Shown here: positions 1 through 38,814 of the stretch, in pieces
Numbering within the stretch: position 1 is the first letter of the stretch
How the letters are laid out: the number at the start of each line of letters is the position of its first letter
Virus record (IMG/VR): IMGVR_UViG_3300019996_000012
Coordinates: 1 to 38,814 of that record
Length of the DNA: 38,814 nt
DNA from: a virus
Lineage: Duplodnaviria > Caudoviricetes
Strand: one strand, 5' to 3'
The notes under the pieces: generated by a model
Told to the model about the DNA's origin: nothing
Databases searched by the model: none
The model's input: the letters and a program-made list of their open reading frames with translations, nothing else
Program-made: the position numbers and the translations under genes

Positions 1-1106
1 TCCCGAGGAACATTAGGGACGCGCAAATTGAACTTAATCGAAGACGAAATAGACTGCTCGACATCATGGATGCACAAGTGCAGTCCGGACTCATGGTCAA
101 AGAAAACGCCTTGGTCAATCCTGAAGACGCCTTTATGCAAGGCCCGGGTAAAGTCCTTTATTTCAAACAATCCGCAAATTTGGCTTCAGACGTTGCCCCA
201 ATTCCCCCCCCTCCCGTAGCACAAGGATGGATGGAATTAATCCAAACTATTGAAAAAGAGATCATGGATATTGTGGGTCCAGAAGAGCTTTTCGCTCAGA
301 ATATGGGTGCAAAAGAGATGACTGGCGTTCTCATGAAACTAAAGATGGGTGCGGGATTAACTGGCTTACGTAATATCTTCGACAGGTTAAACCAGTCTCA
401 AATGCTTCTTGGAGAGATATTCGATGAGATGGTCGTCAATAATTTCAGCGAAGGAAAAGTGGCACAAATTTTAGGGAAAGCGCCTTCACAACACTTCTTC
501 GATAAAACTTTCACAAAATATCATTGTTCCGTTGAAGAAGCAGAACTTACATCAAGCCAACGTCAACTACAATTCTTACAAGCGATCCAAATGCAACAGA
601 TGGGGATTCAGATTCCTTCGAAATATCTATTGGAGAAAAGTTCATTACAAGATAAAAAGGGCCTTATCGAAACAATCGAACAGCAAGAACAAGAAGCGGC
701 ACAGATGCAACAAGCACAGGCGATGGCGGAATTAGAACAGGCCCAAGTTCTATCTCGCAGCATAGAAGCAAAAGCACAAAACGATTATGCTTCTGCTGAA
801 GAGAAGAAAGCGCGAGTGATTATGGATATTGCTAAAGCGCAAGAAGAATCCGGGCAAGCACTTCAAAACAGAGCGATGGCAAACCTAGATAACGCCAAAG
901 CATTAAAAGAATTGGAAGAAGTCGACGAAAACAGATTGATTAAACTCTCTGACTTTATCCTTTCTGTTCAAGAACGACAGCAGCAAATGGAACATGCAGA
1001 AGATCAAGCGATGATGATGGAAGCTGAAGCTGTCAAAGCCCCTGTAGAACGTTCAGAGCAAGAATCTCGTGTTAAAAAATCATCCCTATCGGAAGCTATC
1101 GCGTGA
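1..1106 (+). CDS. Portal protein, C-terminal part (P22-like); continues from 37840-38814
   Basis: The frame is open from position 3 (PRNIRDAQIELNRRRNRLLDIMDAQ...). It has a Gln/Glu-rich coiled-coil C-terminus typical of P22-type portals. The N-terminal half lies at the window end, downstream of terL. Confidence 0.85.
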   Translation, partial: PRNIRDAQIELNRRRNRLLDIMDAQVQSGLMVKENALVNPEDAFMQGPGKVLYFKQSANLASDVAPIPPPPVAQGWMELIQTIEKEIMDIVGPEELFAQNMGAKEMTGVLMKLKMGAGLTGLRNIFDRLNQSQMLLGEIFDEMVVNNFSEGKVAQILGKAPSQHFFDKTFTKYHCSVEEAELTSSQRQLQFLQAIQMQQMGIQIPSKYLLEKSSLQDKKGLIETIEQQEQEAAQMQQAQAMAELEQAQVLSRSIEAKAQNDYASAEEKKARVIMDIAKAQEESGQALQNRAMANLDNAKALKELEEVDENRLIKLSDFILSVQERQQQMEHAEDQAMMMEAEAVKAPVERSEQESRVKKSSLSEAIA

Positions 1107-1315
1107 TCGAAGATTTGTCAGATGACATTAGATATGTGATTGAAGATCTAGATAAGATGCAAGAAATCGAAAATATTCAATCCGTGATTTCTCCATTGAT
1201 ACGCGAAATGTGTGAAAAATACGGTCGTGATCGTGTTGTGGACGCACTCCGTTCGTTCGTAAACATCACTTATATCTATTCAGATAAGCCACAAGAATTA
1301 CGCGATTATCCTTAA
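1103..1315 (+). CDS. Hypothetical protein
   Basis: 70-aa ORF whose GTG start overlaps the portal stop (GTGA). Confidence 0.6.
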   Translation: MIEDLSDDIRYVIEDLDKMQEIENIQSVISPLIREMCEKYGRDRVVDALRSFVNITYIYSDKPQELRDYP

Positions 1316-1654
1316 TTAACTATCAAACAATCCTAAACAATTCATGATCTTGCACATGGTTGAAAAAGTAGGATTTTTACTTTTCAACGCATGATATAAA
1401 GTAGATCTTGAAAGAGAATTTTTCTTTGACGCTTGATATTTATTTACTACTTCTAAATGCGTTTCAAGAATTTCAACAGCTGATTTTACGTCATTATCTT
1501 TCATACAATCCAAAACAGCCGCAAGTATGAACTTTTTGTCCAATAAATTCTGGTCTGGATCATGTGGAAGCACTTTTGCGTCAGATCTCAAGGTTCTAAT
1601 AGGTGTTTTCCCGATAGATCTTCTTGGCTTTCTTAATGTCTTTGTCTTGACCAT
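1316..1654 (-). CDS. Addiction-module antidote (HigA-like HTH antitoxin)
   Basis: C-terminal HTH 'LSRSTLYHALKSKNPTFSTMCKIM'. Strong AGGAGG RBS 8 nt before the ATG. Lies downstream of and overlaps a RelE/HigB-like toxin gene. Confidence 0.85.
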   Translation of the reverse strand: MVKTKTLRKPRRSIGKTPIRTLRSDAKVLPHDPDQNLLDKKFILAAVLDCMKDNDVKSAVEILETHLEVVNKYQASKKNSLSRSTLYHALKSKNPTFSTMCKIMNCLGLFDS

Positions 1655-1889
1655 TTTTATTTCCTCCTAACAACAATAATATTTTTTCTTTTGGAAAGTA
1701 ACAATAATAGACTCTTTTACCATCCGTCCATTTAAGTTCCCAAACACCGTCATCCAAATTTTTACACAAACCAAAAAAGCCACCATCCCTAATCATCTTT
1801 ACGCGCTTTTCTATCTGTGCCTTATCTTTTGGAGTCTGTTCATTGAACCAATTTAAAAACTCGTAAGATTTCGCTATCTCATATTCCAT
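1596..1889 (-). CDS. Type II toxin, RelE/ParE superfamily (HigB-like addiction-module killer)
   Basis: 'F..WF......K.QIEKRV..I..G.FG..KNL.DGVWELKW..GKRVYY....ILLLLGGNKNGQDKDIKKAK' signature. The likely start is ATG 1889 (MEYEIAKS) rather than TTG 1925. Confidence 0.9.
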   Translation of the reverse strand: MEYEIAKSYEFLNWFNEQTPKDKAQIEKRVKMIRDGGFFGLCKNLDDGVWELKWTDGKRVYYCYFPKEKILLLLGGNKNGQDKDIKKAKKIYRENTY

Positions 1890-1895
1890 AACTAT

Positions 1896-1989
1896 ATTGT
1901 GCCATGCAAGGAACGTTTTCTGCAAGAAATTTTACGCAAAAAAAACTTAAGTTAATTTTCTTGCACCATATATCCCATATATATAGAGT
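1896..1989. promoter_or_regulatory. Divergent sigma70-type promoters for higBA (-) and parA (+)
   Basis: + strand: TTGCAC(1961-66)-17-TAGAGT(1984-89). - strand: TTGCAG(1925-20)-18-CACAAT with upstream TG. A 9-bp inverted repeat TGCAAGAAA(1921-29)/TTTCTTGCA(1957-65) overlaps both -35 boxes. Confidence 0.55.
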
Positions 1990-2018
1990 ATATGCTTTCT
2001 ATATAGGGGGCATATATG
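1967..2018. repeat. TATATA/CATATA repeat array upstream of parA (candidate centromere/operator)
   Basis: catatatcccatatatatagagtatatgctttctatatagggggcatatatg: about 5 ATATA-type cores at roughly helical spacing. Confidence 0.55.
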
Positions 2019-2651
2019 ATTATTGTAATCGGTGGAATAAAAGGTGGGCCTGGAAAAACCACAATAGCTACTAATCTTACGGTACTTAGGTCACAAAAAG
2101 GAAAGAAAGTATTGCTTGTTGATGCTGACGAACAGAAATCAGCTTCTGTTTGGTCTGCTCAAAGGGATGCTTTAGCTATTTCTTCTCCATGGACAACTAT
2201 CCAATTATCAGGAAGAGCTGTTCATACTGAACTTCAAAAACTTTCTGCTCATTATGACGACATCATTGTTGATACTGGTGGCAGAGACAACTCATCTCAA
2301 AGAAGCGCGTTAACTGTTGCTTCGGTGTTTCTTGTTCCTTTTCGTCCGCGTTCATTAGATATATGGACAATCGGCGATGTTGCACAATTGATTTCAGAAG
2401 TTAAGGTGATCAATCCAAAATTGCTTTGTTATACTGTTATCAATCAAGGTGATGCTTCTGGAAATGATAACAAGGAGGCTAAAGAAATCTTATCTGAATG
2501 TGAACATTTCAAATGTTTCCCTAACTTCTTAGGTAATCGAAAGTCTTTTGCATCGGCCACAGCTAAGGGTCTTGCGGTATGTGAGAACAAGCCTTTGGAT
2601 AAAAAATCAATAATCGAAATGAATATGCTTTACGAAATGATATATAAGTAA
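2016..2651 (+). CDS. parA: ParA-family partition ATPase (short, type Ib-like)
   Basis: Deviant Walker A GGIKGGPGKTT, A' 'VLLVDADEQ', Walker B 'YDDIIVDTGG'; 211 aa with no N-terminal HTH. Confidence 0.92.
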   Translation: MIIVIGGIKGGPGKTTIATNLTVLRSQKGKKVLLVDADEQKSASVWSAQRDALAISSPWTTIQLSGRAVHTELQKLSAHYDDIIVDTGGRDNSSQRSALTVASVFLVPFRPRSLDIWTIGDVAQLISEVKVINPKLLCYTVINQGDASGNDNKEAKEILSECEHFKCFPNFLGNRKSFASATAKGLAVCENKPLDKKSIIEMNMLYEMIYK

Positions 2652-2712
2652 TATATAGGCTGCATATGTGGTCTATATATGTGGTATATATCCAATATAT
2701 AGGGTCTGTATG
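2639..2712. repeat. Second TATATA repeat array between parA and its partner gene
   Basis: gatatataagtaatatataggctgcatatgtggtctatatatgtggtatatatccaatatatagggtctgtatg: about 6 cores similar to the upstream array. Confidence 0.55.
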
Positions 2713-2718
2713 GTTGTA

Positions 2719-2952
2719 ATGAAAAAGATAGAAAAACCGTCTGAAAAAGATCGTGAGGATTTTATTTCCAAAGGGAGTCAAACGCCTGCCGATGTCAAAA
2801 AAAAAGATGAAAATGAATGGACAAATATTCTGATACGCATTAAAAAAAGCGCTCTCAAACAAGTTGATGAGAGGGTTGAAAGTCGTATGGGTATGTGGAG
2901 AACAGGCTGGATTTTGGAAGCCATTCAGGAGAAATTAGATGCCGACATATAG
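2719..2952 (+). CDS. Small ParA partner, probable ribbon-helix-helix centromere-binding protein
   Basis: 77 aa directly after parA: flexible N-terminus 'EDFISKG', then a beta strand 'TNILIRI' and two helices ending 'WILEAIQEKL'. ATG 2719 is preferred because the upstream extension is the TATATA array. Confidence 0.7.
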   Translation: MKKIEKPSEKDREDFISKGSQTPADVKKKDENEWTNILIRIKKSALKQVDERVESRMGMWRTGWILEAIQEKLDADI

Positions 2953-3127
2953 TTACAGATGTGATTATTGCAAATATCATGTTGAAGTTCAGCAACCGAT
3001 AACCTCTAAACCTTTAAGTGCGTGTCCTAAATGTGATAGAAACAACTTCAGAAGAGAGCCTGGAGGTGGTTTAGGTTTTCATTTCAAAGGAACTGGCTTT
3101 TATGCCACAGATTATAAAGATAAATAA
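2939..3127 (+). CDS. FmdB-family zinc-ribbon protein
   Basis: MPTYSYRCDYC...CPKC...FHFKGTGFYATDY signature. Confidence 0.9.
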   Translation: MPTYSYRCDYCKYHVEVQQPITSKPLSACPKCDRNNFRREPGGGLGFHFKGTGFYATDYKDK

Positions 3128-3351
3128 TGAGTGAGGAAGTGAAAGCAATCGATAACATTAATCATCCCGAGCACTACAAAGGAAAAGGATTAGAAGCAAT
3201 CGACATTATCGAAGCTTTTGAACTTAACTTTTCTTTAGGAAATGCCCTTAAGTATATTCTAAGAGCTGGAAAGAAAGGTGATCGAATTGAAGATTTGCAA
3301 AAGGCTATTTGGTATCTGAATAGGGAATTGGAAAAGGAAAACAATGAGTGA
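3127..3351 (+). CDS. DUF3310 (SaV-like) phage protein
   Basis: 'DNINHPEHY..G.EAIDII.....F.LGNALKYILRAGKKG...EDLQKAIWYL'. Confidence 0.9.
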   Translation: MSEEVKAIDNINHPEHYKGKGLEAIDIIEAFELNFSLGNALKYILRAGKKGDRIEDLQKAIWYLNRELEKENNE

Positions 3352-3428
3352 AATTTCTTGGCCAACAGCTTTATTTATGTCTGTCCTGTTCATATGTTGT
3401 GCTGCAATTGTTATAAGGTCGATGCCCA

Positions 3429-4154
3429 ATGATAATTGACTGCATTTCCGATCTACATGGCCATTATCCCGAATTAGAAGGCGGAGACTTGCTAATCGTT
3501 GGGGGGGATTGGACGGCTAGTGATACTTTTGAAGAAAATGGGGAATTCCTTATTTGGGCTATTTCAAGAGCACAGAAACAATATAAAAAAGTAGTTTTAA
3601 TCGCAGGAAATCATGATAATTTAATCTATAAAGCATATAAAAATGGAAATGAAACTTATCAATATCTGTCACTAAGTTATCTCTGCGACTCCGGGACAGA
3701 ACTTACTTATCACAATGAGAGATTCCCTGAAGAAGATGAAGGGTTTCTGCCTAGTGGGAAAAGGACTTTTAAGATTTGGGGTTCTCCTTGGACAAAGACA
3801 TTCGAAGGCATGAACCCACATTGTAAAGCATTCACGGTTGATACCGAAGCAGAATTGGAAGAAAAGTGGAAATTGATTCCTGACGATGTAGATATTTTAA
3901 TAACTCATTCGCCAGAGTTTGGAAGCTTGGATGCAATTCCCAATATGTATGATGGAACTCTTTTTCATGCTGGATCGAAAAGCTTACGCGACACTTATAA
4001 AAGAATTAAACCCAAATTGCATGTATTTGGGCATATCCACGAAGGATATGGAAGCGCAGCGGCAGACTTTGATTTAAACACTATTTTTGTCAACGCCAGC
4101 CATGTAAACGAACATTATAAGCCAGTGAATAAACCCATAAGGATTGTTCTGTGA
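3429..4154 (+). CDS. Calcineurin-like metallophosphoesterase
   Basis: Motifs SDLHG, GD, GNHD, ILITH, FGHIHE; also 'IWGSPWT' of the MPPED/239FB-like subgroup. Confidence 0.92.
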   Translation: MIIDCISDLHGHYPELEGGDLLIVGGDWTASDTFEENGEFLIWAISRAQKQYKKVVLIAGNHDNLIYKAYKNGNETYQYLSLSYLCDSGTELTYHNERFPEEDEGFLPSGKRTFKIWGSPWTKTFEGMNPHCKAFTVDTEAELEEKWKLIPDDVDILITHSPEFGSLDAIPNMYDGTLFHAGSKSLRDTYKRIKPKLHVFGHIHEGYGSAAADFDLNTIFVNASHVNEHYKPVNKPIRIVL

Positions 4155-4286
4155 AAGCTGAAGAGTTAACATTGTTTTATGGTCTTTGTCCAAAATGTAA
4201 AAATAATAGCCCATACTATAGAGTAAACGGCATTTTATGGATGAACCATTGTGGTTCTTACTGGTCTTTTAATTTTGGTGTATCTA

Positions 4287-4592
4287 ATGTCAAATGAATG
4301 CGACAAGTGCGGCGAGCATGCTTTGGAGTGTGGATGTTTTTGCAATAAGAAAGGATTTGGGAAAGACTATTGGTTTAAGTTCCGAGACAGTATTTATGAA
4401 GTAGGTAAACCAAATTTCTCTATTGTTTCAAACGGAGAAGATGAGAATCCTGATCTAAATGTCGTGAGAATCTCGGATTGCAAATTTAATGTTTTCATAG
4501 ATGTTTCATGCAATGGGGATTATCGAGATGCTTTGGAAAGAACTAAGGCATTATGTAATGTTCTTAATGCTGATTACCCTTTTATGAACTAA
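4287..4592 (+). CDS. Hypothetical protein with N-terminal Cys motif (CDKCGEHALEC)
   Basis: ORF; ATG 4287 is the probable start. Confidence 0.6.
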   Translation: MSNECDKCGEHALECGCFCNKKGFGKDYWFKFRDSIYEVGKPNFSIVSNGEDENPDLNVVRISDCKFNVFIDVSCNGDYRDALERTKALCNVLNADYPFMN

Positions 4593-4628
4593 ATCTGTTA
4601 CGCCACCGTCCGGTACCGTAACAGATTT
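4591..4628. repeat. Perfect 12-bp inverted repeat (hairpin) between small ORFs
   Basis: AAATCTGTTACG (4591-4602) / CGTAACAGATTT (4617-4628), 14-nt loop. Confidence 0.7.
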
Positions 4629-4638
4629 TAAGGAAAAT

Positions 4639-4863
4639 ATGGCGGAAGAATTTATTGAAGCGATCAATCAGTATATCGATTATTGGTCTAAACAAACAGA
4701 TAGAACAGAAAAAGAGAAGATGGAAGGGCTAGCTTTTTCAATTCTCTGTATTCTTGACGGCACAAGCGGTTCTTTCTCTGGTGATATAAATTCTTTAGCT
4801 AAAGAATGCGATCATTTAATGTTGCATGATCAATTTTATAAAAACGAGTCGGTTACAAAATGA
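4639..4863 (+). CDS. Hypothetical phage protein
   Basis: 74-aa ORF with AAGGA RBS; 'YW......EK.EGLAFSIL.ILDG.S' motif. Confidence 0.7.
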   Translation: MAEEFIEAINQYIDYWSKQTDRTEKEKMEGLAFSILCILDGTSGSFSGDINSLAKECDHLMLHDQFYKNESVTK

Positions 4864-4993
4864 CATCGACTGAAGGAATGAAATCAGATTATTTAAATCA
4901 AAAAACCTGAAACTACCATGGTTGAAAAGTAGTTTTAGGCGGTCCCACGGCAGGTCGTAGCTTTAGCAGGGCGGTGCCGTAATTTGAGGATTT

Positions 4994-5179
4994 ATGGAAT
5001 GGATTACCTTTAAAGATAGATTACCTAAAAATAATGAAAAGATAAAAGTGCAATCTGAAGATTTATGGCGTGGCGAAGGAATTTTTCAGGATGGTAAATT
5101 TGTCTATTCATGGATTAAAGGGGCTTGTTGCGGTATTCCTACACATTGGAAGCCATTCCTAGACTCGCCGAAGGAATGA
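4994..5179 (+). CDS. DUF551-like protein
   Basis: 'MEWITFKDRLP...THWKP'; GAGG RBS. Confidence 0.75.
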   Translation: MEWITFKDRLPKNNEKIKVQSEDLWRGEGIFQDGKFVYSWIKGACCGIPTHWKPFLDSPKE

Positions 5180-5180
5180 T

Positions 5181-5405
5181 ATGGAATGGCTCAGTGTTAA
5201 AGAAAAAGTGCCTAAAAAGTACCAACGCGTACTTGTCACTGACGGAAAACAGATTTGTTTGCATTACAAACAATCATTCATAAAGTGGGAAGACGAAGCA
5301 GGTCATGATTTATATTGCTCTTGTCCCGAAAATCACGATAGATGCGAGTTTAGAGAGGGTGATATAACCCATTGGATGCCGCTACCATTGACACCAAAGG
5401 AATAA
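5181..5405 (+). CDS. DUF551 domain protein
   Basis: 'MEWLSVKEKVP....VLV...ITHWMPLP'. Confidence 0.85.
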   Translation: MEWLSVKEKVPKKYQRVLVTDGKQICLHYKQSFIKWEDEAGHDLYCSCPENHDRCEFREGDITHWMPLPLTPKE

Positions 5406-5461
5406 TATGTGCGCAGAGTGCGAAGTGAAATCTAAATGGCCTCCAAGGATAATTTAGAAAG

Positions 5462-5656
5462 ATGACTAGAAAATTATCTATAGAAGAACTGGTTGTAAAA
5501 ATGTACAATTTAGGAAGAGCGTATGAAAGAATGGAATATCTTTTTATGTGTTCTAAAGAGGCTATGCCTCCTCAAAACGGTTCCTGGAAAATACATGTTG
5601 CAGAACTTGGACACATCAGGGACCTAATGGATATTTCGATAGAGGAGGACGATTAA
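5462..5656 (+). CDS. Hypothetical protein
   Basis: 64-aa ORF in a packed run of small genes. Confidence 0.55.
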   Translation: MTRKLSIEELVVKMYNLGRAYERMEYLFMCSKEAMPPQNGSWKIHVAELGHIRDLMDISIEEDD

Positions 5657-5886
5657 TGATACCCCCTAGAACATTTTGTGAGAAGCTTTATGACTGCCTT
5701 CCAGAATGCTTTAAACCTCAGCCAATGAAACGTATCAAACAGGTGAGAATAGCACCAGAACCAACTGTGTTACATCCGCCAATGAGAAAAGCGCTTTCTA
5801 AGCGTAATGTGAGACTTAATTCTATGGAAGGGATGGTTCTTCATCACTTGATAGTGGATCAAAAATTCAAAGGAAAAGAGGCATGA
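5656..5886 (+). CDS. Hypothetical protein
   Basis: 76-aa ORF, GGAGG RBS, TAATG overlap with the previous gene. Confidence 0.6.
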   Translation: MIPPRTFCEKLYDCLPECFKPQPMKRIKQVRIAPEPTVLHPPMRKALSKRNVRLNSMEGMVLHHLIVDQKFKGKEA

Positions 5887-6035
5887 TTTTGTCAAATCTT
5901 TCGATGCCTTGTGGATGTGTTGTAAGGGCATATAGAATTTGAAAAACATGTTACCATGTTCACAATATATCTAGAACAAGAATCAGACAAACTTTAACAC
6001 AACTTAAGCAGGGTTATCAGACGATAACAGCACGT

Positions 6036-6065
6036 TTGACATTTTTGTATCACTTTTGCTACAAT
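6036..6065 (+). promoter_or_regulatory. Sigma70-type promoter of the second TA operon
   Basis: TTGACA(6036-41)-18-TACAAT(6060-65), then a GGAGG RBS and ATG 6085. Confidence 0.65.
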
Positions 6066-6084
6066 TAAGAAAAACGGAGGAAAT

Positions 6085-6357
6085 ATGGCAAATAAAAAAA
6101 ATCCACGTGTACATGTTACTTTACCTAAAGAGGAATATGAGATGTTATGTCTTGAAGCAAAGAAAAAACACATGAGTGTGTCAAGCATTCTAAGAATGCT
6201 TGCTATCGTTCATGTTGAGGAAGAGGAAGATAAATGGTTAGCTATTAAGGCTGAAGCAGCTGAAGAAAGATGGATCGCCGGGGGTAGAAAAACATATACG
6301 CATGAGGAAGTATGCAAGAGTTTCGGTATCAAATCGAATATTCCGAAGAATCGTTAG
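6085..6357 (+). CDS. Antitoxin (RHH/CopG-like, RelB-type)
   Basis: 'KKNPRVHVTL..EEYEML...AKKKHMSVSS', C-terminal 'TYTHEEV'; precedes and overlaps relE. Confidence 0.8.
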   Translation: MANKKNPRVHVTLPKEEYEMLCLEAKKKHMSVSSILRMLAIVHVEEEEDKWLAIKAEAAEERWIAGGRKTYTHEEVCKSFGIKSNIPKNR

Positions 6358-6581
6358 ATTTTCTTAAATCATCGCCTTCAGGTATACGTATAAAGATAAT
6401 TAGGGCAATAGAACAAAGGCTTTCAACAGATCCAAACCATTATGGAAAACCGATGGCTAGAGAATATGTTGGGTATCGAAGATTGAGAGCCGGAGACTGG
6501 CGAGTGATATATAAGGTCATAGAAAATAAATTGATTGTTTTGGTTATCGATATTGATCATAGAAAAGATATTTATGATTAA
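6312..6581 (+). CDS. relE: Type II toxin RelE/StbE family
   Basis: 'YQIEYS...L..DP..YGKPM....GYRRLRAGDWRVIY.......V.VIDIDHRKDIY'. Confidence 0.92.
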   Translation: MQEFRYQIEYSEESLDFLKSSPSGIRIKIIRAIEQRLSTDPNHYGKPMAREYVGYRRLRAGDWRVIYKVIENKLIVLVIDIDHRKDIYD

Positions 6582-6648
6582 ATTTTCTTTGTAAACAATT
6601 GCAAAATATGTATAAGGAAATTATCCCAACCTACCTTCAGGATAATAC

Positions 6649-6732
6649 ATGGAACATATTTTCGCTCTTTCTATGATGGTTTTTATCACTTCACTTTTTG
6701 GTTACGCGATTTACAAAGTGAATCAAGTATGA
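6649..6732 (+). CDS. Small hydrophobic peptide (27 aa)
   Basis: MEHIFALSMMVFITSLFGYAIYKVNQV; AGGA RBS; stop overlaps the next ATG. Below the ORF-track cutoff. Confidence 0.45.
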   Translation: MEHIFALSMMVFITSLFGYAIYKVNQV

Positions 6733-6860
6733 ATTCTCTTGAAGATGAACTCGATCGAGAAATCCCTGTTTGCAAAAGATCAAAAGATTATGATACATCT
6801 ATTTTTATAAGGTTTACGGTTCTTATTTCCCTTCTTTTGTCATTCCAGATATACTCTTGA
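6729..6860 (+). CDS. Small membrane peptide (43 aa)
   Basis: MNSLEDELDRE...IFIRFTVLISLLLSFQIYS; ATGA coupling. Confidence 0.4.
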   Translation: MNSLEDELDREIPVCKRSKDYDTSIFIRFTVLISLLLSFQIYS

Positions 6861-6882
6861 GCCTTATTAAAGGCTTATTTTA

Positions 6883-7197
6883 ATGAAAAATGATATTTGT
6901 TCAGTTTGTTCGTTTGAATTTGAAGAAAGCTCTGTACAGTATTATAGGCGCATAAAAATTAGTTTTAACGCGCCCAAAATATGCAGAGATTGTCATCGCA
7001 TAAAAAATGCTGACAAGAATGCAGAAAAAAGAAAGAAGTCAAATAAGGTTAAAACCACTCATGAAAAGTTGGTCGAAATCAAGAAACAATTCGGCTATCT
7101 TTGCACAACAATCGTCCGGCGTCGTTTGCAGATTTCCTACGAAAACGCAATCGAAATCATAAATAATTTCAACAATGAAACTAACAATTTAAGTTAG
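6883..7197 (+). CDS. Zinc finger plus FtsK-gamma-like winged-helix DNA-binding protein
   Basis: CSVC...CRDC, then 'LCTTIVRRRLQISYENAIEII', resembling the FtsK-gamma motif S.S.LQRRLRIGYNRA.RL. Confidence 0.6.
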   Translation: MKNDICSVCSFEFEESSVQYYRRIKISFNAPKICRDCHRIKNADKNAEKRKKSNKVKTTHEKLVEIKKQFGYLCTTIVRRRLQISYENAIEIINNFNNETNNLS

Positions 7198-7317
7198 TTA
7201 AATTAATTCAAATTTAATAATCCATAGTTACATAAGATTTTTCTTGCAAAAACTATTGAAATAAGTTATTGATTATTCGTTAACTAAAAAATTAACTAAC
7301 TATCCTTCAGGAGGATT

Positions 7318-7530
7318 ATGTCTAAAGGTGCATCAATTAAAAATAGTAACCCAGATCATGGCAGAGCGTCTTATGACAAAGGTTACGAATCTGATGAAAG
7401 TCATTTCTCACCACCGGGAGTTTACCCAGGCAAAAAAGAACGTGGCAATGAATACATGAAACATCAAAACGAAGCTGTAAAAAGAGATTCAGCTAAGTTG
7501 AGCAGAGAAAAATTTAGCAAGATTGCATAG
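7318..7530 (+). CDS. Hypothetical hydrophilic protein, first gene of the head operon
   Basis: Strong AGGAGG RBS; 70 aa. Confidence 0.75.
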   Translation: MSKGASIKNSNPDHGRASYDKGYESDESHFSPPGVYPGKKERGNEYMKHQNEAVKRDSAKLSREKFSKIA

Positions 7531-7929
7531 ATGAGTTTAATAGTACCTTATCAGACCAGCGGCCAAGAACTTGGAGAAACGCGTCAAGCGATGACAAAGC
7601 GTTTGATGAAAGATGTCGAAGAGATGGTGAATAAATATAAGCTCAAGAGTGAAAAATACTACATTCTTGTTCATGCGAAGCCATTTCCTCATAGTCCGAA
7701 TCTCATCAAGATCAAGATGATACCTATGAACGTGAAGCCGAGTATGATGCTTTCGTGCTTGCTTTTTGGGGTTGACAATCAAAGGGGTGTCCTCACGTTA
7801 GAGTGGTCGCTTCCGGGTGATTGGCCCACTTGGTCAGTAGGGGGTACTAGTGAACCGCTTCCAGAGGTTATAGCTTCTGTGAATCAATCAGGCGTGAAAT
7901 ATCATTACGATGAGCTATTGCCAAGCTAG
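7531..7929 (+). CDS. Hypothetical protein
   Basis: 132-aa ORF abutting the previous stop. Confidence 0.75.
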   Translation: MSLIVPYQTSGQELGETRQAMTKRLMKDVEEMVNKYKLKSEKYYILVHAKPFPHSPNLIKIKMIPMNVKPSMMLSCLLFGVDNQRGVLTLEWSLPGDWPTWSVGGTSEPLPEVIASVNQSGVKYHYDELLPS

Positions 7930-7961
7930 AATATTTAGCAAAAGTCGCTTAAAAAACGAAC

Positions 7962-8215
7962 TATTGCTCCGCGGTTCAGGACCGGGCTAGCTTGGGTTTT
8001 TCCCCTCACTGTTCGATAAACATGGGTTTACCTTATTTCACATGGTTTGGTTTTCCAGTGGGGGGACTTTTAAATTTAGTTGCAATAAGCAACACAGTGT
8101 CGCCGACTATCGGGCGTAAAATAAACCTCCCGTATTCCAGAGTGTTTACGGATGTGTGGGGCTTCGGCCCCGCATAATTATGGGCGTACTGCATTGTCGC
8201 CAAATGCAAAAGGAA
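7962..8215 (+). ncRNA. Structured RNA leader upstream of the scaffolding gene
   Basis: GC-rich intergenic tract with stems 8001-8011/8056-8066, 8079-8093, 8130-8151, a cUUCGg hairpin at 8155-8172, two hairpins with GUCGCC loops (8096-8108, 8190-8208) and two GGGCGUA elements (8112, 8182). Confidence 0.6.
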
Positions 8216-8218
8216 ATA

Positions 8219-8944
8219 ATGACACAAGAAATAATACAAGAGGAAGTCAAAGCTCATGAAGAGCCAAGCAACCAACCGCAAGGTGAAGCACAGCAAGCCG
8301 AAGAAGCAGCTCAAGAAACTAGAAAAGAGCCTTCCAAAAGCAACGCTGAAATCAATTGGGAACAAACTCGTCAACTTCTTCAAATGCAAAAGCAAAAGAT
8401 TGAAGATTTGGAAAGTCGTCTTGTTGAAAGGGAAAAGCCTTCACAAGTTGATGAGAAAGATGAGTTTTCAGAATTAGACCCTGACGACTACTTAACGGTA
8501 GGGAAAGCGAGAAAATTAGCTGAAAAACTTGCCGAAAAAAAAGCAACAGAAGCAGCTAAAAAGATCGTTCAGGAGTATTCTCAGCAGCAAACTGTTCAAA
8601 ATGATGAACACAGAATGCGTTCCAAACACGATGATTATGACTTTGTGGTTGAAAACTTTGCGATTCCTCTTATCAAAAACGACCCCGCTTTAGCATATCA
8701 GATTCAACATTCCAAAAATCCTGCGGAAACTGCATATAAACTAGGAAAACTCTCAGATTCATATGAGGAGTCAACAATGAAACAACAGACGAGTCCTAAA
8801 GCCGAAAAGGTACTTAAGAATGCCTCTAGGCCTGTTAGCGCAAATGCTGTTGGGTCTTCTCTAAAAAATCAATCAGAAAATTTTGCTAAAATGTCTCCGC
8901 AAGAAATATGGGCAGAGTCTCAGAAGTATGCTAGGAGGGCTTAA
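8219..8944 (+). CDS. Probable capsid scaffolding protein
   Basis: Acidic coiled-coil protein immediately before the major capsid gene; AAGGA RBS before ATG 8219. Confidence 0.75.
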   Translation: MTQEIIQEEVKAHEEPSNQPQGEAQQAEEAAQETRKEPSKSNAEINWEQTRQLLQMQKQKIEDLESRLVEREKPSQVDEKDEFSELDPDDYLTVGKARKLAEKLAEKKATEAAKKIVQEYSQQQTVQNDEHRMRSKHDDYDFVVENFAIPLIKNDPALAYQIQHSKNPAETAYKLGKLSDSYEESTMKQQTSPKAEKVLKNASRPVSANAVGSSLKNQSENFAKMSPQEIWAESQKYARRA

Positions 8945-8956
8945 TGAGGACTTTTA

Positions 8957-8994
8957 ATGACAATTACAACAATGAATCAGCTACCACCGCCGGT
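8957..8994 (+). CDS. Major capsid protein exon 1 (MTITTMNQLPPP-GT)
   Basis: GAGGA RBS, ATG 8957. Unspliced it hits TAG at 8999; spliced to 9714 it gives MTITTMNQLPPPVQQWFDNVLLSRP. Confidence 0.88.
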
Positions 8995-9713
8995 AAAATA
9001 GAGTGTGCCGGCGTTAAATTGGAGGTAATTACTTGGAAAGTCTAAGCATAATATGATACCATTGTTGTACCTAATTAGGTAAAGCAAAGGAAAATATTAT
9101 GTATGATAACCAGAAGGAAGCACTTTGTGCGTATGCGTATATAGCCGGTATTATTGATGGAGAAGGTTCAATTATGATCACAAAATCAGTTTGTGGTTAT
9201 AAAAGAAAAACGCCCAGTTACACACCAAGAATTAAGGTGGGTAAGACTGAAAGACAATGTTTAGATTTCATTGTCAAGCATACTGGAATAGGTACTATTA
9301 CGTGCGAAGGTGTACGAAAATCACACAGAGATGGTTGTAATAGAAAAGGATTTTTTGTGTGGCAGGTTCATTCTTTAATAAACTGCCCAAAGTTCTTAAA
9401 ACTTATTATGCCATTTTTGGTCTTAAAAAGACCACAAGCGAAACTTTTACTGTCGTATTGCAAAGGCTTTAATAAGCAAAAGAAATGCATGGATGGGGTT
9501 CCTGTGATCGTACGAGCTTTTCGTGAGGAGACGTATCACAAAATGCGTAAGCTCAATGGAAAGAAGGCACCTGCAACGACTAAACCCTCTAACATCCGAG
9601 AGGATGAAGTGATAGTCTAAACTTATGGGAAACCATAAGAGAAAAACTCGAAGCGGTTTTTCCGCCTAGCAATAGGTTAGTAGGTCAGTGAATCGACCGA
9701 AAGTAATAGTAAG
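8995..9713 (+). mobile_element. Group I self-splicing intron (719 nt) in the major capsid gene, encoding a homing endonuclease
   Basis: The exon ends in U8994, paired to G9007 in P1 (CGCCGGU/GCCGGCG). P3 UUGGAGG 9019-25/CCUCUAA 9586-92. P7 GACUA 9578-82/UAGUC 9613-17. P8 CAUCC-GAGA-GGAUG. P9 CUUAUGG-GAAA-CCAUAAG. Terminal G9713. P10 UGU 9004-06/ACA 9714-16. Confidence 0.92.
9099..9620 (+). CDS. Intron-encoded single-motif LAGLIDADG homing endonuclease
   Basis: 'AYIAGIIDGEGSIMI' motif and 'FL..IMPFLVLKRPQA.L' C-terminal helix. The 3' end runs through the intron core elements P7/P3/P8. Confidence 0.93.
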   Translation: MYDNQKEALCAYAYIAGIIDGEGSIMITKSVCGYKRKTPSYTPRIKVGKTERQCLDFIVKHTGIGTITCEGVRKSHRDGCNRKGFFVWQVHSLINCPKFLKLIMPFLVLKRPQAKLLLSYCKGFNKQKKCMDGVPVIVRAFREETYHKMRKLNGKKAPATTKPSNIREDEVIV

Positions 9714-10626
9714 ACAACAATGGTTCGACAATGTGTTATTAAGTAGGCCAATGCCGAAATTAATACATAAACAAATGGCGATGAAGAAAGAACTTCCTGA
9801 GAATTCAGGGAGAATAGCTAGATACCGTAGGTATACAAACTTACAAACAGCAACGGTGCCATTACCAGATTCAGGGCTCACACCCCCAGGTCAGGTACTT
9901 AATGCCATCGACATTGATGCTAGACTGGATTTTTATGGTACTTATGTGACTATAACTGACCAAGTAGCATTCTTGAATCAAGACCCAGTCTTGAATCAAA
10001 CAGTATCTCTCTTAGCTCAGTCTATGAGAGAAACTGAAGACGAATTGATTAGAAATATGCTCCAATCCACAGCTGCAGTTATTAACTGCGTTGGTGGTAC
10101 GAACGGAGATAACCCAACGGAATTGAGCCGTACCGATATTGACACTACGATCCAAGCTTTGCTCGGTAACGACGCAATGATGATTTCTGACAATATCGAA
10201 GGTTCTCTGAAATTTGGTACAGCACCAGTCAGAGAGGCTTTCTGGGGTATGATGAAGACTGATATTATTGATGATTTGGAAGCTGTAACAGGCTTTATTT
10301 CACAAGCTCAGTATCCATCAAATATGAATGTGTTAAATGCGGAATGGGGTTCTGTTTCGAATATCAGGTTCTTGTATAGCTCTAAAGGCTCACAGACCTT
10401 GAATAGTTCGTTAAATGGTAACACTGTTTACAACACATTCGTTACTGGTCAAGAAGCTTATGCGATTGTTGAGCTTACACAAGCTACAGCATCGTTTATT
10501 TATACACCACCAGGTGGACCTACCGATCCACTTCGCAGGTTGCAATTAGGTGCATGGAAGATGGCGCAAGTGCCTCGTATCTTGAATGACGCGTGGATAT
10601 TTAATCTTCGCTCAACACACTCATAG
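9714..10626 (+). CDS. Major capsid protein exon 2 (N4-gp56 family, HK97 fold); spliced product 316 aa
   Basis: 'K.LP.NSG.....RRY..L.....PL..G.TP.G','YGTYVTITD','AEWGSV.NIRF','TDPL.....GAWK' motifs. Confidence 0.92.
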
Positions 10627-10636
10627 GAGGTAATAC

Positions 10637-11713
10637 ATGCCTACATCCGAACATAATATGCTTCAGGGAACATTTACTGTTCCTAGCACTTTTGATGCAA
10701 CGCATCCTTTTTCAGTTAACGTTAATACTGGGTTTTTGCCTACAAAAATCACAATGATTAACGAAACCCAATGGGGTCAAACTGGTACAGGTAATGAAAA
10801 CATCCAAGACTTAAGATGGGATTATACAAATCCTACTTTGACTAATGGTACATTCATTAACGCTGCTGGAACTGCATTAGTGCCTTTCCAGATTAATGCT
10901 TCGACAACCAATCCAAACGGTATTACAACTTATGATGGTACACAAAGTATCAAACTAGGTCCTGCGATTACCGGTACAACAATTGTAAAAGCAACAAACA
11001 CTTTTACAACTTCTACCGCGCATGGATTCCAAATCGGAGATACTGTTCAAATTACTAACAATGCTGTTATGAAGCAAATTGGTGGTATGTGGTTTACAAT
11101 TGCCACAGTGCCGACAACAACAAGTTTTACTGTTGTTGCAAACTTCATCAACACAGCGAACTTTACTCAGGAAACATCTTTCGTAGTTAGAAAAGTTGTT
11201 GTGGGCCCTCTTTACTATCCAGAAAGAATTTGGATTACAGGGATTACACAAGCTAGCCCAATGGTAGTGACAACTTCCCCTAACCATAGATTGACTGTTG
11301 GCCAAAAAGTTAGATTGCGCGTTCCATCAACTTTTGGAATGGTTCAAGCTAACAATCTTGAAGCTGTTATTACTGCTGTTACTGCTTCTACCTTCACATT
11401 AGGTTCAGTGGCTAACACGAATAACACTGGCGTTGATTCTACAGCATTTACAGCATTTGCGTGGCCTGCTGCAACAGCAGTTCCATTCTCATTTGCTTAT
11501 GTTGTACCAATCGGTGCTGGCCCAAGCCCTTCTCCAGTTACATATGTAAATAGTAACACTTACAATGCTGATCTTCTTGATGATGCTACAACTAACGAAC
11601 AATTCCAAGGTTTCTCAGTAGGAACAGGAGTTTTCATTGTTGCAGCCGCAGGAGCTATCGGCGTGACAGCAGGAGACGTGTTCTCTTGGACTGCTTGGAG
11701 AGCTGACGTATAG
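10637..11713 (+). CDS. Virion structural (probable capsid decoration) protein with two E1-FCCH-like beta domains
   Basis: Thr-rich; 'TTSTAHGFQIGDTVQI....MKQI' and 'ITGITQASPMVVTT..NHRLTVGQKVRL.....GMVQAN'; AGGAGG RBS right after the capsid gene. Confidence 0.7.
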   Translation: MPTSEHNMLQGTFTVPSTFDATHPFSVNVNTGFLPTKITMINETQWGQTGTGNENIQDLRWDYTNPTLTNGTFINAAGTALVPFQINASTTNPNGITTYDGTQSIKLGPAITGTTIVKATNTFTTSTAHGFQIGDTVQITNNAVMKQIGGMWFTIATVPTTTSFTVVANFINTANFTQETSFVVRKVVVGPLYYPERIWITGITQASPMVVTTSPNHRLTVGQKVRLRVPSTFGMVQANNLEAVITAVTASTFTLGSVANTNNTGVDSTAFTAFAWPAATAVPFSFAYVVPIGAGPSPSPVTYVNSNTYNADLLDDATTNEQFQGFSVGTGVFIVAAAGAIGVTAGDVFSWTAWRADV

Positions 11714-11718
11714 AAAAT

Positions 11719-11742
11719 TTCGGAGGGTTTTGGCCCTCCGAA
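11719..11742 (+). terminator. GC-rich hairpin after the capsid/decoration genes (terminator or processing site)
   Basis: TTCGGAGGG-ttttgg-CCCTCCGAA; lacks a strong U-tract. Confidence 0.5.
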
Positions 11743-11758
11743 TTAATAAGAGAATGAC

Positions 11759-12163
11759 ATGACATTTGTTCCAACAAGGTATCTGATCAGCAATATCACA
11801 AAGGCAAATCCAGCAGTAGTGACGACGACACCGAATATTTATACCACGGGACAGATTGTCAGACTTAATATTCCTAAAGCATATGGAATGCAGGAATTGA
11901 ATAACAAATTAGCAAGTATAACGGTTTTGAATAATACGACTTTCAGCCTTCAATCATCACAGGTGCCACCATCTGTAAACATTGATTCCACGTATTTTCA
12001 GGCTTTTGTAAATGCTGGCACAGGGACTCCAGCAGCTGCTGTAGCTGTCGGTTCTGGTCCTACGCCATCCTTATCGCCAGATGATCTTGCGATGAGAAAT
12101 GAATGCACATCAAAAATAGAAGATGCTACGACGAATGTAGCAATAACAAACCAACCCTTTTGA
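11759..12163 (+). CDS. Small structural protein with one FCCH-like domain
   Basis: 'ISNITKANPAVVTT....YTTGQIVRL.IP..YGMQELN'; paralogous to the C-terminal half of the preceding gene. Confidence 0.7.
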   Translation: MTFVPTRYLISNITKANPAVVTTTPNIYTTGQIVRLNIPKAYGMQELNNKLASITVLNNTTFSLQSSQVPPSVNIDSTYFQAFVNAGTGTPAAAVAVGSGPTPSLSPDDLAMRNECTSKIEDATTNVAITNQPF

Positions 12164-12170
12164 GGTATAA

Positions 12171-12539
12171 ATGACCAAAGTATTAGAGCAAGTTCAAAGA
12201 ACGCCATTGTTAATAAGAAGAAAAAGTAAAATCCCTGTGAATACAGATTCCATCGAAGCTATGACGCGAGAAACTGATAAGCCTGTTATGGGGATATTTG
12301 TCAATATTGAATGTCCAGGACAGCCTGCAAAAGTTTGTGGAAGATACTATAAGCACATGGAATATTTCGATAAAACTTTTCATGATGGTGAGAAATGCAC
12401 CATCCCTCTTTCGGTTGCTCGTTTCATCAATGAAAGATGTCAGTATGAAAAACATAGTCATTTGACTGATGATAGAGGCAATCCGCTTAAAAGTGAAATT
12501 AAACTTCCTCGCTATAAATTTATGATAGAGGCGGCATAA
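12171..12539 (+). CDS. Hypothetical protein in the head-tail region
   Basis: 122 aa, GAGGT RBS. Confidence 0.75.
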   Translation: MTKVLEQVQRTPLLIRRKSKIPVNTDSIEAMTRETDKPVMGIFVNIECPGQPAKVCGRYYKHMEYFDKTFHDGEKCTIPLSVARFINERCQYEKHSHLTDDRGNPLKSEIKLPRYKFMIEAA

Positions 12540-12541
12540 CC

Positions 12542-13693
12542 TTGACAACGTGGGATCTTAATCGTCTTAGATATACTATCCGTAAGATCACTGGTAAATA
12601 TGATATTACTCAGTTGCCAGATACTTCTGTCGGCGAAAATAATATGTCCAATCCTTCTGCGATTGATGATTATATTAACGATTTCTATTTACACGATTTC
12701 CCCGAGCATATGAGATCTCTTAGATTGAGGGATTTTTATACGTTTACCACCATTCCAAATTGTGGAACGTATAATGTCCCTCAAAATGTTATTCAAATTT
12801 ATGATCCTATCTACATCGATAACTATGAATTTTGTTGGTATCAAGACCCAAAACCCTTCTTTCGGGTTTGGCCGGAATTAAATTTCATTGATCAGAATTT
12901 ATTCACTCCTGATGGCGTGACAACAGTTTTTCAATTTACTTTGACTCAGACACCGGTCCAGCAAGGTTCTGTTGTTATTGGTTTACAACCAAACATCGAT
13001 GGACAAAGTGCTGGCGCCTTGGAAACTTTTACAGATCAAGACAATGGTGTGCCTTTAGATATTCCTAAACAGCAATATTTTGTTAACCCAGGAATATTGA
13101 CTGGAAATCAAGGGGGAACTGGAACTATTGATTATTTAACTGGTGCGGTTACTTTAAATTACGCTAATGCGCCACCTGCTGGAGCCAATAGTAGTTGCCA
13201 TTATCATCCTTATGTTGCAAGCCGACCACGTGACACTATGTTCTGGCAACAACAATTATTCTTAAGGCCGATTCCAAACGATACTTATTTGGTCAAATGT
13301 ATGGCCTACATGTTGCCAACAACTGTTATTTCAGCAGCAACTAATGCAACAGTAAGACCTTCGTTGTTTGTTGATCCTTCAACCACTCCAATTTCTACAC
13401 CAACTTCTTCAACTGTGACTATGCAAGGATTTACAGGTCAAAGCGGAAGCTTACCTACCGACCTTCCACAATTTAATGAATGGTGGCAAGTGATTGCTTA
13501 TGGTGCTGCGCTTAAGATCTTCATTGAAGATGGTGAACATGAAGAATATGCGAGATATAAGCCTTATTTCGATGAGCAACTTTTGCTTGCACAACGCAAG
13601 GCATTAAAACAGTTTTCTAGTCAGCGTATTCCAACTGCGTATGCCGACAACAATACAACTACACCCGCGTACCCAATTTTCCCATACTATTAA
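12542..13693 (+). CDS. Probable head-to-tail adaptor (tail tubular A-like) with inserted beta domain
   Basis: Helical N-terminus 'LR.TIRKIT...IDDYINDFY', 'LFLRPIPN..Y.V', 'WWQVIAYGAA'; position in the podovirus gene order. Confidence 0.6.
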   Translation: MTTWDLNRLRYTIRKITGKYDITQLPDTSVGENNMSNPSAIDDYINDFYLHDFPEHMRSLRLRDFYTFTTIPNCGTYNVPQNVIQIYDPIYIDNYEFCWYQDPKPFFRVWPELNFIDQNLFTPDGVTTVFQFTLTQTPVQQGSVVIGLQPNIDGQSAGALETFTDQDNGVPLDIPKQQYFVNPGILTGNQGGTGTIDYLTGAVTLNYANAPPAGANSSCHYHPYVASRPRDTMFWQQQLFLRPIPNDTYLVKCMAYMLPTTVISAATNATVRPSLFVDPSTTPISTPTSSTVTMQGFTGQSGSLPTDLPQFNEWWQVIAYGAALKIFIEDGEHEEYARYKPYFDEQLLLAQRKALKQFSSQRIPTAYADNNTTTPAYPIFPYY

Positions 13694-13702
13694 GGATAAA
13701 TT

Positions 13703-14338
13703 ATGGCAAATACTTATTCAAATACTCCTCTAGGAAATGAAATTTTATCTGTGTCACAACCTCTAATTCAGGCTAATTTTAATTATCTTGTAAATACTCT
13801 TGGAACATCCAATGCAAATAATGGGGATCATCAAATTTCACAAGGTGGAAATGATAATACTCCTTTTGAAGGAAGACATAGACAGGTTTGCTTTTTGGAT
13901 AGAAATGGAAGTCCTTTACCAACAGCTACAGGCTTTGCGGATAGTGTTGATTCTGTTGTGTATTCAAATGCAGAAAATCTTTATCTCAACACTATAACTT
14001 CAGCAGCTGTAGCTTATCAATTAACATCGACGAGTTCAAATGCTGGAGAAAATGCGAAGTTTGGTGCTGCAACGAATGGGTGGATCTTTCTTCCAGGTGG
14101 AATAATCCTTAATTATGGCACTACAACTCTTGGCTTGGCTCCAACCGCTGTTTCATTTTCTAAAAGTTTTTCAAATACCCCAACGATTTGGTATGGAGCT
14201 CCTTTTCACGCTGAATTTTCAAGTACTTCTTTTGTACAAGGAATTGTAATTTCCTCGCTTACTAATACAGGTTTTACTTTTACTACTATATCTACTATAG
14301 CTACAAATGTCCCTTGGATAGCGTTCGGAAAGGCATAA
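13703..14338 (+). CDS. Tail-associated protein with C-terminal gp53-like/H-lectin-like domain
   Basis: 'NGWIFLPGGIILNYG.......VSF...F....WIAFG' C-terminal domain. Confidence 0.6.
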   Translation: MANTYSNTPLGNEILSVSQPLIQANFNYLVNTLGTSNANNGDHQISQGGNDNTPFEGRHRQVCFLDRNGSPLPTATGFADSVDSVVYSNAENLYLNTITSAAVAYQLTSTSSNAGENAKFGAATNGWIFLPGGIILNYGTTTLGLAPTAVSFSKSFSNTPTIWYGAPFHAEFSSTSFVQGIVISSLTNTGFTFTTISTIATNVPWIAFGKA

Positions 14339-14339
14339 A

Positions 14340-16406
14340 ATGGCATATGAACCACGATTAATCACACCCTTTGTTGATAGTGGTTTGAAGAAATATTACA
14401 AGCCATGGTTGATCGGGGATGAAGCTTTTCCCGAAATAACGAATGCCTATTCTCGGCGTGGGGTGGTTAGAAAAAGAGAAGGATATAGATTATTAGCACA
14501 GTTACCTTTAGAAGGTCTTACAAGGCCTCCTGTACAAGGTTTAAAGAACTGGATTAATCCGCTCACATTGGGAGAAAGATTAATTGTATTAAGCTTAAAA
14601 AAAGCTTATCTCTTTGATGATACCACTCAAACATTTAATGATATTACTACTTTATCTGCCGGTTCAACAGTTTTCAGCTTTGGTAGCAGCGCAAATGATT
14701 ATTATTGGTCATCCAATTATGCAAGCTCCATGTGGATTACAAATGGTCTTTCAGTAGTTCCAGCAAATGTTCCAGCTTCAACCAATGGCATTTTGTATTG
14801 GAACGGTACTATAGCTAATGGTTGGAATATTCTTCAGCCTCTTCTTTCAGGCACCAATTATCTTAACGGAGCATTAATTGTTCTTCCCTATAAAGGTTAT
14901 CTTGTTGCTCTTAACACACTTGAAGGACCAAGTAATGGGACAAACAATATCAACTATCAAAGTCGTGCAAGATGGAGCCAAAGAGGTAATCCCTATGTAA
15001 CTCAAACAGGAACTGGTCAAGTAAATACTCCTCCCCCAGCTTTTGCACCTGGCGATGATAAAGCATGGCGTGATGATATTCCTGGTCGAGGAAGTTATAT
15101 TGATGCGGATACTAGCGAAAGAATTGTTTCGGCAGGGATAGTAAAAGATACACTGATAGTTGCTTTTCAAAGATCAACATGGCGTTTAAGATATACTGGA
15201 AACAGGATTCAACCATTTATTTGGGAAAGATTAAATACACAATATGGCGCAGAATCAACGCATAGCGCGATTGTTTTCGATGAAGCTGTTTTATTTTTTA
15301 GTCGTTTTGGTTGGATTGCGGCAACAACTAATGATGTCACACGAATTGACCAAGAAATACCAGATGATTCTTTTTCGATTGAAGGAACTAATACATCTCT
15401 ATCAGGATTAAATAAAGTTCAAGGAATTCGAGATTTTTATAGAAATTTTGTTTTTTGGACCTTTTTGACGATTGGAGAAACAAATGCAAATCAAATTTAT
15501 GGATACAATTATATCGATAAATCTTGGACGATTTTCAATCCTACAACAAGCATAAATACTTTTGGAATGTATAGAAATACGGCAGGAGATAAAGTTTGGT
15601 CTTCATTTAATGCTGCTGATGATAAATGGGAAAATTTTTCAAATAATGATGATGTTTGGTCTTCATTCAGTTCTGGTCAAAACGCTGAGTTTCCGTATAC
15701 AGTCGGTGGTGATCTGAATGGAAATGTCGTTTTAATGTTTGAGTTCTTTGAAGCACCGACGACGGATTATAATGGAACTTCACAAGTTAATTTCAATTTT
15801 GATATCGTTACAAAACGTTTTAATCCTTATATAGATCAAGGACATAAATGTCGTTTAGGATATATCGATCTGTATGTGACTTCTATGGTGGGAAGTCAAA
15901 TTACTGTAAATCATTACGTTGACGATCAAGATACCCCAATCATAACTAAAACAGTAAATTTATTCGAAAGAGGTGTATTCAATATCACAAATGTTTCTGT
16001 GGGAACAACCACAACAATAACTACTTTACAAGATCATGAGTTAAGTGTAGGTGAAGTAGTTACTATTTCCGATATAGTTGGAAATGTTAGAAATGTTTTA
16101 AACAACCAAAGTTTTATTGTTGGAACAATTCCAACAGATAAAACTTTTACAATCAAAGCGTTTAATGGCACTGACATTAATACCACAGGTCTAATTTATA
16201 CTCTGGGTGGTTTTGTGTATAATCAAGATCTTCCACAGGGTGATGCAACGTATACTAGAGTTTTTCTTGGAGCTATTGGAAGAATGCATCAATTAGAATT
16301 TACTTTGTCTCCGGAACAACTTGCAGATCCCGTATCAGGAGCCGCTCAATTTGAATTGCAAGGTATTGTGTTGTGGACAAGAGAAACAGGAAGGATAAGA
16401 GGTTAA
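14340..16406 (+). CDS. Probable tail nozzle/stabilisation protein (P22 gp10 / T7 gp12-like) with FCCH-like insertion
   Basis: 688 aa, beta-rich; 'R.G.V.KR.G' N-terminus; 'RARWS...P'; position before the ejection genes. Confidence 0.65.
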   Translation: MAYEPRLITPFVDSGLKKYYKPWLIGDEAFPEITNAYSRRGVVRKREGYRLLAQLPLEGLTRPPVQGLKNWINPLTLGERLIVLSLKKAYLFDDTTQTFNDITTLSAGSTVFSFGSSANDYYWSSNYASSMWITNGLSVVPANVPASTNGILYWNGTIANGWNILQPLLSGTNYLNGALIVLPYKGYLVALNTLEGPSNGTNNINYQSRARWSQRGNPYVTQTGTGQVNTPPPAFAPGDDKAWRDDIPGRGSYIDADTSERIVSAGIVKDTLIVAFQRSTWRLRYTGNRIQPFIWERLNTQYGAESTHSAIVFDEAVLFFSRFGWIAATTNDVTRIDQEIPDDSFSIEGTNTSLSGLNKVQGIRDFYRNFVFWTFLTIGETNANQIYGYNYIDKSWTIFNPTTSINTFGMYRNTAGDKVWSSFNAADDKWENFSNNDDVWSSFSSGQNAEFPYTVGGDLNGNVVLMFEFFEAPTTDYNGTSQVNFNFDIVTKRFNPYIDQGHKCRLGYIDLYVTSMVGSQITVNHYVDDQDTPIITKTVNLFERGVFNITNVSVGTTTTITTLQDHELSVGEVVTISDIVGNVRNVLNNQSFIVGTIPTDKTFTIKAFNGTDINTTGLIYTLGGFVYNQDLPQGDATYTRVFLGAIGRMHQLEFTLSPEQLADPVSGAAQFELQGIVLWTRETGRIRG

Positions 16407-16407
16407 T

Positions 16408-16941
16408 ATGTCAACGTATGGACCTCCAGATAGTGTGTTTCCTTATCTTCCTCCGGAGCAAGATTTTCCGGATGAGTCCGAATTATTTCGAGAGATTTTA
16501 AGTGAGCGCGAAAGGTTAACTGCAACTATAATAAACATTAAAGAAAACGCACAATATGAAAAACTAGAGCTATTAAGCGGCCAACAATGGTTTACAAGTC
16601 AAGTTGATAATGCAATTATTTCAAATTATGTGTATAGATTAACTTTTGATCTGGTAGCATTAAATTCGGGTATACCAATTCCAGTAGGCGTAACAATACT
16701 AGACTTAGTTGTTTTAGCGCCTAATGGACAACCGACACCAATTAATATTGCAACAGCAATACAGCCTGTACATGGTTTTGGGGCAGCAAATAACGGAACT
16801 AACTTTTATTTTATTAACGATCCTTTGGTATTTATTAGAACCAATGTTTGGTCAAATGCGAGTCAACAAATTATAATTACAAACAATTCAGGAGCACCTC
16901 TTACTCAAGCAGTATGGGTTTTTGAATACATGAAAACATAG
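16408..16941 (+). CDS. Hypothetical virion protein
   Basis: 177 aa, in the operon. Confidence 0.65.
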   Translation: MSTYGPPDSVFPYLPPEQDFPDESELFREILSERERLTATIINIKENAQYEKLELLSGQQWFTSQVDNAIISNYVYRLTFDLVALNSGIPIPVGVTILDLVVLAPNGQPTPINIATAIQPVHGFGAANNGTNFYFINDPLVFIRTNVWSNASQQIIITNNSGAPLTQAVWVFEYMKT

Positions 16942-16948
16942 GTGATTT

Positions 16949-17674
16949 ATGGCATGGGTTCCAGCGGCCCTTGGTGGTTTAAGTGCGGTAGCAGGTTTAT
17001 TTAGTGGTGGTGGGGGAGGAAGAACACGAAGAAGTAAAATATCCAAACTTCCAACAAAACTACCCGAACAAGAAGCATTTCTAAAATCGCTTTATGGGGG
17101 CGGAGGAATAGAATCTAATCCCCTTTATCAACAAGGACAATCTAATCTTATGAGAACGCTTCAAGGAGGTCCTGAGGCTTACAATGCCTTTGAAGCGCCT
17201 TTATTGCAACAATTCAATCAGCAGACAATCCCTGATATCATAGAACGATTTGGAGCAATGGGAACTGGTGCTGGCGCAACAAGTTCTGGAGGCTTAAATC
17301 AAGCTATCGCACAAGCTATGCAGGCTCTTGGAGTAGATTTAGGTGGTATTAGAGCAAATCTTCAGAATCAAGCAACTGGACAAGCTTTAGGATATGCACA
17401 GCAGCCACAAGCAAACAAATTAGCAGGTTTACAGATTGATCCTTTCGCGTATCATGAGCAACAGGCAACCCCGGGTTCACCTAGTCCATTATCCAATATT
17501 TTTGGAGGATTAGCAGGTGGATTAAGTCAAGGATTCGGACAAATGGCAGGAAATTATTTTGGTAATAAGACATTTGGTTCACCTGCAATGCAACCATCTT
17601 CAGGATCGCCTGGAGGTTCATTGAGTTATCAAAGACCACAAAGAACGTCGCTTCCATCATTTATGCAAAGGTAA
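16949..17674 (+). CDS. Probable DNA ejection/pilot protein (P22 gp7-like)
   Basis: Gly/Ala-rich hydrophobic N-terminus, Gln-rich body; first of three genes after the nozzle. Confidence 0.65.
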   Translation: MAWVPAALGGLSAVAGLFSGGGGGRTRRSKISKLPTKLPEQEAFLKSLYGGGGIESNPLYQQGQSNLMRTLQGGPEAYNAFEAPLLQQFNQQTIPDIIERFGAMGTGAGATSSGGLNQAIAQAMQALGVDLGGIRANLQNQATGQALGYAQQPQANKLAGLQIDPFAYHEQQATPGSPSPLSNIFGGLAGGLSQGFGQMAGNYFGNKTFGSPAMQPSSGSPGGSLSYQRPQRTSLPSFMQR

Positions 17675-17678
17675 TTAT

Positions 17679-18890
17679 ATGGTTCAGTTTTTTACATCAC
17701 AAGCTCCTCAAAGAACGCCTGGATTAGGAGATATTCTCGGTCAAGCAGTTGGTCAAGGTCTTCAATCTGGTATAGGAGCGGGATTTCAACAGGCTCAACA
17801 ACGTGGAGAACAAGAAAGGCAATCTTCTATGCTTGGAAGTGCGTTGCAAGAGGTTCAGCAAATTTACAATTCGAACTTGCCACAACAACAGAAAACGATT
17901 GCTGCTTATAAACTTCTTTCATCAAGACCAGAAGTTGCACAAGCTCTAACTAAGCAACTTTCCGATCAAGAAAGCGATATGCAATCTCAACAAGTACTGA
18001 ATCAATTATATCCAAGTCAAGGAACACCAAGTCAAGGAATTCCAGGACAACAAAATAATCCATCAGAACAGCAACCAACGATACCTCAGGAAGATCAATT
18101 ATATTCTGAAGAATTAATTGGAAGATTGAGTGCTTCAAAACCTGAAGTTGCTAAACAGCTTCGTGAACACAATAAGCAAGTATTAAAAAATAAACAACAT
18201 AGAGAAAAAATTCAGCAAGAAGAAAAACAGTTTTTCCATAAAGAAACCGCAAAACTTGATGAATCATTGTCTGAACAAGCGACAGCAGCAGAAAAGAAAA
18301 ATAGAGCTCTTGCTAGACAAATGGTAAACATAGACAAAATAAATTGGTGGGACAGAGCCGTCTCTTCTTTATTTAGTAATACTCCTTTTGGAGATCTTTT
18401 AAAATCAGAAACAGCTCAAGAATTTGATGCTAATACGCTTCCACAAATGGAAGGTCTTCGACAAATACTTGGGGGTGTTTTAAGTGATTCTGATATTCGT
18501 TTAATCTTGCAAAAAGTTGTCACATCTTCAAAGAACCCCGAAGCAAACAAAAAAATTGCCAAATGGTTAACACAAGAAAATGATCTTGTTATAGCAAAAA
18601 AAAGGATTGGCGATGAAATCAAAAAGAGAAATGGAGGCTACAGACCGGCAAATTACGAAGAAGAAAGAGATCGTGTTTTTTATGAAAGGTATGGAAAGGA
18701 TATTCAAGAAGGTTTCCAGGATATTATGTCATTAAAGGATGATAAAAAGAAACTGGAGAAAATAGGAAGAAGAAAAGTACCGCCAGGCACTCCATTAAGT
18801 GAAAGAGTAACTGATATGTACCTAGATATGGCTGATGGTGACTTTAATAAAGCCGCCAAGATGGCAAATGAGGATGGTTATGACTTCTAA
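17679..18890 (+). CDS. Probable DNA ejection protein (gp20-like)
   Basis: Gly/Gln-rich N-terminus, coiled coil; position. Confidence 0.6.
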   Translation: MVQFFTSQAPQRTPGLGDILGQAVGQGLQSGIGAGFQQAQQRGEQERQSSMLGSALQEVQQIYNSNLPQQQKTIAAYKLLSSRPEVAQALTKQLSDQESDMQSQQVLNQLYPSQGTPSQGIPGQQNNPSEQQPTIPQEDQLYSEELIGRLSASKPEVAKQLREHNKQVLKNKQHREKIQQEEKQFFHKETAKLDESLSEQATAAEKKNRALARQMVNIDKINWWDRAVSSLFSNTPFGDLLKSETAQEFDANTLPQMEGLRQILGGVLSDSDIRLILQKVVTSSKNPEANKKIAKWLTQENDLVIAKKRIGDEIKKRNGGYRPANYEEERDRVFYERYGKDIQEGFQDIMSLKDDKKKLEKIGRRKVPPGTPLSERVTDMYLDMADGDFNKAAKMANEDGYDF

Positions 18891-20376
18891 TGTTAACCCA
18901 TTTTTTATTAGAGCACAACAGAGGCAAAATGGTGCAGCAAGTTCTTTACTTATTCCAAAAAAGAATGAAATTTCAGATAATCCTTTCCAAAAAAGAGCTC
19001 AACAAAGAAAGGCTGAAGAAGAAAACGCGGGTCTAGTCGATACTTCCAAAGATGTTGCACAACAAATAGTTGCTAAGGGTGCGCAAGGAATATTAGGATC
19101 ATATGGCAACATCCTTGATACTTTTGGATTACAATCTAAAGAAAATTTATTGCCCGGTCAAAAGGCTAATTTAGAGAGCGCCTATAACGATGAATATGAT
19201 TTAGGACTAAATGATGAAATTCTTCCCAATTATGCGAGATTGCCTTCTTCAAAACAAGCAAAAGAAGCCGTCGAATTAACTACCGGTATAGGAGAAGGAA
19301 AAACTCCTTCAGGAAGAATAGTAGGAAGAGGAGCCGAATTTGCTGGAGAAGGCTTAGCAACTGGGGGTGGAGTCAAAACTTTACTGACTCTCGCGGGAGC
19401 TGGAGCAACAGGTCAGGGATTGAGAGAGATGGGAGCTCCTGAAAGTTTGGCATCGGGAGCAGAAATTGCGGGATCGATTCTACCTTCATTAATTAGCGGA
19501 AAAGTCAACCCTAGATCACAAGAGGCTCAAAAGATCGTAAATGCAGGCAGAACAGTAAGTTTAACAGAAAAACAAATTGCGCCTTTAATTCAGGGCGAAG
19601 GAAAAGTTTCCTTTTTATCGAAAATTGCAAGAAAATCAGACAGGACTAAAAAAACTTTTGCGAACATCAAAGCAAGTCTTGGCGATTCTTATCAAAATAT
19701 CAAAACTGAAGTTGCAAAACTTCCAAAGATAAATAATAAAAACCAAAATTTACTTTATGATAAATTTACTTCAATTCGGGAAGAACTTTCAAAGACTTTA
19801 AAAGCTTCTCCAGACAAGGAATCTGCGATAAAATTTATAGATGATGCTATTTCAAAACTTTCCAATCATGGAGCATCACCAGAAGAATTGATTAACTTTT
19901 GGCAGGATATAAACAAATCTGTGCCTTGGAATAAAATTGATAGTGGAAAAAAAACTTTGTCGCAATTAAAAGAACCTATTCTTGAAGTTTTGAGTGATGT
20001 TGCACCGCAAGCAGCCAAAGATTTCGAGATGACAAATTTACTTTATTCCAAATATGCTCAAATCTCTAAAAAATTGAAACCTGATATTGTAGATAGTTTC
20101 ATCAATAAAGCCGAAGTTATGGCATTCATTCCCGCTGGATTATCGTTAGTTTATGGAAATGTTGCCCCTTTAGCCGGTTTAGCAACTGAATCAGCATTGC
20201 GAATTTTAGGTAGAGAAATGCTCATTAATCCTTATTTCATGAATCTAGGACATAAGTTACAAAAAAACTTTAACCAAGCTTCATTTAAAGGTGTAAAAGA
20301 TCTTGTGAATAATGCCAAAGAATTGCTGGAAGAAAAACATCCTGATGAAGACTGGAATTTCCTAGTTCAGGATTAA
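18880..20376 (+). CDS. Probable DNA ejection protein (gp16-like)
   Basis: Helical, with Gly/Ala-rich hydrophobic segments; GAGGA RBS before ATG 18880. Confidence 0.6.
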   Translation: MTSNVNPFFIRAQQRQNGAASSLLIPKKNEISDNPFQKRAQQRKAEEENAGLVDTSKDVAQQIVAKGAQGILGSYGNILDTFGLQSKENLLPGQKANLESAYNDEYDLGLNDEILPNYARLPSSKQAKEAVELTTGIGEGKTPSGRIVGRGAEFAGEGLATGGGVKTLLTLAGAGATGQGLREMGAPESLASGAEIAGSILPSLISGKVNPRSQEAQKIVNAGRTVSLTEKQIAPLIQGEGKVSFLSKIARKSDRTKKTFANIKASLGDSYQNIKTEVAKLPKINNKNQNLLYDKFTSIREELSKTLKASPDKESAIKFIDDAISKLSNHGASPEELINFWQDINKSVPWNKIDSGKKTLSQLKEPILEVLSDVAPQAAKDFEMTNLLYSKYAQISKKLKPDIVDSFINKAEVMAFIPAGLSLVYGNVAPLAGLATESALRILGREMLINPYFMNLGHKLQKNFNQASFKGVKDLVNNAKELLEEKHPDEDWNFLVQD

Positions 20377-20435
20377 TCCAGCCATGTCAACAACAACATT
20401 CCACCTAAACCTACAAGTAAACCTAAAATTATCAT
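20373..20435 (-). CDS. 20-aa hydrophobic peptide
   Basis: MIILGLLVGLGGMLLLTWLD; ATG 1 nt after the stop of the upstream minus-strand gene, with an AGG RBS. Confidence 0.45.
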   Translation of the reverse strand: MIILGLLVGLGGMLLLTWLD

Positions 20436-20436
20436 A

Positions 20437-20820
20437 TTAACCTATAAAATGTTTTAATTGAGAAAGAATATACACTTTTGGGGCCACATAAATATTTACT
20501 AAATTGTGTATTTCGTTGATCAAACCTGCAGTAATAGGGAGCAAAGCAAAAGGGATTATGAGGGAATAGAGAAAAACAAGAAATCCTTGATCAAACATAT
20601 CTGTTTTTTTGGAAGAATTAGGATAAATATCCAAAACACAGATCAACAAAAAAGCAACAAAAACTACGAAGAGAATTGAAAAATCAATCCAAGCTTTAAT
20701 GGTCGCTGCCTTCATAAATTGAGATATGAAATCAGGCCATTGACATTGCACAAAATCAGAAGAAGATTCAACCCAATCTATGATTTTTTTTATTAATTCT
20801 TGGGATTCAGAGGGTTCCAT
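20437..20820 (-). CDS. Two-TM membrane protein
   Basis: Two hydrophobic helices; coupled to the upstream gene. Confidence 0.7.
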   Translation of the reverse strand: MEPSESQELIKKIIDWVESSSDFVQCQWPDFISQFMKAATIKAWIDFSILFVVFVAFLLICVLDIYPNSSKKTDMFDQGFLVFLYSLIIPFALLPITAGLINEIHNLVNIYVAPKVYILSQLKHFIG

Positions 20821-21047
20821 TATTTTGTCTTTTCATGAAATGCAAGCAAATGAGCTTTAAAATTTGCATCTTGTTTTTCTAGAGTTGAGTGAAAATCCTT
20901 CATTTCATCATGAATAGCTCGGACAAGTTCTCTTGTAGATTCTAATTTTGTATCCATATGGCGGATATCCGATCTTGATTCTGAACGATTCCAAAAGAAA
21001 GCTCCAACCATTGTTAATATAAAAATTGCGAATTGTATTAAATCCAT
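20820..21047 (-). CDS. N-terminal TM anchor plus coiled-coil protein
   Basis: MDLIQFAIFILTMVGAFFWNRSESRSDIRHMD.KLE..RELVRAIHDEMKDFH; GAGGA RBS. Confidence 0.8.
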   Translation of the reverse strand: MDLIQFAIFILTMVGAFFWNRSESRSDIRHMDTKLESTRELVRAIHDEMKDFHSTLEKQDANFKAHLLAFHEKTK

Positions 21048-21068
21048 AAAATTCCTCGTTTTTCTTTC

Positions 21069-21097
21069 ATAATATCAAGTCCACACTATTTTGTGAA
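21069..21097 (-). promoter_or_regulatory. Promoter of the antisense membrane-protein cassette
   Basis: TTCACA-17-TATTAT on the - strand, with TG upstream of the -10. Confidence 0.5.
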
Positions 21098-21249
21098 CAG
21101 GAAAAATAAATTTAATCTCCTTGTCCCAAACAATCTGTCTTATTTCCAAGTTATTATCTAAAATATATTTAAAGTTAATTAACGAAATCCTACTAAAAAC
21201 TACCAATCATAGTTAGTTAATCTTTTTGTTAAAATTAGTTTGATAATTG

Positions 21250-21278
21250 TTTACATTAAATATTTCATTTGATAGGTT
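21250..21278 (+). promoter_or_regulatory. Candidate promoter of the tail-fibre operon
   Basis: TTTACA-17-TAGGTT with extended TG; same style as 37569-37597. Confidence 0.4.
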
Positions 21279-21340
21279 GCGGTCGAGAAGAGTTCTTCTC
21301 ATAAAACATTTTCGAGCAAACCGTATCCAGAGGTACATAT

Positions 21341-23923
21341 ATGAGCGGCAAAGACCCTATTCCACAAGCACAAGCATATCAGGGCGTACGCGCCACAACT
21401 CCAGCGAACTTAATTACAGCAAGTAGAGATCCAGGAAATTCCGATAAAAAATATCCGCTCGGTACTCAATGGCTTAATAAATCAACTCAAACACTTTTCA
21501 CTCTAGTAGGCACAACAAACGGTCTTCCGGTTTGGGATGCGGGTGGAGTAGCTGCGGCATCAACATCAGCCTTAGGAACAGTCAAATTATCCACTCTAGC
21601 ACAATTAGAAGCAGGTACAGCTCCATCAGGTTCTGTCGTTCCTCTCGCAAATGACGTTTTCACATATGTACAAAGCGTGGTCCTTGCGGGTGCAAACATC
21701 GCTCAGACAGGTGTGACAGGTATAACTAACCTATCAACTGATGCACAAGCAGTTGCCGGAACAGCGACAGTTCCAGGCGTAACAGCTTTAGCAGTTCAAC
21801 CATCTAACTTAGCAGCGGTATTTGCTGCTCCTCCAACAATTGGTAACACAACACCAAGCACTGGAGCATTCACAACTTTAGCTTTCACAACTGCAACTGG
21901 TACAGCAGGTGGTACTTGGGCTTCTGGCGGTACAGCGATTTCAATTGGCGCTGATGCTACAACAGACACCATAAACATTGGTACTGGTGCCGCAGCGAGA
22001 ACAATCCATATCGGCGATTCGACACAAGCCAACTTAGTAACGATTGGTTCTGCTACTGGAGCGGCGGCATTAACTCTAAAAGCTGGTACAGGTAACTTCG
22101 TTTTAACAACTGCTGCAACTACAAACGTCACAATGGCCGCAGCTCAAACGAGTGGTACTTTTACAATCGGTGGTACAGCTCAAACAGGTACAATGACACT
22201 TGGTTCGTCCTCTGGAACGAATATCGTTGCTATCGGCGCAGGAGCTGGAGCAACAACCGTTAATATTTCTAACGCTAACACGGCTGGAGCAATCAACGTG
22301 GGTGCTGGTTTTACAAGTGGTACAATCACAATTGGTGGTACTGCTCAAACCGGTAACATGGTTCTGGGTTCAAGTTCTGGATCTAATGCGCTTTCGATTG
22401 CAGCAGGGTCAGGAGCCACCACATTGACTTTAGCAAACGTTCAAACAGGTGGATCTGTTGCCGTAGGTAACGGTATGACAACCGGTACTATTACTTTTGG
22501 TGGTACTGCACAGACTGGTACTATTACCTTAGGTTCATCAAGCGGAACGAATAGCGTGCTTATAGCTAACGGTTCAGGAGCTTCAACCGTTTCAATCGCA
22601 AACGTTCAGGTTGCTGGTGTTGTTAATATTGGTACAGCAATGACAACTGGTACCCTAAACATTGGTTCTACAGCTGCCGGTACAGGTACTATCACATTTG
22701 CTGGCGGTACTGGTGCTCAAACGATAAATATTGCCAATTCGACCGGAGGGAAAACGGTCGCGATAGCCACAGGTGCCGGAGCCAACATAGTTTCCTTAGG
22801 CTCGAATAACGGTGCTTCTTCATTAACATTGAAGGCTGGTACTGGTAACTTCTCGTTAGACGGTGCAGCTGCAACAACTTATGCAGTCGGCGCATCTACA
22901 ACTACAGGTACAATCACGATAGGTGGTACTGCCCAGACAGGTACTTTAACTCTAGGTTCATCATCAGGAACTAACATCATTGCAATTGGTGCGGGCGCTG
23001 GTGCTACAGACCTTCAGTTAGTTAACAGTCAGCTTGCTGGATCCGTTGAAATGGGTACAGCGATGACCACCGGTACTATCACTTTGGGTGGTACAGCACA
23101 GACAGGAACTATTACACTCGGATCTTCATCCGGTACAAACAGTGTGCTAATAGCTAACGGCTCGGGAGCGACAACTCTTGCCTTAGCTAACGTACAAACG
23201 GCTGGTAGTGTTGCAGTTGGTACAGGTATGACAACCGGTACTATTACTTTTGGTGGTACTGCACAGACTGGTACTATTACCTTAGGTTCATCCTCGGGTA
23301 CAAACAGTGTTCTTATTGCCAATGGTTCGGGTGCTACAACACTTTCTATGGCCAACGTTCAAGTTGCTGGTGCTGTGAATATTGCAACAGCCATGACAAC
23401 AGGTAACATTGCTATTGGTAGTGCTCAAACTTCTGGTACTTTGACCATAGGTTCAACTGCCGCTGGTACAGGTGCTACAAGAATAGCGGATGGTACAGGC
23501 GCGCAGACAGTGACCATCGCTACCGGAGCCGGAGCTAAAACGGTTACTTTGGGATCTACTAACTCAACATCTACTTTAACACTTCAATCCGGTTCTGGAA
23601 ACGTTGTTGTTACAGGTGGTAACTTAAAAATCAATAGTGCTGGAAAAATGCTCCAGGTTCACTCAGGAGCTGTAACAGACTTTATCGGAACTGGTGTTTT
23701 GACAGCGGGTACTCAAACTATTGCAAATACAAATATTGCAACTGGTGACGTGATTTTACTTACGAGATTAACTGTAGCTGCTTCTACAACTCTTGGTGAA
23801 CTAACCTACACAATCAGTAACGGCGCAAGCTTTACTGTAACAAGTGTTATCTTAGGAACACCAGGAAGCACGCAAACAGGTGACGTAAGTACTTATGCTT
23901 ACATGATTGTTCGTCCAGCATAA
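21341..23923 (+). CDS. Long tail fibre/adhesin-like protein, Gly/Thr/Ala/Ser repeat beta-solenoid
   Basis: 860 aa; six ~55-aa repeats 'TGTITIGGTAQTGTITLGSSSGTN...'; N-terminal 'RDP...DKKYPLGTQWLN'. Confidence 0.75.
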   Translation: MSGKDPIPQAQAYQGVRATTPANLITASRDPGNSDKKYPLGTQWLNKSTQTLFTLVGTTNGLPVWDAGGVAAASTSALGTVKLSTLAQLEAGTAPSGSVVPLANDVFTYVQSVVLAGANIAQTGVTGITNLSTDAQAVAGTATVPGVTALAVQPSNLAAVFAAPPTIGNTTPSTGAFTTLAFTTATGTAGGTWASGGTAISIGADATTDTINIGTGAAARTIHIGDSTQANLVTIGSATGAAALTLKAGTGNFVLTTAATTNVTMAAAQTSGTFTIGGTAQTGTMTLGSSSGTNIVAIGAGAGATTVNISNANTAGAINVGAGFTSGTITIGGTAQTGNMVLGSSSGSNALSIAAGSGATTLTLANVQTGGSVAVGNGMTTGTITFGGTAQTGTITLGSSSGTNSVLIANGSGASTVSIANVQVAGVVNIGTAMTTGTLNIGSTAAGTGTITFAGGTGAQTINIANSTGGKTVAIATGAGANIVSLGSNNGASSLTLKAGTGNFSLDGAAATTYAVGASTTTGTITIGGTAQTGTLTLGSSSGTNIIAIGAGAGATDLQLVNSQLAGSVEMGTAMTTGTITLGGTAQTGTITLGSSSGTNSVLIANGSGATTLALANVQTAGSVAVGTGMTTGTITFGGTAQTGTITLGSSSGTNSVLIANGSGATTLSMANVQVAGAVNIATAMTTGNIAIGSAQTSGTLTIGSTAAGTGATRIADGTGAQTVTIATGAGAKTVTLGSTNSTSTLTLQSGSGNVVVTGGNLKINSAGKMLQVHSGAVTDFIGTGVLTAGTQTIANTNIATGDVILLTRLTVAASTTLGELTYTISNGASFTVTSVILGTPGSTQTGDVSTYAYMIVRPA
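22472..23292 (+). repeat. Exact 68-bp direct repeat (22472-22539 and 23225-23292) within a 753-bp internal duplication
   Basis: ggtatgacaaccggtactattacttttggtggtactgcacagactggtactattaccttaggttcatc is present twice; LKAGTGNF also recurs at the 753-nt offset. Confidence 0.9.
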
Positions 23924-24011
23924 CAACATGAAATTACTCAAAAAAATACATAGCCTCATAAAAAAATTATGGGGTTATGTAACCAAACAAAATAAAAAGG
24001 AGAATAAGGAA

Positions 24012-24200
24012 ATGATTAAAAACAAAACTATTTTAGAAGTAAAAATCGGCGAAAGAGCTTACCAAATGGAATGTTATCCAGATTCCCCATTAGGTGAGAT
24101 TTTTGACGCTCTTTGTGCCATGAGAGGCTTTATCGTTCAAAGAATGATAGAAGAACAAGAAAAAGATAAAAAAGTGGTAGAAAAACCAAAAGAGGAATAA
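24012..24200 (+). CDS. Small protein, possible fibre chaperone
   Basis: MIKNKTILEVKIGER...; RBS-like AAGGAG/AAGGA upstream. The start could be further upstream (23928). Confidence 0.6.
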   Translation: MIKNKTILEVKIGERAYQMECYPDSPLGEIFDALCAMRGFIVQRMIEEQEKDKKVVEKPKEE

Positions 24201-24532
24201 TGCATTCTCGAAAAATTGCTTACGAAACTTTACGTAGTATTGATTCTGCAACTTTTACTGGTAGTTATCAAAATTTGGGAACCGCGCTTGCAAACGCGGC
24301 TTCCATTATTAAAATTGTCAATAATAGCACAGTACTTGTGACTGTTTCAATTGATGGCGTTAATGATCACGATATTTTGCCAGCAACTTCATTTGTCTTA
24401 TATGACATAACAAGCGATTCTCCTCATGAAACTGACAGTATTTTTGTTGAGAAAGGTCGTCAATATAGAGTTAAAGGTGTAGCAGGTACGGGGTCGGTTT
24501 ATTTAGTCGTTCAATATATAACGCAGGTTTAG
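24200..24532 (+). CDS. Small beta-rich virion protein
   Basis: 110 aa, GAGG RBS, TAATG coupling. Confidence 0.7.
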   Translation: MHSRKIAYETLRSIDSATFTGSYQNLGTALANAASIIKIVNNSTVLVTVSIDGVNDHDILPATSFVLYDITSDSPHETDSIFVEKGRQYRVKGVAGTGSVYLVVQYITQV

Positions 24533-24533
24533 G

Positions 24534-25088
24534 ATGTCACAAGCAGGACAAGTCAATTCGGCATCAGGGCCAGTTCCTCCAGCGGTTCCAACGAGTTTTG
24601 TTACTGATGTCAATTCACCATCAGTGCCAGTTGCAAATATTGAAAATGTTATTGGTGGAACAATCACCACAAATAACAATAATGGTGTCCAAACAGATGG
24701 ATCCTCAGGTGGTAACACTTTAACTGTTCAATTAACAAATAGAATTATTGCCACAGCAACAACTACTGATGGCGTTACTCCGGTCACAGTTTACTCTTTT
24801 TCCTTAGGTGCAACACCCGCTTCTTTTTTATTCTTTTCCAAACTTGTTGCTTTTGATGTGACTAGCAATCAAGGTGCTGGTTACAACTCATTTCGTTGCG
24901 TCCGCACTTCTGGGGCAGTGGGAACATTGATCGGTGCAGATGCAGGATTTATTGAAGAAGAAGGCGATATGACAAATGTAAACGCCGTAAATGGTATTTC
25001 TGGAAATAACCAACAGCTCGTTGTTACAGGAATAGCAGGACATACGATCCATTGGAAAGTTTTAGTAGAATATATTTCGGTATCTTAG
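24534..25088 (+). CDS. Tail-fibre-associated structural protein
   Basis: 184 aa, Thr/Val/Gly-rich, in the fibre operon. Confidence 0.65.
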   Translation: MSQAGQVNSASGPVPPAVPTSFVTDVNSPSVPVANIENVIGGTITTNNNNGVQTDGSSGGNTLTVQLTNRIIATATTTDGVTPVTVYSFSLGATPASFLFFSKLVAFDVTSNQGAGYNSFRCVRTSGAVGTLIGADAGFIEEEGDMTNVNAVNGISGNNQQLVVTGIAGHTIHWKVLVEYISVS

Positions 25089-25095
25089 GAGATTT

Positions 25096-26607
25096 ATGCC
25101 GGGTTTTGATAATGGAACAATGTTTGCAAACAATGTAGACTTTACTGGAAATAGTTCCGTTGCAGCGCAAGTTACGAGTAATGGACAGCTTCTAATTGGG
25201 TCTGCGGTTTCTCCGAACATACGTGTGGGAACTCTTACAGCCGGAACAGGAGTTTCGATTACAAATGGAAATGGAACAATTACTATTGGTCTTTCTGGTG
25301 GAGGAACTGCTTTAGAACATTTGACAGGCGATACCGGAGGGGCATTAAATCCAGATGGTAGCAATAATATCAATATCGTTGGAGGAACTCTTTCAGCTGG
25401 AACTAATGCATCTACTACAAGTGGGGCAGGAAGCACACTTACCATTACTTCAATCAATACAGCAAAATGGATTGTAGATCCTACGGCTAATCGTGGTACT
25501 CACCAAACAATAGCTTCTGCAATAACCGCCGCTTCTTCAGGGCAAACAATATTTATCCGTCCAGGTACTTACACGGAAAATCTTACATTGAAAGCCGGCG
25601 TAAATTTAACTGCTTTTGTATGTGATGCGCAAAATCCTAATGTCACCATAGTTGGTAAAGCAACATATACGTCAGCCGGAACAGTAGTTATTTCCGGAAT
25701 CAGGCTACAAACGAATAGTGATTTTGTATTGTCTCTAACGGGAGCAACAGCCAGTTCAACTGTAATTCTCAACGGATGTTATTTAAACGCGACCAATAAC
25801 ACTCTTTTATCTAACACCAAATCCGCCGGACCTTCAACAATAGCATGCTACAATTGTTTCGGCGATTTAACAACAACCGGTATTGCCTATTTTTCTGTGA
25901 CAGCAGGAGAGCTTTCATTTCAAAATTGCAATTTTACTAATACAGGAAGTTCCACAACAGCTAGTACTTTTTCTGCTGCAACTGCGTCTCAGTCAACAGA
26001 TATATTCTGTTCCAATATAACCAACGCAATGACATCTAGTAGTTCGAGTGCATTTAGTCTTTTTTCATCTGAGATAATTGGTGCTCTTATCCTGGGGTCG
26101 ACTAACACGCATACCATATATAGTTCTTTATTAATTGGCGGAGCCTCTTCAGCAGCTTCAATAAGTGTTGGAGCTGGTCTTGTCATTGTAAATTCAACAA
26201 TTAATAGCTCAAATACAAATGCATTAACTGGTGCTGGTTCAATTTCCTATTCAGGATTAGCGTTTACGGGTTCTTCATCATTGATAAATACAACCACACA
26301 AACGCCGTTGGTTTTCTCTAATGATGCGGTGAAAGTAACAACACCTGGAGCATATCCTTATACAACAATTCCGCAAGACGCCGTGATCCTAGTTGATTCG
26401 TCTTCGGCAAGAACAATTATTCCTTTAGCATCTCCCACAACAGGCCAAATGCATCGAATTAAAGACAACGCAGGATCTGCAGGTACAAACAATATCACAA
26501 TTACGCCATCAGGAAAAAATATTGATGGCGTTGCAAGTTTTGTAATCAATACTAACTATGGTTCTGCAGATATTGTATATAACGGTACTCAATGGAACGT
26601 ACTCTAA
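25096..26607 (+). CDS. Tail spike/fibre with pectin-lyase-like beta-helix
   Basis: 'NGQLLIGS....P...TLTAGTGVSITNG.GTITI' stalk; 'HQTIASAITAASSGQTIFIRPGTYTENLTLK' beta-helix cap; C-terminal 'IKD..G.A..NNITI......IDG......TNYGS...YNGTQW'. Confidence 0.75.
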   Translation: MPGFDNGTMFANNVDFTGNSSVAAQVTSNGQLLIGSAVSPNIRVGTLTAGTGVSITNGNGTITIGLSGGGTALEHLTGDTGGALNPDGSNNINIVGGTLSAGTNASTTSGAGSTLTITSINTAKWIVDPTANRGTHQTIASAITAASSGQTIFIRPGTYTENLTLKAGVNLTAFVCDAQNPNVTIVGKATYTSAGTVVISGIRLQTNSDFVLSLTGATASSTVILNGCYLNATNNTLLSNTKSAGPSTIACYNCFGDLTTTGIAYFSVTAGELSFQNCNFTNTGSSTTASTFSAATASQSTDIFCSNITNAMTSSSSSAFSLFSSEIIGALILGSTNTHTIYSSLLIGGASSAASISVGAGLVIVNSTINSSNTNALTGAGSISYSGLAFTGSSSLINTTTQTPLVFSNDAVKVTTPGAYPYTTIPQDAVILVDSSSARTIIPLASPTTGQMHRIKDNAGSAGTNNITITPSGKNIDGVASFVINTNYGSADIVYNGTQWNVL

Positions 26608-26623
26608 AAATAAAAGGTTAAAT

Positions 26624-27352
26624 ATGTCAAATATTGGGAAAGGGGCAACAGGGACAATATTGCAAGGCGCGGGAACGGGCGCATCTCCTAATTTTTCAAC
26701 TGCAACATATCCTGCAACCGCTACTGGAACGGGAACCTTATTAAGAGCTGACGGTACAAACTGGTCTGCGACTACTTCTACCTATCCAAATACAAACGCA
26801 GTGAGCACTCTTTTATATGCATCTTCAGCAAACGTGATGTCAGCGCTAGCAACAGCAAATAGTGCAATTTTAGCAACAAATAGTTCTGGGGTTCCTTCCA
26901 TTACAGCTGCTTCGGGAAATTGGTTAAATACTGCGAGGAGTGCTTTTGCAGCGTCTCTTTCTGGAAACGTAACGAACGCAACTGGAGATAATACCACCTA
27001 TACAATAGCTTTTGATACAGAAGCATTTGATCAGGGCAATGATTTTGCAACAAATACTTTCACTGCTCCTGTGACTGGAAAATATATGTTTAATTATCAA
27101 ATATCATTGTCAAATTTAGGAGCTGCACACACCTCTGCAATCGTTACAATTGCTGGCATAAATACAGCTAGATTTCAACCATTTGTAATCGTGAGTTCTG
27201 GAGGAATAGTAACTTTTGGAGGTTCTATTTTCGTCTCCTTAACGGCTGCCGCGACTGTAACAATGGCAGTTACGGTTTCAGGAAGCACCAAAACGGTAAC
27301 AGTTGTCGGAGGAACTTCAGGAACGACAATGTCAGGATATCTAGTGTGTTAA
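26624..27352 (+). CDS. Tail fibre with C-terminal C1q-like domain
   Basis: 'AFAA...........IAFDTEAFDQGNDF..NTFTAPVTGKYMF...MSGYLV' gC1q signature. Confidence 0.8.
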   Translation: MSNIGKGATGTILQGAGTGASPNFSTATYPATATGTGTLLRADGTNWSATTSTYPNTNAVSTLLYASSANVMSALATANSAILATNSSGVPSITAASGNWLNTARSAFAASLSGNVTNATGDNTTYTIAFDTEAFDQGNDFATNTFTAPVTGKYMFNYQISLSNLGAAHTSAIVTIAGINTARFQPFVIVSSGGIVTFGGSIFVSLTAAATVTMAVTVSGSTKTVTVVGGTSGTTMSGYLVC

Positions 27353-27559
27353 TTGGTGATGATTTATTAAGAAAAGGACTTCTTCGTAAGCCTGTGTCTT
27401 TCCTGCAAGTTCCCAGTAGCGTTCGTTAAATATATGTTTTGTTTGATGAACATGAAATTCTTGTGTTGTAAAATACTGAAGTGTTTCAACCCTGTTTTGA
27501 AATTCTTCGCAGAAAAAACAAGCACAAAATAAAGTAAAAGAAAGAGAAAATTTTTTCAT
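27341..27559 (-). CDS. Hypothetical protein with hydrophobic N-terminus
   Basis: 72-aa ORF convergent on the C1q gene; GGGGTG RBS. Confidence 0.45.
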   Translation of the reverse strand: MKKFSLSFTLFCACFFCEEFQNRVETLQYFTTQEFHVHQTKHIFNERYWELAGKTQAYEEVLFLINHHQLTH

Positions 27560-27576
27560 AACACCCCGGAGTTTTT

Positions 27577-27729
27577 ATGCCATTAAAACATGGTAAATCA
27601 AAAAAAGCAATAAGTTCGAATATTAAGGAAGAATCAAAAACGCACCCACGCAAACAAGCCATTGCAATCGCTTTGAGCGAAGCTAGAAAATCAGGTGCTA
27701 AAATACCTAAAAAAGGAAAAAAGAAATGA
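27577..27729 (+). CDS. Small basic protein, DUF6496-like
   Basis: MPLKHGKSKKAISSNIKEESKTHPRKQAIAIALSEARKSGAKIPKKGKKK; GGAG RBS. Missed by the ORF track. Confidence 0.85.
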   Translation: MPLKHGKSKKAISSNIKEESKTHPRKQAIAIALSEARKSGAKIPKKGKKK

Positions 27730-27892
27730 AATATGATCATATGAAAAATGTTCCCTATCAATTGTTTACACCAGAAGCAGAAAGGCTTTGTGAAAAAGAG
27801 AAAATGGAACGCAGAGAAGCAAAAGAACATTATATAAAGGGCATTCAAGGTGTAGATGGAGGGCCATTTCCAAGCAAAGGCCAATACCAAAG

Positions 27893-28000
27893 ATGAGATT
27901 TGTACCGATACTTTTTATGCTAATGATGAACTCTTGCGTGAGATTGCCCGACAGTTATTTTGCAGATGTAAAAATTGAAAGTGAATCACAAGTCAAATAA
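27893..28000 (+). CDS. Possible small lipoprotein (35 aa)
   Basis: MRFVPILFMLMMNSC-VRLPD...: basic N-terminus, hydrophobic core, Cys15. Confidence 0.4.
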   Translation: MRFVPILFMLMMNSCVRLPDSYFADVKIESESQVK

Positions 28001-28050
28001 ATACCAAAGAAGTATACTGACAATGGCATCAGCATACTTCTACGTAGGTT

Positions 28051-28839
28051 CTAAGCGGCTTTTGCAAGCTCTTTAATTTTCCATTTTGCGAAATCTGTTT
28101 CAAATTTTTCTCTATTTTGGTAGTCAAAGAGTGTGTCTTTAATTGTTTTCTTCCAATGTTGAGAATATTTCTTAAGATAGGTTTTCATCATTTCCTGATC
28201 CTCTGGAAGATATTCACGAACATGTTCAATAATCAATTGTTCGGCTACTTCAGGATTTTCAGGCTCTTTTTCTTCAGCTATAGTTTCGATGATTTCGCAT
28301 TTAGCATCACGAATCTCTCCTTCAACATAAGCCGTTCCTAATATATCTGGAGCAAGTCTTCGACCCAATTTAGATATGGCTCGTGCAAAATACATGTCTT
28401 CAGGATTTTGTTTCCATGGTCCACGATTGATTACACCGGCTCTTGCTGCATCTTCCTCAAGAAATTTAGCTTCACAGGTATCACCAGAATCGGGTCTTGT
28501 TCCTTCTAAGATACACCCCTTAGCATCTAAACGTTTAACTGTGATCTTAATTCCTGCGCGGCGCATCATCGCATTGATCATACGTGCGGAGATTTCAACT
28601 TTGCCTTGAATGTTCCATAATCCACCATTTAAGGCAGCCATTGGAGGAATGCCAAGTTCTTTGGCAGCCAAAAGAATCATAAATATCTTATTTTCTCCGC
28701 CCACGCCAGAATACAAACCGGAATTGGCGGCGTTTCTGGCAACAGTTTGTAATATCATTAGTTCGTTTTGACTTGGTATTGTTTCATTATTTGTCTTCTT
28801 AATTTCTAATTCTTTTTCTTGCATATTATTTCCTTCCAT
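28051..28839 (-). CDS. RecT/Red-beta-like single-strand annealing protein
   Basis: 'ILLAAKELGIPPMAALNG.LWNIQGKVEISA..INA','F..EDA.RAG.....W..NPEDM.FARA.....R...PD.LG..Y..GEI'. Confidence 0.8.
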   Translation of the reverse strand: MEGNNMQEKELEIKKTNNETIPSQNELMILQTVARNAANSGLYSGVGGENKIFMILLAAKELGIPPMAALNGGLWNIQGKVEISARMINAMMRRAGIKITVKRLDAKGCILEGTRPDSGDTCEAKFLEEDAARAGVINRGPWKQNPEDMYFARAISKLGRRLAPDILGTAYVEGEIRDAKCEIIETIAEEKEPENPEVAEQLIIEHVREYLPEDQEMMKTYLKKYSQHWKKTIKDTLFDYQNREKFETDFAKWKIKELAKAA

Positions 28840-28861
28840 AAAATCTTATTTTAATTTATTG

Positions 28862-28923
28862 TGAGGTTGTCCAGTGAACATCCTCAGCCATCTGTTGGGA
28901 CCGTAGCAATCGTGTTACGGTCT
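28862..28923 (-). promoter_or_regulatory. Two adjacent intergenic hairpins in the recombination operon
   Basis: TGAGGTTGT..ACATCCTCA and GACCGTAGC..GTTACGGTC. Confidence 0.4.
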
Positions 28924-28928
28924 CTTCT

Positions 28929-29477
28929 TTATAGATAGTCCAAAACGTTTTCTTCTTTCTTATCTTTGAAAAAGTGTCTGTATACATCCAAACAAGCTCG
29001 AAAGAGCTTAAAGTTTTGTTCATACAAAAAAATCGTTGCCTCTCCTCCTTGCTTGCATAGCTTCACAAATTCTATTCTGTGAATGTTGTAGCCGGCTTTA
29101 TTGGCTAAATAAAAATAGGCAGATCCCTGTAAACCCCATGTCTGGTTTTCTTTTACTGATGTCTTAAAGTCCACGAGAATATGTTTCCCATTTTCTTCAT
29201 AAATGGCGTCACATTCACCTGTAAGCATTAAATCATCACAATAGAATCTTTCCGGCTTATCTAAAAATTTTTTATCTCCTTTCCACGATTTAAAGCTCTC
29301 AATATATCCAGAAAGTCTTTCGTCATGAATAGGTGAACCCATATCAGATATAATAGCATCACAAATCGAATGAACGGCAGTTCTTCTTTCTCCTGCTTTT
29401 TTAAGAATTTCAGGATCGATGTGTTTCAATCCTGAAAATGGCTCTAGTACCGTCGTAACGCGGGTATAATCCTTCAT
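28929..29477 (-). CDS. PD-(D/E)XK exonuclease (Cas4/RecB-like)
   Basis: 'YTRVTTVL','TAVH','E...Y.....TGECDAI......LVDFKTS','W.LQ.SAY'. Confidence 0.85.
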   Translation of the reverse strand: MKDYTRVTTVLEPFSGLKHIDPEILKKAGERRTAVHSICDAIISDMGSPIHDERLSGYIESFKSWKGDKKFLDKPERFYCDDLMLTGECDAIYEENGKHILVDFKTSVKENQTWGLQGSAYFYLANKAGYNIHRIEFVKLCKQGGEATIFLYEQNFKLFRACLDVYRHFFKDKKEENVLDYL

Positions 29478-29827
29478 ATGATGTCCTCATAAAAATCTTC
29501 ATACCGCGCTCTGCCAATTTCTTCTCGACTCCATTCTTGAAGTAATGTTTTCATTTTGCTAACATCTTCTTCGATTGCTGCAAATTCTTGTTGCGACAAG
29601 AAAAGCAAGTCAGAAATCTTTTCTGCTTCTGGTAATCCTTCGCTGTGAGCAAAAGAAATGATTTTTGCAAACTCTTCTAAATATTCGGGATGTACGATTG
29701 ATTTAAGCTTTGCAAGGGCTGTTCTTTTTTGATTGTACATCTCCTTTTCTATATAATTTTCATAACTCATTTCCTGAGCCATTGAAGAAAAATGCCTCGC
29801 GGCATGTTCCACAGGGTCTAAATACAT
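29474..29827 (-). CDS. Hypothetical protein
   Basis: 117 aa, AGGAG RBS, ATGA overlap with the nuclease gene. Confidence 0.75.
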   Translation of the reverse strand: MYLDPVEHAARHFSSMAQEMSYENYIEKEMYNQKRTALAKLKSIVHPEYLEEFAKIISFAHSEGLPEAEKISDLLFLSQQEFAAIEEDVSKMKTLLQEWSREEIGRARYEDFYEDII

Positions 29828-29828
29828 A

Positions 29829-30008
29829 TTATTCTCCTAAAAATTTACTGATTTCTTTTAAGTTGTTCGCCATTCTGTACATGTCCCAACTTTGGTTCTG
29901 AAGCCACAATTGTACATCTGCACAAAAACGTTTATCTTCATTTGACATTGCTTCGAGTCTTTCACATAAGCTATTGGCTGTTGCGACTAACTCATCTATT
30001 GCATTCAT
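29829..30008 (-). CDS. Hypothetical protein (59 aa)
   Basis: MNAIDELVATANSLCERLE...KFLGE; GGAGG RBS; fills the gap in the operon exactly. Missed by the ORF track. Confidence 0.7.
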   Translation of the reverse strand: MNAIDELVATANSLCERLEAMSNEDKRFCADVQLWLQNQSWDMYRMANNLKEISKFLGE

Positions 30009-30182
30009 TTATTCGCCCTCCATCCATATTTCAAGATCTACTTCATCAACATCGGCGCAGAGCATTCTAACAAAGCATTTATCGCAAATGCATTCCACGT
30101 CTTCATCATCTAGATGTTCATTGCATCCGTGTTGATCGACTAATTTGCAATCCTCACAAATTGCACACTCATATGTATTCAT
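30009..30182 (-). CDS. Small Cys-rich acidic protein
   Basis: MNTYECAICEDC...CICDKC; AAGGA RBS. Confidence 0.6.
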   Translation of the reverse strand: MNTYECAICEDCKLVDQHGCNEHLDDEDVECICDKCFVRMLCADVDEVDLEIWMEGE

Positions 30183-30337
30183 ATTTTTTTCCTTTTTGTT
30201 GACCTTAAACTTTCGTTTATGTATGTTACACACATGTTACAACTGGGTATTCTAAGCAACAGTAACGCACAATATCCAAATGTTAACACCGATATACATT
30301 TTCGTCAAAACAAAAAAGATAAAAATATGAAATACTC

Positions 30338-30556
30338 ATGAATTTAAAAGAATATCTATTTAGAAAAGACATTAGTAGAACTGATTTTGCAAAGTTGGTT
30401 GGTGTCACACGCCAGACTATTTATAAAATTATATGTGGAACTACACCTACACTTGATGTAGCATTGAAAATCGAAGAAGTAACAAATGGTGAAGTAAAAT
30501 GCAAAGATTTATTACAACATAAGAAAACAAAAAAAGAAAATCTTGCTCAGGATTAG
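30338..30556 (+). CDS. Cro/XRE-family HTH regulator
   Basis: 'MNLKEYL....ISRTDFAKLVGVTRQTIYKI..G..P....ALKIEEVTNGEV...DL'. Confidence 0.9.
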   Translation: MNLKEYLFRKDISRTDFAKLVGVTRQTIYKIICGTTPTLDVALKIEEVTNGEVKCKDLLQHKKTKKENLAQD

Positions 30557-30849
30557 GTGTGGGCATCATATCTGTGGTATATCAAAAAATATAATATAAT
30601 AGTAAGAAAAAATGTAACCGCGTATAAATTAAAGTAATCAATATCTATTTCGTTAAAAAACAAAAAAGAATCTAATAATTCCTTCCAGACTTTTTTCATA
30701 CAAAATCTCACATAATTAAACTTTTAATTACGCTTTTTATGAATACGTCAAATCTTTTGTTTATTCAAGTTAAATTTTTAGTTTATAGAAAATATTAGCT
30801 TGAATTAATTTTCGAAAAAAATTATGACTGGAATGTTTAATTAAGAGGT

Positions 30850-30880
30850 GACTAGACAGGGTTAACGGCCCTGCCTAGTC
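30850..30880 (+). promoter_or_regulatory. GC-rich hairpin in an AT-rich intergenic region
   Basis: GACTAGACAGGG-ttaacgg-CCCTGCCTAGTC. Confidence 0.45.
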
Positions 30881-30953
30881 TTATGAAAGTGATATGCGTC
30901 TACATACTAAGAAAAATCTACATTTCCCCACAACTAAAAATTCGGAGTTTTTT

Positions 30954-31265
30954 ATGAAAGTGATTAATTTTTCGAACGATCCTGCAAAAATGCCGCCCCT
31001 ACTATATCTTGAACAGGTTGCTGAACATTGCCCAAAAGCTGTTTCAACTTATCTTTTGATATGGAGAGAAAAAGATAAACAAGGAAAATTGATAATTGAT
31101 AAGGATGAAATCAAAAATAATTACCTCACAACTCTCACAAAATTGAAAAACAACCTCGTCCTGCTAGTGAAAGAGGCTTTAATTTCAATTCATGAAACTC
31201 CTAATGCCCTTCACATAGAGGTTGTAGAGTGGAATGATATAGATTATTCCGATATTGCATGTTAA
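30954..31265 (+). CDS. Hypothetical protein, possible winged-helix
   Basis: GGAG RBS before ATG 30954 (MKVINF...). Confidence 0.65.
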   Translation: MKVINFSNDPAKMPPLLYLEQVAEHCPKAVSTYLLIWREKDKQGKLIIDKDEIKNNYLTTLTKLKNNLVLLVKEALISIHETPNALHIEVVEWNDIDYSDIAC

Positions 31266-31564
31266 AAATTTACTTTTGTGCTGATTGTCATGAAAACATT
31301 GAAAGAGGTCACGAAACTTTCTTTAAAGTTTATGAATTTTTTTGCACACACTACTTGATCAATGGGGATTATTTCGAAAGAAAAATACACAATGAAGATG
31401 ATATTAGTGTCTACACTTTCGCACTCGATTTTCTAGAAAAGTCGGGTTTCATTCTCTCCACAGAAAGCGGAACTCATTCCGTCAAGATAAAGCCCTTAGG
31501 GCACATCGTCAACGAATCTGGTGATACACACCTCTTTTGCATTGACCGTTCGCATTTAGCCTAA
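31259..31564 (+). CDS. Hypothetical protein
   Basis: 101 aa overlapping the previous gene. Confidence 0.65.
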   Translation: MLKIYFCADCHENIERGHETFFKVYEFFCTHYLINGDYFERKIHNEDDISVYTFALDFLEKSGFILSTESGTHSVKIKPLGHIVNESGDTHLFCIDRSHLA

Positions 31565-31665
31565 ATCCCTAGGCTATTTGCAAAAAACACTTCTCACACT
31601 AAAGGGAAAACCAATGTCTGAAAAAATTAACGTGACAAAAGAAAACCGAAGTGATAATGTCGAAC

Positions 31666-31694
31666 AAAAAAAAAGCCCGGCGACTAACCGGGCT
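31666..31694 (-). terminator. Intrinsic terminator on the minus strand
   Basis: AGCCCGG-7-CCGGGCT stem followed by a T-run on the - strand (A-run 31666-31674). Confidence 0.75.
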
Positions 31695-31748
31695 GATTTG
31701 TTTGCTTGTGAGGCTGTAAACTTTCTCAAGCAAGTTTGTGAGTTTCTA
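31666..31748 (-). ncRNA. Predicted ~80-nt antisense RNA upstream of the replication initiator (ctRNA/OOP-like)
   Basis: Minus-strand promoter TTGCAG(31783-78)-17-TATATT(31760-55) plus the terminator at 31666-94. Confidence 0.55.
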
Positions 31749-31800
31749 CCCACAAATATAAAGCCTCACAAGTTTAACTGCAACAACTTTGTGAGGTTTT

Positions 31801-32838
31801 ATGTCTAATTCCGGTTTTATTCAAATTCCAAAATCTTTTTTAACTGGTTTTATTTGGAATAATCTTTCTTTAGAATATCGACACATCTTTACGACAATTC
31901 TAATTCATATGGCGTTTAAACCAACTCAAATGAATTCGTTTGGTCACATTGTGACCGTTCAACCTGGTCAATTTCTTACCACCCTTGAAGATCTTGAAAG
32001 ACTTTGTAAACATAAGAAAATTAAAGAGTCGAAAATTTATCGTGCTTGGCAAAAATTTAATTTAGTTGGAATTTCGAAACAGGAAACGAAACACGGTAAA
32101 ACGCTCATAACTATCACGGAACCAGCGATTTGTGAGTTATTAAAAAATCAAAACGAAACAGGTTTCGACACAAGAACGAAACAAGAACGAAACATAAAAG
32201 AAGAAGATAATAATAATACATATAATATCTCTAAGCGAAAAAATTTATCGGACTCAAAACCTGAAATCGTTGACATCCGAAGTTTTCAACAGGAAACACT
32301 TGAAGAGTCCGATAATATATATGTTGTTGTGTTAGAAGGTCTTAGAATAACAAAAAAATTCCATGAAAAACTTTTGGAAGAAGAGAAGAAGCTTGGTATA
32401 GAAAACTTTGCTGAAAAATGTTACGAACATCTGTCAAACTGGAAAAATGAAAAAATTGCTCTGGGTGAATGCGTAAAGCATACGGACGAAGGGATGATCA
32501 GGAAATGGGTCAAACTGGCAGTTAGAAAGAATGTTGCAGAAGAAAAAGAAGTAGAATTGAAAGAACAAATGAATCTTCAAAGGGCAAGTTATTTATCCGG
32601 TAAGCCATCCACCAGTCAACAATCTAATTTTCAAAAACATAAATCTTTTGCGAGAGAAGAATCCAAAGATTTAGAATCTGAAGATTGCGAACTAAATTTT
32701 GGGCCTTTTGCAGCATTTTTCATTTTCAAAATAACTCAAGGAAACCCTATCGAAATCAAATATAGCGACGAAACCTTCAAAGAAGATTTTCTTTCACAGT
32801 TAGTGCGACATAAATTTAAAAAAAGAAAGGTTGTTTAA
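31801..32838 (+). CDS. Replication initiator protein (lambda O / replisome-organiser-like)
   Basis: N-terminus 'SGFIQIPK......W','VQPGQFLTTLEDL', low-complexity linker carrying iterons; position between the Cro-like gene and SSB/RusA. Confidence 0.75.
   Translation: MSNSGFIQIPKSFLTGFIWNNLSLEYRHIFTTILIHMAFKPTQMNSFGHIVTVQPGQFLTTLEDLERLCKHKKIKESKIYRAWQKFNLVGISKQETKHGKTLITITEPAICELLKNQNETGFDTRTKQERNIKEEDNNNTYNISKRKNLSDSKPEIVDIRSFQQETLEESDNIYVVVLEGLRITKKFHEKLLEEEKKLGIENFAEKCYEHLSNWKNEKIALGECVKHTDEGMIRKWVKLAVRKNVAEEKEVELKEQMNLQRASYLSGKPSTSQQSNFQKHKSFAREESKDLESEDCELNFGPFAAFFIFKITQGNPIEIKYSDETFKEDFLSQLVRHKFKKRKVV
32075..32232 (+). repeat. Iteron-like repeats and AT-rich tract: candidate replication origin
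   Basis: CGAAACA at 32075, 32087, 32154, 32177, 32188 and CGACACA at 32166 (11-12 bp spacing), followed by gataataataatacatataatat. Confidence 0.65.
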
Positions 32839-32959
32839 TGAAATTTATCATTAGAGGATTAAACCTTGTAATTTAATCCAGGATCAAACAAAACACAAAA
32901 AATGTATCTAACCTCGTTTTACAAAAGATAACGTAACCTGATCAAAATTAGAGGCCTCC

Positions 32960-33283
32960 TTGAAGACCGAAATATATGAAGAGAACGGTAAGCTTGTCGA
33001 AAAGACAACGCATGACTTTGATCCAGATCTTTTTCTTAAATCGCTTGATGGCAAAGACAAGATCATTCTACATAACTTCTATGATAGATTTTGGCACTTT
33101 TACGAAATGGTAAAAGCTTGTCGAAAGGCTCTAAAGAAAAGAGAGAACGACGAAAACTGTTGTAAATTTATTGAAAATATTATAGATGTTCATTTGCACA
33201 TTCAAATGGTAGAATTTGCAGCAGAATTATATAAATTAGCAGAATTAGGAAATCCCCCACATGATCGAAATCACACACTATAA
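32960..33283 (+). CDS. Hypothetical protein
   Basis: 107 aa, GAGG RBS before TTG. Confidence 0.6.
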   Translation: MKTEIYEENGKLVEKTTHDFDPDLFLKSLDGKDKIILHNFYDRFWHFYEMVKACRKALKKRENDENCCKFIENIIDVHLHIQMVEFAAELYKLAELGNPPHDRNHTL

Positions 33284-33584
33284 GGCCGTAAACAGAAACT
33301 CACTTCTCGCAACATTCAGCATCAAAGTTCAAAAGTGGGGTGATGCCATAATTCGTGACATGAACTTATTCCAAAAAGGAAACCAAAAATGGATCTCTTT
33401 TCCATCGCGCGCTTATGAAGTTGATGGTCAAAAGAAATACTTTTCTTATTTCGGTTTTGTAGACATAGAAATGCAAAAGAAATTCCTAGAAAAAGTTATG
33501 GAAGCTCTTGAGGAGCATATCAAGAAAAACGAAATCCTCGATGCTCCAGTTCAAGGCGATATCTTTGAGGAAGTTCCTTTCTAA
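33261..33584 (+). CDS. SpoVG/PC4-like single-stranded DNA-binding protein
   Basis: 'LLATFSI.......IRD..LF.KG..KWISFPSR.Y...G..KY' with an acidic SSB-type tail 'DIFEEVPF'. Confidence 0.7.
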   Translation: MIEITHYKAVNRNSLLATFSIKVQKWGDAIIRDMNLFQKGNQKWISFPSRAYEVDGQKKYFSYFGFVDIEMQKKFLEKVMEALEEHIKKNEILDAPVQGDIFEEVPF

Positions 33585-33949
33585 TGAAAAAGATTATCGA
33601 ATTTGTTCTTCCAATAAAAACAGTTTCAGAAGCTAATCGATCAAGCGAACATTGGTCAGCTAAACACAAACGCCATAAAACGCAAAAGAAACAGGTGTGG
33701 CTAGCGTTTAATGCAAACACTGAATCCATCCCCCTGCCTTGCCATATTAAGTTAACACGCTTAAGTTCTCGCAGTCTTGATGACGATAATCTTTTGTTTG
33801 CATTCAAAAGCATTCGGGATTACATTGCAGATAAATTAATCCCAGGTCTTCAAATCGGTCGCGCTGATGGCGATAAAAGAATAACCTGGGAATATGCTCA
33901 AGAAACAGAAAAGAAACAGGCTGTTAAGATTGAGATTTATAATCCATAA
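33584..33949 (+). CDS. RusA-like Holliday junction resolvase
   Basis: 'LP.KT.SEAN...HW','LP..IKLTR...R.LDDDNL...FK.IRD.IAD......D.D.RITWEY.QE'. Confidence 0.8.
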   Translation: MKKIIEFVLPIKTVSEANRSSEHWSAKHKRHKTQKKQVWLAFNANTESIPLPCHIKLTRLSSRSLDDDNLLFAFKSIRDYIADKLIPGLQIGRADGDKRITWEYAQETEKKQAVKIEIYNP

Positions 33950-34226
33950 CAACGTCTTCATACAGAGATCCAGGAGATCCCAATTTGTTATCCAAGTTGT
34001 GTCTCCAATAACTAATTTTCTTACGAAGTTCTAGCTTCGTTTCAGGTTTTGTAATTATTCCTGTTTCATAACCATGAGAATAGCCTCTTCGATATTCTTC
34101 TTCACTCAGCATCTCTAAAAAAACCTCAAAATTTCGTTTCAATGATTCAAACACTTGTTCATTTTCTTTTTGATCATTCAAATCAAGGATCAACATCTCG
34201 AAAATTTCTCTATATTTTGGTTCCAT
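33924..34226 (-). CDS. Hypothetical protein
   Basis: 100 aa, AAGGA RBS. Confidence 0.6.
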   Translation of the reverse strand: MEPKYREIFEMLILDLNDQKENEQVFESLKRNFEVFLEMLSEEEYRRGYSHGYETGIITKPETKLELRKKISYWRHNLDNKLGSPGSLYEDVVMDYKSQS

Positions 34227-34246
34227 ATTTTTCCTTTTTTTATTAT

Positions 34247-34483
34247 TTAGTTCTCCTCAAATTCTCTAAACTTATTTAAGCCCATATTTAAATTCTCATG
34301 AAACATTGTCGCAGCTTCATCCCAGAATTGTATTTGTAAGCATTCAACAATGGTCATCATAACCGTTAAATTTAAGACTCTCATCATAGCATTTATGTCA
34401 TTCTCGCCGTAATGTCTTATTAAGGCATCATGAATAGCTGCGCTTACATCTTTAACGTCTTTTTCTTCTACTTCGTTGAGCAT
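34247..34483 (-). CDS. Hypothetical protein
   Basis: 78 aa, GAGGA RBS. Confidence 0.65.
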   Translation of the reverse strand: MLNEVEEKDVKDVSAAIHDALIRHYGENDINAMMRVLNLTVMMTIVECLQIQFWDEAATMFHENLNMGLNKFREFEEN

Positions 34484-34674
34484 ATTCCTCTCTCGATTAT
34501 TTCCAATCTATTCTTCATATCTACATACATTTTGGCAAGTTCATTATGCCTTGCAAACAATCCTTTGCGCACTTTGTCGTTCGATTCTTTAAACTCTAAA
34601 ACAGTTTTACGTATTAGCTCAATCTCGATTTCTTCTGGTGTCTTGAAAAAATCATATTGAATCTGTAATGCCAT
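34468..34674 (-). CDS. Hypothetical coiled-coil protein
   Basis: 68 aa, GGAGGT RBS; 'QYDFF...DKVRKGLFARHNEL.K...D...RLEIIERGIC'. Confidence 0.75.
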   Translation of the reverse strand: MALQIQYDFFKTPEEIEIELIRKTVLEFKESNDKVRKGLFARHNELAKMYVDMKNRLEIIERGICSTK

Positions 34675-34819
34675 AGATACCTCCGGTTATTGATTCCGGA
34701 GATCATAAATTACGACCATTTATTTGTAAATTTATTTGTATTTTATGAGTAAGTAAAAAAGATTCCTTGACAAAAGTTAGTTTAATGATAATAGTGCAGT
34801 TTCGACAACAAAAGGAACT

Positions 34820-35206
34820 ATGGGAACTCCAGGCGTATTACTTGATAAAGACAAGATATTAAAGGCAATTATTGATAAAAAAGGGATTATTTCTCATGCC
34901 GCTACTCTTGTGCCTTGCAATCCTGTCACCATTTACAATTGGATGGATAAAGACCCAGAAGTTGCCGAAGCAGTAAAAAGTGCGCGTGCAAACGCAGACA
35001 AAGAACGCTTAGACACATTAGAAAGGCTTAAAGAAAAGACCCTTAGCTCAGCAGAAGCGCTTCTAGATGAGTGTGATACGTCAATGACGATATTCTTGAT
35101 GAAATCATTGCTTAAAGTCAGCGAGCATAGCGCAGATTCTACCATCAACGTAATCATCAACGAACAACCTTATCGTGCCAACAATACAGATTCCCCATCA
35201 GTTTGA
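34820..35206 (+). CDS. Terminase small subunit (probable)
   Basis: HTH 'GIISHAA.LV.CNP.TIYNWM.KDPE.AEAV', 'TIFLMK'; overlaps the terL start. Confidence 0.75.
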   Translation: MGTPGVLLDKDKILKAIIDKKGIISHAATLVPCNPVTIYNWMDKDPEVAEAVKSARANADKERLDTLERLKEKTLSSAEALLDECDTSMTIFLMKSLLKVSEHSADSTINVIINEQPYRANNTDSPSV

Positions 35207-36518
35207 ATGTAGAGACTATCAAGTTCCTACTTGGGAGGCATTGAGAGCAGGAAAAAAGCGCGTTGTTTGTGCGTGGCATCGTGGTGCAGGTAAAGATCTT
35301 TTCGCGCTTAATTTTCTAATATGGAAAGCGTTACAGAAGCCTGCCGTCTATCTACATTGCTTCCCAAAATATAACCAAGGCAAGAAAGCTATATGGAATA
35401 GCGTTCATCAAACTGATGAAGGCATTGCTATGAGCTATCTAGATCATTTTCCAAAAGAAATAATCAAATACAAAAACAGCTCAGATATGCGTTTGGAGCT
35501 TGTTAATGGCTCTGTATATTGCGTGATGGGGGTTGACGGTAAGAATGCGACGCAAGCACGTGGTATGAATCCTAGCTTTGTCATCATGTCAGAATATGCC
35601 TACATGGATCCTGAAAGCTGGTATACTTTAGAGCCTCGTGTTGCTCAGAACAATGGCACAGCCCTATTTTTAAGCACGCCGAATGGACAAAATCATTTCT
35701 ATAATCTCTACAACTATGCTAAATCCGGACACAATCCAGATTATTTTGGCTCCCTTTTAAGTATCGAAGATACGAAAACATTAAGTACAGATCATATCGA
35801 AAAACTTCGCTCTGAAGGTATTCCAGAGGACTTTATCCAACAGGAATACTACTGCTCGTTTACACGCGGAGCAGAAGGATCTTATTATGGTAAACAAATC
35901 CAATCTGCCCGCGATGAGGAACGTATTACTAAACTCAACATCAAAGCTGATCTGCCGGTTCATACCGCTTGGGATATTGGTATTGGAGATTCTAGCTCAA
36001 TTTGGATTTTTCAGCAGCTACATAATGGCAACCTAAATTTCTTACATTATTATGAGAATAACAATGAAGGATTGGATCATTACATCAAATATTTGGACCG
36101 TTGGAAAGAGACTAATAAGGCTATTTGGGGAACTCATTATGTGCCTCATGATATGGGCCACCGTCAATTTGAATCTGGAAATGAACTTACTCTTACAGCT
36201 CTTAACATGGGTTATCCCATGGTGGTAGTTCCAAGAAAATCTATTGAAGAAGGAGTTCAAGCGGTACGATCTTTATTACCTCATTGCTCCTTTGATTCAA
36301 AGGGTTGCGATAGAGGAATCAAATGTCTTGACTTTTACCGAAAAAAATGGAATGACAACCTAAAAGTTTACTATGATGAGCCACTTCACGATCAGTATTC
36401 CCATGGTGCGGATGCCTTTAGAATGGCAGCTATGGGATTAAAACTTATCGGAAGCTCAACAAATAAACTGACCGCATCGTCCATTCAGGAAATGCGTTAC
36501 CGAAACTTAGGATACTAG
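35175..36518 (+). CDS. terL: Terminase large subunit
   Basis: Walker A 'WHRGAGKD', Walker B 'FVIMSEYA', motif III 'FLSTPNGQNHFY', nuclease 'AWDIGIGD', 'HDQYSHGADAFR'. Confidence 0.95.
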   Translation: MPTIQIPHQFECRDYQVPTWEALRAGKKRVVCAWHRGAGKDLFALNFLIWKALQKPAVYLHCFPKYNQGKKAIWNSVHQTDEGIAMSYLDHFPKEIIKYKNSSDMRLELVNGSVYCVMGVDGKNATQARGMNPSFVIMSEYAYMDPESWYTLEPRVAQNNGTALFLSTPNGQNHFYNLYNYAKSGHNPDYFGSLLSIEDTKTLSTDHIEKLRSEGIPEDFIQQEYYCSFTRGAEGSYYGKQIQSARDEERITKLNIKADLPVHTAWDIGIGDSSSIWIFQQLHNGNLNFLHYYENNNEGLDHYIKYLDRWKETNKAIWGTHYVPHDMGHRQFESGNELTLTALNMGYPMVVVPRKSIEEGVQAVRSLLPHCSFDSKGCDRGIKCLDFYRKKWNDNLKVYYDEPLHDQYSHGADAFRMAAMGLKLIGSSTNKLTASSIQEMRYRNLGY

Positions 36519-36527
36519 GAGGTTAAT

Positions 36528-36689
36528 ATGAAAGACGAAAAGAACTTTATGCACATGCACCCTAAAGAGATTGAAGCACAGATTGAACACTGTGAAAACA
36601 AACTCAAGAGCTATGAGAAGCTAAAGACTTCATGGCAAGATATCTTGAACAAATTTAATTTAACGTCATATGCGGAGCAAAAGATATGA
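36528..36689 (+). CDS. Hypothetical protein (53 aa)
   Basis: AGGAGGT RBS; MKDEKNFMHMHPKEIEAQ... Confidence 0.7.
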   Translation: MKDEKNFMHMHPKEIEAQIEHCENKLKSYEKLKTSWQDILNKFNLTSYAEQKI

Positions 36690-36805
36690 TGTTAGAAGTC
36701 TGCATGACATTTTTTTATTTTGGTGCAGGATGTGCGGGCTTTGCGCTCGCACTTCTCTGTTCTTGGCTTTGGAAACGCTTATATGAAGGACTGGACATAA
36801 CATGA
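36686..36805 (+). CDS. Single-TM peptide (39 aa)
   Basis: MMLEVCMTFFYFGAGCAGFALALLCSWLWKRLYEGLDIT; GGAG RBS, ATGA coupling. Confidence 0.55.
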   Translation: MMLEVCMTFFYFGAGCAGFALALLCSWLWKRLYEGLDIT

Positions 36806-36817
36806 AAAGGAAAGAAA

Positions 36818-36979
36818 ATGAAAAGATTAGCCGTTATCTTATGTGCAATTTTGGGCGGCTGCACATATTCAATCAACATGGTTCATACAGAGGGATCGGC
36901 ATCTGACGTTGTGGATGAAACACAAGCACCAACAGATGACATTTCACCAACTTTATCGATACCAGCGAAAATGATATGA
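36818..36979 (+). CDS. Small lipoprotein (53 aa)
   Basis: MKRLAVILCAILGG-C lipobox, then TYSINMVHTEGSASDVVDETQAP... Confidence 0.75.
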   Translation: MKRLAVILCAILGGCTYSINMVHTEGSASDVVDETQAPTDDISPTLSIPAKMI

Positions 36980-37224
36980 AGATAGAAACAATTAAAAAAC
37001 GAACTGACCAAGTTCGAAAAACCATAAGACTGGGAAGCAATTTCAAAGAATTTAGAACCAGCTTGAAAAGATTATTAACTAGTTACAATTTTATGTGGGA
37101 GCATATGGATAAGCAAATCAAAAAGATACAGAAGGACCTGAAACATGGTGAGAAGGATACATCGAAACTTCTCAAAATGGACAAGAAGCAAGATAAAAAA
37201 CTTAAGAAGATGAAGAAATGCTAA
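36976..37224 (+). CDS. Lys-rich small protein
   Basis: C-terminal MDKQIKKIQKDLKHGEKDTSKLLKMDKKQDKKLKKMKKC; may start internally at a GGGAG-preceded ATG near 37105. Confidence 0.55.
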   Translation: MKIETIKKRTDQVRKTIRLGSNFKEFRTSLKRLLTSYNFMWEHMDKQIKKIQKDLKHGEKDTSKLLKMDKKQDKKLKKMKKC

Positions 37225-37427
37225 AGTTTCTCAAGAAGCTTTTCAGATCTAAAGAAGTCGATCACAAGGCGATTCTTTTGGGCGATGAATATAATTGCTT
37301 GCACAAAGCAATCAATGAAGCTATAAAAGAACAGTTCGACATAGGCTGGGCATTTCATTCTATGAATGTCCAGACCTATGATCGAAGAAACATTGCACAT
37401 GCCATTTTGATATTTAAAAGAAAATGA
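37218..37427 (+). CDS. Hypothetical protein
   Basis: 69-aa ORF overlapping the previous gene. Confidence 0.55.
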   Translation: MLKFLKKLFRSKEVDHKAILLGDEYNCLHKAINEAIKEQFDIGWAFHSMNVQTYDRRNIAHAILIFKRK

Positions 37428-37568
37428 AATTAAGATTTTTTTGCCCATCCTGTAAGAAACATTTCATAGGTAATAAACTAATAGATAACAATTATTGTGT
37501 TAATTGCGCTGTTGAATTGGTTTTCGTTGGTGCTTTATTAACTGATAATAAAAATAGTAAATTAACTA

Positions 37569-37597
37569 TTTACAAATAGATTTTTTTTGTGTACGGT
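37569..37597 (+). promoter_or_regulatory. Candidate promoter for the portal operon
   Basis: TTTACA-17-TACGGT with TGTG upstream of the -10. Confidence 0.4.
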
Positions 37598-37627
37598 GTC
37601 AAGTAAATAATAAACTACGGGTTTATA

Positions 37628-37837
37628 ATGACTTGGCCGGATGTCTTCGACTTTATCAAATACAATTCTCCATTTCTAAATGAAGAAACTTTTTGTCTCA
37701 AAGTCAGAGATGGATACCAAGAATCAGCTTTGAAATTTATTTTTAAGTTCAATGAAGCCGATCTTAATCATATCAAAAATCCACCTCCTGACAATGTCGT
37801 AGCGTCAGAACCTTATAATGTCATAAGGAACAAATAA
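37628..37837 (+). CDS. Hypothetical protein
   Basis: 69-aa ORF directly before the portal. Confidence 0.55.
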   Translation: MTWPDVFDFIKYNSPFLNEETFCLKVRDGYQESALKFIFKFNEADLNHIKNPPPDNVVASEPYNVIRNK

Positions 37838-37839
37838 CT

Positions 37840-38814
37840 ATGGCTTGGCCATCCAATAATCCGATTTCTCGTGAACTAAACGAACGATGGAAAGAATCAA
37901 GTTCTTTATGGCAACAGTGGCAGCAACAGGCTGATATCGATATCAAAATGGTTTCTGGTCAGCAAGATTGTGCTAGAAATTCTTCCGGTTTTGGTGGTGC
38001 TAATTATCGTAATCAGACTCAATTACAATTCAATAAGATCCTTCGTGTTTGCAATATGATCGAAGGCTTTCAGCGTGATAATCGTTTAGCTTCTATCATT
38101 TCAGCTTCGGATAATGACCCTGACATGGGGGAAACGGCAGAGCAAAGAAGCGAAATTCTTTCTTGGAATATGCGTCAGGATCAAACTTACGAAAAGATTT
38201 CTGATTCTTTTTCTGGTAGCGTAAATTGCGGTATTAACTTAATGCAAGTCTGGATGGATTTTAGAGAAGATCCAGAAAATGGACAAATTTGTACTTCTAG
38301 GATACCTTACAACGCATTCTTAATGGATCCTTATTGGACAGATCCTACTTTAAAAACCGATTGTGATTGGATTTGGACAAGGAAATATCTAACCAAGACT
38401 CAAGTAAAAAGCCTTTATCCTAAAGTTGCAGAGCAATTTCCACGTATTGAAACTTCATATGCTGCAAAAGATGGTAAGTTTCCTTTTATGGCTCAGAACT
38501 GGTTTCAAGGGCAATTTAATCTGTTTGCTTATGATGAGTATTGGAAGAAAGACTACAAGAAAGTCAGAAAGATTCTTGATAGAGCAACTGGAGAAGTGGC
38601 TCCATGGAATGGTACGAGGGAACAATTTCAATTGCTTAGACGTTATAATCCTAATGTAGAATTGATTTCCGCTACTGTCCCAACAATCAAAATGTATGTC
38701 TTGGTTAATAATGAGCTCGTTTATGAAGAACAATCACCATATGGTTTGGATCGATTCCCCTTTGTCCCTTTTGTATGTTATCATTTTCCGGAGATTCAGA
38801 ATTATGCTTACCGT
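37840..38814 (+). CDS. Portal protein, N-terminal part (P22-like), runs off the window end
   Basis: Open frame of 325 codons, MAWPSNNPISRELNERW...QFNKILRVCNMIEGFQRDNR...FLMDPY...DCDWIWTRK...SPYGLDRFPFVPF...YAYR. Absent from the ORF track because it has no stop. Confidence 0.88.
   Translation, partial: MAWPSNNPISRELNERWKESSSLWQQWQQQADIDIKMVSGQQDCARNSSGFGGANYRNQTQLQFNKILRVCNMIEGFQRDNRLASIISASDNDPDMGETAEQRSEILSWNMRQDQTYEKISDSFSGSVNCGINLMQVWMDFREDPENGQICTSRIPYNAFLMDPYWTDPTLKTDCDWIWTRKYLTKTQVKSLYPKVAEQFPRIETSYAAKDGKFPFMAQNWFQGQFNLFAYDEYWKKDYKKVRKILDRATGEVAPWNGTREQFQLLRRYNPNVELISATVPTIKMYVLVNNELVYEEQSPYGLDRFPFVPFVCYHFPEIQNYAYR

Follow-up and report, generated by a model that had tools for sequence, protein, structure and literature searches.

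A short-tailed phage that likely infects environmental chlamydiae and probably persists as a circular plasmid prophage

The gene content of this viral genome raises the question of how a tailed phage that encodes a partition ATPase and two toxin-antitoxin (TA) pairs persists in its host, and which host that is. A preliminary description of the 38,814-nucleotide stretch analyzed here (the window) proposed it as a candidate tailed phage-plasmid, possibly of environmental Chlamydiota. On balance we favor that joint explanation, in which a phage likely belonging to an environmental chlamydia probably persists as a circular plasmid prophage. The chlamydial phages that have been isolated are very small and have ssDNA genomes. 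In the Chlamydiota literature covered here, the only tailed-phage genes were one stray terminase and those of putative prophages on plasmids.

Genome record and virion genes

The window is one circularly permuted, near-complete podophage genome of 38.8 kb. Its record has no terminal repeat (direct terminal repeats occur in the records of 7 of 25 relatives), and its ends meet inside the portal gene, which is unbroken in relatives; a residue count against 22 of these places ~10 absent bases at the junction, which no aligned contig spanned. The virion and packaging genes are as follows.

37840..38814, plus strand: P22-like portal, N-terminal half (PF16510 positions 2-284, E 3e-31); continues at position 1
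1..1106, plus strand: P22-like portal, C-terminal half (PF16510 positions 297-592)
7531..7929, plus strand: family core gene, its cluster in 25/26 genomes; product without a fold match
8156..8944, plus strand: putative scaffolding protein preceding the capsid; cluster in 25/26 genomes
8957..8994, plus strand: major capsid gene exon 1, matching the N-terminus of intron-less relatives
8995..9713, plus strand: group I-type intron, ending in G, with a LAGLIDADG homing endonuclease (9099-9620)
9714..10626, plus strand: major capsid gene exon 2, N4-gp56 family (TIGR04387 above cut-off)
10637..14338, plus strand: block conserved in relatives, putative virion and head-tail genes
14340..16406, plus strand: podovirus tail nozzle (Foldseek)
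16408..20376, plus strand: putative DNA-ejection (internal virion) proteins downstream of the nozzle; no family matches
21341..27352, plus strand: tail fibre genes with G/T-rich 165-nt repeats and a C1q tip (PF00386), phrog_31660
34820..36518, plus strand: terminase small (weak match, phrog_4044, E 8e-4) and large (phrog_2, PF03237) subunits

This is almost certainly a short-tailed dsDNA phage. The podovirus virion and packaging set proposed earlier is borne out by the portal, large terminase (terL), N4-gp56-family capsid and nozzle, and among the ORFs scanned no tape-measure, sheath or tube family matched, apart from a short phrog_584 domain within 10637-12163. As anatomy, the earlier account was right on gene content and made no mention of the missing bases, the lack of a terminal repeat or the capsid intron. 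The capsid profile scores 154.6 bits against a cut-off of 60, and the nozzle matches podovirus nozzles at a best E of 3e-25 (P22 gp10, E 9e-14); 12542-13693 has no PDB sequence match. The intron folds with a P7-like helix and 3′ hairpins (z -2.3) and has no Rfam match; its endonuclease matches PF00961 weakly and also phrog_5046. The longest ORF of the window is a G/T-rich fibre gene, and none of 50,697 GenBank phage records has a match to terL (35175-36518) above 37% identity. The family, large and uncultured, comprises 62 IMG/VR capsid loci, most of them 81-92% identical, with genomes of 33-43 kb made almost entirely of phage genes.

Replication, partition and persistence

The genes that bear on maintenance, with two small genes named in the preliminary description, are as follows.

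31801..32838, plus strand: lambda-O-like replication initiator (phrog_2514 N-terminal match; internal iterons)
32072..32197, plus strand: iterons in a 2+4 layout, predicted origin within the initiator gene
28051..28839, minus strand: RecT-like annealase (phrog_4171)
28929..29477, minus strand: PD-(D/E)XK exonuclease (phrog_298; 30% to the nuclease of Criblamydia plasmid pCS1)
30338..30556, plus strand: single Cro-like HTH repressor (PF01381), divergent from the recombination genes
33584..33949, plus strand: RusA-like resolvase (phrog_34)
1968..2015, plus strand: TATAT/ATATA array upstream of parA, candidate centromere or operator
2016..2651, plus strand: short ParA partition ATPase (PF13614, phrog_164)
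2640..2712, plus strand: second TATAT/ATATA array, between parA and partner (5 sites in 80 nt)
2710..2952, plus strand: ParA partner, predicted ribbon-helix-helix adaptor (fold read from sequence pattern)
1316..1654, minus strand: HigA-like antitoxin with basic N-terminus (PF21716 and TIGR02684, both below cut-off)
1596..1889, minus strand: HigB-like (Gp49/RelE) toxin, Waddlia HigB1 homologue (TIGR02683 over cut-off)
6085..6357, plus strand: RelB/DUF6290 antitoxin (PF19807, E 2e-7)
6312..6581, plus strand: RelE/ParE toxin (PF05016, E 9e-10; phrog_1213)
20820..21047, minus strand: small transmembrane and coiled-coil protein, a multicopy phage-family gene (33 copies in 17/26 genomes)
36818..36979, plus strand: small predicted lipoprotein, homologues in 3/25 relatives

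An iteron-bearing initiator had been claimed, and the CGAAACA iterons inside this gene (five exact copies and one with one mismatch, at 32075-32194) do exceed chance: none of 100 synonymous shuffles reached five, and none of six control genes stood out. In the same kind of test, 8 of 13 ORFs of the initiator cluster, the window included, stood at 0/100, with motifs that differ. The genome carries an initiator with its predicted origin, as looked for in a phage-plasmid, the initiator being of phage O type and not a plasmid Rep. The ParA and partner recognized earlier likewise stand up as a partition system made of an ATPase (family match), an adaptor (synteny and pattern) and predicted centromere arrays. 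ParA scores 147 bits against NF041546, under the cut-off of 180, and its Walker A variant is present in 5 of 150 homologues. The upstream array has 5 sites in 80 nt, a count that 0/100 shuffles reach. The partner has no family match, and homologues 36-43% identical sit behind parA in two relatives (G065 and L026). Both TA modules of the preliminary description were also found, one pairing a Gp49/TIGR02683 toxin with an HI1420-like antitoxin and the other RelE/ParE with DUF6290; the HigBA pair occurs in 0/25 relatives and RelBE in 1/25.

No integrase had been recognized before, and none was found among 71 window ORFs scanned or in 25 relatives: PF00589 matched 0/25 relatives (controls 14/14), PF07508 matched 0/21 genomes, window included, and homologues of five chlamydial plasmid integrases were absent from 145 loci and 25 genomes. 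Host flanks were not seen, as capsid-bearing contigs reach 42,556 nt at most among 62 viral loci and 41,625 nt among 58 metagenome loci. A plasmid prophage state fits this anatomy and, as a prediction from sequence, is probable for this genome.

The same genes could belong to a lytic or loosely carried chlamydial podophage whose ParA and TA genes are passengers from the chlamydial plasmid pool, an explanation that we consider unlikely but that several observations favor. Only three of the 21 genomes scanned contain a ParA above its cut-off, and both ParA and integrase are lacking from 18 of 20 relatives; where present in the family, ParA is of two unrelated types that require three changes on the portal tree, on which the window and G072 share a 100/98 clade. 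A CI-type repressor was not detected in the window, the sole regulator match being the one Cro-like HTH. Iteron-bearing O-type initiators also serve lytic replication, as in lambda, where such an initiator drives it. Against mere passengers, no part of the ParA cassette is missing, partner and flanking arrays included, and it recurs in six records (the window, G065, L013, L026, G072 and L073), and two intact TA pairs lie nearby, of which HigB keeps K55, R61 and K80 of Waddlia HigB1 (three of the four residues mutated in the Waddlia study), with R60 replaced by K. With ParA so rare in this family (3 of 21 genomes), a plasmid life may be optional for its members.

Evidence for a chlamydial host

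The host of the window phage is likely a member of the Chlamydiota. The preliminary description had tentatively proposed the same host from protein resemblance; that host is supported, mostly through genes other than those it named. HigBA was the sole named marker to hold up, with homologues on Waddlia pWc and Protochlamydia pPNK. HigB and HigA each match 4 of 72,556 plasmids in PLSDB, these two and two from Bdellovibrio; HigB scores 82 and 74 bits against the chlamydial plasmids vs 66 for Bdellovibrio, and HigA 71 and 68 vs 67. HigA is 42% identical to the gene behind HigB1 on pWc, 33% to that on pPNK and 38% to those on the Bdellovibrio plasmids, which rank first by coverage times identity; HigB is 47-50% identical to Waddlia, the 47% standing against 46% to Bdellovibrio, with an unstarred tree placement. 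Of 310 toxin homologues, the 120 best include three with organism names, all Chlamydiota, and across the 10 clusters inspected so are all seven named ones (those three included).

Window ParA, RelBE and the 20820-21047 protein are not host-diagnostic. ParA, put forward as a chlamydial marker, has its best plasmid matches in Hymenobacter, Rickettsia and Deinococcus (~48%), and its 10 nearest representatives carry no organism label; RelE has its best PLSDB match in Paracaedimonas. The profile of the 20820-21047 protein, also named as chlamydia-like, matches a Simkania plasmid, and it picks up 2 of 151 genomes from the phylum of the Verrucomicrobiota-labelled genome as well. The 36818-36979 protein, suggested for checking, gave no host information: its nearest cluster is viral (0.90), with Rz1 and colicin-lysis clusters at 0.88 as leads only.

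The stronger evidence comes from recombination, regulation and fibre genes, the mobile and accessory genes lying closest to chlamydial ones. Criblamydia pCS1 is the sole PLSDB match of window RecT (113 bits; best cultured phage, 69). G072 ParA scores 276 bits against pCS1 and 260 against pPNK (next plasmid, 215), G072 Bet 243 against Simkania pSn (next, 132), and the G067 fibre 114 against pCS1 (best cultured phage, 72). Since the Bet, RecT and fibre comparisons followed a screen already showing a chlamydial match, they test specificity rather than discovery. By bits, the top PLSDB matches of seven window proteins are chlamydial for three, other taxa for two and none for two; with G072 ParA and Bet added, five of nine are chlamydial, two other and two none. 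The Cro-like HTH is 40% identical to SNE_RS00045 of pSn, a plasmid on which an HTH gene divergent from bet and a membrane-protein-family homologue keep the same layout as in the phage. Relatives and the pCS1 prophage share fibre tips (up to 56%) and DUF1064 (55-59%), and also a likely terS, a small lipoprotein and the exonuclease.

Rather improbably, the host could instead be another bacterium that shares in the gene pool of amoebal or predatory bacteria (Bdellovibrionota, Holosporales/Rickettsiales, Babelota or Verrucomicrobiota), the chlamydial matches reflecting gene exchange or thin sampling. The Bdellovibrio HigBA pairs of similar identity, the Paracaedimonas RelE, and Rickettsia and Cardinium plasmids among the top ParA matches fit such a host, and PLSDB presumably holds few plasmids of these groups. 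So do metagenome-assembled genome (MAG) labels outside Chlamydiota: a family terL on a 4.2-kb contig is labelled 'Verrucomicrobiae bacterium', and a membrane protein of the family 'Saprospiraceae' and 'Nitrosopumilaceae'. We read these as putative misbinned phage contigs. Partition, recombination, regulation, fibre-tip and TA genes nevertheless converge on four chlamydial plasmids, the named toxin homologues are uniformly Chlamydiota, and the terL matches in the Verrucomicrobiota-labelled phylum (5 of 61 genomes) are all distant. One exact-pattern scan of GTDB with the terL alignment returned no close family member, chlamydial genomes included, and one 34% match.

Integration into a chromosome or plasmid by an unrecognized or host recombinase, a route possibly taken by the pCS1 prophage, is very improbable, for although pCS1 contains a tailed-phage module, G062 carries a resolvase and pSn retains an early-module remnant, all contigs of the family stay within 43 kb, the record ends cut through the portal gene and the best dif-like match has 9/28 mismatches.

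Proposed life cycle and comparison with known systems

For a chlamydial plasmid prophage, we propose that the fibres would attach the virion to the surface of the chlamydia, with the nozzle and ejection proteins then bringing in the DNA, whose redundant ends the exonuclease/RecT pair may circularize. Bound to the iterons in its own gene, the initiator would recruit the host helicase, and the single Cro-like repressor could limit copy number, as a repressor does in the lambda-dv replicon. Segregation of copies would fall to a type Ib system of ParA, the predicted ribbon-helix-helix partner and the repeat arrays, and HigBA and RelBE would penalize plasmid loss. More tentatively, and as a whole somewhat doubtful, the family may be a widespread, undescribed group of 33-43 kb podophages of environmental chlamydiae inside eukaryotic hosts, which never integrate, use an autoregulated O-type plasmid replicon sometimes stabilized by captured ParA and TA cassettes, exit without a recognized endolysin, and shuttle genes among chlamydial plasmids. 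This family could also supply the tailed helper so far missing for chlamydial satellites.

Many near-complete genomes from one conserved family offer concrete targets for asking whether tailed phages reach bacteria inside amoebae. The family also bears on gene exchange among environmental chlamydiae and on the targets of their CRISPR and TA defences, CRISPR having first been reported in the chlamydial order in 2016 (PMC5010888). Across 21 genomes, no integrase, CI-type repressor or endolysin was detected (for the last, PF00959, PF01510 and PF13539 each 0/21), although genes of unknown function may take over such roles; this poses specific questions about persistence and exit, and the replicon could serve as a genetic tool for a tool-poor group.

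Among known systems, the Chlamydiamicrovirus phages (Microviridae) of Chlamydiaceae are small, tailless and ssDNA (PMC5010888). They share with the window the inferred host phylum, and family scans detected no common genes; the window, a 38.8 kb dsDNA tailed phage with portal, terminase and nozzle, lies outside that group. It resembles P22/Sf6/VP1/Pa223-type podoviruses in portal family and nozzle fold, and the lambda O replicon in its O-type initiator with internal iterons, and differs from them in lacking a detected integrase, CI or endolysin and in its distant terL. Like the phage-plasmids P1, N15 and SSU5 (Pfeifer et al. 2021, PMC7969092, the main text of which does not contain 'Chlamydi'), it combines virion genes with partition, initiator and TA genes and no integrase, but it has an O-type iteron initiator instead of a plasmid Rep, its family carries ParA as an accessory, and no lysis genes are recognized. 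HigBA1 of Waddlia chondrophila pWc is a functional plasmid TA module (PMC10880633), to which the window pair corresponds in gene order, in identity and at the three conserved toxin residues; the window pair is phage-borne, with the R60 substitution, and its activity is a prediction.

The closest precedent is the tailed-phage gene sets ('phage group') reported as putative prophages on Criblamydia sequanensis and Protochlamydia massiliensis plasmids (Koestlbacher et al. 2021, PMC7846284). The earlier view that such a phage would be largely undescribed stands for this family, which is unpublished in the literature searched, where we also found no described free tailed-phage genome of environmental chlamydiae, which are obligate intracellular; it does not stand for chlamydial plasmid prophages. 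The pCS1 prophage likewise places tailed-phage genes on a ParA-bearing chlamydial replicon. It has RecT and the exonuclease in common with the window, and its links to relatives are fibre tips, DUF1064, a likely terS and ParA. In contrast to the short-tailed family, with its small genomes of nearly all phage genes, pCS1, a metal-resistance plasmid of 89.5 kb, has a contractile-tail (myovirus-type) module of sheath, baseplate and DUF1073 portal, and no family capsid, portal or terL matches it at E 1e-5. Such a myovirus-type prophage carried by a chlamydial plasmid had been published before; in the literature searched, this phage family had not.

Virion genes and genome ends

The window genome would best be explained as a plasmid prophage. 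The plasmid state is plausible, and a Chlamydiota host is likely, the latter on convergent but indirect evidence. The preliminary description had reported a full virion and packaging set together with ParA and a partner, two TA modules, an iteron-bearing initiator and no integrase, and this combination is real. The loci that recur below are:

1316..1654 (-), HigA antitoxin
1596..1889 (-), HigB toxin
6085..6357 (+) and 6312..6581 (+), RelBE pair
14340..16406 (+), putative nozzle protein
20820..21047 (-), small membrane protein
28051..28839 (-), RecT-like annealase
31801..32838 (+), initiator

By profile search, the capsid protein belongs to the N4-gp56 family, and its gene (8957-10626) is interrupted by a group I-type intron of 719 nt that carries a LAGLIDADG gene. 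Both exons align to the N-terminus seen in relatives that lack the intron. The last intron base is G, the predicted fold includes a P7-like helix, and Rfam missed the intron. Rfam and tRNA scans of the window as a whole returned no matches. Capsid genes are also interrupted in three related genomes (G062, G072 and G076). A profile search links the 14340-16406 product to podovirus nozzles (best E 2e-9), and its predicted fold (pLDDT 73) matches the nozzles of Pa223, SU10, VP1 and P22 gp10; family scans of window ORFs gave no match to tape-measure or sheath families. Scaffold and ejection proteins are named provisionally, from gene position alone, and 12542-13693 had no match among PDB sequences. 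Between portal and scaffold lies a core gene (7531-7929), the cluster of which is present in 25 of the 26 genomes formed by the window and 25 relatives; it had no family match, and its predicted fold (pLDDT 67) had no structural match. The fibre gene (21341-23923; 860 aa), with 55-residue (165-nt) G/T-rich repeats, is 80% alike in the relative G067.

The record has a completeness rating of 100% and is classed as "linear." Because the portal gene is divided between both record ends and terminal repeats occur in 7 of the 25 relatives, we infer that the window is circular. A residue count against the portals of 22 relatives places the absence of ~10 bases at the junction. Two window proteins are present also on a 38,965-nt contig, a length that may represent 38,824 nt plus a 141-nt assembly overlap. 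No contig examined from sequencing runs bridged the junction (38814/1). The DNA run with the best match is a soil metagenome, possibly the one from which the window came; two freshwater runs gave short pieces only, mostly from relatives, and no RNA runs containing window sequence were listed.

Relatives, partition and replication

The terL gene identifies 26 IMG/VR loci at 61-77%, and the closest GenBank phage terL is at 37%. Among the best 120 of 1,343 terL protein homologues, no contig is longer than 39,948 nt (a length is missing for one row); the longest contig is 42,556 nt for the 62 viral capsid loci and 41,625 nt for the 58 metagenome capsid loci, the window's own record included. The 25 relatives are the longest or most useful records and contain near-copies (G068/G082 and G066/G070/G078). 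Core genes and gene order are conserved across them, and the window falls inside a 17-genome portal clade with support of 100/98, in a tree that used half of the window portal only.

No tyrosine integrase was found in the 25 relatives, no large serine recombinase in 21 genomes and no dif-like site; the one resolvase is in G062. ParA is above cut-off in 3 of 21 genomes, with three further fragments carrying a ParA, HigBA is in none of the 25 relatives and RelBE in one. Since most family members are without ParA and integrase, either the O-type replicon would by itself permit carriage, with a higher copy number, or the majority may be lytic. Lysozyme, amidase and M15 peptidase were each absent from 21 genomes (the window and 20 relatives), and no lysin was found in 71 window ORFs, in 284 cluster representatives by Pfam or in 87 of these by PHROGs. 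A single terL scan of GTDB genomes returned no family prophage and one 34% terL match, a result compatible with a non-integrating phage that genome bins omit, but one that lends no chromosome-level support.

In the window, a small gene whose product shows a ribbon-helix-helix pattern stands directly behind the ParA gene (2016-2651), and a homologue of it stands behind parA also in the relative G065 and in the record L026. The parA gene is bordered by two arrays with five TATAT/ATATA sites each, a number reached in 0 of 100 block shuffles; we take ParA, partner and arrays to be arranged like a type Ib partition system. Six iterons lie inside the initiator gene in a 2+4 layout. The shuffle test at 0/100 was passed by 8 of 13 initiator-cluster ORFs, each with a separate motif, and by 0 of 6 control genes. 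Family scans recognize two TA pairs, and in an Atlas comparison 30894-31265 resembles RepL/HTH_36 folds, with no host signal.

Several features belong to the relatives. A 19-bp palindrome (at most one mismatch) occurs in 10 of 25 relatives; the window lacks it, as do all 104 shuffled genomes. A stricter pattern gives single one-mismatch matches in 6 of 101 control genomes. The palindrome is present in 1-5 copies per genome, often intergenic (G063, G064, G068, G071, G073, G074, G075, G081, G082 and G084). Tandem-HTH proteins are encoded in five relatives (G063 9675-10022; G066, G070 and G078; G074 24246-24701). Their layout is like that of chlamydial EUO, scans return excisionase-type matches only, and they are possible mimics of this developmental regulator. 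Accessory genes include GroES, an outer-membrane beta-barrel, RtcB, an SPFH protein, RNA ligase and PNKP phosphatase, at these sites:

G076 11596-11877
G063 11187-11762
G069 (L115 9132-10325 and 11655-12515)
G068 (L111 7077-9751)

GroES and the outer-membrane barrel were set aside as host markers after a profile scan found no lineage-specific family.

Evidence on the host

The toxin-antitoxin pair HigBA, of which the preliminary description had called HigA chlamydia-like, does match chlamydial plasmids. In a search of 72,556 plasmids, HigB and HigA each have four matches, of which two are chlamydial and the other two come from a single Bdellovibrio strain. In Waddlia the match is to HigB1, which has been tested as a toxin (PMC10880633). 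Residues K55, R60, R61 and K80 of Waddlia HigB1 correspond to K53, K58, R59 and K78 in the window toxin. Of the best 120 among 310 toxin homologues, three have an organism name, and all three are from Chlamydiota; the same holds for all seven named proteins, these three included, in 10 toxin clusters picked for size or NCBI source. The toxin tree is too weak for host placement.

Other proposed markers fared less well. The window ParA was rejected as a host marker. Its 10 nearest representatives are without organism name; four of them are on 28- to 41-kb contigs. Nor is the 20820-21047 protein chlamydia-specific, as a membrane-protein profile also matches 2 of 151 control genomes; its family counts 33 members across 17 of the 26 genomes, frequently in tandem and at most five per genome. 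An Atlas comparison of 36818-36979 gave no host signal. RelBE was likewise rejected as a marker; the window ParA and RelE point to other taxa or to none, and the MAG labels on three proteins of the family are non-chlamydial.

Phage particles in Neochlamydia have reportedly been observed by electron microscopy. Koestlbacher et al. (PMC7846284) describe two chlamydial plasmids that carry a putative prophage. Bertelli et al. (PMC5010888) give microviruses as the only isolated chlamydial phages and Protochlamydia spacers as without matches, and Schulz et al. mention unclassified viruses predicted to infect Chlamydiales. Chlamydiae are absent from the main text of Pfeifer et al. (PMC7969092). The literature search returned no description of the window's phage family, and subscription papers or supplements (PMC7969092) may hold one.

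In the comparison with chlamydial plasmids, three host searches were chosen after a prior hint of a chlamydial match. The sole PLSDB match to the window RecT is the Criblamydia plasmid, and cultured phages score far lower. For the ParA of the relative G072, the Criblamydia and Protochlamydia plasmids lead the next record by 45-61 bits, and for its Bet the Simkania plasmid leads the next match by 111 bits. Matches of at least 60 bits to the four chlamydial plasmids compared occur in 24 of 26 genomes, an uncontrolled and weak count.

On the Simkania plasmid, bet and an HTH gene run divergently. The HTH product is 37-49% like the family Cro, and a homologue of the 20820-21047 family adjoins, the same layout as in the phage family. 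This stretch of NC_015710 (L028 6836-8615) is what remains of the early module of the family, with its membrane protein, Cro-like HTH and bet. A fibre of the relative G075 also matches this plasmid near 120-122 kb. The Criblamydia plasmid bears a phage module of contractile-tail type. This module has fibre tips, exonuclease, RecT, lipoprotein, a likely terS and DUF1064 in common with the family; capsid, portal and terL are not shared. As NZ_LK031773 (L152 24734-46972 and L153 23177-26815) combines an apparently full contractile-tail gene set with ParA and DnaB, this replicon of a cultured chlamydia may be a phage-plasmid in its own right.

What the first reader, a model, noticed from the sequence alone, without database searches (positions are those of the whole stretch)
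8957..10626. Major capsid gene split by a group I intron carrying a LAGLIDADG homing endonuclease
The ORF track gives a headless capsid (9688). The real start is ATG 8957, and splicing U8994 to A9714 restores MTITTMNQLPPPV-QQWFDNVLLSRP (316 aa). The hallmark helices are visible: P1 with the U.G wobble (CGCCGGU/GCCGGCG), P10, P3, P7 (GACUA/UAGUC), GNRA-capped P8 and P9, and a terminal G. Classical phage group I introns mostly sit in DNA-metabolism genes and carry GIY-YIG or HNH nucleases. A LAGLIDADG intron in codon 13 of the most abundant virion protein is uncommon and makes capsid production depend on splicing.
Basis: partly seen in the sequence, partly recalled or inferred. Interest (0 to 1): 0.85.

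Follow-up and report, generated by a model that had tools for sequence, protein, structure and literature searches.

The report
Capsid intron with self-guarding homing endonuclease
A 719-base insert with the fold of a self-splicing intron splits this phage's main coat-protein gene and carries a DNA-cutting enzyme gene, an arrangement already known from other phages, but just in front of the enzyme gene sits a conserved mirror-image copy of its likely target, where the enzyme is predicted to bind and switch off its own gene.

Summary
Confirmed: 8995-9713 is a group I intron in codon 13 of an N4-gp56-type capsid gene. Removing it gives 316 aa, the length of intronless relatives. P1, P3-P9 all pair, and P3, P6 and P10 covary across relatives. 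The ORF 9099-9620 is a single-motif I-CreI/I-MsoI-type LAGLIDADG protein overlapping the ribozyme core at both ends. No RNA run was available. The claimed rarity fails: mycobacteriophage LittleE has a spliced capsid intron with an I-CreI-like ORF, and 19 of 62 related loci have capsid introns. It is significant in 15 of 17 introns at this site, has an 8-base spacer in 14 of 17, and overlaps a predicted -10 box. It is likely an autorepression operator like that of T4 I-TevI (about 0.55). Relatives, not this window, show Ala-Ala read-through tails and coreless mini-introns. The scan found such tails, mini-introns and operator mimics before on other DNA. Verdict: new variant of a known kind, moderate interest.

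The parts
8957..8994 (+). Capsid exon 1 (12 codons + 2 nt), ends in the U of the U.G pair
8995..9713 (+). Group I intron, 719 nt, after coding nt 38; in-frame stop two codons after the splice-site codon begins (V-K-stop); terminal G9713
9004..9013 (+). Internal guide sequence: P10 (9004-9006 with 9714-9716) and P1 (9007-9013 with 8988-8994)
9019..9042 (+). 5' core strands: P3 (9019-25), P4 (9033-36), P5 (9040-42)
9046..9102 (+). P5 extension; helix 9046-54/9094-9102 hides the endonuclease start codon in the long RNA
   Evidence: predicted fold
9054..9062 (+). Candidate extended -10 box (TG-A-TACCAT) of an internal promoter; below the consensus scan's threshold
   Evidence: inferred
9058..9086 (.). 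Junction mimic: 9058-9071 is the exact 14-nt reverse complement of the spliced junction; arms 9063-9070 and 9079-9086 form an inverted repeat with an 8-base spacer (candidate operator)
9099..9620 (+). Single-motif LAGLIDADG endonuclease ORF, 173 aa; first codons form P5', P4', P6; last codons form P6', P7, P3', P8, P7'
9570..9639 (+). 3' core strands: P6' (9570-72), P7 (9578-82), P3' (9586-92), P8 (9593-9606), P7' (9613-17), P9 (9622-39)
9714..10626 (+). Capsid exon 2 (N4-gp56-type major capsid protein)

Best explanation
The capsid gene is split at codon 13 by a 719-base insert with a complete group I fold that very likely splices itself out to restore the 316-aa capsid, and the I-CreI-type enzyme encoded inside likely spreads the intron by cutting intron-free alleles and is predicted to repress its own gene by binding a target-like inverted repeat in front of it. 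Steps. (1) Shown: boundaries, frame restoration, helices with covariation, enzyme fold. (2) Inferred from group I chemistry (established knowledge): guanosine attack at U8994 in P1, then ligation at G9713 guided by P10; ribosomes on unspliced RNA stop after V-K, before the core, making a 14-residue peptide. (3) Predicted: on the long capsid transcript the enzyme's AUG is buried in a 9-bp helix so the core can fold; a short transcript starting near 9069 from an internal promoter lacks the helix's 5' strand and can be translated. (4) Inferred, about 0.55: the enzyme is a homodimer whose target has 8-bp arms around an 8-bp spacer centred about 6 bp upstream of the insertion site; the intron destroys the right arm, and a symmetrised copy at 9063-9086 lets the dimer sit on the promoter without being a good cleavage site.
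For: 316 aa after splicing, as in intronless homologues. In 17 of 21 same-strand-ORF introns that could be parsed, P3 pairs 111/119 (permuted mean 62.9, max 88; the 5' strand was the best of 6 offsets) and P6 51/51 (permuted mean 30.9, max 42); P6 is AGG/CCU in the window and GCC/GGC in L001, inside the ORF at both ends. Ten ORF-less family introns: 90% of cells paired, 13 of 27 pairs changed on both sides, above all 500 shuffles and slid controls. P10 first pair A-U in 6, U-A in 8, unpaired in 1 of 15. In 2 of 15 same-site introns a stop codon lies across the 3' splice site, so exon 2 cannot be read from inside the intron. Enzyme: D20-G21-E22-G23 and K110 invariant in 25 homologues, pLDDT 84, best folds I-CvuI/I-CreI. 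AUG unpaired 0.00 in the long RNA against 0.40 from 9069; SD 0.47 against 0.88. Mimic: 14/14 in the window, p 0.005; the inverted repeat scores p<0.05 in 15 of 17 codon-13 introns, spacer 8 in 14 of 17, arm columns conserved 0.71-1.0 (one 0.5) while the spacer varies; its left arm is TATACT in 11 of 17, with TG in 7; one arm position is a mismatch in 12 of 17 because the left arm keeps the -10 A and the right arm keeps the junction's C, which suits DNA recognition better than an RNA stem. In the window and L001 the -10-like box sits 6 nt further upstream and the left arm is the exact junction complement.
Against: No splicing, cleavage or binding was measured. Rfam and my model score the intron below significance cut-offs. 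The window's own promoter candidate has 8 of 12 consensus bases and is not called. The exon target is only weakly symmetric: 3.2/8 at centre -6, 3.07 at -3, about 1-2.5 elsewhere, at most 5/9 in the window. The mimic's variable base does not track each locus's own exon significantly (10 of 15 agree, p 0.23). At other insertion sites the mimic is mostly absent: p<0.05 in 4 of 21 introns overall, 2 of them at this site. The arms also pair as RNA (97 Watson-Crick and 14 G.U of 136 cells). Spacer range 7-9 was chosen after seeing the sequences, and the 17 introns are related by descent.
Confidence: 0.8

Rival explanations
1. Intron and homing are as above, but the inverted repeat works as RNA: a hairpin in the P5 extension whose left arm can be captured by the 3' exon or the spliced junction, coupling enzyme translation or 3' splice-site choice to splicing.
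For: The left arm pairs with the spliced junction at -21.7 and with the 3' exon at -15.2 kcal/mol, against -10.3 with its own right arm; the region folds with z -3.2; L386 keeps all 8 pairs only through G.U.
Against: A recurrent mismatch inside the stem in 12 of 17, a fixed 8-base spacer, and the junction-like arm is the sense arm in most relatives, which cannot pair with the exon.
Confidence: 0.25
2. The mimic is a fossil or a by-product: the enzyme gene once invaded the intron at a copy of its own target (idea recalled from the T4 sunY intron, not checked here), or an extended -10 box happens to be the complement of Val-Gln-Gln codons.
For: TG-n-TATACT boxes also occur without a partner arm in introns at other sites (L291, L292, L305); weak symmetry of the target.
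Against: The right arm, which has no promoter role, is conserved at 0.79-1.0 in 7 of 8 columns while neighbouring spacer columns vary, although the ORFs have diverged strongly.
Confidence: 0.2
3. No splicing: a headless capsid is translated from GTG 9688 or ATG 9751 and the insert is a dead element.
For: The frame is open for 13 codons upstream of exon 2; a database gene call of 283 aa exists (P0001).
Against: Exon 1 is kept with its ribosome-binding site and has invariant residues (I3, T4, L9, P10, P12, V13); all helices are intact; same-site introns L282 and L383 have a stop across the 3' splice site.
Confidence: 0.03

Closest known systems
Mycobacteriophage LittleE capsid intron (PMC3706429; passages seen)
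   Same: Probable group I intron in a major capsid gene, U at the 5' site, G at the 3' end, about 175-aa ORF related to I-CreI; splicing shown there.
   Different: LittleE's ORF is on the opposite strand; here it is on the same strand, overlaps the core at both ends and has a junction-like inverted repeat upstream.
T4 td intron and I-TevI (PMC2988022, PMC3073962; passages seen)
   Same: ORF overlapping P6/P7, start region hidden in a hairpin on long transcripts, internal promoter overlapped by a homing-site look-alike, in-frame stop just inside the intron.
   Different: I-TevI is a monomeric GIY-YIG enzyme with an asymmetric operator; here a predicted LAGLIDADG homodimer and a symmetric 8+8+8 repeat; host gene is the capsid.
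Intron-rich MCP genes of crAss-like Delta/Zeta phages (PMC7886860; passages)
   Same: Major capsid gene as a hot spot for several group I introns.
   Different: Unrelated, larger phages; no splice-level anatomy given in the passages seen.
I-CreI, I-MsoI, I-CvuI single-motif LAGLIDADG endonucleases
   Same: Profile match E 1e-8 to 1e-7 and fold match TM about 0.6-0.7.
   Different: About 20% identity; those come from organellar rRNA introns (recalled); target here only weakly symmetric.

Membership tests
Group I intron | U.G pair at the 5' splice site in P1 | tested here: met
   U8994.G9007 in a 7-bp helix
Group I intron | Terminal G and P10 with the 3' exon | tested here: met
   G9713; 3-bp P10, first pair covaries in 14 of 15
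Group I intron | Core P3-P4-P6-P7-P8 with covariation | tested here: met
Group I intron | Rfam RF00028 gathering score | tested here: not met
   20.9 bits against 50, E 0.009, 3' half only; the core is split by the ORF
Group I intron | Guanosine-dependent self-splicing | not testable with these tools
   no RNA holder listed
Group I intron | Subgroup (IA-IE) by subgroup models | not testable with these tools
   no such models on hand; P2 and P7.1 are absent by inspection
Single-motif LAGLIDADG homing endonuclease | One LAGLIDADG helix with acidic residue; alpha-beta-beta-alpha-beta-beta-alpha fold | tested here: met
   Pfam 21.2 bits is under the 23.1 cut-off
Single-motif LAGLIDADG homing endonuclease | Pseudo-palindromic target at the insertion site | tested here: inconclusive
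   best centre -6 with 3.2/8 symmetric positions
Single-motif LAGLIDADG homing endonuclease | Cleavage of the intronless allele, homodimer | not testable with these tools
   no assay; no complex prediction was run
I-TevI-type autorepression operator | Homing-site look-alike overlapping the enzyme's promoter | tested here: met
   15 of 17 codon-13 introns; TATACT in the left arm in 11 of 17; the window's own promoter is weak
I-TevI-type autorepression operator | Bound but poorly cut by the enzyme; represses transcription | not testable with these tools
   needs binding, cleavage and reporter assays

The most novel reading that the evidence does not exclude
A LAGLIDADG homodimer acts as its own repressor through a symmetric 8+8+8 operator whose left arm doubles as the extended -10 box, so the operator reveals the enzyme's target geometry (centre about 6 bp upstream of the insertion site). 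This intron is one member of a capsid-intron community that polices its own costs: start-proximal introns like this one stop ribosomes at once, downstream ones end the truncated capsid in a protease-tag-like Ala-Ala, and coreless mini-introns are removed together with a neighbouring ribozyme, whose own intron therefore needs no tag (0 of 10 against 17 of 18).
Probability: 0.5. Interest if true: 0.68.

Novelty: new variant of a known kind. Interest (0 to 1): 0.45.

Why it matters
Its value is as a compact test case: a 173-aa enzyme, a 24-bp candidate operator conserved in 15 of 17 relatives and a predicted target make autorepression by a LAGLIDADG enzyme directly testable; the review passages I read show it only for I-TevI. 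It is also the natural control for the family's Ala-Ala tails (0 of 17 at codon 13), and it shows that gene callers truncate these capsids.

Tried and rejected
No RNA holder listed for 8150-10630; DNA contigs of four runs showed no join that skips exactly the intron. Rfam gathering search of the window: 0 hits. A core model from 10 ORF-less introns gave no significant hit and no second intron in the window (motif scan agrees). A direct locus search with the ORF alone found nothing. Host not identified: GTDB scan gave 3 contigs at 51-57% identity binned in archaeal MAGs, not taken as hosts; named phages match at under 28%; the ParA search was uninformative; cluster look-up gave no organism. A general own-junction mimic in all same-strand-ORF introns was not supported (4 of 21). 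A palindrome centred on the junction GTAC was rejected (1/9). Ribosomal hopping over the relatives' mini-inserts was considered and rejected by inspection: no matched landing codon, and P1/P10 covary. Apparent introns at coding nt 830-875 and 903 in a divergent capsid clade were dropped as alignment artefacts before counting. Literature searches for natural intron-encoded degradation tags, coreless mini-introns and LAGLIDADG autorepression gave no listing that describes them; I saw listings only for most hits, the library lacks most subscription papers, and I read no supplements (those of the Bastillevirinae and Jug-phage papers may list further capsid or LAGLIDADG introns). PMC11835236 passages had nothing on phages.

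Full report
Setting. The window is a whole 38.8-kb contig of a tailed phage: a P22-like portal gene runs over both ends, with a terminase, a likely scaffold ORF (8156-8944, no family match) and a major capsid gene. Close capsid relatives are named N4-gp56 family by a source. The host is unknown.

Exon 1 (8957-8994) and exon 2 (9714-10626) join to 316 codons without a stop, and 89 of the 120 homologues listed are 314-319 aa with an exon-1-like start. A spliced alignment places the cut after U8994 and after G9713. Rfam misses the intron at its gathering score and gives 20.9 bits on the 3' half, and my core model does no better, so membership rests on helices and covariation. All window helices pair (P1 7, P3 7/7, P4 4/4, P5 3/3, P6 3/3, P7 5/5). 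In the 17 of 21 same-strand-ORF introns whose 3' core could be parsed, P3 pairs 111/119 and P6 51/51, far above permutations. Ten ORF-less relatives show changes on both sides in 13 of 27 pairs. The first P10 pair is A-U in 6 and U-A in 8 of 15 introns at this site. Splicing itself was not observed: no RNA run is listed.

The enzyme. 9099-9620 encodes 173 aa with one LAGLIDADG helix; a profile of 25 homologues matches I-MsoI and I-CreI and the model (pLDDT 84) matches I-CvuI and I-CreI. PHROGs labels its best family HNH, which the fold contradicts. The ORF starts in the P5 extension and ends in P7', so both ends code and fold at once; P6 changed at three pairs between the window and L001 while staying paired. 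Such overlap is described as core creep (PMC3073962, passages).

Bases 9058-9071 are the exact reverse complement of the spliced junction (p 0.005 against shuffles). A search for introns at the same site returned 29 matches, 19 of them true codon-13 capsid introns; with earlier loci and the window this gave 17 distinct ones. Scored with the window's junction 8-mer and its complement around a 7-9-base spacer, 15 of 17 have p<0.05 and 14 of 17 have spacer 8; arms are conserved and the spacer is not. In 11 of 17 the left arm reads TATACT, 7 with an upstream TG, so it doubles as a likely extended -10 box; this forces a mismatch against the right arm in 12 of 17, and the right arm follows the junction instead. 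In the window and L001 a -10-like box lies 6 nt further upstream and the left arm is the perfect junction complement. Folding predicts the AUG buried in the long RNA and partly free in an RNA starting at 9069. This is the layout of the T4 td intron, where I-TevI binds a homing-site look-alike over its promoter (PMC2988022, passages). Against it: the window's promoter is not called by the consensus scan, the exon target is only weakly symmetric (best centre -6, 3.2/8), the mimic does not significantly track each locus's exon (p 0.23), the motif is mostly absent at other sites (4 of 21), the spacer range was set after inspection, and the loci are related. I put the operator at about 0.55, an RNA role at 0.25 and a fossil at 0.2.

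Family context (relatives, not this window). 19 of the first 62 capsid loci carry at least one full intron, and 17 insertion sites were seen (the middle's print was cut, one search used the saved table). A core-motif search blind to the host gene hit this capsid family in 56 of 120 loci. Read-through of unspliced RNA ends in Ala-Ala in 17 of 18 downstream introns not directly behind a mini-insert and in 11 of 12 mini-inserts, but in 0 of 10 introns directly behind a mini-insert, 0 of 4 start-proximal introns and 0 of 17 codon-13 introns. In the blind set, 22 of 69 clear exon frames end in Ala-Ala against 2 of 138 control frames (112 matches examined, 43 set aside as ambiguous; some loci overlap the first set). 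That such endings are protease tags of the tmRNA type is recalled knowledge and untested. Twelve distinct 39-67-base inserts at coding nt 264/265 keep P1, P10, a terminal G and a covarying closing helix but no core, and all 12 lie 21-50 bases upstream of a full intron's start (7 were found with patterns that demanded the G, 5 by protein search; three neighbours are seen only in part). I reached these readings before consulting the scan's notes, which report the same three phenomena on other DNA; those notes are unchecked AI notes and are not counted as support.

Comparison with what is known. A spliced capsid intron with an I-CreI-related ORF is published for LittleE (PMC3706429, passages), and MCP introns for crAss-like phages (PMC7886860, passages). 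LAGLIDADG ORFs are rare in the Bastillevirinae set (1 intron; PMC11878797, passages) and GIY-YIG, HNH and others are called typical of phage introns (PMC3984707, passages); Jug phages have 17 LAGLIDADG genes (PMC12363816, passages). So it works like, and by the testable features is, a mobile group I intron. The symmetric operator for a LAGLIDADG enzyme was not found in one search (listings only).

Verdict. Real and correctly described; ordinary as stated; a new variant because of the conserved symmetric target mimic. Interest 0.45.

Noticed in passing
L032:2218-2256, L035:1129-1184, L036:2428-2485, L051:1951-2008, L053:487-545, L139, L148, L154, L155, L157-L159: Coreless 39-67-base capsid inserts with P1, P10, terminal G and a covarying closing helix, each 21-50 bases upstream of a full group I intron; L051 (A-U) and L148 (C-G) lack the U.G at the 5' site.
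   Followed up: partly
capsid introns; loci L162-L281: In-frame read-through ends in Ala-Ala in downstream introns and mini-inserts but in 0 of 10 full introns directly behind a mini-insert, suggesting the two are removed together.
   Followed up: partly
L187, L189, L212, L223, L271; L290, L299; L297: Further short inserts at coding nt 259-264 ahead of full introns, some only about 30-40 bases and without an Ala-Ala tail; L191, L238 and L254 look similar in another capsid type.
   Followed up: no
L029, L032, L035, L038 (second intron), L040, L051, L059: Many capsid introns at other sites carry their LAGLIDADG ORF on the opposite strand, as in LittleE.
   Followed up: no
L291:P5 extension, L294:P5 extension: At site 264 a degenerate sense copy of each locus's own junction follows a TATACT/TATAAT box (p 0.010 and 0.015), differing as the two 3' exons differ; L293 at the same site is not significant.
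   Followed up: partly
L053 (site 432), L049, L037, L058, L158: Introns with a variant P7 (GUAGC/GGUGCU-type instead of GACUA/UAGUC) in the same family.
   Followed up: no
L054:2217-3000: Intron with what looks like two P4-like segments in tandem before its same-strand ORF, possibly a nested or composite intron.
   Followed up: no
window 1316-1925 (-), 6085-6581 (+), 2016-2952 (+): Two apparent toxin-antitoxin-like gene pairs (by inspection only) and a ParA-family gene with a small partner, suggesting a plasmid-like prophage state.
   Followed up: no
window 21341-23923: 860-aa Gly/Thr/Ala-rich repetitive protein, probably a tail fibre.
   Followed up: no
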